NCBI GenBank assembly: GCA_040954595.2
Contig: CM082590.2
Location: forward strand, 7,626,001-7,690,000
Reading direction: 5' to 3'
DNA from: Balanoglossus misakiensis
Lineage: Eukaryota > Animalia > Hemichordata
DNA: 64,000 nt
Shown here: one piece after another, positions 1 through 64,000 of the stretch
How the letters are laid out: every line of letters begins with the position of its first letter
Numbering within the stretch: position 1 is the first letter of the stretch
Made by a program: the position numbers and the translations under genes
Notes under the pieces: model-generated
What the model was told of the DNA's origin: nothing
Databases searched by the model: none
Seen by the model: only the letters and a program-made list of their open reading frames with translations

Positions 1-1203
1 ATAGCTCATGATTTTTATCAAAAAATGACAATTTTTCGACTTTGCGAATTTTCAAAATTTCTTCATTTTTTGAAAAAATCATGGGTTATAGCTCATGATT
101 TTTATCAAAAAATGACAATTTTTCGACTTTGCGAATTTTCAAAATTTCTTCAATTTTTGAAAAAATCATGGGTTATAGCTCATGATTTTTATCAAAAAAT
201 GACAATTTTTCGACTTTGCGAATTTTCAAAATTTCTTCATTTTTTGAAAAAATCATGGGTTATAGCTCATGATTTTTATCAAAAAATGACAATTTTTCGA
301 CTTTGCGAATTTTCAAAATTTCTTCATTTTTTGAAAAAATCATGGGTTATAGCTCATGATTTTTATCAAAAAATGACAATTTTTCGACTTTGCGAATTTT
401 CAAAATTTCTTCATTTTTTGAAAAAATCATGGGTTATAGCTCATGATTTTTATCAAAAAATGACAATTTTTCGACTTTGCGAATTTTCAAAATTTCTTCA
501 TTTTTTGAAAAAATCATGGGTTATAGCTCATGATTTTTATCAAAAAATGACAATTTTTCGACTTTGCGAATTTTCAAAATTTCTTCAATTTTTGAAAAAA
601 TCATGGGTTATAGCTCATGATTTTTATCAAAAAATGACAATTTTTCGACTTTGCGAATTTTCAAAATTTCTTCATTTTTTGAAAAAATCATGGGTTATAG
701 CTCATGATTTTTATCAAAAAATGACAATTTTTCGACTTTGCGAATTTTCAAAATTTCTTCATTTTTTGAAAAAATCATGGGTTATAGCTCATGATTTTTA
801 TCAAAAAATGACAATTTTTCGACTTTGCGAATTTTCAAAATTTCTTCATTTTTTGAAAAAATCATGGGTTATAGCTCATGATTTTTATCAAAAAATGACA
901 ATTTTTCGACTTTGCGAATTTTCAAAATTTCTTCATTTTTTGAAAAAATCATGGGTTATAGCTCATGATTTTTATCAAAAAATGACAATTTTTCGACTTT
1001 GCGAATTTTCAAAATTTCTTCAATTTTTGAAAAAATCATGGGTTATAGCTCATGATTTTTTATCAAAAAATGACAATTTTTCGACTTGGCGAATTTTCAA
1101 AATTTCTTCATTTTTTGAAAAAATCATGGGTTATAGCTCATGATTTTTATCAAAAAATGACAATTTTTCGACTTTGCGAATTTTCAAAATTTCTTCAATT
1201 TCT
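1..1203. repeat. 87-bp tandem satellite, ~14 near-identical copies, continues beyond window start
   Basis: Unit ATAGCTCATGATTTTTATCAAAAAATGACA...AAAATCATGGGTT repeats every 87 bp; the 29-aa periodic ORF 25..1143 is its translation. Contains the imperfect palindrome CATGGGTTATAGCTCATG. Confidence 0.98.
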
Positions 1204-2269
1204 TCCGCACAATAATATTAGCAACCTCTGATTCTGGCCGTTCATTTTGGAATATGAATTAATGCAATAAATTCTATCCTTATTCCATACTATAGTTTCC
1301 TATGCCACTCTGTTTTTTTATTGTAATAAATTGAAGGAAGATTTTGAATCGACATTTATTGACAATTCACACAAAACACAGCACAGTACCAAAGTTTATG
1401 ATGTGGTAGATAACGCCCAGATTGTAAATGCGCTTGTTTTTTATTGAAATAAATTTGACATTGTCTGAACAATTAAATGTCTCAGGAAAATCATTGTCAC
1501 AAGTCCCCCCAACCCTCCACTTCCTTTGTTAATTATCACCACCATGGTCGCCTTCATCATCGTTGTCAGGCCTACGTAATAAATTATATGAAAACCTTTG
1601 AAACACACAGTCAATTATTTGAAACTTTTGGCAATTGTCAGTGGCACTGACATGATGTGATAAACAGCACCCCAACGGAATAATCAGGAAAGTGACTTCT
1701 AAATGGGGTTGGGAATTGTGAATTTACTTTGGCAATATACTAAGTATTTTACCAAAGTTATTAAAACTGAGAAACAACTATGGTATTTTGAAAACCTCTC
1801 TTCTTGCCAAGTTAGTACTTAGATTCTCTGAGCAAAAAAAGTCTTCTTTTGTAATTTGATTTCTAAACAAAGTAGCTGGTATATATGGTACTAATATACA
1901 AATCATCTTATACCCGTTAAATTTAATATTTTCTACTATTCGCTTTCATAATAATTATTATAATTGCAAAAATACGGTGTTTTGAGGTGATCTCCATAAA
2001 CACCACTTCGTTGGTCAGTACTGTGTTAACGATGATCCCACACAGCGCCCTCTATCGCCCTTAGAAATATTGTGTTTGATAGTGTTTTTGATAGTATTCG
2101 TACAAAATACAGACATCTTTCTATCAAATTTACATTACCATCGAAGTAACAGATCGTAAATATGCTTAGTCTCATCATAACCAGCCGAAAAGTACTTTAG
2201 TAATCACCGATTAACGTAATGTGATAGTCCTATAAGTTATAGCTTAGTTTTCCGGCTAATTATGCAAAT

Positions 2270-2354
2270 TACTTTGTGGCGTAAAGGATAGAGTGACCTC
2301 CCTTGGTCTGAGAGGTCACGAGTTCGAGTCCCAGTAGGGATTCACTATTTTTTT
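2270..2354 (+). pseudogene. Degenerate tRNA-like Pol III unit 1 (TTG at anticodon position)
   Basis: A box TGGCGTAAAGG, B box GTTCGAGTCC at tRNA spacing, oligo-T at 2348-2354, ATGCAAAT directly upstream; stems pair poorly. Confidence 0.6.
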
Positions 2355-2828
2355 CTTCTAGAGTAGACGTAGTCTACATTCGGTCTTCTTCTGTATTTCC
2401 AAATAAAGTAGTCGGTACAAGCAGTTTTAATGTTCAAACCATCTTAAGCCGGTTAAATTCGCTATTTTCCGATACTCTTTCATAATTAATAAAGTCTGGC
2501 ATGGTGGTTGGAGATCGGTTGTGGTCTGGTATTTAATGGACATCGTGCATAACGCCCTCTGGAGAGGCTTCCCTCTCCCTCCCCCTTCCTTTGACCTTCG
2601 GAGGCTGTGTTGCGTTTCCCAAACACAGCCGCGCTGGTGCCCTTAAAAATAAGTATTTTTATAGTATCGTACAAACTACAGGCATCTTTCTATCTAACTT
2701 ACTTTACCATGGAAGTAAACTGTCGTTACTAAGCCCGGTCTCACTGTAGCGAGCCGTAAAAACCTAAGTAAACTACCAAGAACATAGTCTATAGCATATA
2801 TCTTAGATTTCATGCAAATTATGCAAAT

Positions 2829-2914
2829 GTGTATGTGGCGTAGTGGCTAGAGTGATTGGCTACGGTGCGAGAGGTCCCGGGTTCGATTCCCGGCAGGGAT
2901 TCATTTTTTTTTTT
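2829..2914 (+). pseudogene. Degenerate tRNA-like Pol III unit 2 (ACG at anticodon position)
   Basis: A box TGGCGTAGTGG, perfect T-arm CCGGG-TTCGATT-CCCGG, long oligo-T, two ATGCAAAT octamers upstream; anticodon and acceptor stems imperfect. Confidence 0.7.
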
Positions 2915-3369
2915 CTACAGTAGACTGATGTCGATGACCGCTGCCTCTCACGTGACAAGGAAGACGCTCATTATGGTCTCATATTCCTCCCCTTTTCCCT
3001 TCGAGTGACGTCATTGCACCTGGATTGCGTATACAGTACATTTACATGCGACTGTCATGTGACTGACTAGTTGTAGATACTGTCTCTAGAGAGCGCTGTG
3101 CGTGACCTTTAGCCTTCCGTGACGTGTGACTTGACCCAAACATAGGCGCGCTAAAGCCCTTAGAAAAATGCGTGTTTTCGACAGTAAAGTACAAAGTATG
3201 AACATTTGTCTATTGAATTAACGTTACCGCCAACGGTATTGACCGAAAACAAGCTCATTTTTACTTTAGCAAGTCAAAAAGTACTTGCTTTTACGAGATC
3301 GAGCCATGTTGTTTACATACAATTACGTTGTGGCATTCATAACTTAGTTGTTTGGACTACCATATAAAC

Positions 3370-3451
3370 ATTAGCGTGGCCTAGTGGTTATGGCCATGGA
3401 CTGCTATGCGGCGGATCCCGGGTTCGAGCCCCGGCAAGGGAGGGATTTTTT
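3370..3451 (+). pseudogene. Degenerate tRNA-like Pol III unit 3 (GCT at anticodon position)
   Basis: A box TGGCCTAGTGG, perfect T-arm CCGGG-TTCGAGC-CCCGG, T6 run; 5' half resembles tRNA-Ser(GCT) but the anticodon stem does not pair. Confidence 0.65.
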
Positions 3452-3697
3452 TCAACCAAAGGCCAAGCACAGCGCCCTCTCGAGTCTCAACTTATAGTTA
3501 CCTTTGGTTCTTCGATCCAGTTATTTTCCTTTTTTTTCTCTCTTAAAACAGGAATATGCTCTTTTTATTTACTCTACCATGCATTAGAAGCTGTACAAAC
3601 CATTTTTTTATCGAAAAATTGGCTCTAAACCCTTTTCCTAGGTTATTAGTAAGTGATGTGACCAATATATAGAAGTTCCGAGCTTATGTTTGCATGC

Positions 3698-3770
3698 AGC
3701 TCCGTGGCCTAGTGGTCAAGGTAAGTGACTAGCAAGTGGAAGGACGCGAGATCAAGACCCGCTGGAGGTG
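3698..3770 (+). pseudogene. Degenerate tRNA-like unit 4 (AGC at anticodon position)
   Basis: A box TGGCCTAGTGG, degenerate B box GATCAAGACC at the same spacing as units 1-3, partial acceptor stem CTCC/GGAG; no oligo-T. Confidence 0.45.
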
Positions 3771-4197
3771 GACATGGTGCACATGGAGAAGACCGGACGT
3801 GGATGGAACATGGACACAGGACGAAGATTTGCAGGTAAGTCGAAACATAGGGGAGGGGTCATGCATCAGGGGTCAATCAAAAGGGGGGGAGATCATACAC
3901 CGGGGATAGATAGAGGGGGGAGGCCATGCAACGAGGGGAGACACAGGGAGGGGGGCATGCAACAGGTAGGAAGGAAGAAGGGGGGGAGACAAGATGAGGA
4001 GGAGAGAGAAGGGCGAGAGACAAAAATTTTTCCCCAAAAAAATTTTCCCGCCTTTTTTTTTTTAATTTTTCTGATTTCAACAAAAAAAAATTTTCTGGAC
4101 AAAATTTATCAGTTGCTCTTCACACTGTTAGCACTGTATTTTGACAGTGCAACCATCAATTTTACAGATTTTCACAAAAATGTCATTGCTTTTTGCT

Positions 4198-4580
4198 CTT
4201 TTAATGGTTAAAATGACCTTAATTTGGTAAGAAATGGGTATTTAAGTGATCGAAATGGCTATTTTGGTGAAAATAATGAAAAATACATGTAATTTGGAAC
4301 TTTAATGGTTAAAATGACCTTAATTTGGTAAGAAATTGGTATTTAAGTGATCGAAATGGCTATTTTGGTGAAAATAATGAAAAATTCATGTAATTTTGGA
4401 AAAAATGGCTATTTCGGTGGAAGAATTGGCTATTTTGGATAAAATGGTGAAAAAAAACATTCAATTTGGTAAGAAATGCCTATTTTAGTGAAAGAAATGC
4501 CTATTTTAATGTTGAAGGAATGTGATTTTTTGGTAAAAATAATGAAAATATCTGTAATTTTGAACGAATTGGCTATTTTG
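4198..4580. repeat. AT-rich tandem repeat (~100-bp duplication plus TGGCTATTTTGG subrepeats)
   Basis: CTTTAATGGTTAAAATGACCTTAATTTGGTAAGAAA occurs at ~4198 and ~4300; (A)ATGGCTATTTT recurs to ~4580. Confidence 0.8.
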
Positions 4581-5329
4581 TTCAAAATAATAGATTTTTA
4601 ACTGATAAAACAGCTAAAGCAATGAATATGTTGAGAAAAATAATAAAATTAAAGGTTGTATTGTAAAAATACAATTCGGGCAGTGTAATGAGCAACTGGT
4701 AAATTTCATTTGAAAAAAAAAATATTGAAATCAGAAAAATAAACTCCACTCTCTTCATACCATACACTGTAAGAGATACTTTGAATTTTACAATCTTTAA
4801 AAAAAAGTTAAAGTAAAAACTCATTACATGTTTTACTCTTTACCGTAATCGTTTACAGATTGTAGAAGCAAAGTCATCTTTTACAGAACACACTCAGAAA
4901 CTCACAACGTGACAACTACATGTACATTGTTTTTCAGCTTTTAATCACTACGGTATCCAAGAAATAAATTAGGTACAAGTCTAGAGCTAATTAATTCACA
5001 AACTCAAGTTTCCAAATCAGACTCAGTAAATTTTGTGCATTTCCGCGGAAGTCAAGTAAGCGCCGGTCAGGTTTAAACTCTATAAAAGCCTCTTAAACAG
5101 AAAACTACGCGAAATAACAAAGCTAAACTGAGTTACAACTTCAGGGAAAACTTCGAATACATCTAACACTAAGTCTGTCTACCATACTGCGCATGCGCAC
5201 CAACTAACACGCTAAAGTATAGGGCAACCAACACACGTGGGAAAGCGTCTATCACTAAGTGCGTCTCTGTACTGCGCATGCGTACCAACTATCACCTCGA
5301 CTCGACTGAAATTGACAACACGGAAGTAA

Positions 5330-8300
5330 ACACGCTAAGTATAGGGCATCCAACACACGCGGAAAACGGCGATTAAATTTCTGGCGAAGTGGCTAGAGCT
5401 TGTACTTTAGTGGAAATGAAGCGTATACACATAGGGCTGTATTGTAGTTAACAATAAATCTGTGGATCTACAGAAAATTTCACTTCAATCGGCGATCGGC
5501 GCTGGTGGTCAGCGACGCGTGTAATCCTATGGAGTCGGCCGCCGCTATCAACACGTATAAACAGTGGCACATGAAATTTCGTTTGCAGAAATAGCGAAGT
5601 ACTCTGTCGATTTTCTCAGTTTTTTTGCTAACCATACTTCTTAACATCAAAACAAATCGAATGGTGATAACTGCACAAACATTTACGAGTTCTGTCTGAA
5701 TTAAACAGCGAGTTTTCGTGAGTATTGCCACTGGTAAATAAAGGGGGCGTGTCACTGTGGATATTGATAAACAATGGACAGCGTTGAGATACGCGAAGTC
5801 GGGCAGCCAACAACACACGCGGTAAAGTGGCGATTTCATTTCTTGAGAAGTTGCTAGGTCTTGTACTTTAGTAAAAATGAAGTCTATGCATACAGGGCTA
5901 TACAGTAATTCACTTAAAATTTTTAGGAAACATTGGATTCTACTGGAAATTTCACTTCAATCGGCGATCGGCGCTGATGATCAGCGACGGTGACGCGTGT
6001 ACGTGTAATCCTATGGAGACAGAGTCGGCCGCCGCTATCACCACGTAAACATGAAATTTCGATTACAGAAGAAGCAAAGAACTCTAGCCCTTAGTCAATA
6101 CACTTTTCTAAAAGATTATTGCATGGACCTTACTTTGACACAAAAAATAGAGTCAGGAACCGGATTTTTTTTTATAGTGAAAGTGATTTTAAAACCGTGG
6201 ATTTTCAACAACAGTATCATGGACATCCATGATAGGAACACGGCCGCTGACATGAGGTCGAAAGAACGCGTCACCGATTGCTCAAATCTCTCTCGATTTT
6301 CCCAGTTTTTGCTTTTAAGTCTTCTTTAAATCAAGACAACGCGATTGGTGATAATTTCGCACACATTTACAGCTTCGGTCTGAATTAAACAGCGAGTTTT
6401 CGTGAGTATTGCCACTGGTAAGTAAAGGGGGCGTGTCACTGTGGACATTGATAAACAATGGACACCGCGTATATTGAAATACGCTTAGTCGGGAAACCAA
6501 CATCACACACAGAAAACCGGCGATTACATTTCTGGAGAAGTTGCTAGAGCTTGTACTTTAAGAAACATGAAGTGTCTACATATCGGGCCATATTTTAGTT
6601 CAGGAAAAATGTTATGGAAACGCAAGTTTCTACCGGAAATTTCACTTCAATCGGCGATCGGCGCTAGTGATCAGCGACGGTGACGCGTGTAATCCTATGG
6701 AGACAGAGTCGGCCGCCGATATCAACACGCAAACAGTGGCACATTAAATTTCTATTACAGAAATGGCAAATTACTCTAGCCCTAGGTCTATACACTTTTC
6801 TAAATGATTATTGCATGGGCCTAATTATGACACAAAAAACAGAGTCAGGAACCGATTTTTTTTTTTGAGTGAAAGTGATTTTAAAAACGTGGATTTTCAA
6901 CAACAGTATCATGGACGTCCATGATAGGAACACGGCCGCTGACGAGAGGTCGAAAGAACGCGTCACCGATTGCTCAAATCTCTCTCGATTTCCACAGTTT
7001 TTGCTTTTAAGTCTTCTTTAAATCAAGACAAAGCGATTGGTGATAATTTCGCACACATTTACAACTTCGGTCTGAATTAAACAGCGAGTTTTCGTGAGCA
7101 TTGCCACTGGTAAATAAAGGGGCGTGTCAGTGTAGACATTGATAAACAATGGACACCGCGTATATTGAAATACGCTAAGTCGGGAAACCAACAACACATG
7201 CAGAAAAACGGAGATTACATTTCTGGAGAAGTTGCTAGAGCTTGTACTTTAAGAAACATGAAGTGTCTACATATCTGGCCATATTGTAGTTCAGTTCAAA
7301 ATATTATGAAAACGCTAGTTTCTACAGGAAATTTCACTTCAAGCTGCGATCGGCGCTGGTGATCAGCGACGGTGACGCGTGTATGTAATCCTATGGAGAC
7401 AGAGTCGGCCGCCGATATCAACACGCAAACAGTGGCACATTAAATTTCGATTACAGAAACGGCAAAGAACTCTACCCTAATAGTCTATGTACTTTTCTAA
7501 AAGATTGTTGCATGGACTAACTTTGACACAATAATTAGAGTCAGGAACCGGAACATTTTTGAGTGAAAGTGACTTTAAATACGCGGATTTTCAACAACAG
7601 TATCAATGGACGCCAATGAAATAAACACGGTCACTCGCACAAGTATGAAAGAAAGCGTCGCCGTTTGCTCAAATCTCTGTCGATTTTCTCAGTTTTTGCT
7701 TTAGAAACTTCTTTACATCAACACAAATCGATTGGTGATATTTGCGCAAACATTTTCAACTTCGGTCTGAATGAAACAGCGAGTGTTCTTGAGTATTGCC
7801 ACTGAGAAATGAAGGGGGCGTGTCACTGTGGACATCGATAAGCAATGCAATGGACAGCGTTGAGATACGCGAAGTCGGGCAGCCAACAACACTCACGGAA
7901 AAACGGCGATTTCTTTTCTTGAGAAGTTGCTAGGTCTTGTACTTTAGTAAAAACGAAGTCTATACATACAGGGTTATATAGTAATTCACTTAAAAATCTT
8001 TAGAAAGCATCAGATTCTACTGGAAATTTCACTTCAATCTGCGATCGGCGCTTGTGATCAGCGACGGTGACGCGTGTAATCCTATGGAGACAGAGTCGGC
8101 TGCCGATATCAACACGCAAACATTGGCACATGAAATTTCGATTTACAGAAACGGCAAAGAACTCTAGCCCTTAGTCTATACACTTTTCTAAAAGATTATT
8201 GCATGGGCCTAACTTTGACACAATAATTAGAGTCAGGAACCAGAAATATTTTGAGTGAAAGTGACTTTAAATACGCGGATTTTCAACAACAGTATCAATG

Positions 8301-8543
8301 GACGCCAATGAAATAAACACGGTCACTCGCACAAGTATGAAAGAACGCGTCGCCGGTTGCTCAAATCTCTGTCGATTTTCTCAGTTTTTGCTTTAAAAAC
8401 TTCTTTACATCAACACAAATCGATTGGTGATATTTGCGCAAATATTTTCAACTTCGGTCTGAACTAAACAGAGAGTTTTCGTGAGTATTGCAACTGGTAA
8501 ATAGAGGGGGCGTGTCACTGTGGACGTTGATAAACAATGGACG
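5330..8543. repeat. ~690-bp tandem repeat, ~4.7 diverged copies
   Basis: Anchor AAATTTCACTTCAA...CGATCGGCGCT at ~5476, 5948, 6638, 7330 and 8024; the first unit is internally deleted. Confidence 0.93.
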
Positions 8544-8979
8544 GGTCACCTCAATCATGTCAATTTCTAATCTTCAATACATTTTGAATTTGACCGGATA
8601 CTTCTATTTTGAACGTTTGAATTGCAAAAACACGGTAACTAGAAGGGGAACTGTTGTAAAAATCACGTCAGGAAACTTTGATGTGGCTACACAGTTTTAA
8701 AAGTTGTAAAAAATGACAAGAAAGTAAGTCTACATGTATACTGAAAGTTCAACACAGTAGCTGCATAGACAGTGTACATGTGCTTTCATATGTAAATGCC
8801 CACATAGAGTACTTGGCCTGAGCTCAGCACATACAGTTTTATTTTGAAATAGATTATAATAATAAAGATTAATCAAACTAATTACTCCAAAACACTGGTT
8901 TTCAGTGTCTTATTTTTCTTACATGTTAGTGATAGATCTACATTTGTGTATATCATGTGCTTTATAATGATTTGAACAG

Positions 8980-10940
8980 GGAACTTATTTACAACAGGAT
9001 GGGAATATCCTAGCCTGTCAAGCTATTTAATTTTTTTTGAGACATTGGCAAAATATAAGCTTCACTGGTAAACATTAAAATTTATCTGGCTGTACAAGAC
9101 TTCATATGAAGGTTTGGTTATTAAATTTTAATATTTAACCCAAAAGTTAAGCTTCCAGGGGACATTTGGGCCCACTTATTTACAACCTCAGCAGAACACT
9201 GGGGATGGAGATATCCTAGCCTGATAAGCTGTTTGACATTTCAGCCTTGTTTATCTGGCTGTATTTTCTATTTCAAGTCTTTATAGTCAATATATACGGT
9301 AAATTAAATGCTTAACCCAAAATTTAAGCTTCCAGGGGAAATTTGGACCCACTTATTTACAACCTCAGCAGAACACTGGGGATGGAGATATCCTAGCCTG
9401 ACAAGCTATTTGACATTTCAGCCCTGTTTATCTGGCTGTATTGTCTATTTCAAGTCATTATAGTCAATATATAAAGGTAAATTAAATACTTAACCCAAAA
9501 TTTAAGCTTCCAGGGGAAATTTGGTCCCACTTATTTACAACCTCAGCAGAACACTGGGGATGGAGATATCCTAGCCTGACAAGCTATAAGACATTTCAGC
9601 CCTGTTTATCTGGCTATATTTTCTATTTCAGTTCTTTATTGACAAGAAATAAAGATTAATTAATATTTAACCCCAAAGTTAAGTCTCCAGGGACCATAAG
9701 GGCCCACTTATTTACAACCTCAGCAGAACACTGGGGATGGAGATATCCTAGCCTGACAAGCTGTTTGATATTTTAGTCCTGTTTATCTGGCTGTATTGTC
9801 TATTTCAAGTCATTATAGTCAATATATAAAGGTAAATTAAATACTTAACCCAAAATTTAAGCTTCCAGGGGAAATTTGGACCCACTTATTTACTACCTCA
9901 GCAGAACACTGGGGATGGAGATATCCTAGCCTGACAAGCTATTTGACATTTCATCCCTGTTTATCTGGCTGTATTGTCTATTTCAAGTCATTATAGTCAA
10001 TATATACGGTAAATTAAATACTTAACCCCAAATTTAAGCCTCTAGGGGAAATTTGGACCCACTTATTTACAACCTCAGCAGAACACTGGGGATGGAGATA
10101 TCCTAGCCTGACAAGCTATTAGACATTTTAGCCCTGTTTATCTGGCTGTATTGTCTATTTCAAGTCATTATAGTCAATATATAAAGGTAAATTTAATACT
10201 TAACCCAAAATTTAAGCTTCCAGGGAAATTTGGCCCCACTTATTTACAACCTCAGCAGAACACTGGGGATGGAGATATCCTAGCCTGACAAGCTATTTGA
10301 CATTTCATCCCTGTTTATCTGGCTGTATTTTCTATTTCAGGTCTTTAATGACAAGAAATAAAGATTAATTAATATTTAACTCCAAAGTTAAGTCTCCAGG
10401 GACCATAAGGGCCCACTTATTTACAACCTCAGCATAACACTGGGGATGGAGATATCTTAGCCTGACAAGCTATTAGACATTTCAGCCCTGTTTATCTGGC
10501 TATATTTTCTATTTCAGGTCTTTATTGACAAGAAATAAAGATTAATTAATATTTAACCCCAAAGTTAAGTCTCCAGGGACCATAAGGGCCCACTTATTTA
10601 CAACCTCAGCATAACACTGGGGATGGAGATATCTTAGCCTGACAAGCTATTAGACATTTCAGCCCTGTTTATCTGGCTATATTTTCTATTTCAGGTCTTT
10701 ATTGACAAGAAATAAAGATTAATTAATATTTAACCCCAAAGTTAAGTCTCCAGGGACCATAAGGGCCCACTTATTTACAACCTCAGCAGAACACTGGGGA
10801 TGGAGATATCTTAGCCTGACAAGCTATTAGACATTTCAGCCCTGTTTATCTGGCTGTATTTTCTATTTCAGGTCTTAATTGTCAAGATTATTTAAAATAT
10901 AACCCAAAATTTAAGCCTCCAAGGGAAATTTGGGCCCACA
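8980..10940. repeat. ~178-bp tandem satellite, ~11 copies, two subtypes
   Basis: CCCACTTATTTACAACCTCAGCAGAACACTGGGGATGGAGATATC recurs every 177-179 bp from ~9172 to ~10766. Confidence 0.96.
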
Positions 10941-11980
10941 GAGGTTATTACTGAACATTTTGTATAAATTCTGCAAAATAAAAATAATCTGACAGAATTT
11001 TTAGTCATCACAGAAATACCCTGAAATATACACACTGAGTACATTATGTGAATTTCATTATGGTAATTATGTATGATACAAATGTACTCCTTTCAAAACA
11101 TTACGTCATGTTTATTTTTTTTTCCACAGAACTGATGGTTTTGTAAACAACCGAGATAATGCTCGAGAAATAAAAAGCTATTAAAACGATTAAAACCCTG
11201 CACCATTGTGTCGACCCACCTACTATTATTATACACCGATTGAACATTTTCAATGAAGGTCTAACCACTTACAAGTTACATTAACAGAGAAGCGGTCATC
11301 TCATTTACAACAGATACTGCAGTTAATATTTGCATCACAATATTATTATTAAAACTCGGGTAATTTTATCACTAAAAGCCAGTTTCGACGGTCGATTGGG
11401 GAAACAGTTGAGTTGTTTTGATCCGGATTTGAGCACACGAGGGATTTCTACTGCGTTCACTCCAACACCGCAGGAGTGTGTTGTTGTCGGAACCGTGGGC
11501 TAAACCGTGAATTTATTGGGAGCCAGGCCCCTTCGAACCCTATATTTCACGCTGTCGGAAGGTTGGACGGCTACGGCTATCATAGCTCTGCTCGGCAGGG
11601 CTGTGTTTACTGGCCACGCTGTTGTTGGATGCCCTATCCATATGCCCTACTCCTAGCGCTCGGCTTGTAAACAATCACAACATGACTGTAAAAATCATGC
11701 AAAAATACAATCTTACTGTGATTTTCCTGTAGATTCAGTCTTCTCCTTGCACTTGTGTGGAGTTTAGGCGTCCTATAATGAAACCACGGGCACTTCTTGA
11801 CCGGATTTGGTGAAAGTTCGAGGCAATTTTTAAGCTATACGCGTGTTTACATGTCGACTGTTGCGGCTATGGGACTTCCATGAAACACGTGTGGGTCAAA
11901 GGTCGAAGGTCAGTATTAGGGGGATATCCTGACCTCATTAGTGCGCCCCTAGTGGTAATAACTACAAATGCTGATCGCAG

Positions 11981-12246
11981 TATGACGTCACCGCAACTGC
12001 GTACGTACGCTTATTATTATTCATTAGCTTATAAGTATTCTCCGCCATCTTCTCTTATTAATATTTATAAGCTAATGAATAATAGGTATTCTCCGCCATC
12101 TTCTCCCGCCATTAATATTTATAAGCTAATGAATAATAAGCCTGGTGACGTCATACCCCAACTCACTCAATCCTGGCCAGGCTTTTTATTATTCATTAGC
12201 CCAGCTTATAAATATTCATGATAAGGGAGAAGATGGCGGAGAATAT
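11981..12246. promoter_or_regulatory. Nested inverted-repeat cluster with CRE and YY1-like motifs
   Basis: TATGACGTCACC (11981) and GGTGACGTCATA (~12144); ATTATTCATTAGCTTATAA and its reverse complement; TATTCTCCGCCATCTTCTC twice forward and once inverted. Function is inferred. Confidence 0.5.
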
Positions 12247-12312
12247 ATATAATTTTGACTATAGAGGGCGCCAGGACCATTTCTGCTCTCAAGATTGGAT
12301 GCTGGGTTAGAC

Positions 12313-13051
12313 TTATAACCCATGAAAAATGTTCATGCGTTATAGCCCATTTTTCATGGGTTATGCTCATGAAAATTTTCAAGAATTGAAATTTTCATTT
12401 TGGACATTTTTCATGGGTTATAGCTCATGAAAAATTTTCATGGGTTATAACTCATGAAAATTTTCAAGAATTGAAATTTTCATTTTGGACATTTTTCATG
12501 GGTTATAGCTCATGAAATATTTTCATGGGTTATAACTCATGAAAATTTTCAAGAATTGAAATTTTCATTTTGGACATTTTTCATGATTTAAAGCTCATGA
12601 AAAATTTTCATGGGTTATAGCTCATGAAAATTTTCAAGAATTGAAATTTTCATTTTGGACATTTTTCATGATTTATAGCTCATGAAAAATTTTCATGGGT
12701 TATAGCTCATGAAAATTTTCAAGAATTGAAATTTTCATTTTGGACATTTTTCATGATTTAAAGCTCATGAAAATTTTCAAGAATTGAAATTTTCATTTTG
12801 GACATTTTTCATGATTTAAAGCTCATGAAAAATTTTCATGGGTTATAGCTCATGAAAATTTTCAAGAATTGAAATTTTCATTTTGGACATTTTTCATGAT
12901 TTAAAGCTCATGAAAAATTTTCATGGGTTATAGCTCATGAAAATTTTCAAGAATTGAAATTTTCATTTTGGACATTTTTCATGGATTATAGCTCATGAAA
13001 ATTTTTCATGGGTTATAGCTCATGAAAATTTTTCATGGGTTATAGCTCATG
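12313..13051. repeat. ~85-bp tandem satellite built on the CATGGGTTATAGCTCATG palindrome
   Basis: Alternating long and short subunits each carrying TCATG(GG/AT)TTA(T/A)AGCTCATGAAAA; core shared with the 87-bp array at 1-1203. Confidence 0.96.
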
Positions 13052-13059
13052 GACAATTC

Positions 13060-13830
13060 AATAACCCTTGCCAAAAGCTTCCCTGATGAGCAATATTGAA
13101 CCTTGCCTGTTGTCAAATCTTGACGAGCGCCCTCTTGTGACAGATATCAAAATTACTTTGTTTCACGCAGTAACGAACGCGAAGCCAGTAGTCTTGCTCT
13201 CCCCAGTGAAACTGTCCATAAAACATGAAAATTATGTTAGCAATGAGCTAGTTTAGTATCAGCCATGACAATTTACCCCCTTCATTTGTCGACAAGTGCA
13301 ATGATATCGTCGTAAAGCTATGGAAACGGCTTACCTGCTGTGCAAGTCCTCGCCTGATGGCAAATTCTGACGAGCGCCCTCTTGCAACGCCATGCCAAAG
13401 GCTTCTCCGCTGCGAAAGTCCTCGCCTGTTGGCAAATTCTGACGAGCGCCCTCTTGCAACGTACGATTACGATATTAGCGATTTCTCGCTTTCTCCCAGT
13501 GAAACTGCCCACAAAACATGAAATTTATGTTGGCAAGGAGCGAGTTGAGCTTAATTTTGGACCATGTACCCCCTTTTTTTGTCGACAAGTTCAGTATTAT
13601 TGCCGTAAAGCTTTGCCAACGGCTACTCTTGTGTGAAAGTCCTCGCCTGTTGGCAAATTCTGACGAGCGCCCTCTTGCAACGTACGATTACGATATTAGC
13701 GATTTCTCGCTTTCTCCCAGTGAAACTGCCCACAAAACATGAAATTTATGTTGGCAAGGAGTGAGTTGAGCTTAATTTTGGACCATGTACCCCCTTTTTT
13801 GTCGACAAGTTCATTATTATTGCGAAAATA
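13060..13830. repeat. ~220-290-bp tandem repeat with GAGCGCCCTCTTG motifs
   Basis: CCCAGTGAAACTG anchors at ~13200, 13494 and 13714; near-perfect 220-bp duplication; TGACGAGCGCCCTCTTG four times. Confidence 0.85.
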
Positions 13831-14569
13831 AGTCACTTTCATGTTCACCAAATGAAAGTTCATAGTTATGCATATGCTAATCATTATGTAAATTTTCGTA
13901 CTGCACACACACACATTAAAATTATTCATATTATGCATTCAATATGATTATCATATAAAATAATAAGTACATGTACACATTTGAAGAAATAGTAACTGTT
14001 TTTATTCAATAAATTCAATTAAAGTATATTTACACAGTAGTGTATTGGTCTTGTTTTGACAAACACAAATAACTTTGATGCAATACATAAATGGAAATAA
14101 ACTATATCTGATACATTGTAATCGAGTGCATTGATGTTTTATGATAATTCGAATCACTGCAAACTTTCACTATATCAATCATCTCTTGGGTAAATATTTC
14201 AATGACATGTGTGACCTTTATCCTATAACCTTTGATATGTGGATATTCAAAGTTCATTTTCTACATCAACATAGAAAAAAATTGACTTAAAATCTTAAAT
14301 ATAATTATATTCTGTAATAGAGAAAATGCAAATTCAGAACTTAAAGTGGTTGAACTATGAGTAAATTTTCTCCATAATGTTTACCATAGAGATTGTCAAA
14401 GTCATTAAATTTGGCGGCCATTTTGAATGCCATAGACTAAGCACAGATATAGGCGGCCATTTTGAACCTCAAATTTGGCGGCCATTTTGAAAGTCATAAT
14501 TCCTCCCCTCGAATTTAATGAGTAAATGAACAGTTATTTTCGGCAATAAATGAATAATCTAAAGTAGCC

Positions 14570-14736
14570 AAAAATGAATAATCAGTGTTTACCATTTATT
14601 AATTTTGGCGAGATTTTTACTCTCATATCTATATGCAGGATGGAAGTTGTTTGTATTCACACGTACTTAACATCAATGGTGTCTTGTATAAAACATAAAA
14701 AATGGGAAAAGGGCAGCAAGAGAGAGACTTTGTCCT
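14570..14736. mobile_element. Right half of Kolobok-type MITE (family K1)
   Basis: Ends GAGAGAGACTTTGTCCT-TTAA; body matches the copies at 15185 and 32877. Confidence 0.75.
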
Positions 14737-15184
14737 TTAAACTGCATTTACAAAGAATCATCACAATTCCAAGGTCAAGAGCAATCCCGCAGTGTGTGAC
14801 ACACTCTTCTGTATTGATGCAATGCTCTACCATGAAAAGTTATAGAGTTGAAATGTAACAATTATAGAGTTTAAATGTATAACCAATAGCCTAAGTTACC
14901 ATGGAAAGTAAAAATCTAGCCAATCACAGATTTCACTTAGTTGTCACATGAAAAAAAAAGTGCCGCCAGGCTGTGTCTGAAGTTTGAAATCACTTTTTAA
15001 TTCGCTGTTGTGTAAACTCTCGCTGCACTTTTTCCATTAATTATGTTTGATACAAGACGCAGTTTATGTTATTCTACATATGGATATACAGTGAATCAAT
15101 GTTCGACCACACACACCACTTGCTAGAAGTCCAACTTTACCAAAGAAAACAATGGATTGTGGACCAGGCTGCTGAGAGCATTAA

Positions 15185-15524
15185 AGGGACAAAGTCTCTC
15201 TCTCGCTGCCCTTTTTCCACTAATTACGTTTGATACAAGACACCATTATATGTGGATATATAGTTAATCAACGTTCAACCTCACACAACTTCCATCCCAC
15301 TTGTAGACACGAGAGTGAAAAAATTTGCCAAAATGAATAATCGTTCTTTACCGTTTATTCATTTTAGGCGAATTGTTACTGTCATTTCATACAAGCGGGA
15401 TGGAAGTTGTGTGTGGTTGAACGTTGATTCACTATATATCCACTAGTAGAATAACATAAACAGTGTCTTGTATCAAACACAATTAATGACAAAAAGGTCA
15501 GCGAGAGAGAGAGACTTTGTCCCT
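15185..15524. mobile_element. Kolobok-type (T2-like) foldback MITE, family K1, 340 bp
   Basis: TTAA TSDs at 15181-15184 and 15525-15528; termini AGGGACAAAGTCTCTCTCTCGCTG / CAGCGAGAGAGAGAGACTTTGTCCCT; largely palindromic body. TTAA plus AGG ends fit Kolobok rather than piggyBac. Confidence 0.88.
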
Positions 15525-15578
15525 TTAAAAATGCAGCCCGGCCGTACCTTGCGTAAGTCACTTCATTTTCAAAACCCA

Positions 15579-18500
15579 TCATTGCTTTTTCACTTTCTTC
15601 TTGGCCGGGTCGTCGAACTTGTAATCCTGCATGTAGTGGTATCTGTGGAAGCACGGGTCCACGCACATTCGGACCCGGCAGACCTTGCAGATATACGAGG
15701 TGCCCCGTCGCTGCAAGTGGACCTTGCATTCCCCGGACGATCCCGCCGAGACAGGGGCGCGCTCTTTCTCTCGGTCGAGTCTGACGTCCGGCGGGACCGG
15801 CGGAGACCACGGGCGCTTCGGGTGCTGGCAGAAGGAGCGGCCGCGGATGAGCTGGTCGGTGAGCTCCTCGCGGAAGGCCAGCGCGGTTTTCCCGGCGTGC
15901 GGATGCGCCTTCTTGTGGAGGGCGTGCGCGTTGACGACGGCCGCGTCCAGCAGGTACCAGAACACCTGGGAGAACCATTCCTTCTGCTTGATGTGGCGCT
16001 TGTACGGCTGCATGCGTCTGCTCGCCATCTGCTTGCTGTATACAGCTAAAGATTGACAGACCCTCACCAGGATTTGTCTGCACCGGGTCTGTCACATGCA
16101 TGCAGCATACCTGCCCTGTCAGGTATGCTGCATGTCTGACATGCAAGCCATGCACCAGACCTGTCCCGTCAGACCTGCACCAGACATTTCCCATCAGACC
16201 TGCAGCATGTCTATCCTGTCAGACCTGCAGCAGGCCTGTCCCGTCAGACATGCAGCAGGCATATCCCATCAGACCTGCACCAGGTCTGTCCCGTCAGACC
16301 TGCGGCAGACCTGTTAGAACAGACCTGCACCGGACCTGTTCTGTCAGACCTGCACCAGACCTGGTGCAGACCTGGTGAACTTTAGTTGTATACTCGGCGA
16401 TGACGTCCGGCTGATTGTACGTCTTCCCGCGCCGTCCACCGCCCTCCTTCACCGAACGCCGCACGGACTTCCAATTGGCGCAGACCGGCACGGTCGCCAG
16501 GACGGCCACGTTACCCGAGTCCTTCCACACGACGGCCGTCATGCCGCGTCTCTGCCACGACACCATCTGGCCGCGTTTGAGATTCCTCACCGCCGGCGAC
16601 GTCTCCTTCATGTCGACCGGTAGTCCCCGCTTGTTCATCTGCACAGCTCCGCAGCCCAAGATGCGTCGCTCTTCCAGTTCGCGGTACAACGACGGACTGG
16701 TGTAAGTACTGCTGCTGAACAGGTAGTATCCTTTATCGAAGAAGGGTTGGCAGAGCTGGAGAATGTTGTCGTTGATCGGGAACGTGCTGAACTTCCTTGC
16801 TTCTTTCCCGGTGTAAACTTTGACGTTCAGAAGATACCCAGACGTCGCCTCGGACAAAGTGAACACCTTGATCCCCCACTTGGTCTCGTTGCTTCGGTCG
16901 CACAACTTGAACGACACCGTCCCCTTGAACTTGATCATCGACTCCCCGACCAACAAGTTCCTCCCGGGGGTCACGTGTTTCTGGAAATTCCCTGTGATCA
17001 TGTCCATCACCGGACGGATCTGCCACAGCTTGTCGAAGCCGGGATCATTTCTATCGGTGACGGCCGTGTCATCATCAGCAAAGTGTAGATACGTCAGGAT
17101 GTCTCTATACAGCTGCCTGGGCATGGTGTGTCCGAACCCAGGCAAGTTAGTCAGCCAGAAACTCGACCAGTAATCCCTTATAGATCCCTTATTGGCCAGA
17201 CCCATGCCAATGGTCAATCCCAGAAACACCTCGAGGTGATCCACCGTTATCCCACCCGCCGGCCAGTCGGATTTCCGGGTGGATCCACGGACCCTTCTAC
17301 TACGTTCCTCGTTACGGTTAGTCTCATCCACGATATGTCTCATCACAGCCTCATTAAAGAAGAGTTTGAAAAGCTCTACCACGCTGTGATTAGCACACCC
17401 GGGATCGATTCCCACCTTTTCAGCGAACTCGAAGTCCTCTCTCGTTTCAACCACATGAGACCACTCACCATCACAATTGCCGTCATCCTCACCATCATCA
17501 TCGCCATCCTCCACGCTCCCGACGAGAAGGTCACTGCCAGAGTCGTCATCATCACTCTCAGCGTCCGGAATTTCATCTTCACTTTCACTGCCGGCTGAAT
17601 CATGTGACTCCTGTGTGGGAACCTCCTCTTCGTACTCTGTAAAGATTGCAGTTTTGAATGTATTTACGATGTGTTTTTTTTGGGGGTGAATTGTTAATTT
17701 TTACCTCACATGATCACATTTTGTGGGGTAATGTTATAGCAAATTCTATGTGTTATGGGTTTCACACAGGGACTATTAAGATGTTTCTGAAATGCCTCAC
17801 TGGCATACTGGCATAATTTTTAAAGTGTAAACAGTGGTCCTGAAACGTCTCAAATTTGGGGTGGCTTTGCTGGCCAGACCAGAGCTAGTGTAAAGTATTA
17901 ACACCTCTCTGCAACATAGTCTATGGGGCTGAGCATCAGGTCTATGCTTAAACTGTATGTGGACCCAAAGCGATTCAAAGGATTAAATTACAAATGGCCA
18001 ACAGTGCCTCTGAAACGTATATAATATTACCCAGTGTGAACTTGGTATGTATGTGTGTTTGTGTGTGTTAGAGAGCAACATACCATTTGCTGTTGTGCTA
18101 GGGCTGTCCTTATTGTCAGCATCCAATGTTGGTGTACACAGCAAAATTCCTGTGGGCTGAACACTGCCTTCGGTGTCAGTCCCCAATGCTGAACCACTCT
18201 CAAGTCTTGCATCACTGTTTGTTGGTTGGTTGAGAATGTCTTGCGCTCTATCGGAAGATCTTGAGATGTCGGTGAGATTTTCAGCCGAATCAATAGCCTG
18301 GGAGACGCGAGGACTGGGTTTGTGTTCGCGACTATCACTGTTGGTCTCTTGGATGGCCATGTAATGGTTTTCTAGCGCGGCTGGTTTGAAGTCTGTTTCA
18401 GCGATTTCTTGCTTGATGGTAATTTCACCGACGTTTGTCGACGGAGAGTCTGTTTGATCAAGAGAGGTTTCTCTGCAGTCGTCGCTTCGCTTCGAACGTT

Positions 18501-21016
18501 TCGCATCAGGGTCCTCACCTTCGCTGGACTGCACGCGCTTTGCGACGCTTCCTCGTTGCCTGGCTGCACCGCTGTCATCTCGGTCCACTTGCGCCACTTC
18601 AGTCGAACAGAACCTGTCCGCAAAATTGTGTTCGTTCGGAGCGAGGATACTCCCAGAAGTTGTCGCAGATTCATCTCTGCTGAGAGCACCACCATCTCTG
18701 CTGATATCCCTGTCATGGCTAGCTGTGCCCATTCTCTCCACTTTACCACTCAAACAGAGATAGTTCACAAATAGAATCAGGTCTGTAAGAGAGCAAAATA
18801 TATCACTCTGTTAGTAATAAATAACATTAATATCTTCCCAGGAATTAATTTCTGATGGTATTGTCTATTTTGCATAACAATGCCATTTTAATGACTATGT
18901 TTCTATTGTTTTCCTAAAATTAAATGAGTGATGTGTTAGAAGCAATTGTACTGTGTCAGCTCAAGACAAGTCAAAAGGTAGAGATATCCTGTAATCTGTG
19001 TTTTGATTCACCAATGTGCAATCACATGGGGTGTGCCAATTTGAGGTTTTTATACTTGATCAGTGTTTCATTCGGGATGGTATCAGCAGGGGGGATATGT
19101 CCCCCTTTGCCAGAATATTTGAGGGGGATTCCACTCTGGAAAGGGGGGACTGTAATATCATCAACATGTGAGTGACATCATTTTAAGGGGCAAAGATTAA
19201 AGGGACAAAGTCTCTCTCTCGCAGCCCTTTTTCCATAAATTATGTTTGATACAAGACACAGCTTATGTTATTCTACATGTGGATATATAGTGAATCAACG
19301 TTCGACCATCACGTTTGTAGGATATGAGAGTAAAAATCTCAACAAAATGAATAAAAGGTAAACACCAATTATTCATTATGGCGAGTTATTCACTCTTGTG
19401 TCTACAAGTGGGATGGAAGTTGTGTGTGGTTGAACGCTGATTCACTGTATATCCACATGTAGAATAACATAAACAGTGTCTTGTATCAAATATAATTTAT
19501 GGAAAAAAAGGGCAGCGTGAGAGAGACCTTGTCCCTCTAACCAGTCAACAGTTTTCGAACTGTTGCCTGACAGGAAACTGTTCGATAACTGTTGCCTGGA
19601 TATAAGTTTTAAAGTATACTCTTACCTGTCTGAGATAGAGCTCCCATTATAAATCGACCACACAGCTGTTTTGTGGACTGTTCAAACCACTGCCAATACT
19701 CTCTCTGTTTTCCTTCATCCCTCAGACAAGCCCATATTTTCATACACTCTGCAAGTTAAAACACATGTATGAGAGTAATGAATAAAGAGAAATCAAATTA
19801 CAAATCACCTATGTGCACTTATAATCCCTTTACCACTATGGTTTGTTCCAAATCTATTGTCTTTTATGGTAAAGTAGGACCATTATAAAATTATTTATTA
19901 AAGAAACAGGGGTGAACAGATTCAATAAGTCTTTCTTAATCTCTTTTCATGGCCAACGTTATTTTTCCCCTTGTTATACGCTTTCAATCAATTTTCTATG
20001 ATCACACAGGTAATTTCATGACGTTAAAGGTATACGGTCACCTATGGAAAATTAGCTATAGTTACCATGGCGAATTGAGATCTAGCCAATCACGGATTTT
20101 CAGTGGGTGGCACACGCGAAAAAAAGAGCGCCACCATATGTTCTTTAGAACGCTTAAATACGCCATTTCAGCCATCTATGCGCGTATGCAAATTGGAGGT
20201 GACCGTATACCTTTAATGAAGAGTGTCTGCATACACATAGGTGATCATCTGACACAAACTGAAATTTACGATTTTTCTGCAAACTTTACGGAGAAAACAC
20301 CACTAAACAATGACGTTTAATTTAAAAGAAGATAATGAATGGCTATAAGATGTACTGGTATCTCACTGAATTATGCCCAAATCTGCATATTTTTGGATTA
20401 AAATGCAAGGTGCATTATACTTTAGATGATCAACAATGATTGGGGTTGGCCCCTACTCCCCTTTAACCCTTTGACCCCCATTTCCCTCTATAGAGGTCCA
20501 ACTCTACCATTGAAAACAATGGAGTTGGACCAAACCATTGAGGTCATTGTTATATATAGTGCGCTTCATCTCCATGGCAACAAGAGCACCGCGTCCATAA
20601 CATATACACGTGCGAGTAGAAAGTCGCCTCCTTTCTGACGTGCACGCATCGCGCACGTGGCAATGGACAGAGCACAAATTCTAGGTAGGCACGCCTACAA
20701 ATAATTTGAGATGATTGAATCCTAGGTAAAAAGTCAGGAATTAGCCAGTGGGTGGGGGTAGAATTACCAATTACCATGGTGACGAGCGAGCTCAGAACCC
20801 AAAGACAGTGACACGACACCCAACTCATGTTAGCAAGGGTTCCTGTTTAATTTTTCTGCAGATTCATAGGCCAACCATTTCCCAAAAGAAACAACATGAC
20901 CTACAGTGACCTATAAGCCACGAGTTTTGAGGTAACCCCTCGTTTGAGGTCAAATAAGTACACCGAAAACAACAAAAACAATAATTACCGTCTATCTCAC
21001 AGACCACCCGTACCAT
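15579..21016 (-). CDS. Fusion gene A: unrecognised N-terminal domain + linker + domesticated piggyBac (PGBD-like) transposase; last exon interrupted by a MITE
   Basis: Exons 21016-20989, 19748-19626, 18782-18084, 17636-15579, all GT-AG phase 1 and in frame. PiggyBac motifs: FDKLWQIRPVMD, ESMIKFKG, KWGIKVF, VWKD, C-terminal Cys-rich domain. ~851 aa without the insertion, ~730 aa with it (stop at 16294). Confidence 0.85.
16041..16390. mobile_element. 350-bp TIR element with TA TSD inserted in the piggyBac-derived exon
   Basis: TA-TACAGCTAAAG ... CTTTAGTTGTA-TA; internal CAGACCTG subrepeats; removing it plus one TA restores GAG TAC AGC AAG CAG ATG in frame. Confidence 0.88.
19201..19536. mobile_element. 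Kolobok-type MITE, family K1 (intron of gene A)
   Basis: TTAA-AGGGACAAAGTCTCTCTCTCGC ... GAGAGACCTTGTCCCT-CTAA. Confidence 0.85.
20028..20212. mobile_element. Kolobok-type MITE, family K2, 185 bp
   Basis: TTAA-AGGTATACGGTCACCT ... AGGTGACCGTATACCT-TTAA; related fragments at ~14890, ~28892, ~29932 and ~49380-49430. Confidence 0.85.
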
Positions 21017-21461
21017 GTCTGCAACCCGGGAATAATCGTTGAAACAGTTCTTTTTGGGAAAATTGGAGAAACACACTTTTCAAATGTCCCACTCAAATCA
21101 GCCTTGTTCTTCTATTTAATCAGCGTGCATTCTGGGTTGAAAATAAAATCACAGAGGGCGCTTTAATTAAACTTTAAATCTGATTTATTTTCAGCAAATA
21201 TCCGTAAAATATTACAGAAAAGTAGTGAAAATGTTTATTATATGTGAAGAAAAATTCAACAGACGACAATTAGAAATTTTTCTTCAATTTTTCGTGGCTG
21301 GGAGAAATGTAACATGTTAGAAATGGACATGTTACAGCGACCTCTAGAGCTGACATATACATTTGACCCAAAGTCCAAACGAAAGCAAGCACACTGTGTA
21401 CATTCCAGGAATTGTTATTTTTTACCACTTGGCAAGAACTGGATTTCAAATCGTGAAACAG
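21017..21461. promoter_or_regulatory. Probable bidirectional promoter between gene A and the RING-ZNF gene
   Basis: Gene A ATG at 21016 (minus) and a strong plus-strand donor CAG|GTGAGT at 21461 are ~450 bp apart; AGAGGGCGCT at ~21153. Confidence 0.55.
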
Positions 21462-22480
21462 GTGAGTTTACTGTATAACAACAGAATCAAACTACGTTCA
21501 CCGATTGAAATATCTCCTTGGCGATAGCGAGTACTGAACCGATCGTCGCGTCGGCTGTGTTTGTTGTTGTGTGATCGAGTTAGTGTATTTGTTGTGTTTG
21601 TTTATTAGACTTAAAAGGTTGCTGACTCATTATAAACTTGGCCAAAAGTCGGTCAAGTCATCATCGAGTCGAGATTGCAGTAAGATCGTCTCTACATTGC
21701 ACGTAAACCAGCCAAAAATGGACCTATGTGTTATCATCATTCGGCCTTGGAATGAACCTATGCTCATTTCGTTTTGTTTACAAATCGGACCCGGGGGTCC
21801 CACGCCAATATTACATCGAGGCCACACGGGGGCCCGAGTGGGAAGTTTTAGAAGCTATGTTGGCTTTCAACAGATACAATTTCCATCTGACCAAATTATA
21901 TTAGACCGTGGGTGCAGGTTATGTGGGAAATTAAAGCAGATCACGAAATTCTCCCAACTTCCCAATACACAGTGTAGCCATTTGTTGAATGTAGGGGTAG
22001 AGGTTACTGTATGCTATTTTTAGATTGCTCATATAGATCACACATATTGCTATCACAGATGGTCCTTTATGCACCTAGAATATTTTTGTCACATAACTGG
22101 GTGTGGCTAAATTACACAATTCACTCAAACTTGAATTTTAATAATGTAATATATAATTAAAATATACTGTATGTCATTGGAAGGCAATTCTAGGAAGACC
22201 ATTCACTCTGAGAAAACCCATGCTCCTAGGTGATTCCAGTATTTATAAATTGCAATCTTTACCTCTCATCTGTTCTGCATGAATAAGTGGTCGGCGGTCT
22301 AACCCTGGATAGGTTAGCTGAGAATTATTAAACAATACGTGTAGTTTGAAATTTAGGTCCAATCTGTATTGTTGTTTTTCATGAGTTTATGTATACCTGA
22401 TGTTTCTACATTTGCATTGTTGTAGGACTAGGCATTCAGATTCTAATGAGGTTGAGTGTTTTCTATCTCCAGATACCAAA

Positions 22481-25244
22481 ATGGAGGACAGACAGAAATG
22501 CCCTACTTGCCGTGAAGTGTACGGCAAAGGCAGAAAACGGAAACTGACAGACATGTGCGGCCATGCCAGATGTTACGAGTGTCTGTTCATTGGCAGTTGT
22601 CCATTGTGTCCAGGTGAGTGGTGAATTGTTATTTGAATATTCTCCAGTGATCTCCCCACTGAAACAACAGAAACTCATTATCATAACGATAGATTATATT
22701 GTTATGCACAATAGCCAATAGGGTATCAGATTTTCCTGGGGAGAACACTGAAATCTGTGTTGTTGCCATTTTTACCCACAATTCATTGTGATTGATGCAC
22801 CCATAAACAGAAAGGAATTTTTTGTGATATTTTTTCACTCCTGCACTTATTTGTGTGAATATATTTAGGATTTATAATTTAAAATTTGAATAATCTCCAG
22901 TGTTCTCCCCATAGCTTTGAAGTATTTCTTTTTTCTGAATGATAATTTATTTTATGTTTTCTTAGATGTAACCGGGGAAACCGCCACTACCACTGATGGA
23001 GATCCGATTGTGGAAGAGACTATGCAGAAGGGAAATGGAGATGTGTTAGGAACTGCAGAGGGTTTTGTTCCGGGAAGAGCAACATCTGCATTGCTGGCCT
23101 CTGGAAGTGAAACTGAAGGAGGAGGATATGGAATACGTCAAGACCCGGATGAGAAATGTTGTGCTGCTGAGGACGGTCCTTCCTGCGCTGGAAGTGGGGG
23201 CGAAAATCATACAGCCCGGCGAGATGGTTTGGGAAATCACGGAGCACATTTGGAGCAGTTTTCCGGTGGTATCGGTATGGATTCTGAACGGCGAAATGCC
23301 GGAACGACTAAGGAAATGTGTAGTGTGCTTCCAGGAAAGAAAAGTCAAGTTGATAGAGAGATGTCCAACTTGGAGGTCTTCTCCTGCGAGCCGTGTGCGG
23401 TCGATTTCTCAAGTGAATCAGCGTGGGATGAACATGTGTTGACGCACACCAAGACAGACAAGCAAGGCACCCAGGACTCAGGAGCTGGAGAGTGTGGCAC
23501 TGAATATAGCGCCAGTGACACTGTCGCTCACATTGCTGTGCATGAAGGTGATTCCACTGAATATAGCGCTGGTGACACTGTTGCTCACATTGCTGTGCAT
23601 GAGGGTGATTCCACTGAATATAGCGCCGGTGACACTGTTGCTCACAGTAACGTGCATGGAAGTGATTCCACAAAGACTGATGTATTACAGCAACAGGATC
23701 ATACAATATCAGACAGGATTCAAAACTCAACTGAAGGCACTAACACAGGGCTTCACCTTAAGGAGAGTCAAGTGGCAACTGTTCAGGAAAAGAAGAATGA
23801 GATTGTTGCAAATGACCCGAAAGACAATAAAAGGAAGAGAAAAAGAGCATCATTCTTATTGGCCGATGCGAAAAATAAATCGCATAACAATGAAGAAACA
23901 CCAGAACAGCCAACAACAACTGGCAAAAACAGGCCATTGAAAGTGAAACTTAAACTGGCCAATTTCGAATGCGATCAATGTGGCAAGACATTTATTAGGA
24001 AATGCCATTACGTGAATCACGTTAAGGCTCACAACAATGAGAAAAAGACTCACAATGAAGAGACAAAGACTCACAACAATGATACACACAACAATGAGAA
24101 AGAGACTCACAACAATGAGAAAAAGACTCGCAGCAGTAAGAAGGCGAGAAAGCCTCAGAAGAAGAAAAAGAAGTTGTCGTATGATTGCCGGAGATGCAAA
24201 ACAAAGTTTAAAGAGAAGGAGGAACGCGACAAACACAAGCCCCTGTGTGCATTCGACCGAGCTCAGGAGGTCCGGCAGACTGAAGAAATCATGGAATTTA
24301 ATTGCGATGAGTGTGGTAAGATGTTCGCATCCAAGGAAAAATTAGGCGTTCATAAGTACATACACACTCGGAAACGCGTGTATCCGTGCAGTTACTGTGG
24401 AAAACAGAACGCTACGAAGCAGCTGTTGGAGGTTCATGAGCGAGTGCATTCTGGGGAACGTCCTTACAACTGTAAGATGTGCGAGAAAGCCTTTAAGGAT
24501 TACAGTTCCTTGAGGGCGCATGTCGCAGTCCACTCCGACGAAAGACCGTTTATATGCACCGTTTGCGGGAAAACTTTCCGATTCAGAAACGTGCTGCGGA
24601 GACACAAGAAGCTGCACACCGACGCCAAGGAACACCAGTGCGATACCTGCGGGGCGCGTTTCCGCGAGACCCACGGCCTGCGCCGCCACCGGATGACGCA
24701 CGCCGAGATCCGGCCGTACCCGTGCCGGCACTGCGCCAAATCCTTCACCACGCCGCACGACCGGAAGAACCACGAGCACATGCACCAGACCGGGAAGCCC
24801 TACGAGTGCGACGTGTGCGGGAGGCCGTTTATGCACCTCAGCTCGCTCGGGAAGCACAAGCGGGCGAAGCACGACCCGACGGCGGGAGTCCTGTGCTACA
24901 TCTGCGGGAAACACTTCGTCTTCAACTGGCAGCTGAAAAAACACGAAGATAAGGAGCACCCGCCGGGCGCGGAATACGGCGAGCCCGTCGTTAAAGCACG
25001 CAAACCGTACATCCGGAACCCGAACCCCACCAAGGACTTCGTCTGCCACGTGTGCGGGAAGCGATTCTCCGCGCGGCGAACGCTACTGAGACACGGACAC
25101 GTGCACAACCCCAATCCGAAGTACTCCTGCAAGGTGTGCGGCCGGGCGTTCGCCGGGAAGTGGAACGTCAAGAAGCACATGGAAAACAAACACAGCACGG
25201 TTAAACCAGATTCGGAATTGCCCCCAGATATTCTTGTGATGTAG
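22481..25244 (+). CDS. RING-finger + ~13 C2H2 zinc-finger protein, ~803 aa
   Basis: join(22481..22613,22966..25244), phase-1 GT-AG intron in frame. First coding exon MEDRQKCPTCREVYGKGRKRKLTDMCGHARCYECLFIGSCPLCP; canonical fingers with HSGERPY and TGKPY linkers; probable non-coding exon ending at 21461. Confidence 0.92.
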
Positions 25245-25495
25245 CCTCATGAGCCTTACATGGATTCTCCTCAGAACAATAGGAACTCTTAATTATAACA
25301 ATTGATTATTTTGTTATGCAAAGTTCGCTAGGAAGTGGAACGTGAAAAAGCACATGGAAAACAAACACAGCACGGTTAAACCAGATTCAGAATACCCTCC
25401 AGATATTCTTGTGATGTAGCCTCATGAGCCTTATGGGTTCTCCCCAGAACAATAGAAACTCTTGATTATAACAATTGATTATATTGTTATGCAAA
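25155..25495 (+). repeat. ~175-bp tandem duplication of the ZNF C-terminus and start of its 3' UTR
   Basis: GGAAGTGGAACGT..AAGCACATGGAAAACAAACACAGCACGGTTAAACCAGATTC at ~25155 and ~25331. Confidence 0.9.
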
Positions 25496-26350
25496 TAAGT
25501 TTAAACATTCCTGGAGAGAACACTGGGATATCGATTTCTTCCTATAGGATTGCATGGAGCACCCATGTAAGTTAGAGATGACTGTACACTTTTACATTTT
25601 TATTATTATAAAGAAATGGATTGCCATGAAAATTTCACTAACATTATACAATAGAAAACATTGGGTTTAGACTGAACTATGGTGGTGAAAGGGGTGGTGG
25701 TGGTGATGATGAAAGGGTAAAATGTTTATGAATCTATTTGTTATAAAAATCGTGCCAAATTTTCTTGTTAATTTTATGCAGTACACAGACAACTCAATTT
25801 AGCACCCAATTGTAAGAAAAGGACGACAGTCAAATCTGTCTACAGTGGCCAGCCAAGAGACATTCCTAAACAAATAAACTATTACTAGCTGAATAAATTC
25901 TTGGAATATTTGACAATACTGAATGGTGTTTACAGAAAAGTATTGAAAAGCAATTAGTTTGTTTTCTGTAACTTTAAAACTTGATCATGTAACTAGCAAA
26001 TACAATTGACCTAAAAATCAAAGGTCTGTTTTTTTAAATAAAGGAACATAAGGTACATATAAAAATTGCAGCTTGTTGCAGTGTTGTGTTACATACATAT
26101 TACATTTACATACATACATACACACAGAAACACACATACTACATCAATGAATGAATGAATGAAAGAATAAATGAGTAAAGTTTTAAAATGCCCACAAAAT
26201 GATAAAAAGAACATTTTCAATGCTGAGTATCAACACATGAAATCTAACAGTCCTGGTTAAAATACCTGAAGGATAATATTTTTGCAATATCCTTTACAAA
26301 ATGTGGTGATGTATAAAGTATACTGTTGAATTGTTCAATGTCCGTATTTA

Positions 26351-27288
26351 TTAGCCTTGATACTTTCGCAAGGCCTTGTTTATATCAACAACACAACCTT
26401 TCCATTTTAATTCCCTTTCATGGGGCGGGACGTAGACTGGGAAATACTTGAAGACAGCTTCTTTGATTGCTTCTACACGTCTTGGACTCAGAGGTTCTTT
26501 CTTAAGGCCCCTTCCTGTTCTCCCGGTAACAGTGCGATTGAATCTCTCTTCCGGTTTGAAGACTTTGTAGACTAGCTTCTTCGCGAAGTTCCCGATGGAT
26601 TTTGACTGGAGCAACGCTTCCTGTGCTGTAACTATTGGGATGGTGTACTTCCCTGGTTGTGATGTTGTTGCTGAGGTATGTGTGTAGTTGTCAGAGGTGT
26701 GCGTGTAGTTGTCAGGAGTGTGCGTGTAGTTGTCAGCTGTATGCGTGTAGTTGTCAGCTGTATGCGTGTAGTTGTCAGAGGTATGCGTGTAGTTGTCAGA
26801 GGTATGCGTGTAGTCGAATGTCTGCGAAGTTGCGCTGCTACATGGGAAAGGTATCGGTGCAGGCGAAGATGAAGACGGCGTTACAAGTGGCAGTCGTATA
26901 CCGGTAGACGTTTCGAGGGGCGCGGGCAAAGACGTTGGATTTCCCGGACGAGACACCACTGGTGGTACTGCAGCTGGTTGTGGAGGTAGCAGCATGGCCA
27001 ATCGCGAGACTGCAGACGCTCCTCCTGGACGATGCGACACACATTTCGCAGACGGCACCTGCTGCGTTTCCGGGCGTGGCTTGTTGTTCGAAGTCGGCGA
27101 CAAGCGACGATTCAACGACTTCAAGAAACCTTTCTCGCTCTTCCTCGATGGCTTGCGCAGATACTTCAGAACCGCGTCCACTTTACGTTCCACACGCGCT
27201 TGAGCAGATTCTATTTTATCTCTCCATCTTTCATCGGTTTCCTGTTCACCATATTCCTCTTCAGAACTTTCTGTAGGCTCCCGATTCC
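26351..27288 (-). CDS. Alternative last exon B-BEN4: short coiled coil + DNYTHTx repeats + BEN domain
   Basis: Phase-1 acceptor TTTTTCTGTACACAG|GG; BEN-like C-terminus NFAKKLVYKVFKPEERFNRTVTG...LSPRRVEAIKEAV...WKGCVVDINKALR. Confidence 0.8.
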
Positions 27289-27457
27289 CTGTGTACAGAA
27301 AAAAATCAGAACAGTACAGCAATAGACTTGTCAATATATATACATGTACATGTATGTGATTTCATAGTTAACAGGTACCTACAGCATGAATGTACAGAAC
27401 CAGTTCAACACAACACACCCGCACACACATGCACACACACACACACACACATTATTA

Positions 27458-27641
27458 CAGTATAACCTGTCTAAACCCAACCCAGTCCAATCTGGAAACC
27501 TGTCTATACTGAACACATTTTCCTGTCCCTTTGACGAACACATAGAACCACATGTTAAAAGAACCTCTATAAACCAGACACCTCTGCAAACTGAACAGTT
27601 TCTTCAGTCCCCATGGTGTTCGGTTTAGACAGGTTTTACTG
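27458..27641. mobile_element. Tc1/mariner-pogo-type MITE, 184 bp
   Basis: TA-CAGTATAACCTGTCTAAACC ... GGTTTAGACAGGTTTTACTG-TA. Confidence 0.85.
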
Positions 27642-28021
27642 TATCAGTACAGTTATTTAGGTTCTAGTATACAACTCAAAGACAGCTTCTATTACAAATT
27701 GATTCCATAAAAACTATAACTGGTTTATTACTATTGGCAGTTAATGAACAAGCTGTCCATTGTGAAACCAGTATTTGCAAGAAGCTATCGTCAAACTGAT
27801 TTCAAAGCAATGATCAGTTTGATAATGGTATAACACAAACAGTATTTTGTTTAGTTATTACATGATACAGTCTTAGGAAATTAGCCAAACAGCATAAAGA
27901 TATAGCTCATAATATGGTTTCAAATTGTATGAAAAAATCTCTTATCTTGAATGTTTAAAAAATACTATCAAAAATCTCCATGAATGCATGCACTGCTTAT
28001 TTCTTCTTCTTTATTGGAGAG

Positions 28022-28797
28022 TCATGCACACTCTATCGCAGGAAAAGGGCCATTCTTTTTCTCCCACGCAAGAATCTCATTTCTCAAGGCACTATTAACG
28101 CAATCACGGGCTTCTCTCCACGCCTTTTCGATCTCCGACGCCGGCGCCGGATACTCTCGGAACACGATCTGCCGGATGGTTTCAACCGTCGTCTGACACA
28201 AGGCGGCCTTCTTCCGGAAGGTGCTGCTCCCGAACAAATTCCGACCGAGTCTCTCCTTCTTGGTGAAGGCGAAGAATACCAATTCTTTCGCGAAATGTCC
28301 GCGGTGTCGCGATCTGGCCTTGATGATCTTGATCTGTTCGGGGTCGTTTAGTCCGCGAATGTTGCCCACAGCTGCTGTTGGGTTGGAGGGCGTTTCCATT
28401 CCCTGGCTCGAAGCAAACACAGGTGTTCCCACTCCCTGGCTTAGAGCGATCGCGTGCGGTGGCACCCCCTGGCTCGAAGCGATCACGTGCGGTGGCACCC
28501 CCGGGCTGGAAGCAATCGCGGATGGAATCCAAATCTTCTTTTCCGATTTTTCCATTTTCTTCACCGTTTTCGTCAAATCCGCCACCAACACGCCCAGCTT
28601 CACGACCATACTTTTGACACTGTCGCACCCCCTGCATTGAGATTCCTCACTCTCTGCTTCGTTCTCTCCGAGTAACATTCCCTGTAACTGCTCCAACACG
28701 GGGGTGCCCACCTGCAACGACGTCCAACATCTATCTTGTGCTTTCTCAGTTACTGAAGTGGGCGTTTCTGTTGTTTTGTCAGTTGCGGTGTGGACCC
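28022..28797 (-). CDS. Alternative last exon B-BEN3 (BEN domain; tandem copy 3)
   Basis: Phase-1 acceptor TTTCTTTGTCTTTCTGCAG|GG in frame; HFAKELVFFAFTKKERLGRNLFG...VETIRQIV...WREARDCVNSALR; a 4-bp insertion truncates the basic tail. Confidence 0.8.
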
Positions 28798-29040
28798 CTG
28801 CAGAAAGACAAAGAAATCCTAGTAGATATGTTCCCAGACTGCCGGCTGTACATACATATTCATCATCCTATTAATATTCATTACAATTTACTTAAAGGTA
28901 AATGGTCACCTATGCAACCTTAGCTACAGTAACCATGGTAAATTGACGTCTAATTAATATTCATTGACGTTTACATATTCATTGCCAAATGCAATTCTTC
29001 GGTCGACCAATTGACCTCTCTACATGAATGCATGCACTGT

Positions 29041-29837
29041 CTATTTCTTCTTCGTTTTTGGAGAGTCACCCTCTATCGCGGGAAATGGGCCATTCTTTTT
29101 CTCCCACTTAAGAATCTCCTGTCTCAGTGCACAGTTGACGCAATCGCGGGCTTCTCGCCACGCCTTTTCGATCTCCGACGCAGGGGCTGGGTACTCTCGG
29201 AACACGATCTGCCGGATGGTTTCAACCGTCGTCTGACACAAGGCGGCCTTCTTCCGGAACGTGCTGCTCCCGAACAAATTCCGTCCGAGTCTCTCCTTCT
29301 TGGTGAAGGCGAAAAATACCAGTTCTTTCGCGAAATGGCCGCGGTGTCGCGATCTGGCCTTGATGATCTTGATCTGTTCGGGGTCGTTCAGTCCGCGTAT
29401 GTTGCCCACGCCTGCTGTTTGGTTGGAGGGCGTTTCCATTCCCTGGCTCAGAGCAATCATGGGCGTTTCCACCCCCTGGCTCGAAGCAAACGCAGGTGTT
29501 CCCACTCCATGGCTTAAAGCGATTGCGTGCGGTGGCACCCCCGGGCTCGAAGCAATCGCGGAGGGAATCCAAATCTTCTTTTCCGATTTTTCCATTTTCT
29601 TCACAGTTTTCGTCAAATCCGCCACCAACACACCCAGCTTCACGACCATACTTTTGACACTGTCGCACCCCCTGCATTGAGATTCCTCACTCTCTGCTTC
29701 GTTCTCTCCGAGTAACATTCCCTGTAACTGCTCCAGCACGGGGGTGCCCACCTGCGATGACTTCGCACATCTATCTTGTGCTTTCTCAGTTACCGAAGTG
29801 GGCATTTCTGTTGTTTTGTCAGTTGCGGTGTGGACCC
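29041..29837 (-). CDS. Alternative last exon B-BEN2 (BEN domain; tandem copy 2)
   Basis: Same phase-1 acceptor, in frame with ORF 29041..29805; own stop after PKTKKK. Confidence 0.8.
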
Positions 29838-30080
29838 CTGCAGAAAGACAAAGAAATCCTAGTAGGTATGTTCCCAGACTGCCGGCTGTACATACATATT
29901 CATCATCCTATTAATATTCATTACAATTTACTTAAAGGCATACGGTCACCTATGCAAACATAGCAACAGTTACCATGGTAAATTGAGGTCTAATTAATAT
30001 TCATTGACGTTTACATATTCATTGCCAAATGCAATACTTCGGTCGACCAATTGACCTCTCTACATGAATGCATGCACTGT

Positions 30081-30976
30081 CTATTTCTTCTTCTTTTTTG
30101 GAGAGTCACACTCTATGGCGGGAAACGGGCCATTCTTTTTCTCCCACTTAAGAATCTCCTGTCTCAGTGCACAGTTGACGCAATCGCGAGCTTCTCGCCA
30201 CGCCTTTTCGATCTCCGACGCGGGGGCCGGGTACTCTCGGAACACGATCTGCCGGATGGTTTCAACAGTCGTCTGACACAAGGCGGCCTTCTTCCGGAAC
30301 GTGCTGCTCCCGAATAAATTCCGTCCGAGTCGCTCCTTCTTGGTGAAGGCGAAAAAGACCAATTCCTTCGCGAAATGGCCGCGGTGTCGCGATCTGGCCT
30401 TGATGATCTCGATCTGTTCGGGGTCGTTTAGTCCGCGTATGTTGCCCACGCTTGCTGTTTGGTTTGAGGGCGTTTCCAATCCCTGGCTCGAAGCATTCGT
30501 GGGTGTTCCCATTCCCTGGCTTAAAGCGATCGCGTGCGGTGGCACCCCCTGGCTCGAAGCAAACGCAGGTGTTGGCACCCCCTGGCTCGAAGCAAACGCA
30601 GGTGTTCCCACTCCCTGGCTTAAAGCGATCGCGTGCGGTGGCACCCCCTGGCTCGAAGCAAACGCAGGTGTTGGCACCCCCGGGTTCGAAGCAATCACAG
30701 ATGGAATCCAATTCCTTTTTCCCGATTTTTCCATTTTCTTCACCGTTTTCGTCAAATCCGCCACCAACACACCCAGCTTCACGACCATACTTTTGACGCT
30801 GTCGCACCCCCTGCATTGAGATTCCTCACTCTCTGCTTCATTCTCTGCGAGTAACATTCCCTGTAACTGCTCCAGCACGGGGGTGCCCACCTGCGATGAC
30901 GTCCCACATCTATCTTGTGCTTTCTCAGTTACTGAAGTGGGCGTTTCTGATGTTTTGTCAGTTGCGGTGTGGACCC
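30081..30976 (-). CDS. Alternative last exon B-BEN1 (BEN domain; tandem copy 1)
   Basis: Phase-1 acceptor TTTCTTTGTCTCTCTGCAG|GG in frame with ORF 30081..30890; own stop after PKKKKK. Confidence 0.82.
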
Positions 30977-31095
30977 CTGCAGAGAGACAAAGAAATCCTA
31001 GAAGGGGTCAAGAAAATGGCCTCTTTCCTGACAACCCTGTTTGACATGTCATGAGTCAGTGTTAGCATGAGATATAGGGTGAATAACGCCCATAC

Positions 31096-33439
31096 CTGTG
31101 AAATATGTACTGTGCTGGTCGACTCCTGCTTGTCTGTTGCCATGGTCACCACTTGTGTTCATCACTTCAATGCGAGAATGTCGTCCGTCAGCAGAAGTGG
31201 ATGCCATCAACTTTTCAGCAGCAATCTGCAAGAAAATGTTAATAGATCAAGATTGGTGTTGAATATGCTATGTACATTCGGTTGCGCTCACAGTCAACAC
31301 TTTGACTGCACAAATTCAAGCATAGATACAGTAGTCATTCAGACACACATTTCTATTTATATACTTAATGGTATATTCATACAAACTACATACAAACATA
31401 TGGTGCATAACCACCCATACATAGATAGTCGCCATTTTCCTTGATCAACAAACACTTTTTCCAACACATGTGTGTTCTTTTATTTTGATACAAATTAAAT
31501 AAAACATCAAACATTTTTACAAAACATGAAAAAACCCCTCAAAAGCTGAAACTTGGAACTCGTTAACTAAGGTTTTTGGATGATTGGTCCTGATACAGTT
31601 TTTGGTGAATGTCAGAATGGAATTTGGGGCTCTGTAAAAACTGAGGAAAATGGTTGTTATATGCTGGCTAATCTTTTTAGCTGGTGTCCCCTTCGCCCGT
31701 TTCAAGGTGTTTGGTACAGTGCCTCGTTTTCGGCACCGATAGCGGATGTCGTCGTTTGAACGCGCGAAGCCATCCGCCAGAAGCCTTGAAATCGGATCGC
31801 CCTAGCAACCGTCTCGCCTGGAGCTGAAGTCCACGGCCGGTGCAGGGTTCCCCGTTCTCCCGGCGATCCTCCAGCCACTGAACCATGGAACGTTCCAGCG
31901 CCGGATCGGTAACCCTCCGCCCGGCACCGGGCAATCGCCGCGCCTCCATCCCACCAGCGCGCAGTTGACCTTTGACCTTGATCCACTGGCGGACTTGCGT
32001 CTCGCTGATCCCGAAGTGGCGTGCGGTTTTCCTGTTGTTGTTCCACTCTAACGCCTTGTCGACAACTTCTAACTTGAAAGCTATGTTGTAAGACGCACGG
32101 CGAGATGACTGAGATGGTTCATTTTGAAGTCAAGACAGAGAAGAGACAGTTTAGGAGAGCCCCTTGACTGGCCACTATAGAACAGGTTTGACTGTTTTTA
32201 ACTGTCACAGTACATCACAAGTAATCTGTTTTGACATACCTCCGCTTTGCTTGGTGTCTTGTCTCCTTTCTTTTTGGTCAGCTTTTTCAATGTGGTAGGG
32301 GTGACTGTCTTTTCCAGCTGAAACAAACATATCAAATGTATGTTAGTGTTTAGTGTAGCCATGTGATGGATATTCTGGCCAATAAAATAAAGCTAAGATG
32401 TATACAATCAATATGAACCATTATACTCAGCAAATTCTTTACTATCAATCTTGTGATCTGGCCATGTGTCCCACGACATTGTCATTTCCAAGTGACGGGC
32501 AACAATATTTCGGCATCCAGTCAAAGTTTTTCCGAGTATGTGTTTACTTTAGAACCGCCAGACACATAACATGTATTGGGCAAAGTTCCTCATCAGCCTC
32601 ATGGAGTTTCAGCTGCACAGTGTCCAACCATACCACGGAAAACAATGTAGAGTGAACCATGGTGGTGAAAGGGTTAAAATTCATTAAAATTTACCTGTGT
32701 AGTTTTGGCTTCCTCACTTGTATCACTGAGACCCTCTTCCTGGTCGAGTTGATTTTGTAGAGCTTCTAATGAAGCCTTGTTATCTGGGGGGGAAAAAACA
32801 ACAAAAAACTCTGTAAATAGTGCCAGTGACACTAGATATTATTCAAAAGTGGAGTATGGACAGTGTGCATCCTTAAAGGGACAAAGTCTCTCTCTCGCTG
32901 CCCCTTTTCCATTAATTATGTTTGATACAAGACACCGTTAATGTTATTCTACATGTGGATATATAGTGAATCAACATTCAACCACACACAACTTCCATCC
33001 CACTTGTAGACACGAGAGTGAAAAACTCGCCAAACTGAATCATCAGTCTCTACCATTTATTCATTTTGGGCGAGTTTTAACTCTCCATACAAGCGGGATG
33101 GATGTTGTGTGTGGTTGAACGTTCATTCACTACATATACACAATGTACATTAACACAAACTCTGTCGTGTATCAAACATAATTAATGACAAAAAAACAGT
33201 GAGAGAGAGACTTTGTCCCTTTAACCCTTTCATGGAAGATGAAAAAAAACTTTAGAATAATTGCCTACCTGAGGTGTTTATAACTGTGACGTATAACAAC
33301 TTGGACTTCTTCCATCCTGATTCCTTCCACTGAACAGACGCCCTTGCGCCTTTGGTGAGACGACTTTCTTCGAATACGTCCGAGGCAAGGACTGCAGTTT
33401 TCTTGTCAACTTCAAAGCGAATCAATGCATAGCCAGGAA
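31096..33439 (-). CDS. Internal exons feeding the BEN cassettes (BEND5-N-like beta domain + linker)
   Basis: Exons 33439-33269 (VPGYALIRFEVDKKTAVL...VQWK...VTVINTS), 32783-32695, 32317-32240 and 31225-31096; all GT-AG, phases 1/1/0/0/1 consistent and stop-free. Resemblance to the BEND5 N-terminus is from memory. Confidence 0.75.
31677..32108 (-). CDS. Alternative last exon: Brinker-type DBD + CENP-B/Tc5 HTH (pogo-derived, no DDE domain)
   Basis: RRASYNIAFKLEVV...TARHFGISETQVRQW then LERSMVQWL...FKASGGWLRAFKRRH; first AG after the pyrimidine tract (CTCAG|TCA) is phase 0, matching the donor at 32240; minus-strand AATAAA at 31479-31484. Confidence 0.72.
   Translation of the reverse strand, partial: SSRRASYNIAFKLEVVDKALEWNNNRKTARHFGISETQVRQWIKVKGQLRAGGMEARRLPGAGRRVTDPALERSMVQWLEDRRENGEPCTGRGLQLQARRLLGRSDFKASGGWLRAFKRRHPLSVPKTRHCTKHLETGEGDTS
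32877..33220. mobile_element. Kolobok-type MITE, family K1
   Basis: TTAA-AGGGACAAAGTCTCTCTCTC ... GAGAGAGAGACTTTGTCCCT-TTAA. Confidence 0.9.
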
Positions 33440-34493
33440 CTGAAAGTAAAGATGGAGAATTGCTTTGTGTAGCAGGCTATAGATGTATTTTTTTCTTACA
33501 CAAGAATGCATGCTGCTAGTCTATTATCCAGCTGTGATTTGCCTGCTTTGCTTCCAGAACTAACACCTAGCCTTAACCATGCTACTGGCCCAATAAATTA
33601 AAGCCTGACACCCCTTGCTGGGAATCGCCTCCTTTGAAGTTATTCAACGCTTCTGCTGTCGTGCTACGCTCTTGTAAATCGCAGTAGTCATTAGAATGAC
33701 AAGGGAGTGGTTTAAGAGAATCGGTTTGGCTGATTTGCCTGCAAACACCCAACATGTTTGTCTCGATCATACTCATGCATCTACAAATGCAATCTGAATA
33801 CTTTAGCAGTTTTCAAGTGAGAAGACAAAAAAACAGGGTAGACAGGACAAGAAGTGAATACACTGTATATAATGGTAACTTAGATTTATGTTATAATAAA
33901 CATTTTAAAAGTATTACTATTTTTCATTTTTGAAACAGTTGATAACACTAACAGGGAAATACGGAACTGACAAACATAACAATACTGGCTTTGCTATGAA
34001 ATATAAGTGAACACTTGAACTGGCAACAACGAAATTCAGTTAACTCAACATCTTAATTCTTAGGTGACTCAAGAAAAATGTCCACACTACATGCAAACCT
34101 GTATCGGGCTGCCTCAGGGAATGTTTAAGAAATCCTCAAATTGACTCAAAGCTTTTAAAAGTTATGTTTGTTAACCTTTACACTACCAAGTCAGTTAAAA
34201 CTGGTGTGATTCCCAGGGTGCCCAGAATCCTGGCTCCCAGGCCCGTAATAGGCTGCCAAGTGTGTGTTATTCGGTAGGGCCTATTCAAGACCCTCAGACC
34301 AATAGAGTACAGGGGGCTCAGACTGCCAATTGTGTCTAAGTACGTATGAGAGCCATGTCAAGACAGTCAAAATACGTTTTAGAAGAAAAAGTGGCAAATA
34401 CGTATTTTAAGGGACTTGACACTCTAAACAGGTAAGACACCCAGTAGCATTAGGGTTAAAGTAAAGGGCACACTGGTGATACTGTTCATGTTT

Positions 34494-37400
34494 TTATGTG
34501 CTGTCGGTTGCATGATGTAAGTCTGAGGTCGGGGGTACGTCTGCATTTTTCAGTTCTGCGACACGGGTCTTTTCAGCTGAACGGTAAGTTTTCTTTCCGC
34601 TGAGATTCGCGGCTTGCGCCATCGTTTTCATCAGACCCCTGAGGGAGTTGATGCCCAGTCTCTGATTCTTGTACCAGTTTCTCTGCCCGTACGCTTTGTA
34701 GTTTCTGGAGAGGTAGAGTGGGCTATCCGCAGTCTGCATAGCATCTGGACGTACTTCAACAAACCTCTTATAAGTCGCTACAGGACAGCGTTCCGGGTTC
34801 GACTTATCTTCGTAAATTCTAGGATTTTTTTTTCTAACGATTTCTCCTTTTTTCGTTTTTATCTCTATCTCGTTGTTGTATTCAATGTATTTAACGGTTT
34901 TGCCGTCGATGACTTCGTTGCCCTCGACGATATCGCGAAGCTTCAGGCTGTACTGCTCCTGGGGACCTTGTAATCCGAACTTGGTCGTGAAGAACCACCA
35001 CACAGCGTTCTGAAGTGCAGCCGGGCCCTGCAAACCCATTTGTCCTGTGTTATAAAGTTCGTCGACCTCGTCAGCGGTTAGAGGTTCACTCCTATTGGGC
35101 GTGTTCCCCTTCCCCATCGCTTTCAGTCGCCGTTTCTTAGCAACAAGGACACGCCTAGTTCCATCGAACAGAGCATCGGTTTTCACACGCCACTGATAAT
35201 TTTTATCGCGCAGTTCTCGATCGATCGAGTTAAAGAAACTGTGTAATGAATCAGGCTCGTATTCGGTTCCGTCTTGTCTTCTGGTTGTGTAGAAGTACTT
35301 GATTAACAGTTGGTCCAGTTCCTGGGGTGGGATCTGATGGATTTCGCGACGCTCGGACTGGGTCGAGTTCAGCCACGTTCGAAGCTGGTTCATGTCATTT
35401 CGTATTTTTCTGGCGGTGTTCTTCGCGATTTTGTGCTTAGAAGAATTTGGCCCATTTGTGTCGTGTTGACGATCAGCGTCCGACTGTAGGACCCAATGCT
35501 GTGATGTTTCATAACCTGGAAAGTAAAACTCATTGTCAAGAAGATCGGAGAGGAAGTGTTCGGCCATGTTGTACAATGCTGGAATAGGCTTATAGCAGGC
35601 GACAAACCATGGGCAAATCGTACCAGCAATCAGTTTTGTCATCTCCGATACGCGAAAACGCCATGCAGTCCCCCAGTATGTGGTCTTCCTATGTCTGGGC
35701 AAGTTTCCATCGGTTGCATTTGGGTTCAGGCGTTGCTGTATCTCTCCAAGTACACAGCATAGCGATTGTTCTTAGTGGCATGGGCGGGTCTTTTAACATC
35801 ACGGTAGGCATCATAAAAATGATGATCATGTTTCAGGCTAGCTTCGACAACTAGCTCACTCTCAATATTTATCTGGTATATTTCTTGGACCAGGGGGATT
35901 ATTCGGTGTAAACGATCTTGGGTTGAAACTGGCTGTGTCTCTATTATTCCAACCTACAGGGGAGGGAAGTGAATCTCCACGCAGCTCCGGTACATCCCCT
36001 GCCTTGCCCACGTCCCTCGGCCATGCCCCCTGCCACACCCACATACCCTACCACGCCCGCGGTCCCCTCTTCTGCCAGGCTGGCCTTCAGGGTTCAAAGG
36101 GTTAACGAAGCAAGCTTTTCAGAAGTAGTACTTTTTCAATCAGCTAGTTATTTTATATAAACAACTCTGCACGCGCACCACAATGAAAGTACCGGTAGTT
36201 CCGGTCACAGTGGAAATATATTCTGTATCTTCACCAGGTAAAAATACGGGGTTATTTCTTCACTGTGGATAATACTTCACTGTGGATTTTTTATCTTCAA
36301 TATAGTTGAAATCATAACAGCTCTAGGACCGTCACCCCCTGGATTTTACCCAGTAGGCACCTGAGCCAACCATATCCCTAACATTAGCCCTAACTGGTGC
36401 AGGTGGTAAAAACCCAGGGGGTAACCGCCTTGATACCATCACATCAGGACACAACTTACCTGGTTCCAAATCAGAGTCATCGATAACCACAGGAGATAGT
36501 GCAGAGACATCCTCATTTTGTAGAATTTCTGTTCCGGCGTCGGAATTGTCAACGTCTGACCCAACTTCCCGATCAAACGAGGGTGGATCCAGCAGTCTAG
36601 CTAGTGGTACCTCGTTAACAATGTCATGCTCTGTAAAAACAATAGGTTTAATTAAATGCATAAGGTCAGCTGAGGTTTCCATAGATGCTGTTAAATTTAT
36701 TTCCCAGAAAAACTTTCTAGTGTCTCCAATCCAGGCAGTACACACTTTGAAAATCAGTCTGAGCTTATTCTCAGGTTTTGTTCAAAGCAACCTTGCAATA
36801 TTTACTGTTGAAACTGAGAATAAAAATTGGGAGCCACAATTTTGAAAGAAAAAGCCAAAGTTGGCTCTAACCTGGAATTCAAAATTGCTATCCACACGAT
36901 TAAAGGGAATATGACCGTCTTATGCGCATGTGCCAAACCAGAGACTCTTGTTACAAAAACTGTCCAGTCAATGCCATAAGGCAGTGTGGTGTCCTAACAA
37001 TGGACAAAACTATGCATAAGCACATAAGACGATCGTCCCTCTTTAACATGGGGAAAGTAGTGATCTTTAAGAAACAAGATGGCCACTAGACTCATCCACA
37101 TCCTCTCTTAGACGATGTTTCACTGACTTACCATTTGCTGTTATGAAATTTGCAGTTTCCTCTTCATCTTGCGTTCCAGTTGGACGAACACTGCCCTCAG
37201 TGCCAGCCTGTACACTTGTTCCTTGGCCACCCTGGTGTCGACCTGACCGTCTAAGAAGGCGCTCTTTTGACCCACTGGCGACTGAGACATTGATATTCTG
37301 TGCGGTCTGGTCTCCATGATGTGGAACATTCTCTGCTACAACTCTGTGAATCGTTTCGTCCGTGACGCTCATGTCCAGATCGTCAATGTCTGAATCAGTT

Positions 37401-39034
37401 TCCTGTTTCACGGTTATCACACCGACGTTGTCACTTGGCGTTGAAACTGCTCGCGACTCACGGCGCCTTTTTGAATCACGATCGCCAGAGTCACTGCTAT
37501 TGGGATGCGTGCGTTTTAAGGCTCCTGATTTGTATGTCGTGCTGCCTGACGCGCAATTTGAGGTGAATCGGTCTTGGAAATTGTAGACGTTCGGGGCGTC
37601 CACACTGTGCTGTGGTGCCGCGTGTCTACGCTGCGTTGACCCGATGATAAGTCTTCCTTGCGTGGCAGTATTGGCTGGCGAGTTTTTGAATAAGTTTCTT
37701 TCAGTCAGAAGGTGATTGTTCGTGATCGCTCCAGAGATCGGGTTCACTTGCATAATCCCACATGGAAACGGCGCATCTGAAGTGATACTTTCAAAAGTCA
37801 TTGCACTTTTCACGGAGGCGTCTTCAACAGTTACGTTGTCGCCAAGTAGGTTACGCGGTCTGGTGATTTCTCTTTCGTCGTCACTGCCAATTTTTGGTGG
37901 CTTTGTTCGTATAATTTTCCCTCCCAGATAGAGGTAGTTGATGAACAGTACGAGATCTGTTAGAAATCACAAAAGAAGAACCTTATGTCATGAATAAACT
38001 TAGCCATACAAGAAAACATCATAATGACATTGACAAATACTGGTTTCATTAATTGATTCAGGTATACCGGAATTTGAATCAGTGTTCAGAAAAGACTTGG
38101 TGATCAGTCTAGACAGATTTCATTGTTCACTTTCCTATGACAGTTTCACCCTTTTCATTGTTCTCCTCAAAAAGATTTGGGAAAAACAATAGAAACTCAT
38201 TACCATAACAATTAATCGCATTGTATGTAAATTAGCTAATACAAAATTTTCCTTCTTACCTGTGTGAGTTAAGTTTCCCTTGATCAATCTCTGGTAGAGT
38301 TGTTGAGTTGAGTGTTGGAACCAGAGTCCAAACATACTTAATTTTTCTCCTTTTTGCAAAGTCTCCCATATTTTCTTACACTCTAATAAAATCACACAAA
38401 ATGAGAATATTTTAATGATTACAATCAGAACTTAAATAAAAGATAAACTTTTTTTTCAATTTCATAATGTAAAACTGACATGTACACATTGTATTGCATG
38501 CACTTGCACTGAAACTATTTATTTCACCCATTATCATATGCATACTTTATGCATTGGGGTACCACAGCGGTACATGCACGAAGCTCCATATACATGTACA
38601 TGTATAAGACAACGCACTTGGTTGCCTAGCAACACTCATATGTCCTCGTCTCTGCGAGCAGCCATTTTACTGGTCACGTGCTTGACATGTGACTTTACTG
38701 AACGACTAAATTTCTTTTACTAAAATGGCGGCCCCCATAGGCGCGGCGATACCTGACCATTTTCTGACAGCAAAGACCAAAGCCGCTTGAATCAAAAGTA
38801 TGCGTTTTTGTGTAAAGGACCAGATAGCTCTGCTTGGCAGGGGTGTGTGCCTTACTGGTACAGTGAGGGTGTAATGCCTCCACCGTAGTAGGACACAGGT
38901 TTAATATTTTTTTAACTTTTTTAAAAATAACGCGTGACACGAAGACACGTCCACTTACCGTCCAACTCGCAAAAGACCATAATCTCCTTGGTAACCACAC
39001 TTCCCTCAAGCGAGGTCGAGTTAGAAGTTGCCAT
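34494..39034 (-). CDS. Fusion gene B: unrecognised N-terminal domain + linker + Crypton-derived DUF3504 domain (ZMYM/QRICH1/KIAA1958-like), ~702 aa
   Basis: Exons 39034-38959 (Kozak GCCATGG), 38382-38260, 37956-37132 and 35578-34494, all phase 1 and in frame. DUF3504 motifs: RRQDGTEYEPDSL, GKGNTPNRSEPLT, PERCPV..Y, WYKNQRLGINSL..LMK. Confidence 0.82.
36460..36813 (-). pseudogene. Symmetric phase-1 cassette exon with an in-frame TGA (pseudo- or poison exon)
   Basis: Acceptor TTTTTATTCTCAG|, donor CAG|GTAAGT, 354 nt; open except for TGA at 36784-36782. Confidence 0.45.
36904..37042. mobile_element. Small degenerate TTAA-flanked MITE (Kolobok-like)
   Basis: TTAA-AGGGAATATGACCGTCTTATGCGC ... 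GCACATAAGACGATCGTCCCTCT-TTAA, imperfect TIRs. Confidence 0.55.
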
Positions 39035-39177
39035 GGCAGTATCCTAGGGTATCATCGACGCTGACACGTTGCTATGGCGTTGCTAACGCTCGTATTTCCG
39101 CACAAACCACGCTGCTCGACCAACAACAACATTGAAAGGTCACGCAGGCGAGAGTTCACAGTTCAGGGAGCAACTCA

Positions 39178-39240
39178 ACTGCGCATGCGGATTGCTAGAA
39201 GGAAAAAATCAGGGCGACCTGTAGAGGGCGACATGGCGGA
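39178..39240 (-). promoter_or_regulatory. Promoter motifs of gene B
   Basis: NRF1-like TGCGCATGCG at 39180 and AGAGGGCG ~41 bp away; the same arrangement occurs upstream of gene C. Confidence 0.55.
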
Positions 39241-40202
39241 CGAATTCACTTGTGATGTGGGGGTGTTGAGGACTTATTATCAACAATTCCTTTAATTCTT
39301 GACCAACCACAAAAATATTTGCCAACTAGACTTGATTTAAACTGTCTCTGAATGTCAATTCGAAGAATGAATTTGTTCTCAGATAAAAAATAAAACTGCA
39401 AACAGAGCCAACTTTAAATTGAAAATGTAGAGTCACGGATTAAAATTCTGATCAACAGGCATCAAAGTACCTGTAGGGCATTAAATACTGAAGAACCATG
39501 CATACCCAAAAATAAAAGTAATGCAACACACATATGAAAAGAATGCAATTTGTGTATTTTTATTTGAAAACCTCAATACCAACAAAGTTACGATGTACAA
39601 TGTTGTGAAGGCAACTTGCATTTAATTTTTAAGAAAATATATTTTTCTTCAGAACAGAAGTACAAGGAACTTGTGTAAAAAGTTGAAAAAATAAAGTTGA
39701 ACCTCATAACTATGAACACAATTTTAAAAACAAGGTAAATAGTTTGACTGGTTCTGATAGGAGACTTTTCTTCAAAAAGCTGAACTTTTAAACTATGAAC
39801 ACAATTTTCAATAGTCTCAATGATTCTGATTGGATGATGTAAATCAAAGATATAATTACATTGTTTTCAAAATGTCATTCATTTTAAATAACGCCCATTT
39901 ATAAATATAAAATTGACAATAAGGCACAGTTCTAAGCACAAATCAGTACTTCATTCGTATTCTTTTGTCACGAGAGTCATGAAACTTTGTAGCTTGGAAC
40001 TCAGAGCATACAGGTACATGTACTTTTGTATAAAATTTGAGGAAGACTGTAACAGAAAAATAAAACAAATTATTGAAAATACAATTGTCTTATCTGTTTC
40101 TTAACTTAAATTAAACTTGCATGAAAGTTGTTGATAGTCTTGTGATGAAATTTTGAATATTGCTTACTGCTCTACACAGACTAGTCATAAGCAGTGAAGC
40201 CT

Positions 40203-43200
40203 TCAAAATAATGGCTCTTCATCCTCATCTTTGTCGTTGGACAGGTCGGTCAGCATGTCCGCTAAGACCTGATCGTTGTGGATCAGTTCCGCTTCTCTGC
40301 CGTCTAAGGCGTTGCTGATACCGCACACCTTGAAAGATTTCGCCACCACGGCCGGTTTCGTCTTCATTTCGTTCCACGCGTCGACCACCCAGTTGAGGAT
40401 CGTCTGCTGACGATCGATGGCGGTGGCGAGGCGCCCTCTGTGGTCGTCGCTTTCGGGGGGATCCCGCGGCGATTCCCGGATGTACGACGTCACGGAACGG
40501 AGGAGGGTGGACTTGAACAGCTTGCGCGGGGCGACATCGAGGGGCTGCAGTTTGGCGTTGCAGCCAGCAGGTATCACCGCCGTGACTCCATTCGCCCGAC
40601 AGATTCTCGACTCGACAGCGTCCGTTGTATGGACGCGGAAGGAATCGAGAACCAGCATGGAGTAGCGACGCTCGGTGTACGGCACCCAGATTTCGTCCAC
40701 CCACTTTGCCATCAGGGCGTCGTCCATCGAGCCCGTCGGGTGACACGCAACGACAAAGCCCGGTGGGTGTTTCAGGTGGTACTCTCGTTTCCCTTTAAAG
40801 ATGATCATGGGCGGGAGAACATCGCCGTTCGCCGCGATCGCTAAGACCACCGTCAGGTGTTGTTTCTTGGTGCATGTCATCCGAACTTTCGCGTTCTTCG
40901 TACCACGCTTCTTCGCAATATTTGGGTCCAGATCGATGTAGAACGGCATCTCGTCCATGTTCCCGATGACGTCGAAATCGCCCGCGAGGCGCCGGGTTCG
41001 GACGTACGCGTGGAAGTCGGCGACGAGCGGCTGGAGGTCGCCCGGGAGATTTTGGGAAACGGGAGCGTTACCGCGGAGGACGCGGTCGTGGCGGGCCATG
41101 AACTTGTCGCACCAGCCCCGGGAGGCTCTGAAGTCGCCGTTCTCCGGCCTGACGACCTCCAGCGCGTGGTTGCAGATCGCGTCGATGGTGACGGGGATCT
41201 GGCGGTCGCGTCGCTGCAGAATCCACTGCAGGATGGACTCGGTGGTCTCGGCCGAATACGACACCTGACGGCCGCTCCCGACCAGTCGACCGCCTCTTGT
41301 GAACCGGTCCTTGCTGAAGTCGTACTTCTTCCACGTCTTCAGGGTGGACATCGGAATCTTGAATGACCTCGCCGTGGCGTTGAAACCTTCGACCTTCGCC
41401 AGGTCGAGAATTTCTTGGCGTTGTTTTAGGGTGTACGACAGGTAATGACCCCGTTTCTTGACTGCGGATGATGTCCGTGCCATGACTTCGTAAGAAGGTG
41501 GTGGTGGTTCGATGATTGAGGTAGGTTGTACAGAGGGGACTGGGGAATCGAGGACAGATGTTGACTGTGTGGGGACTGGTTGAACGACATCTTCAAGAGT
41601 TTGAGACCTGGAGTTGATATGTGGTTTCTTTCTCGGTCTCCCAACTGGACGTTTCGCTTTTCTCTCCAAAGGTTGAGGGGTGATAGACACTGATCTTGGT
41701 AATGCGGGAGTCTCGCTTGAATCTGCAAGAGTTTGAGAACTTGATTAGATACAAAATGTATGTGGTATCTTTCTAGGACTGACCCACTCCCAACTGGTGG
41801 GTTTTCTTTTCTCTTCATAGGTTAAAGGGACAAAGTCTCTCTCTCGCTGACCTTTTTCCATTAATTATGTTTGATACAAGACACTGTTCATGTTATTCTA
41901 CATGTGGATACATAGTGAATCAACATTCAACCACACACAACTTCCATCCCGCTTGTATGATATGAGAGTAAAAACTCGCCCAAAATGAATAAATGGTAGA
42001 GACCGATTATAAAATTGGTGATTTTTTTCTGCGACATCTGTGGGCTTACCTGCAGCGAGTGGAACGTTCTCTTCTACAACTGTGTGTGATGTGACAAAGT
42101 TATCGCCATAGACATTTGCAAGCAGATTTTCATCTGTATCCGATTCCTGACAAAGAGGTACATTCTCTGCCACTACTTCGTGCAACGTGGCACCACCCTC
42201 GTCAGTGACTTTTCCAAGAAGATGTTCGTCTATATCAGATTCCTGTTTCACAGTTATCACGCTGATGTTTTCCGCCTGGTTTGTCGAAACTGTTCGCCAA
42301 TCACAGCACCTTTTCATGTACATGTAATGAGCACCAGGTTCGTCATTGTTATTAGGACGCGTACGTTTTAAAGCATTTCCACTCTGCAAAGGCGCGTCAT
42401 CTAACACACCATTCGACGCGAATCGGTCTTGAATATTGTACACGTTTGAAGCGTTTCCACGGTGATGTGGTGCGGCGTACCTGTGCTGTGTCGAACCGAT
42501 CATAACCCTTTCCTGACATTCCGGCGTTTTGACAAAGTTTCTTTCCGTCGGAACATGATCGGTCGCGATTTCTCCAGACATTGGGTTCGCCTGCATAATT
42601 CCACAAGGGAAGGGATCGTCGGATGTGACGTTATCAAAGGTCATCGCACTCTCTGCGTGATCTTCTTCCTCAGTTACGCGGTCACCAAGCACGTGATGCG
42701 GTCTGGTGGTTTTTATCCTTTCGCCACGGCCGAACTTCAGTGACTCTCTGCGCGTAACCTTCCCACCGAGGTAGAGGTAGTTGATGAACAGCACAAGATC
42801 TGTCAGAAATCATGAGAATATATTGTTATGATATACAGTACCAGAATATGCTTGACAAATACTTGATTTAATTGCCGCTGCTAACTAGCCTAGGGGCACT
42901 CAAATTGACAATTGAGAAAACCACTGCCTCATTTATGTGATAACTATCTTAAATTTACTCTGATTTCTCACTGTGCATGTGATCAGCAGCAAACATTAAT
43001 CAACATCGATAACTAAACTGCAAAGCAAACTTTATTTTGGATATCAACCCAAAATTTGTCACACTTTTGAACTTTTATTTAGGGGAGTGGTTTCGGATCC
43101 AAGTGTAAAAATTTTGTTCGCGACAATTTTGACAGTCCCTATAAAGTGTAGACAGGTTTCAATGAAGCCTGTTTCTTTCAAATCTCTGCTTCATTTTTCT

Positions 43201-43843
43201 GTCTCTTACCTGTCTGGGTTAGTGTTTTCTTGACCAATCTCTGATACAGTTGTTGTGTCGACTGGAGAAACCAGAGTCCCAGCATGCTTTCCTCTCCCTG
43301 TAAAGTCTTCCATATTTCCTTACACTCTGACAAGCAAAATCCAAATAGTCAATCCTGTGTTAGTGGCCATCTCTATATAGTGGAATATTGTCTATAGTGG
43401 TACATGTATATACTTCATAACAGTACCTGCGCAATTTACATCTATAAAGGTCATATGTCCACAAAGAACAGGTAAAATAATGCCCCTTGAATGGATATTC
43501 TATAGGTAAATCTGTGTTTGGCCACCTCTATATAGTGGTCACTTTCTGTTTGAGAAGTTTACATGTGCATAAGTTGATTGACCTCATTTGACCTGCCTAT
43601 AAAGGTCACCCATATGCCACGGTAGGTTCGACACGATTGTGGATTTGGGGAGGGTCTGCATGACTTGGAAACGGCCAGGGGTCTAAGTGACCTGACCCTC
43701 TTTCGAGCACACAAAACATCACATAGCGAGTTCAACCAAACAGCAATAAATACACTATGTTTACCTTCGAACTCGCAAAGCACGATGACTTGTTTGGGAG
43801 AAGAGCTTTTTCTCGTCTGCGAGGATGCGCAGAAAGTTGTCAT
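40203..43843 (-). CDS. Fusion gene C: unrecognised N-terminal domain + linker + AT-hook + pogo (POGK/POGZ-like, DD35D) transposase, ~821 aa
   Basis: Exons 43843-43765, 43326-43210, 42799-42050 and 41722-40203, all phase 1 and in frame. KRPVGRPRKK AT-hook, two HTHs (FRASRGWCDKFMARH), triad IGNMDE / LVLDSF / LQPLD with 35 residues between D2 and D3. Confidence 0.88.
41826..42010. mobile_element. Left half of Kolobok-type MITE K1 (intron of gene C)
   Basis: TTAA-AGGGACAAAGTCTCTCTCTCGCTG..., truncated at ~42010. Confidence 0.8.
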
Positions 43844-43997
43844 GGCAGTGTCCTTAGACTTCTACGGGTCTAACACCTTGCTATGATGTTCTAAGCATAG
43901 AGTGTACTATTATTTATGTACAAATGATGGTCTTTCGTCGGCCAGAGTTGCATGTAAACAAACCTTGGATCAGTCACCTGTGATTGAGCTGGTACTA

Positions 43998-44055
43998 ACT
44001 GCGCATGCGGGATACAGGAAGTAAAAAATGAAAGCTGACTGCAGAGGGCGGCATC
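43998..44055 (-). promoter_or_regulatory. Promoter motifs of gene C
   Basis: TGCGCATGCG at 44000, CAGGAAGT (ETS-like) and AGAGGGCG at ~44043. Confidence 0.55.
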
Positions 44056-46539
44056 AAACGCGTCTGCGTCCAGGGCATCGTCCAGGGGCCTGCGCGCGTC
44101 GACGCGTCCAGGTCTGCAGCTGCAGCGTCTTGTGCAAGTTTCTCCGAGTTTTTCAGAAGACTGCACGTTTCCAAAGTTACGAGAACGTTTCAAATTTGTT
44201 TCGAATGAATAGGGTATAATACCGAGAGACTAAAATCAGTGAAACAGCAGACAACAAACCCAAGCTCTGCTTTGGCCAATAGAGGTCACTCAACCCACTG
44301 TCTGCCGTCGACGTCATGACCGACAGTATTGGCTCCGCGAAGCATGAATGCTTTCCAGCCAATGGCGTTGCTATGCGCTTTCTTGAATCAAGCGTTCAGA
44401 ATAGGAATTCAATCTTCTGCTCACGAGCCGTACACTGCAGATTACAGTACTGTATAACAAAACTGCAAATTAGTGTACAATGTATCCTTTTCTGTGATAT
44501 TTTAACTACAATGTATAAATTATCAAGCAATGCAAAAATAAAGTAAGTCAAACTTAGATAAGCGAAGACTTCACATCAACTGAACTCCATACATATTCCA
44601 ATATTACAACCTACGTATCACGAAATAAATTCTCGACAAAGTTCCATTTTGTTAATGTACTTAAAAGTACCCAACAGTTGACTTATCAACAACAATCCCA
44701 TCAAGGTGATTTTCACAGTACATTTCCTGACTGTGCGCGTGTTGGAAAAGACAAGTACAGTATAGAGGCAATTTCACCCAGACAATCAAAGTCCGTCGCC
44801 GGACGGAATGACCCTCACGAACATGGCGTGTTTTTTTAGCCTGCGCCACGCATCAAGAAACCGCGTAGGCTTTAACCATAACAGAGATTTCTTTGTCGAG
44901 CCAAAACTATTTATGAAAACTCTCAGCTGCTAAGTAGTGAAATGAAAACTTCTTTAACACTTGGAATGTAATTAATTTATATTATTTTAAATTTTCACGA
45001 CATCACGACACCCTTTTGAAGTTATTAAACATTAGTCGCTTGCACACGTGCAATGATTAGGGCGCCCTTTTTTGGATTATAAAAGTTGGTAAACATTTCT
45101 TATCAGCGACTCAAATAGTTTTGCATTCACATGTGTATAAAAGGGACGCGATCACCGCACTCGGACATTTATGCAAATTAGGTTCAAATAGGCTTCATGG
45201 TGCGATTGAAAATCAAGGACACATTTCGCCACTTGTCCCATTTGTTGTTCCACATCAAATAAATGGAAGATCCGAGAAAATCCACACTTTTCCAGTTTTT
45301 GTACAGTCATCCTATAAGTATAAGCGCTTCTACGGTACCGCCTGTGAGTCTTACAGCTTTGAAACCAGTGCGTAATATACTAGTAGCATGACTCCATGCT
45401 AGTAGTAAAAGCATACCGGGATGTGGCTTTGAGTTGGTCCCTTGGGACAAAGACGTTTTTAATTTATTCACGCACAGGGATGTATTTTTAGCCAGACAAT
45501 GGCAAGACCTAGTTGCCTAGCAATTATCACCGTGAACTTTGCTACAAGTTTCACTACCACTTCCACTGGGCGTCTCAATTTTTTCAGCAGAGCCCCAGCT
45601 GCAGTAAGTTCCGACTACCTCAAGGCTTTGCCTGTAGGTTTTGGGGCTCCTCATTTTACTGATGACCATCAGCAACAAGGCAAATTGACCGTTGACTAAG
45701 CAAGGACCCAAGGTGCTAAACATCGCTCTTTTCAGAGGGGTAATTTTACATGCAAGCTCATTAGAAACTGCCACTTGTATCCCCTCAAACCGCGTCGGAA
45801 GAGTGCGTTTAGATCGGCGTTTAGTGCGGTGTTTCTGTTCACACGTGATTTGAATCGCTGTTTAGTGCGGCGCCCCGACCCAGGTCCCACCCCTCAACAC
45901 CGTCACAAAAAAAGAGCGGCGCAGGGCCGCTCTCACCTTTTCACACGTGGCACTTACAAATTAACGCCGCCCTAGCGCCGCCCCTGGGGCGGCGTTGACG
46001 GCACGTGAGAAAAGGGTTATTATTAGGGGAAAGTCTGTCGGCTTTACGTCAGGATGTGGATTATAAAGGGGTTCATTCATGTCGCCGAAGAGGCTTGCTG
46101 ATATCACGATGTTGTTATGGAAACCAATGCCTTGTCTGCGCGCACGTCGCGTCTCCAGGGAAACGCACACCCATGTCTGATCCGATCACGTGTCACCAAG
46201 GAACCAGGTGCGGGTCCAGACTTGTCCTGGAGCCAGTGAGATTATCTTTAAAACTTTCTTTTTGGTAGACGACGGGGAATCAAAGAAGTGAAAATATCGT
46301 AAATTTTATAAATTATTACTTGGCAGTGATTCAAAGGCAATCTCGATGTTTAAGACGTAGTGTTTACCCGGCATCCATTTAGATGTGTGTAAAGTGTAAC
46401 ATGTCAATCTCATGGACAAAATTTTAAATCGGTGTTATAGTTATATTAAAGAACTTATATCAATTGAGACAAAAATGCCAATGGTAAATGTACGAATTGT
46501 TATGACATATCTCCTGGGGAGAGAGGCCTGGGGCAGAGA

Positions 46540-46647
46540 AGGAGGGAGGGAGGGAGAGAGAGAGAGAGACAGACAGAGAGAAAGAGAACGAGACAGACAG
46601 AGACAGACAGACAGAGAGAAAGAGAAAGAGAGACAGAGACAGAGAGA

Positions 46648-46681
<34 letters not shown>

Positions 46682-46682
46682 C

Positions 46683-46716
<34 letters not shown>
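46540..46716. repeat. Compound (GA)n/(GACA)n microsatellite
   Basis: Directly visible. Confidence 0.95.
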
Positions 46717-46718
<2 letters not shown>

Positions 46719-48486
46719 GCTAGGTTATATATTCGATTTTGTCATTTCGATTCAATCTTCGGTCAAAACTTTTCCCCCAAAATGCATGACTTGTTTACTT
46801 TGCTGACTGTTTTGCATGCATATGTTCCTTTAAGGCGTGGTTTTCAGTAAGTATAATTATAATTATTCTAATTTCAATGGAACTTACTATATTATGAATA
46901 TAAATTCGGCGGACGTCAGACACGCCCAGAAACTCGACATTCGAACGTAGAAGAGCGCAGCCAGCGGTTGGATATAAAATAGAACCAGTAAATTTCCCCA
47001 TTTGGGGGTAGTGGAGGGTATCGCAGCGCCCCCATTAGGCAAGTGGAACGGGTCTGAGAGACCCAATTTGCTGGCAAATCCATAGAGGGAGCACCTCATT
47101 GCTCTTGGCAGTGTCCCAAACACAGTGTTGAAAAAATAAAATATAGAGATTTCTTTCCCACAAGAGACTAGTACATTAATATTTCACAAACAAGAGCATT
47201 TAAAAGTTTCACGACAAAGTTGCGATAGAGGACTTTTGGTTGTTAGCTGAGATTCCCCAAGAAAGCAGTAATGACAATATCAAAAATAGAGTTCATTATA
47301 TTAAAGCTTTTATTTCAATGTTAGAAACTACACACATTTTCAAATCTTCACCCCAAAGGGGACAAGAAAGGAAAGGGTTTCAAACATCAATACAACTGTA
47401 CATGTTGTATGATAAAGTCAAAACACACACCAGTTGTCTGCACAGTGGTTGCTGTCGTGTCTAAGACATGGCATCTTGATTCTGATTGGTCAAAGAGAAT
47501 TAAGACAAAATCCAGCTGTGACCCAAATGAGCTGAACTTTGCCAACAAAAACAACAACAACAACAACAAAACAAAGAATGTATTTTGTAATGTTGACAAG
47601 TTGTTTACAACAAGATGCAACTCGAGTACGGAGTCTTTCGAAAAGCTATCGGTCACGTGATCGTTATTTTACAGCTTGACGTCATCCATAGTACCGTCAT
47701 AGCGACATGCCTGTTGCTAAGATTCCATGTCAAAGATAGTGCCAACATCCGCGTTTCCATGACAACATTTGGGTGTTGACTCATATATAATTGTAGTGTT
47801 AACACAACTACAATAGTAAACAAAATACACAAACACAAACAAAAAAATTCAACATCAGGATAAACGTGGCTTCAACATAAGAAAGAAAGAAATTATGGTA
47901 TATAATCATCTCTAATTTACATATGTTCATATTTGGCCAAAAGGTGGTGTTTAAATATTCAAATGACCACACCGTGCTGAAAATCTGTGATTAGTATAGG
48001 TGAATATAGTGGGATGGATAACAATAGGCCACTACATGCACTGATTGTAGGCTAGTGGGGGGGGGGGGTGTTACTCCTATTGAAAAACCTTGTTGGGTTC
48101 CAGACAATATATTTCAATAGGAGCACCCCCCCCCCTCTCACTACAGCATCACACTGAGGTAATTGTCTATATACCCTAGCATCTGAAATCAATTTTCTCT
48201 AATAGGACACTTTCATTTTTGGAATAACCATTCTGACTGAGCAAAGCTTTCTTCCAGACATTGAAGCGATATCTGAAAGAGACAAAAGAGACAATTAAAA
48301 CACATGGGTTCACCAACATATCAACTGTCTTTTTCAATAGCTTTCAAATAAACATACAAAGACATTTAGGACCATTAGGCTAATATCCATTCCACAATTA
48401 AGCGTTCCACTACAATTTCCGAAAGCAAAGAACATTTGGGGATGGTTGTATCAGATATGCAAATTATGCTTACCGTGTGTTTACCT

Positions 48487-51400
48487 TCAGATGGACAGGA
48501 CAGTAACTATCACAATCATTAAGGCACCAAAACTGACAGACAGGCGTCCAACTCCAGAATCTGCATTGATGAAAGCAAAATATTTCGATTAAATGTTCAG
48601 ATTTTGCAAAAATATTGGATGTAAGTGTGAAATAGTAGACAGTTATGATCAATATAAACTATCCAGTTCATCCAAGTTTTCATGTCAATTTTGCTTTGTT
48701 GTCGATCAATTTATGCACTTTCGTGTCAAATTTTGCAAAATTGACCTTTAGTCACTCGTTTCTGTGACGATTGAACTTAAAATATATGTTAAACTGGACA
48801 GTTCAAATCATATACAGGTAATACATTAAAGCCCCAGTAATGATAATTTTGGTCTATCTTGTCAGTATTTTTCTCTTGTGTATCAACTCCAACTTTATGA
48901 AACGTTTGCTTTAAGTCTTTAGCCTACCAGCAAAGCCTGCACATGACCTGGAGGCCACTGTTACTGTTGACAAATGAATTTGAAATAAATCTTAATAAAA
49001 ATGCTGATTACTACAAAATGGCTGTGTTGAAAAAAATACTGCAAATTTTTTTATGTTTCGCAGAGTAGAACAGAAACCACAGTTGATACACAAAAACATT
49101 AATACTGTGAGATTAGTCCAAAGTTTGATGTGTTACCGGGTTTTAATAGAAACTCGTTGGCTGAACCCACCTGTTGTACTTGCTTTTGTTGTCATTGGAG
49201 ATGCAGTTGTTGCCATGGCTATCCATTGATTACATCACAAACACATGCAAGTAAAAACACCCACAAATTACATCAGATTCAAGCGGTACTCCCGTTTTAC
49301 AGGATTTACTTAAATGTATACAATCAACATTTATATATGGTAAAACAGCGTTTGGTGGCGCACACGATTTTGAAAATTTCCATGGTAACTGTCACAGTGG
49401 CAAAATTTGAATGGTGATTGCATACCTTTAACACCCTCCCTGAGTAAAACAGTCGTTACTGGGTCTTTCAAAGACAAAATGAGTCCTTAACCCAGGCAAA
49501 GCACCACTTTCATCTATTCACCAGCATTTAAACTGTTTCTCATCTCTCGCTAAGTAGAGTTGTACCATACAATAGTACCGGTATGCTTTACGATTTACCA
49601 TCTGGTCATAAACTAATTAGCGAGACAAATAATTAGATCCATATTCTCTAACCAACCAACCAACCATCAAGCCAATAAAAAAGCCATTCATTCATTCATT
49701 CATTCATTCATTCGTTCGTTCATCTGTCTGTCCATTCATCCATTTATTCATCCATACATACCAGGGGGGGGGGGGAGGGGTACATACATGCACACATCTG
49801 TATAAACTGTTCCCTGTCATTCTGTAGGAAGATTTGTATAAATAATTTGCATAATAATTTTACCTGCTGTGCAATCAGTTTTACCAGTGATATCAATACA
49901 ATCAGTCACTGCTCCAGGGTCTACTTTCAGACACAGTCTATTGTAGGCACTGCAGTCCGTCTCTGACAGGATTTGTACGCTTGCTGTCATACCAGTAGTC
50001 AATCCCTTGTCGGCAGTTCCATCTGCACTTGCAGGCAAGGTTGTTGGTGCATCAGTGATGACATCAATGGCATCAGACACTTTGGCTCCACCTGCAGCAA
50101 GGTCTTCATTGTCAGACAGATGTAACTTGTAGGATGTTATGCCTACCTCTGATGCAATAGGGTTGATCAGACCAGCATTGAAAGTCAGTATGGTCGCAGC
50201 AGTTCTATTCAACTTATACGTCGTTGGCGCTGTGACTGCAAATGTGTCTGCTTTGAAGGTAATTGCTGGAGATAAAGAAGATATTTAAAAAAAAATTAAA
50301 GATGAGTGTAATTTCAAAGAAGTCCTAACCACCCAGCAGGACTTCTCTATTGACATCAATTTTTCTAAACCCAAGGTGATTTTAACTTGAATTTAACTAT
50401 TACATTTGCACTGTCTATAGTAACACAGAAACGAAAGGTTTGCAATTTTGGTCAACTTAAAACTCAACTACATTTTCTACAAGTAATCTAATTCCTAAAA
50501 ATCATTATTACATATTCATATTGATGGGAGTTGTCACAGCTCCTTCTGTATACATAATAATCAAATTTAGAGAGTTCTAAAGTGCACGAGGTGGCAGTGA
50601 ACTAGCAAAAAGGACTTGAATTTCTTCAACGATAAACTTGAATAAAATGCACAAAAATCAACAATATCATAGTAATGTTAGGGTATAAAATATATACACA
50701 CTGACAAACGCAGCACAGGAAAGGAACTGGATGGGTATACAGAGGATGGAGCAATAGGACTCACAAAATTATTTCCTATCATTTTCAAGGCGCTTTGGGG
50801 ACAGTTATAAAATCGACACTCGAAGGGAGATATAAATTAACCTTGCAAATATATATGACAAATTAGATAAACAAGTTCGTATTAACAAACGTATCTTATG
50901 TTTACCTGCACAGTTTGTTGCTCCGGCTTGACCTGTAGTGGTGCCGATGTCCAGGCATTGCTCGGCTTCACCTGCGGTGGTACTCACACCCCCACCTTTG
51001 ATCAGTACGCAGAGTTTGGCTGCGGCTGTACAGTCTGCCTCAGTAGCAAATTTGAGAGTTGCGGTGTTTCCCGTTAAGGCTTGCGAAGTAACTCCCCCAT
51101 TAGTGATGGTCTCAGGGTCTGTAGCAGTTGGAGCGTCACCAGCAGCAGCTTGTTTCCCACCAACCTCATTGCCAGAGCCATCAACAAAGTAGACATCAAT
51201 GCCATTTATCACGCCACCATTAGCAGCTGAACTAACAGTTGCAGTGAATGTGATAATGGTATCCGTTACTCTGTTGTACTCAATATCAGTGAGAGAAGCT
51301 GGGTCGGTTATGGCATAACTGTCTAATACCACATCTACGAGAAAAGAAGGAGCAAACATGTCATGATCTCATGTACACTGGCAAGGTACCTTTACATTAG

Positions 51401-52105
51401 CCATTAATTCAAAACTGCAGCCCAACATTCATGAAATCTGTGCATACTGGCAACTAGTGGAAATCAATCCAAGCTGGTTAAATAGCATTTAGTTATATGG
51501 GTGCATTTTAAATGGAAGGAAAATATTAATTTCAAAAAAATTACGCTTATTGTCACCATAGAGATAAACACAGTAATTGACAGCCATTTCTAATTCCAAA
51601 TTTGAGAAACTGAATTTTGTTCTCTTGTACAGAATTTTGCATTGTGACCCTCAGTTTCTATTCTCTAATTTTAAAAGGAGTCATCTAAAATTGTCCAGCA
51701 AAATATGAGAACAAATTTTAAGGACACAAATTTTCAGACGCATGCTACCATTAATTAAGAATGCAAAATTGCAGCCCAACATTCATGACACACACACACA
51801 TTACTGACCGTCGCCGTAGCTTCCTTGCATGCAGAACAGAAATGCAGACAGACCCAAAAACACAGCTGTGTACCTGGAAGGAAAAAGGGGGACATAAAAC
51901 ATTGCACAACAAACATCTGCTGTGAAGATCATAGAAATTTTAAATGTGTACAATATCAAGTTATTAGGACATCAACTTTCAACATCCCTCACTCGCCCAG
52001 CAGTTATTTCATTTCTCAGCCCGAGTCTGTGGTAGATCAAACACTATACCTCGCTACAACGCGTGGCGGTCTTAAATAATCTCTCAAAGATACTTACATC
52101 TCCAT
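48487..52105 (-). CDS. Predicted GPI-anchored cell-surface protein with two tandem ~140-aa Cys-containing domains, ~325 aa
   Basis: Exons 52105-52098, 51873-51809, 51334-50906, 50265-49864 and 48560-48487 splice in frame. Signal peptide MEMYTAVFLGLSAFLFCMQGSYG; C-terminus DSGVGRLSVSFGALMIVIVTVLSI*; each domain ends DC...LC...C.DI...C. Confidence 0.85.
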
Positions 52106-52184
52106 TTTCACACGAGTACCGCAATGTCGCTGAGTGAACTGAAAACCTTACGTTTCTTTATCCCATATATAGAGAATGGATGAT

Positions 52185-52272
52185 TGCGATTGGCTGATAC
52201 GATACTCAGTGCTATGGAAACCAGTTTGTTTGTGTCAAACTCTTGTTTGATTGGTCATATTATTTATATGCC
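52185..52272 (-). promoter_or_regulatory. TATA/CCAAT motifs upstream of the GPI-protein gene
   Basis: Minus-strand TATAAATA at ~52261-52268 and CCAAT at ~52189 and ~52250. Confidence 0.4.
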
Positions 52273-52857
52273 TGACACAGTGCTCTTTGATTTATGTTGA
52301 GGCTGTTCTAGATGATGTTTTCAGTTCCAGATTCATCTACCCGGTACAGCATTCACAACAGAGTTGACGTATAGAAAAGAAATTGTGTGTTTTTTCCTTA
52401 TGTTGATAGTGAAATGTATTGGGAGACGATGGATTGTATGAACAAACAGTTAACTGTTTTAATATCTAATTTTTAAACATTGCAAAACAGAGTAATGGAT
52501 TCAAACAACAAATTTCTTGTATCAACATATTTTGCCATTCAACTTTTTAATGTGACTGGGTCTATACAATCTCTATCTGTCTGTCTGTCTGTCTGTCCCT
52601 CCCTCTCTTTCTTTCTGTCTGTCTGGCTCTCTCTCTCATATGTATCTGTGGATGCTTGAAATAACACAGCACTCAATAGCACATCGATGTTTTTTTATTA
52701 TTTTATGGTTCTAGCTAAGCTAACCTCTAGCACGTAGGCAAACTGATTTCTTATGAAGCAGTGTCATTTATATAACTTTATAAGGTTATTATTTACAGGA
52801 GACACTCAGTCGCCTTTTTAAGATAAGAAGAAAAGTGACCATATATCAGGATTAAGT

Positions 52858-55800
52858 GTTGCTTATCTTGGAAGTTGCAGACATTTATTAATACATTGAA
52901 CCATAAAAACCCCTCTGTCGGGCTGTAAAATCGTGACTCTGGTTGTTAAATAAAAATTCCTAAGACTTGTCAAAACAATTAAGGCGAGGACTACTCCGTT
53001 CCATGGTACAGAGATTATGGTGTGAAAGGTTTCACTTGAGAAGCAATATTCATTTTCAAATTGCAAGGAGTTTCCTTAAATCACATATTTAGGTTGATTA
53101 TGGCATATTGTCAAGAATTAAAAAAGGGACTTAACATGGACCTGGTTTGATTTCATTACAGACATTTGCAGACATGCATATGGTAGCACCAAGCAACTGC
53201 TAGACATCCTTTCTCATAATTTGAAATGAAAAAATCACAATGATATAAATGCACAGACTGCCAGGGAAACTGGCTAGTATAAAAGTGAACACAGATTGTG
53301 CATTTGTATGTATTATAGCAAAGATGTCATCAAGAAATAAATCAACAGAAATTTGGAAATACAGAAATGCCACTTTCATGACCTCTGAGTGACCTTACAT
53401 CCTGGTCTCTGTAAACTGATGACCATGAGTACAGCTGCATTCACAAACACCTCTGGAGGGGGGGGGGGGGGGGGGGTGGCGGGAGAATTCAATTTTTGTT
53501 ACCGTTAATTTTCACATGCACAACGCGAATATTTTCAAATCCCCCCCTTCCAAACTGCCAAAATTTTGAAATCCCCCCCCCCATTTTCTTTCACAGAGCA
53601 AAACACATCACCTATCTATCTTGTAAAAAAGAAAAACAGCGCTCCCATGAAAAGAATTTGAAACTGATGTTTCTCCTAGTGGGTATTAAAACTGAACATT
53701 GTTTTATTTTTTAAGTATTTGTATGATGTGTTGGGAGACATTGTAAACCGAGAATTGAAGGGGGTGGAGGGGGTGTCCCCCTCCCACGTAAGAAAATTTT
53801 ATAAAATACAGAGCTTAGGGAGGACAAATTTAACCGTCGCCGCTCAAAGTTATCATGGGGTGGGGGCAAGTCCCCTGACCCGGGACACTAGAAATTTTGT
53901 AAAATAAAGGGTGTGAAACTGCATTTTTGTGGACTCAAAATAAATATTTAGTCGTCAAAGTTTTCAAGTCCCCCCCTTTCAGTCCCTAAATTATTTCAAA
54001 TCCCCCCTTACATACCCTCATCTTTTTCAAATCCCCCCCCCTCAATTCTCCTGCCCCCCCCCCCCCCCTCCAGAGGTGTTTGTGAATGCAGCCTAAAATT
54101 TCAGGTGATCAGCACCGACACAGCACAAGATAGAATTCAAAATTTTCTACTTCAAACTGTGGCATGAGTAAGTAAAGAAAAGTGTGCTGCAATATGTGGT
54201 ACTATTATAATTCTTTAAAAATATAAAGTCCTCATTTGAAAGTGTGTGCCCATAAAATAGGCCATAAAACCAGACCTACTGGAATTAATCTCAACCAGAC
54301 ATGTATTTTATAATAAGGACAAAAACGTGTTGCCTTGTTCATGCATGCAATTAAAATACACACTTTACAACTTTTCAATTTCCTCCTCTAATTAATTTCT
54401 AGGTTAGTAACACAAAACTGTATCCCTTTATTTCTATTATTAATGACATTATCAGGTAAAATCTACTGCGCAGGTAGGAAAACAGATTACTTCGTAGCAT
54501 TGGTATTTATATTAGGCAAGTTTATCATTTAAAGCAAACACCCGGCCGGTTTTGATAGATTAGAGTGACCATATATAAGCATACACTATTACTTAACGTG
54601 AAAGCTAAAATTTTGTCAATACATGTACATATAAAAACACCATTGTTGGAACGCCCTCGCATGACTCTGGTTGCTAAGCGATAGTTACTGAAGTTTGTAA
54701 GAAATAAGAAAAGTTCTTTGGTTTCATCGCAGAGAAATTATGCTAAGAAGATTCAAATACTGGTATGAGTTTTATATTGGTAGTGTGAGTTTCTTTACAC
54801 AGAAAAATGTCATGGGTCATGCAACTTCAAATAAGACGCAGTGATGGAGCCATAAATTTGAGGCAAAGAGGGACAAGCAGGTGGAGAGATCTGCAGTTAT
54901 GAAAAATAAACTTTGAAATGTTGATGGTGGTGGTTGTTTTGTCATTGTTGTTGTGGTGGTGGTGGTTGTCGTGGCGGACACACACAAAAACAAATTGAAA
55001 CATATTTCAGTTCAAAGTGAAAATCACACTGGTGTCTTAGATGGGACAACCAAAAAGCTATAAATTATGCCAAACCACAGTCCCTGTAATAGAGGGACTG
55101 TGGCCAAACCTAAAGATAACCCCATCCGGCCTTGCAGTGTGGAAATATGTCAAGTGGTTGCTCATTGGCCTATTCTGAGTACTGACCGATATTTGGTGTT
55201 AAAGTGTTTCAGTTTGAAAAAAGTCAACTCACCGAGTTTGAATTTATGATAGCGGGACACACCTGCGAAAACACATCAATGTGTGGTCTCACCTCAAGTT
55301 TATTTCTACAGGAAATTTAGGCAAACAGTGCCACCATGCCTTTCTGAGTTAGGGGAATTGTTGAAAGAAAATAAAAAATTCTATGATAAAAAATCACATA
55401 GAGATTGAGTTAAAAGCAGACACAGACAGGCGAGTAGGCAGATGGACAGACCGAGAATATAATAACTGTACAGAAAGATAAAGAGATCACTCTTTAATGA
55501 CAAGATTGTATCCCATAGTGCAAAGGAATGCAGAGAAATAATAAGTTGGCCTTTTTATTAGTTTATCTTTTCGTGGCACTCAGAAAACATTTTATCTGTT
55601 TGAAATATTTAATGAACCATCCACAGCAACTCTAACCTGAGTTTTTTTTTTAATTTCGATTTTTCAATGGCTCGTAATTGTTTCCCAAACGCATTGGCAC
55701 TCTTACTCTGCATGGTCATGATGGTGCCCTTATCCTACTTTAAGTGAGAAATGTTCGTTTGAGTGCCGTCCTTCAAAGTCTGCGCACAAAGCTATAATTT

Positions 55801-58800
55801 TACTGACACACTCTTATGGTGTGAATGCCTGGAATGCACTTGACACTGTTACTGTGGCAAGTGTTTGTGGACATGTCGTGACGAATTGAAGAATTTTACA
55901 GTTTTGTAAAATTCCCAATTTCACCTGGATCCTGGTAGCAACATCCTGTGTGTTGATACTCAGACACTACTTAAATAGGATTAACACCATGTATAATACA
56001 AGCACCAATTGGAGTCTAGTTCATAGCAACTACAACGAGACGGTTGTGTTTAGTATTTCATGCGTATTCTTCCCTTGGACAGGTGCAATAATACCACAAA
56101 AATCTTTATAAATGTGACAAAATTTATGAAATGATTATACGCCTTGGCGCCACTGACTTCTGTTTGCATAAGGCTCATACAGATTAAAAGTCACCATAAA
56201 CAACACAATAAATAGGGTTAAAAAGGTATAGTTCCTCTATTTCCCTAAATGTGATTATTTTGAAATTTCCATTTTATAGTGGAAAAGTCGTTATTTACAA
56301 ATTTGTTTTTAAACGTGTTTGCTCAGGTGTGCTCCAACATCATAAATTCTTACTCAGCATGTTGCCTTCTTGCACATACTAGCTGTTAAGTACCGGTAGA
56401 TTGAAACCCTGGATTCAAACTTTGACCTAAAAAATATCAGCCAGGTACTCAGAAGAAGCCAATAAAATCTGAGCCATAAATAACATGACATATAGATTTC
56501 TACATACTTTGTCAAAAATCAGTTATCTCGGGTTGAACCTATAGACTTGCCCCCCCCCCCCTATGCCGTTCTTAACATTAATTTTTAACTTTTGAACAGT
56601 AAAATGATGATGATGATGATGGTGATGATGATGGCGATGATGATGATCATGCTGTGACAGTCCCTATACACAGACTTGGATACAACCTGTAGTCCAGTTC
56701 TGTGTTAGCAAAGATGCCACATTTCTGTGACAAGGGCTGTAACCAGTGCTTGATGACATACTAGTAGCTACATACACAATGCGGTACACTCGATGTTTAT
56801 TAGAAACTTCTGGACGGTAAACACTCAAACCCTACTTGTTGAATTATGTAGCCATTGTAAACTACAGTTATCGCAGACCTCCTTGACGGTAGTCGACTAA
56901 GTAACTTAAACCCTCGTTAAATACTTTGGTCGATACTTAGCCAAGTTGGTTGATCCAGTGTACTACATACATGTGAGTAGCGGTATCATGCTCTCTCTCC
57001 CCTCTCCCCCCCCCCTCTCCTTCCCACTCGCTCTCCCTCTTCCTCGCTCTCTCTCTCACACACACATCTTCCCTCTCCCCCCTGTCACCTGACCCCCCTT
57101 CTCTCTCCAACCCCCTCTTCTCTCCCCCACCCTCCCCTCTCAAAACTGTCACAACCTCACAAGTAAAAATAGCAAGCGTGATCAGCTAACCACAACGAAC
57201 GAGTCGGTTATACATTAACTTCATTTCTTCACTTCAATCCATATGAAATGTAAAGTGAAATATTTGCCACTTAACCATTCATTTTAAAAAATACATTTCA
57301 ACTTTGAACTAACCTGACAACACAGTCATTTCCATATCTGTAATTTCCGCAAGACTTGCACGCGTATTTGAATTATCCATAATGTCTCGTAGCCACTAAA
57401 CTCCAGTTTAAGCTAGCTATACACCAACTCTATGCAATTTCAATTTTGTCTGCTAAAGAAAAAAATTATTCATATTGTGACGGACAGTCGCCAAACAGTG
57501 ACCTGACTGACCTCAGCATATTGCAAAAGTTATCAGATGAAGAACCGGATACCAGTCATGTTTGTACAGTAAACACAGACTGTTACTTGTATATTAAACA
57601 GGAAAGTACCTCACACAAGTTCTCCATTGTACAGAATTATTAAATGTAATACTCTACACGTCCATCGATCAATCATAACTTGCTCGCTTTACTTGTTACA
57701 CCTCTCATACGTGAATTCGACATTTAAAGCTTGGGTTCTGTCTGCAGGTTCGTGTCACTAGGTAAAATTTTGATGACAAAATTTTTTCATGCACAAAGCA
57801 TTTGCAAAGAATATTGCTACATCAGTATTCCGTAAGTGTCAAGCATGTGACCTTGATAATACAATAAAAATCACTGAAAAATGTAGCGCATCATAGAAAA
57901 CAAAGTATAACAAAAACTGCCTTCATCAATGCAAAATTCACCCACTTTGTTTTTCTCCCTGGCCACCCCTATAAAATTTGACGAATGTACTTTGGTCTCA
58001 GCTACGCTGTCGATCTCCACGTGGGGAAAACCATTTCTTTGCTGGGGGGGGGGGGGGGGAATCCCACCAATTTTTACCACCAGTTTTACTTTATTCTCAA
58101 GGCATTGCAGAAAACAGAAAATATAACAAAAACTTCATCAATGCTAAATTCACCCAAACACTGGATTTAGAAAATAGGGTGGTGGCCATGAATCCATATA
58201 GCGAGAGAGAGAACCAAATTAGTCCTGGCATTTGAGAGACGGGGGAGGGAAGGGGAAAGGGAGGGGTGAAAGGGGACAAAGATTGCGTACAGTGTGTAAA
58301 CCTAAGTGACGTCATACCGTACTTTAATCACACAGGATCCATGAGTGTACATCTATAGTTGCCTACTTCCACTAATTTATTATAAGCAAGAAAGCTTGTG
58401 TGCCCTTTGCTTGTTTGTTTACTGTCTGTCGCCATAGAGATACAATTCTACCTGCGCGCCTTTTCGCAATACGCGTTGAACGGTTTGAAAATTTATGCTT
58501 GTTTTTATGTTGCTATCGATACTGCTGTAAACACAAGGATGATTTATCGGTATGGACCACAGCATGCAATCAAGATTTCACCAGTCATTTTCAATACTAG
58601 TATAAAGAACCTGAATTGTGCAATTAATCAAAATATAGTCCTCAGTGTGTTAGGGTCTGCAAGTCTGAACACGGAGAATTATGGCCAAAATTTGACATGT
58701 AGATTGTAGCAACTCATATTTTCGGCACCTAACATAAAAGATGTTAATCACTTCAGCATATACCGGTAGACACTCCATGGTATTGGTACAGGCAAATAAA

Positions 58801-58900
58801 ATATGGACATGCAGTGACGATAAGGGCGATCGTCATAGCAAAGAAGCAACAGAGATCTTGCATGAGCATTCACATGCAGGAAAATTCTCACACCACAGCA
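52858..58900 (+). repeat. Left arm of a large inverted duplication (interrupted)
   Basis: 52858-54690 and 57770-58900 match the reverse complement of 64000-62840 and 62820-61935 at several anchors. Confidence 0.9.
53433..54093. mobile_element. ~660-bp TIR element, PIF/Harbinger-like MITE
   Basis: TIRs GCTGCATTCACAAACACCTCTGGAGGGGG / CCCCCTCCAGAGGTGTTTGTGAATGCAGC; flanked by TAC/TAA; absent from the duplicated arm at ~63435. Confidence 0.85.
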
Positions 58901-59518
58901 ATGTTGGAGATAATGTATTATTTTCCTTGCCATCATAACAAACAGGAAATAAAATAAAAAATTATTTTTGATGCAAAAATTCGCGCAAACACTGGATTTA
59001 AAAATTAGGGTGATCAGTCGGGAGTTTTGTACTTTGTTGTGCTATGAGGCGACCCCAACACTGTATAAAGTTTGAGGGATTGTCCTTTGGTTATCGTCGT
59101 TCATGCTGATATTACCACCTGGCTGATAGATCGGGCATCATCCGTCATAAATAATGTAAATAGTGCGCTGACAGCCATGATGATTCAAGAAGCTGTATTC
59201 CTGTCAGGACATAGCCAGACTGTTTGGTTGCCAATGACTACCGTTGATGTTTGTTTGTACTCTGAGAGCGGCAGAGTGACAGTTGCTATAAATATGAAGA
59301 GGGTCGAGGCAGTATCTCTGAAAGAATGTCACAAAAATTTAATTTTATGTGTGTAAATATTATCACTCACCGGTCGTCCTAGAATTTATGTACCAGGTAG
59401 TGTAGGGGAAAGGTTGATATGGCAGTATACAAGCCAAAGTTATTTGTCCTAAAATTGATCGAGCTCCATTTACTTTTAGAGGGATGCATTTGGATAAAAC
59501 GAGGGTGTCACTGCTTAA

Positions 59519-59646
59519 AGGGACATTAGCTGTAACTTTTGGCTTTATTTACAATATTTGTGTGATACATATCAAATGCAATGTCAAAAGCCCATCAAAG
59601 GAAATAATAAATACTAGTAATGTCACGGGTGACCGACTTTGTCCCT
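59519..59646. mobile_element. Short Kolobok-type MITE
   Basis: TTAA-AGGGACA ... TGTCCCT-TTAA. Confidence 0.6.
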
Positions 59647-60339
59647 TTAAGTCATAAAATTCGAACAGAGACGATGTTAAACCGAAATCTGGCCCAATTT
59701 ATGAGGTGGCCGCCCGACGGAAAAGCGGTCAGAAATGTGTTTGTCAGTGCACTCAATGGTGACAATGCATAAATCACACATGACAAGTGTATACTTGTTT
59801 TGTCCCAATTTTATCAGTAATGGGTCAAAATGTGTCAGCAAATCACTTAAGTACACGTGCACAGGCGACAGGGTGTGTAAAAAGAATTTAATTTTCATAT
59901 TATTGAAAATCGCCGAAATTTTCCTGGCATTTGTGAGGAAAGAGAGAGGGAGAGAGGAAAGAAAGGGGACGGGGGGGGGGGGGGGGGGGGGGGGGGGTGG
60001 ATGGGTACATATGGGTGGGTTTGTGGAGGGGATCAAGAAAAAAACAGGGAGCGAGAGGGGTAGGGAGAGAGAGGGGGAGCTAGGACGAAGAGAGAGATTG
60101 CGTACCTGGCATTCACTTTAATAGGTCATGTAACCATAGTCATGATATTTTAGTATTAGTAGTGGGTATAGAGTGAGTCTCGGAATCAAGTCAAATTTGT
60201 AAGAAAATGTATAAATGCATTTATTTAGCTTCTCACAGCTAATACAAAAAGATACACAATTGGCTTCAATTTTCATGGTTGCATGAAATGTGAATTGTTA
60301 TGACATATTGTGGTATTATCCAGATATAAGTCTGTCCCC

Positions 60340-60780
60340 CAATTAACCAGTGACGTCATACTGCCGATACTTTGATCACACAGGATCCAGGGAACATCTA
60401 GTTGTCATACTGATGCTGATTTATAAGCATTGAAGATTGTGAGTCTGTTTGCTTGCTAGCTTGTTTACTGTTCGTGTTGTTGTCGCCATGGAGATGTAAC
60501 GCTGACGATGCATTTTTTTGCAATTTAAGTTGAACGGTTGGAAGATATATGCATGTTTATATTGTTGCTATCGATACTGCTGTAAACACAAGGATGATTT
60601 ATCGGTATGGCTGGGGCCACATCGTGCAATCAAGATTTCACCAGACATTTTAATATATAAAAGCACCTGAATTGCACAATTAATCAAAATATAGTCCTGT
60701 ACAATGGGTTAGGGTCTGCAAGTCTGAACATGGAGAGTAGTGGCCAAATTTGAAAGATTTTAGCAACTCATGGACACGTG
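60340..60780 (+). repeat. Third, direct-orientation partial copy of 58300-58720
   Basis: AGTGACGTCATAC, GTTGCTATCGATACTGCTGTAAACACAAGGATGATTTATCGGTATGG and GTTAGGGTCTGCAAGTCTGAAC are shared. Confidence 0.85.
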
Positions 60781-61331
60781 GAATATAAATGTTTTTATTT
60801 TGTCAGAAAAGGCAGCTTTCACAGGCAAATAAAATATGCAAGGTGACAATCGTGTTGCTCGCCATAGCAACCAACAACACAGAGGCAGTAATCACACCAT
60901 TCAATGACAGCAATGGTTGGTCATTTACGTTTCCTTGAATAGAGCGCCGTCAACGGGAGCACTTGGAAAGATACCGAAAATATAGTTGCTATGACCTCTT
61001 GGACACGATTTTTGAAATTTTCTCTGCGCAGAAAGAAATCTCCTTGAATACCCACCCCTTTGTACTGTGAGATAGGCATGTCTCCTTATAGTTTCATATT
61101 TCGAGATATCAAAATTACCCTATGTTAATGCTACAACTATGCCAACAGTCAGTGGCATACCTGCGAGAGCGACATGTAATAGGAATTAAATTCTGCTCTG
61201 TATCGATCGTATGCTTTGGTGAATTGCTATTCGTTTTCAGAGAATTATTTATGGTACATTGTAAAGGTTCTTCTTTCAATATATCACTGGAAATTCTCAG
61301 TCGCTAAACACTAACAGATGTTCACACCTGG

Positions 61332-61445
61332 TAGTCTGGTTCCCTGTCCCAATCCGACCGCTGGCTGCGCTATATGCTAAAAGGGAAACCCTTTCCCTTT
61401 AGCGTAGCGCAGCCAGCGGTGGGATTGGGGCAGGGAACCAGACTA
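61332..61445. mobile_element. 114-bp MITE with TAG..CTA ends and 9-bp TSD (Academ- or MuDR-like)
   Basis: TSD CACACCTGG at 61323-61331 and 61446-61454; 24-bp TIR TAGTCTGGTTCCCTG(T/C)CCCAATCC. Confidence 0.88.
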
Positions 61446-61934
61446 CACACCTGGATGTTGAAGTACCATTATTCACTGACGCGCCCTCAATGGTTGACCA
61501 GTGAGTTTCAGCCAATAGTGCCAATTCTTTCATCTCAACCGTTGAGGGCTCACTGATGTCACCTGAGAAGGCTTGGTACGAAAACAGATCAATGTTTGTT
61601 CTGAATACTAAGATTTTCCTAGTTCATATTTATCTACCAATATTGTTTAAATCACAAAACACAAAACTCTTTTTGTGCAAATGAATCACTATGTGGTTTA
61701 TATTTATTTATTACGAATAATTTCGGGTGTTATACAGAAGAACAGCAGAGCCAATTATCCGGAAACTTAAAACAAAATCGTTATCCTGTAAAGGAAGTGT
61801 GCCTGTGACACACCAGTGACGTTTTACCAACATGGCCTTTATGGCATAAAAATGTCAAATGGATGATAAAATATAGGGTCATAATACAAGCTCGCTATAA
61901 ACGTGCAACGTCATTTAGTGGTGTGTTTCTAAAA

Positions 61935-64000
61935 AAGTTTCCTGCATGTGAATGCTCGTGCAAGATCTCTGATGCTTCTTTGCTATGTTTCTTCATGCTG
62001 AAGTGATAAACATCTTCCTTCTCAGACAAAATGAATAATCTATGTTCGGTGCCTGCAAATATGAGTTATTAATTGCTACAATCTTGGCTATCAAATTTTG
62101 GCCAGAATTCTCCATGTTCTGATTGCAGACCCTAACACACTGCCTATATAATATTTTGATTAATTGTGCAATTCAGATGCTTTATATTGAAATTGGCTGG
62201 TGAAATCTTGATTGCACGATGTGGCCATATCTATAAATCAACCTTGTGTTTACATGAACCAGTATTGATAGCAACGATATAAACATGCATATATTTTCAA
62301 ACCGTTCAACGCGTATTGCGAAAAGGCGCGCACGTAGAATTGTATCTCTATGGCGACAACAAATACAGACAGTAAACAAACAAGCAAAAGGACACACAAG
62401 CTTTCTTGCTTGTAATAAATTAGTGGAAGTGTAGCAAGTAGACCGATACTCTGGATCGTATGTGATTAAAGTACGGTATGACGTCACTTAGGTTTACACA
62501 CTGTACGCAATCTTTGTCCCCTTTCACCCCTCCCTTTCCCCCTCCCTCCCCCATCTCTCAAATGCCAGGACTATTTTGGTTCTCTCTCTCGCTATATAGA
62601 TTCATGGCCACCACCCTATTTTCTAAATCCAGTGTTTGGGTGAATTTTGCATTGATGAAGGCTAGTTTTTGTTATACTTTCTGTTTTCTACGATGCGCTA
62701 CATTTTTCAGTGATTTTTATTGTATTGTCAAGGTCACTTTAAATTTCCATGCTTGACACTTACAGAATACTGATGTAGCAATATTCTTTGCAGATGTCTT
62801 AATTGTGCATGAAAAAAAAAATTTCTTATTTCTTACAAACCACAGGAATTATCACTTAGCAACCAGAGTCGTGCATGGGCGTTCCAACAATGGTGTTTTT
62901 ATATGTACATGTATTGACAAAATTTTAGCTTTCACGTTAAGTAATTGTGTATCCTTATATACAGTCACTCTAATCTTTCAAAACGGACCGGGTGTTTGCT
63001 TTAAATGATAAACTCGCATAATATAAATACCAATGCTACGAAGAAATCTGTTTTCCTACGTGCGCAATAGATTTCACCTGATAATGTCATTAATAATAGA
63101 AATAAATGGGATAGAGTTTTGTGTTTCTAACCTAGAAATTAAGAGAGGAAATTGAAAAGTTGTGAAGTGTGCATTTCACTTGCATGAACAAGGCCACACA
63201 TTTTCTCCTTATTATAAAATTCATGTCTGGTTGAGATTAATACCAGTAAGTCTGGTTTTATGGCCCATTTTATGGGCACACACTTTTTAATGAGGACTTT
63301 ATATTTTTAAAGAATTATATTAAATAGTACCACATATTTCAGCACCCTTTTCTTTACTTACTCATGCCACAGTTTGAAGTAGAAAATTTTGAATTCTATC
63401 TTGTGCTGTGTCGGTGCTGATCACCTCCTGAAATTTTACTGGTCATAAGTTTACAGAGACCAGGATGTAAGGTCACTCGGAGGTCATGAAAGTGGCATTT
63501 ATATATTTCCAAACTTCTCTTGATTTATTTCTAGATGACATCTTTGATATAATACATACAAATGCACAATCTGTGTTCACTTTTATACTTGCCAGTTTCC
63601 CTGGCAGTCTGTGCATTTACATCATTGTGATTTTTTTGTTTCAAATTATGAGAAAGGATGTCCAGCAGTTGCTTGGTGCTACCATATGCATTTCTGCAAA
63701 TGTCTGTAATGAAATCAAACCAGGTCCATGTTAAGTCCCTTTTTTAATTCTTGACAATATGCCATAATCAACCTTAATATGTGATTTAAGGAAACTCCTT
63801 GCAATTTGAAAATGAATATTGCTTCTCAAGTGAAGCCTTTCACACCATAATCTCTGTACCATGGAACGGAGTACCTCGCCTTGTTTTTACAAGTCTTAGG
63901 AATTTTTATTTAGCAACAGAGTCACGATTTTGCGGACCGACACAGGGGGTTTTATGGTTCAATTTATTTATAAATGTCTGCAACTTCCAAGATAAGCAAC
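61935..64000 (-). repeat. Right arm of the inverted duplication, continuing past window end
   Basis: 63976-64000 is the reverse complement of 52858-52882; collinear back to ~61935. Confidence 0.9.

Follow-up and report, generated by a model that had tools for sequence, protein, structure and literature searches.

A clustered gene family in an acorn worm with a shared N-terminal domain and predicted transposon-derived last exons

Gene models and their common front end

The window analysed here, the whole stretch of 64,000 nucleotides, carries three paralogous genes on the minus strand, referred to as A, B and C, whose coding sequences open with the same three-exon front end (Table 1). All introns in the models rebuilt from the window are GT-AG and in phase 1 (9/9 across the three genes). 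When the exons are joined, gene A encodes 821 aa and gene B 702 aa without internal stop (759 aa for B with its extra exon, 36630-36460), and gene C runs for 730 aa up to a first, premature stop. CpG o/e upstream of the three ATGs is 0.79-0.98. An earlier note on this DNA had described three tandem paralogues whose third exons join in frame to a pogo DD35D transposase, a Crypton/DUF3504 domain and a piggyBac transposase. Its coordinates and intron phases are real, and the predicted joins give open reading frames with Pfam domains. The tandem arrangement holds only in part, since gene C is a paralogue but sits about 13.5 kb beyond the end of gene B's Crypton exon and not directly beside it.

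Table 1. Exons of the gene cluster and an inserted element, in positions of the window
Feature	Position	Strand	Remarks
Gene A coding exon 1 (ATG 43843)	43765..43843	-	phase-1 donor
Gene A exon 2	43210..43326	-	core of three-helix N-domain; phase 1-1
Gene A exon 3	42050..42799	-	third helix, second conserved block, psi-K-x-E, disordered linker; phase-1 donor
Gene A last exon (predicted)	40203..41722	-	near-complete pogo DD35D transposase: AT-hook-like motif, HTH, DDE_1
Gene B coding exon 1 (ATG 39034)	38959..39034	-	rebuilt gene model
Gene B exon 2	38260..38382	-	N-domain core; rebuilt gene model
Gene B exon 3	37132..37956	-	phase-1 donor
Gene B extra exon, acidic	36460..36630	-	phase 1-1; keeps the frame of B
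Crypton/DUF3504 last exon (predicted)	34494..35578	-	predicted acceptor 35515 (stronger) or 35578
Four-exon cassette (33439-33269, 32783-32695, 32317-32240, 31225-31096)	31096..33439	-	phase 1 in and out
Pogo-type double HTH last exon (candidate)	31677..32108	-	BrkDBD + HTH_Tnp_Tc5; in frame after cassette exon 3
Three tandem BEN-like last exons (candidates)	28022..30976	-	acceptors 30976, 29837, 28797, all phase 1
BEN-domain last exon (candidate)	26351..27288	-	Pfam BEN, E 9e-8; phase-1 acceptor
Gene C coding exon 1 (ATG 21016)	20989..21016	-	rebuilt gene model
Gene C exon 2	19626..19748	-	N-domain core; rebuilt gene model
Gene C exon 3	18084..18782	-	phase-1 donor
Gene C last exon (predicted)	15579..17636	-	piggyBac transposase + C-terminal zinc finger; interrupted
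350-bp insert in piggyBac exon	16041..16390	.	inverted ends, internal 25-bp tandem array, TA on both sides

The front ends of A and B are 53% identical over 281 aa, and those of A and C 50% identical over the 66-aa N-domain. Between A and B, dN/dS is 0.18 in the N-domain (95% bootstrap 0.07-0.36; 66 codons) and 0.37 over 189 further codons, dS is about 0.9, and introns 1 and 2 can be aligned only in patches of at most 25 nt. A and B are old duplicates under purifying selection that is strongest on the 66-codon N-domain, and the suggestion that they are two haplotypes of one gene is ruled out by their dS. The motif psi-K-x-E, the SUMO-acceptor consensus, is present in all five front ends compared (A, B and C not being independent), and shuffled sequences contain one in 8-14% of cases.

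Relatives in Ptychodera flava and the fold of the N-domain

A profile built from the exon-2 peptides of A, B and C, run against 1.84 billion proteins, returned four matches. Three are RefSeq proteins of Ptychodera flava; the fourth, an alignment of 17 positions in an unrelated repeat protein, was dropped. XP_070546446.1 (X1, 1211 aa) and XP_070546447.1 (X2, 765 aa) are identical over their first 399 aa and then diverge into unrelated tails, the common part ending at an A-N junction of the same kind as in genes B and C; XP_070545729.1 is a paralogue, and its contig has the same length as that of the X1/X2 gene. Identity between the window and P. flava sequences is 29-56%, and in P. flava the annotated proteins read straight through the positions of the window's introns 1 and 2. 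Because X1 and X2 share their front and then switch tails, the family seems to work with alternative last exons. The X2 tail combines a coiled coil with a helical BEN-like domain; it has no Pfam match and aligns along almost the full profile of the window's four BEN-like exons, a score exceeded by 1 of 2000 shuffles. The X1 tail carries motifs that presumably belong to a Crypton-type tyrosine recombinase, although nothing was found for it in Pfam, PHROGs or the PDB and the window's Crypton exon gave no BLASTP match to X1. Neither tail found a match in the window by tblastn, and the X1 and X2 tails are, judged by these comparisons, not orthologous to the window tails.

Unrooted trees of five N-domains separate the three window copies from the P. 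flava pair. The support, 84/86 and 91/92, is below the tool's star threshold, and the pattern is suggestive of separate duplications. Other searches yielded little: none of 1284 candidates among longer proteins matched gene A exon 3, a profile search ("A2") recovered P0105 and P0106 only (2/7993 candidates), the ESM Atlas gave no usable match for exon 2 or for P0105 14-200, and none of the 152 pattern matches from a metagenome scan was confirmed.

The N-domain, about 60 aa long, is predicted to form a three-helix bundle. AlphaFold places helices at 23-35, 39-58 and 64-76 of P0105, with pLDDT of about 75 there; modelled alone, the domain has a mean pLDDT of 63. No Pfam family matches the N-domain or the full P. 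flava homologues, so it is neither KRAB nor BTB; a BTB identity, raised by a motif in helix 3, is ruled out both by this lack of a Pfam BTB match and by the all-helical three-helix model. Could it instead be a relative of a known chromatin domain? The domain profile, run against 177,635 PDB sequences, gave a single match, the N-terminal domain of SETDB2 (5TFP; E 0.78, 46 ungapped columns), which three other sequence queries missed. Foldseek ranks 5TFP first with both models (probability 0.30 and 0.72-0.84, the rest at most 0.13; E about 1). With the full model it also heads a broad structural search (Z 5.7, rmsd 3.8, 56 aligned), tied within 1 with several others, and the domain-only model superposes on it with Z 3.9, rmsd 4.1 and 59 aligned residues, outside the 50 matches listed. 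The SETDB2 domain is comparable in size (about 59 aa), also has three helices (predicted ones in the window genes) and opens a chromatin protein, but no MBD or SET domain follows in the window genes and all scores are below significance. The matching part of human SETDB2 is presumably a single exon of about 126 nt between two phase-1 introns, where the window genes have 117-123 nt. The match is weak in every test, and homology falls slightly short of an even prospect. The N-terminal helices of SETDB1 bind ATF7IP (PMC12167477, the accessible text of which does not mention SETDB2). On the function of the SETDB2 N-terminal domain nothing was found in the literature, the accessible text of PMC13108219 and PMC6049066 included.

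Candidate last exons and their junctions

The last exon of gene A matches DDE_1 (E 1.6e-21) and HTH_Tnp_Tc5 in Pfam, keeps the DD35D triad and has a D-D spacing of 35, features that fit the pogo superfamily, DD35D (Passer-like). Its nearest relatives among the 80 matches listed are free-looking transposases at 36-45% identity. Aligned with six free relatives, the exon spans the whole protein bar roughly the first 8 residues, start Met included, and the acceptor falls exactly where these N-terminal residues drop out. The first Met is residue 80, and the pogo ORF, as it reads in the window, is without a start codon of its own. The last exon of gene C matches DDE_Tnp_1_7 (E 1.9e-53), and the positions of the first two catalytic aspartates of piggyBat are G and S. 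The 350-bp insert brings a frameshift and a stop at 16294. In the assembly this leaves the zinc finger at the C-terminus (15579-16040) out of frame unless the insert is spliced out, for which 16349>16045 offers a weak in-frame choice. Because this element interrupts the ORF and cuts off the zinc finger, gene C is probably truncated or damaged in the sequenced haplotype. The Crypton exon matches DUF3504 (E 1.8e-23); its catalytic motifs look altered and are presumably lost, and the ORF stops before what is taken to be the usual tyrosine. In GC3 the pogo (0.78) and piggyBac (0.74) cores resemble the core of the neighbouring host zinc-finger gene (0.75), and the Crypton core is lower (0.56). A relic at 35580-36101 was suspected of piggyBac origin from its TTAA-CCC end, a suspicion that found no support.

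Five further in-frame last exons, four BEN-like and one of pogo-type HTH, lie between gene B's Crypton exon and a zinc-finger gene on the opposite strand, with no CpG-rich promoter of their own. The three tandem BEN-like exons, among which dN/dS is about 0.2, match the BEN exon 26351-27288 at E about 2e-9, yet none of the three matches Pfam BEN. Acceptor strength was expressed as the percentile among 3568 minus-strand AGs, using a small matrix trained on 14 other hand-picked window acceptors; the scoring is small and post hoc. By this measure the four BEN acceptors, all in phase 1, fall at the 98.5-99.4th percentile and the HTH acceptor is weak (65th).

Could these exons belong to a gene of their own? 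There would then be three separate genes with one transposase each, and the cassette, HTH and BEN exons would make up a fourth, BEN gene whose first exon was missed. The first cassette exon presumably resembles the module with which typical invertebrate BEN proteins begin, but it contains no Met. The kilobase ahead of it offers a single weak ATG-bearing phase-1 donor, at 33953 (90th percentile), but is CpG-poor (CpG o/e 0.36 vs 0.79-0.98 before the three ATGs). Genes A and C each have a single tail in the window, whereas a BEN-like alternative tail is already present in the P. flava homologue. A separate BEN gene is the lesser prospect, unlikely but not slight, and the cassette is likely spliced from gene B. 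Since the cassette has no Met, the sequence upstream is CpG-poor and the P. flava gene has two tails, the simplest reading would give gene B up to six alternative ends, the Crypton exon included. This layout of alternative last exons is represented by two annotated isoforms in P. flava and by six candidate tails behind gene B, the latter from sequence only.

A phase-1 acceptor of the 96th percentile or higher precedes seven of the eight last exons; the pogo acceptor (41722) stands at the 97th and the piggyBac acceptor (17636) at the 96th. For the Crypton exon, the junction at 35578 proposed in the earlier note is an in-frame phase-1 acceptor, but it reaches only the 86th percentile, the stronger acceptor being 35515 (96th, also phase 1), and the extra exon 36460-36630 of gene B had been overlooked.

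Coincidence is the next alternative: the front ends would be short stand-alone genes, and the transposase ORFs free-standing domesticated genes or young insertions, with in-frame acceptors near them by chance. The P. flava protein P0107 (391 aa) is indeed annotated without a recognisable tail, but X1 and X2 run on past the equivalent point, and a canonical phase-1 donor closes every exon 3. An in-frame Met four codons past 35578 would allow the Crypton ORF an independent start; the pogo ORF has none and would lose its AT-hook-like motif. The rough chance of an acceptor so near the ORF start is 0.02, 0.06 and 0.21 for the three transposase exons, figures that share the small, post hoc basis of the scoring. 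Intact ORFs of 505 and 360 codons are found among these exons. The earlier note had itself allowed for TIR-flanked multicopy elements; of this, the TIR part was looked for, and the best 25 pairs per region included no convincing pair of terminal inverted repeats around the three exons. In terms of terminal repeats, an own start and a full catalytic set, the pogo, piggyBac and Crypton exons do not look like active elements, and stand-alone fronts with coincidental acceptors are very unlikely.

It is likewise highly improbable that the fusions are spliced but sequester active transposases, or in the case of pogo keep a nuclease role, rather than act as tethered regulators. The exons retain complete catalytic folds, and in pogo the triad too, but piggyBac has lost catalytic residues, the BEN and HTH-only tails lack a catalytic part altogether, and nine of 56 near-invariant pogo positions are changed, including a Trp and an Asn-Pro beside the active site. 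The pogo exon keeps 47/56 of these columns. Among 35 free relatives scored, out of 80 matches, the median is 0.96, with two below the window exon and one level with it.

Interpretation and comparison with known systems

The account that best fits the locus, and a probable one, is that three paralogous host genes splice a constrained front end in phase 1 onto pogo, Crypton and piggyBac tails, and likely onto BEN and pogo-HTH tails as well. The three-exon front end would lead through phase-1 junctions into last exons derived from the three transposons, with gene B also feeding the downstream cassette and BEN exons. Each capture would begin with a transposon landing behind exon 3, where it supplies or acquires a phase-1 acceptor and comes to be read as an alternative last exon; it would then lose mobility and be kept as a DNA- or chromatin-binding tail. 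The constant N-domain is probably protein-binding and likely binds a cofactor, which would make the products site-specific regulators of transcription. Repression at the sites bound by their tails would be likelier than activation, at about an even prospect.

The number of captures could be smaller than the number of tails. If a front end were duplicated, promoter included, into a row of last exons already in place, the layout of A and B would result without independent captures. The two P. flava isoforms and the series of acceptors downstream of gene B leave room for such a history, in which a single capture may have furnished some partners as alternative exons that were afterwards shared out between duplicated front ends. 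The earlier note had seen here an independent invertebrate case in which an unnamed domain repeatedly captured transposon modules, perhaps to regulate or silence the cognate transposons. Of this, a host domain under purifying selection and domesticated-looking transposase exons, joined to it by prediction, are supported; the arrangement does not look like one gene per transposase only, as the isoforms and acceptors point to alternative last exons, BEN-like ones among them.

KRAB in tetrapods is the main documented case of a single effector domain that captured transposases again and again. An extension of the splice-capture account, rather unlikely as it stands, would make the family an acorn worm counterpart of KRAB, in which an adaptor detached from the N-terminus of a SETDB2-type H3K9 methyltransferase, provided with transposon and BEN tails through alternative last exons and duplication, brings heterochromatin machinery to transposon-derived sites. 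Its transposon sources would span at least three superfamilies: pogo twice, piggyBac, Crypton and, in P. flava, a second recombinase type. Should the splice-capture account hold, a second, unrelated domain with this habit in an invertebrate deuterostome would show that transposons turn into transcription factors by a general route, and capture of the KRAB kind would be found combined with alternative tails of the mod(mdg4) kind, two patterns so far seen apart. As the tails differ between two acorn worm genomes and the front end persists, the family could serve as a compact test case for the gain and loss of DNA-binding specificities. It also opens a way to study a domain that has no name yet, and perhaps the N-terminus of SETDB2, on which little work exists.

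The capture of transposon domains is known in invertebrates (PMC12062965, PMC10027918); the word "hemichordate" is absent from the main texts of both. A literature search found no paper on the window family, most subscription papers and supplements lying outside its coverage. The multicopy F-box-mariner HTH genes of Caenorhabditis likewise pair an invertebrate host domain with a transposon domain, but there one capture was followed by expansion, in contrast to the several unrelated partners in the window (PMC12062965). For the Crypton tail the closest parallels are KIAA1958, KCTD1, ZMYM/WOC and QRICH1, which also have a single-exon DUF3504 with catalytic residues apparently lost, and KIAA1958 carries two alternative DUF3504 exons behind a common front (PMC3212892). 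The window genes differ from these in their front end and in that the Crypton exon stands among non-Crypton alternatives.

The tetrapod fusions (KRABINER, POGK, POGZ, CSB-PGBD3) work alike: in the window family too, N-terminal exons of the host are predicted to be spliced to an acceptor shortly before a transposase ORF, and one host domain is reused with several transposase superfamilies. In eight of nine splice-capture cases the acceptor lies just upstream of the transposase ORF (10.1101/2020.05.07.082677), POGK and POGZ derive from DD35D (Passer) pogo elements (PMC7386202), and CSB-PGBD3 is a host-transposase fusion (PMC5381638). In the sense of Cosby et al., the models place the transposase domain in frame with host sequence on separate exons. 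Unlike its tetrapod counterparts, the host domain in the window belongs to no Pfam family, KRAB, SCAN and BTB included, and the genes are invertebrate, clustered, predicted to carry Crypton recombinase and BEN tails, and modelled from gene sequence.

The architecture resembles that of Drosophila mod(mdg4), in which four common exons are joined to 31 variants, 27 of them with FLYWCH, and some variants repress a retrotransposon (10.1101/2022.01.16.476534). In both, a constant set of N-terminal exons precedes a range of last exons, predicted ones in the window, that encode domains for binding DNA or chromatin. The window genes differ in having no BTB, in drawing their tails from unrelated transposon classes, and in tails that are often whole enzymes instead of copies of one zinc finger; and because all tails lie on one strand, no trans-splicing would be needed. 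The family is thus best described as a host-transposase fusion of a new variety with mod(mdg4)-like architecture, its RNA-level splices being predicted.

Upstream regions of the three front ends

The ATGs of the minus-strand paralogues A, B and C, which have a common three-exon front end, are all preceded within about 200 bp by the motif CGCCCTCT, and a 58-bp block upstream of A and B shows 76% identity between the two. The motif and the block suggest that the promoter was duplicated together with the front end. Further occurrences of the motif are found in the window.

Features of the cluster and its surroundings, in window coordinates
Feature	Position	Strand	Remark
Motif CGCCCTCT	39223-39239, 44043-44050, 21153-21160		upstream of ATGs of B, A and C, respectively
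BEN-like exons	28022-30976	-	
Gene beside C, small and long exon	22481-22612 and 22890-25244	+	oriented away from C; Pfam matches
Insert in piggyBac exon	16041-16390		
Palindromic MITE, about 350 bp	15181-15528, 19197-19524, 32873-33226, 41820-42029		TTAA ends
Decayed repeat-like sequence	35580-36105 and 34176-34455		flanks Crypton exon; TTAA-CCC ends
Upstream gene (two of its exons)	49817-51368	-	
Tandem or satellite arrays	1-1200, 5500-8500, 9000-10900, 12340-13050		

Predicted last exons and the gene beside C

The three BEN-like exons, candidate last exons downstream of gene B, are a recent triplication of a unit of about 1.04 kb, the units differing in a 33-bp repeat. Amino acid identity among them is 80-92%, and despite the recent triplication their dN/dS is about 0.2. 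Donor-like CAG|GT sites are numerous in the insert that interrupts the piggyBac exon of gene C, and the insert also has a weak phase-1 acceptor at 16045, so splicing might remove part of it in frame.

In the plus-strand gene beside C, the small exon gives a weak RING-type hit in Pfam (E 4e-4), and the long exon, which a likely phase-1 acceptor precedes, encodes numerous C2H2 fingers. Possibly, the gene is another shuffled phase-1 gene, with a promoter region in common with gene C.

Flanks and mobile elements

Upstream of the cluster, two exons of another gene encode repeated Thr/Ala-rich modules with cysteines, which are probably extracellular; the downstream flank holds several arrays unrelated to one another. 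Within the cluster, decayed repeat-like sequence lies on either side of the Crypton exon of gene B. One copy of the palindromic MITE sits in intron 3 of gene A, and another has perfect 24-bp terminal arms (at 15181/15528); we take this element to be Kolobok-like.

Follow-up and report, generated by a model that had tools for sequence, protein, structure and literature searches.

The window, a stretch of 64,000 nucleotides of Balanoglossus misakiensis (GCA_040954595.2 CM082590.2:7626001-7690000), contains three paralogous genes encoding the same N-terminal head: gene A with a piggyBac tail, gene C with a pogo tail, and gene B with six tails. Their features, all on the minus strand, are as follows:

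40203..43843, minus: paralog gene C, open over 821 aa, with head exons 43843-43765, 43326-43210 and 42799-42050, followed by a transposase exon of pogo type (41722-40203)
39035..39200, minus: candidate promoter/5' leader of gene B, CpG-rich, with a predicted motif that we take to be NRF1-like (in 39200-38901, the CpG o/e is 1.29 and motif matches occur)
38959..39034, minus: gene B head exon 1, with ATG and phase-1 donor; its paralogs are 43843-43765 in gene C and 21016-20989 in gene A
38260..38382, minus: head exon 2, phase 1-1, helical head domain
37132..37956, minus: head exon 3, with the end of the head domain, a second conserved motif block and a linker; phase-1 donor after ...TAN
36460..36630, minus: extra acidic exon of 171 nt, phase 1-1; best donor of 852, 37-nt AG-free zone
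35862..35953, minus: segment behind a strong acceptor (35953, ranked 5 of 894); codon score near zero
34494..35578, minus: last exon 1, with a DUF3504 domain derived from a Crypton tyrosine recombinase; the acceptor is weak and codon 4 is an in-frame ATG
33269..33439, minus: shared internal exon x1, which lacks Met, phase 1-1
32695..32783, minus: shared internal exon x2, phase 1-0
32240..32317, minus: shared internal exon x3, phase 0-0
31677..32108, minus: last exon 2, a double HTH of Brinker/CENP-B type, resembling the DNA-binding part of pogo, with AATAAA at 31484
31096..31225, minus: adapter exon y1, common to the BEN tails, phase 0-1
30081..30976, minus: last exon 3, BEN1 (triplication copy 1); poly(A) signals are variants only
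29041..29837, minus: last exon 4, BEN2 (second copy), whose recognition helix is the same as in BEN1
28022..28797, minus: last exon 5, BEN3 (third copy), with its recognition helix altered at three residues and AATAAA at both 28015 and 27729
26351..27288, minus: last exon 6, BEN4, divergent; AATAAA at 26352
15579..21016, minus: paralog gene A, with head exons 21016-20989, 19748-19626 and 18782-18084, followed by an exon of piggyBac type from 17636

In gene B, three head exons end in a phase-1 donor and are followed on the same strand, in order and within 13 kb, by six stop-ending exons of fitting phase; the genome structure thus comprises constant exons and multiple alternative 3' exons with their own stops. 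Exons joined by coordinate give stop-free frames of 702, 597, 795, 762, 755 and 809 aa (DUF3504, HTH and BEN1 to BEN4, respectively), and the phases and all six lengths predicted in the initial annotation were reproduced exactly. Splice sites were ranked with a self-built, rough matrix (852 GT and 894 AG sites in 25400-39100). All seven donors of the original model fall within the top 11 GT sites, and the four BEN acceptors rank 1, 2, 3, and 6 among the AG sites. The claim that each tail has its own phase-matched acceptor and stop agrees with the phases, the stops and the strong BEN acceptors, but the acceptors of the DUF3504 exon (35578, score -2.5, with an AG-free zone of just 8 nt) and the HTH exon (32108, score -5.5) score poorly; the latter is preceded by 52 nt free of AG that include a pyrimidine tract. 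The first exon list was incomplete, as it overlooked the phase 1-to-1 exon at 36630-36460, which carries the highest-ranked donor of the region. Its codon score (0.20) is coding-like, and its inclusion lengthens every gene B isoform by 57 aa. A decayed piggyBac cassette at 36630-35580 was also considered and found no support in tblastn or Pfam. For docking/selector pairing between donor-side and acceptor-side introns, the longest match in 27 pairs was 10 nt.

The head is common to a gene family rather than peculiar to gene B. Head exon 2 is 71% identical to that of gene C and 43% to that of gene A, and in both paralogs the head leads through an equivalent phase-1 donor to a single exon (piggyBac in gene A, where a tandem repeat breaks the exon close to its end, and pogo in gene C). 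In the databases, head relatives were found only among Ptychodera flava proteins, which the head profile matched at residues 26-63. The joined gene B head is 39% identical to the homolog P0001 across 199 aa. One of the four head-profile matches, P0004, was dropped as an unrelated repeat protein. A long-alignment search with head exon 3 recovered P0001 and P0002 only, a word-indexed search with the same exon found no relative among 2615 candidates of 481-2000 aa, and a metagenome scan with the head profile yielded no confirmed match in 599 stretches.

Pfam profiles detected no BTB in the full-length homologs P0001, P0002, P0003, P0005, and P0006 or in the window pieces, and Pfam scans of the head detected no KRAB family. 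The head model comprises four helices at a mean pLDDT of 60 (70-73 over residues 21-80); its best fold match reached Z 3.8, and BTB was absent from the matches listed in fold searches with this model. The idea of a BTB head, which arose from motif likeness, thus received no support from Pfam. No usable feature match to the head came from the ESM Atlas, and the open-literature search found no paper on the head family. The sole PDB sequence match of the head profile, the N-terminal domain of SETDB2 (PDB 5TFP; 46 aligned residues, E 0.3), is not significant and constitutes a lead only; neither the head fold searches nor a longer head profile (chance matches only, E 0.45) recovered it.

An independent view of the design is offered by P. 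flava, where the annotated isoforms XP_070546446.1 (X1) and XP_070546447.1 (X2) of one homolog are identical over their first 399 residues and then continue as PAN-D or PAN-G, respectively. The divergence point is the ...AN|G boundary that matches the end of the gene B head. The codons of this D and this G begin with G, as do those at all joins in the window; a ...AAT G|gt donor would produce this pattern. Over about 95 residues, the X2 tail aligns to the BEN1 and BEN3 cores, with scores reached by 3 and 1 of 2000 shuffles, respectively; Pfam, hhalign and a low-confidence model did not confirm it as BEN, and X2 gave no match to BEN4. The X1 tail (810 aa) is unrelated to that of X2; its match, at 0.97-0.99, is to a stand-alone family of animal proteins that has no name, and it does not match the gene B DUF3504 exon. 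Only these two tails were found in the P. flava gene, neither orthologous to a gene B tail. A further P. flava paralog, XP_070545979.1, ends in C-terminal C2H2 fingers. The single-sequence structure model of P0001 (pLDDT 36) was too poor for use.

The tails of gene B belong to three unrelated domain types (DUF3504, HTH and BEN), as originally proposed and as matched by Pfam. In the HTH exon, both PF03221 HTH_Tnp_Tc5 (57 bits) and PF09607 BrkDBD (43.6 bits) score above cut-off, and the tail is 33% identical to its counterpart in gene C. The DUF3504 exon matches PF12012 with 83.4 bits (cut-off 29.7) and, weakly, the QRICH1 chain 9hjt_H (E 0.1). Read against what we take to be the Crypton pattern, its motifs at residues 200 and 329 appear to lack the R, the H and the final Y of the catalytic R-H-R-Y tetrad. 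A scan for poly(A) signals downstream of this exon found neither AATAAA nor ATTAAA. Joining of the DUF3504 exon to the gene B head is the least certain of the predicted joins.

An unlikely alternative is a cluster of separate genes in which the head joins one tail only, while DUF3504 is a nested intronless gene, or the module from x1 to BEN has its own first exon, or both. A DUF3504 promoter would then lie at about 36200, with a leader donor at 36047 and an acceptor at 35953. The strength of acceptor 35953, otherwise unexplained, suits this arrangement; possibly, it opens in phase 1 a 30-aa tail with a stop, giving a head-only isoform, or serves as the 5' leader acceptor of the DUF exon. DUF3504 contradicts the suggestion that no tail has a front end of its own, since its fourth codon is an in-frame ATG. 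Exon x1 lacks Met, and the first Met of the HTH exon is residue 54; both of these require an upstream exon for that reason. An internal promoter had been suspected in the GC-box stretch at ~36000-36210. TATA- and GC-box matches do occur in 36200-35901, but the CpG o/e there is 0.67 against 1.29 at the gene B start, and it falls to 0.27-0.49 in 34400-33500, as compared with 1.0-1.3 at the starts of genes B and C. Exon x1 had no Pfam family and no real PDB match; it presumably resembles BEND5-type N-termini, and x1-x2-x3-y1-BEN resembles what we take to be a complete BEN gene body. Against separate genes stand also the lack of Met in x1, an exon scan of 34494-33439 that found no Met-bearing candidate with a good donor, and the P. 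flava homolog, annotated with one head and two tails.

Trans-splicing is known from mod(mdg4), in which some tails lie on the opposite strand. Joining of the gene B head to tails from internally started transcripts in the same fashion is very unlikely. The possible internal promoter would allow it, as would the tandem acceptors of equal strength, which are hard to skip in cis, and mod(mdg4) tails are reported to use their own promoters (PMC13490949). However, cis-splicing suffices for gene B, because its tails lie on the strand of the head, in order and within 13 kb, and no internal CpG-rich start was seen before the BEN exons (scan range 44600-32901).

BEN4 is the single BEN tail detected by Pfam (PF10523, 32.6 bits; cut-off 23.2). 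BEN1-3 lie below Pfam detection and align to BEN4 with 33 identities in 90-92 residues; the joint profile matches BEND3 structures (E 0.006). BEN1-3 form a tandem triplication with a unit of ~1.04 kb and 82-89% identity (blastn). The spacer between copies is identical at 233 of 243 positions, which indicates recent duplication or conversion. The BEN1 and BEN2 cores differ at one of 111 residues and their recognition helices are identical, so that the originally proposed six specificities are too many: at most five distinct modules are predicted (DUF3504, HTH, BEN1/2, BEN3, and BEN4). The BEN3 changes, at core positions 92, 96, and 100, align with E807, R811, and K815 of BEND3 when the alignment is extended gap-free, and these residues are described as DNA-contacting (PMC8887127). 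Internal GT donors at 30891, 29752, and 28712 in BEN1-3 are in phase 0, and joining them to the next BEN acceptor would shift the frame. The BEN profile gave no confirmed match in 287 metagenome stretches, and a viral scan gave none in 163.

In the unrooted three-copy tree, synonymous and non-synonymous core changes number 7/1, 3/0, and 14/5 on the BEN1, BEN2, and BEN3 branches (P 0.002, 0.03, and 0.0003 against neutrality under the harshest mutation model tried); the BEN2 value derives from only three core changes (nine with the N-part). By this count, all three branches show purifying selection, which speaks against the BEN copies being silent duplicates. Gene conversion could bring selected sequence into an unused copy. 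As had been noted, no AATAAA follows BEN1 or BEN2, and the first canonical signal past them is at 28015; variants are nonetheless present, namely AGTAAA (29932 and 28892) and three AATGAA each. The least likely alternative, in which the nearest BEN exon alone is translated and BEN2 and BEN3 are recent silent duplicates inside a long 3' UTR, would fit this late signal, the near-identity of BEN1 and BEN2 and the similarity of the spacer, but it is at odds with the synonymous excess on every branch, with exon lengths (896, 797, and 776 nt) that differ by whole codons, and with BEN4, which shares only ~36% core identity with BEN1-3 yet remains intact and has both an acceptor and an AATAAA of its own.

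Gene B probably makes several chromatin proteins by cis-splicing its head to one predicted tail at a time. The initial proposal of a constant head with alternative tails is partly borne out, by the window sequence, by selection on the distal BEN copies and by the X1/X2 tail switch of P. flava at the equivalent boundary. Which tail is chosen probably depends on how acceptors and poly(A) sites compete: where poly(A) signals are weak, as they are behind DUF, BEN1, and BEN2, the polymerase would run on and the distal acceptors could be used. The BEN1 acceptor matches those of BEN2 and BEN3 in strength and lies only 119 nt beyond the y1 donor; hence, skipping BEN1 would need regulation. The four-helix head of ~65 residues might serve as a protein-interaction module in place of BTB or KRAB, while the tails would direct the protein to DNA or chromatin. 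Growth of the family may reflect the capture of transposon ORFs that landed behind the phase-1 donor of head genes, together with BEN exon duplication in tandem. In a doubtful extension of this scheme, the head would play the role of KRAB in hemichordates, as a small relative of the N-terminal domain of SETDB2 that pairs with an H3K9 methyltransferase. The family would then be a splice-in toolkit adopting piggyBac-, pogo- and Crypton-type DNA-binding parts together with BEN and zinc fingers to aim silencing at new sites; gene B would switch among five targeting modules and shield the BEN3 recognition helix from gene conversion.

The likeness to lola and mod(mdg4) lies in the design: constant N-terminal exons are followed by one of many stop-bearing 3' exons, as read for gene B from the genome sequence. 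For lola, 20 proteins are reported, 17 of them with zinc fingers (bioRxiv 10.1101/132027), and for mod(mdg4), 31 mRNAs (PMC13490949). Since mod(mdg4) tails have promoters of their own, a separate BEN promoter alone would not break the likeness. The comparison does not extend to family membership, as the gene B head is not BTB by Pfam. Moreover, its tails are BEN, pogo-type HTH and DUF3504 instead of one finger type, none being a zinc finger; branching occurs at two levels (x1-x3, then y1); all tails lie on one strand, which makes trans-splicing unnecessary; and the head recurs in a gene family whose other members have a single transposase or finger tail.

The second comparison concerns host-transposase fusions (KRAB-transposase, KRABINER, SETMAR, and PGBD3-CSB). 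In tetrapods, alternative splicing is described as capturing the transposon domain, which lies on a separate exon with an acceptor just 5' of the transposase frame (bioRxiv 10.1101/2020.05.07.082677). A transposon-derived domain on its own in-frame exon is likewise carried by gene A (piggyBac), gene C (pogo) and gene B (HTH and DUF3504). However, the host is an invertebrate, an unnamed head replaces KRAB or SET, gene B keeps several captured tails at one locus, and the donors include a Crypton-type recombinase domain. Captured DUF3504 exons are also reported in vertebrates, joined to BTB in KCTD1 and alternative in KIAA1958, whose two isoforms each use a different intronless DUF3504 exon (PMC3212892). 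The two KIAA1958 tails are of one type, whereas gene B combines three unrelated types, and the heads are unrelated. Judged by sequence, gene B belongs to neither the lola/mod(mdg4) nor the host-transposase fusion families, although it would work alike.

The locus combines a known constant-head design with an unnamed head domain and different parts. If the model is true, the design of lola and mod(mdg4) has a deuterostome version that uses this head, and a single host domain has captured transposases repeatedly in an invertebrate; Cosby et al. proposed such capture beyond vertebrates (bioRxiv 10.1101/2020.05.07.082677). Over two species, one head is found with at least six tail types (piggyBac, pogo, DUF3504, BEN, C2H2 fingers, and an unnamed family). 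The locus would thus illustrate the exon-by-exon assembly of new transcription factors. Through the annotated P. flava homolog, the partner of the head and the targets of the tails would be open to testing.

Judged from its sequence, the locus of gene B (minus strand, 26351..39034), in this eukaryotic window, is real and well-formed. Joining the minus-strand exons by coordinate reproduced the lengths of all six predicted isoforms (702, 597, 795, 762, 755, and 809 aa), each of them stop-free. When splice sites between 25400 and 39100 were ranked with a rough matrix of our own, all seven model donors fell within the top 11 of 852 GT sites, and the acceptors of the four BEN exons took ranks 1, 2, 3, and 6 among 894 AG sites; those of the DUF3504 tail (35578), the HTH tail (32108), and exon 2 lay outside the top 45. 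With neighbouring genes as its training set, a codon model gave 0.20-0.73 bits per codon in the 12 modelled exons tested and -0.10 to 0.06 in four doubtful stretches. DUF3504 and the Tc5/Brinker HTH were confirmed by Pfam, as was BEN in BEN4 only. The region's best donor belongs to an extra exon absent from the initial annotation (36630-36460, minus strand; 171 nt, phase 1-1), and a strong acceptor at 35953 (minus strand), which in phase 1 reads to a stop after 30 residues, has an unexplained role.

Cis-splicing of the gene B head (its three constant exons) to alternative last exons, along a two-level tree, is the probable mechanism. The head would be joined to the DUF3504 tail or to the shared internal exon x1 (33439-33269), then to the HTH tail or the adapter exon y1 (31225-31096), and finally to one of the four BEN exons. 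The pattern of poly(A) signals suggests that weak proximal signals may allow read-through: canonical AATAAA occurs only 3' of HTH, BEN3, and BEN4, leaving none between BEN1, BEN2, and BEN3, as initially annotated, and only variants are found 3' of DUF3504, BEN1, and BEN2. No intron pairing elements were found in gene B. It is unlikely that the tails are separate genes with internal promoters, the case being strongest for DUF3504, where an in-frame ATG at codon 4 contradicts the earlier statement that no tail has its own front end. By contrast, x1 lacks Met, which argues against separate genes, and the HTH exon has its first Met not before residue 54. The suspected internal promoter does carry TATA and GC-box matches, but it lacks the CpG-richness seen where genes B and C begin. 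Joining of head and tails by trans-splicing, rather than by the preferred cis-splicing, is more doubtful still.

BEN1-3 constitute a tandem triplication (unit ~1.04 kb) and share 33 of 90-92 residues with BEN4; the first matches of a four-row BEN profile were five BEND3 chains (E 0.006-0.04). BEN1 and BEN2 differ at one of 111 core residues, and their recognition-helix tracts are identical over all 42 nucleotides, so the six alternative DNA-binding modules proposed initially are reduced to at most five. Copy-private synonymous/non-synonymous changes in the 111-codon core number 7/1 in BEN1, 3/0 in BEN2, and 14/5 in BEN3, with two sites ambiguous. The P values against neutrality (0.0003, 0.013, and 5e-6, respectively, with equal rates; 0.002, 0.033, and 0.0003 once transition and CpG bias is included) come from an unrooted tree with a small BEN2 count, and gene conversion could mimic the result; the N-terminal 92 codons by themselves show no significant departure (P 0.07-0.12). 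This synonymous excess on all three branches argues against the distal copies being silent duplicates, the least probable of the alternatives. Ten of the 19 BEN3-private nucleotides lie within the 42-nt tract (P 3e-5; window chosen post hoc), which contains all three BEN3 residue changes. In a HMMER alignment extended ungapped by hand, these face E807, R811, and K815 of BEND3, all with base or backbone contacts in the BEND3-BD4/DNA structure (PMC8887127). BEN3 appears to have retained a distinct recognition helix while the remaining unit was homogenised.

The non-coding spacers between BEN copies (29838-30080 vs 28798-29040, minus strand; 233/243 identical) are more alike than the synonymous sites of the cores (pS 0.15-0.30), reflecting either conversion in the recent past or constrained signals for 3'-end formation and acceptor use. 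A good phase-0 donor lies 86 nt inside each of BEN1-3 (30891, 29752, and 28712, minus strand); splicing from it to the following BEN acceptor would shift the frame, possibly serving as a regulatory or skipping device.

A profile of three exon-2 copies, searched against 1.84 billion representatives (E up to 0.001), gave four matches, three with the head; P0004 was rejected as an unrelated protein. A second search added two head proteins, and all five are Ptychodera flava RefSeq entries on a contig of 29,013,476 bases (e.g., P0001, 39% identical to the gene B head over 199 aa). Proteins encoded in the window itself were not among the matches, as would be expected of a different hemichordate. XP_070546446.1 and XP_070546447.1, labelled isoforms X1 and X2, are identical over their first 399 residues and split at ...PAN-D vs ...PAN-G. 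RefSeq isoform models are normally backed by transcript evidence. In genes A and B the head ends in ...TAN. The donor there, AATG|gt, dictates a codon beginning with G, and this is compatible with both D and G. In the X2 tail a coiled coil is combined with a BEN-like end: only 3/2000 and 1/2000 shuffles align as well to the BEN1 and BEN3 cores, and its fit to BEN4 is no better than that of shuffles (1036/2000); Pfam, hhalign, and a poor structure model did not confirm its BEN identity. The X1 tail (P0002 residues 545-1211), which may look like a tyrosine recombinase, resembles unnamed animal proteins of 740-890 aa (scores 0.97-0.99). Myb-type and DUF3435 clusters are weaker leads for this tail; its family is widespread in animals, unnamed, and without a common Pfam domain. 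XP_070545979.1 ends in C2H2 fingers. What this shows is a relative in which the head has several annotated tails; the gene B joins themselves remain predicted.

Two further sets of head exons, three per gene and each with a phase-1 end, occur in the window. Gene C adds a pogo-type transposase exon (40203-41722, minus strand; 821 aa open in all) keeping three aspartate motifs, presumably catalytic, so that nuclease activity may persist. This is unlike gene A, whose piggyBac-type exon (15579-17636, minus strand) apparently lacks the catalytic aspartates. That exon is broken by a tandem repeat at ~16370-16090, and the C-terminal part with a zinc finger lies in a different frame, possibly behind an intron. 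A MITE-like palindromic repeat (~350 nt, copies 77-93% identical) recurs at the positions below; three copies lie within introns of genes A, B, and C:

32873-33224, MITE-like copy
19197-19540, MITE-like copy
15181-15528, MITE-like copy
41820-42029, MITE-like copy
14561-14743, MITE-like copy

In the interval from gene B to gene A, the opposite (plus) strand carries a C2H2 zinc-finger frame of 784 codons (22890-25241), its last ~70 codons duplicated directly downstream (25148-25322 vs 25323-25495, 91%). The upstream neighbour (49820-51368 and 48480-48570, minus strand) has repeated single-exon, cysteine-flanked modules of ~160 aa, 31% alike, and a hydrophobic C-terminal exon, and looks like a surface-anchored protein. 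Tandem-repeat arrays left of gene A occupy 1-1140 (including an 84-nt unit that creates a long spurious frame), 5300-8700, 9100-10900, and 12300-13050.

Gene B works like lola (bioRxiv 10.1101/132027) and mod(mdg4) (PMC13490949), but Pfam gave no BTB for its head and no zinc fingers for its tails. It is in line with the route by which host-transposase fusions capture exons (bioRxiv 10.1101/2020.05.07.082677), and KIAA1958 offers a two-tail DUF3504 precedent. Kojima and Jurka leave both DNA binding and protein interaction open for DUF3504 (PMC3212892), and QRICH1 is described as a member of a zinc-finger coregulator complex (PMC13538652); the DUF3504 tail is only a candidate sequence-specific DNA binder.

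Four helices span residues 23-77 (pLDDT ~72) in an 8-row model built for the natural P. flava head. The head matched no BTB or KRAB family in Pfam, and fold searches gave nothing above Z 3.8. Its profile had a sole match among PDB sequences (E 0.3), to the N-terminal domain of SETDB2; a longer profile no longer recovered it and gave chance matches at E 0.45. No description of the family was found in the mainly open-access literature searched. The head is unnamed and so far hemichordate-only, and the two species together show it with six or more types of tail. The design of a constant head with alternative tails is a known one, here with an unnamed head.
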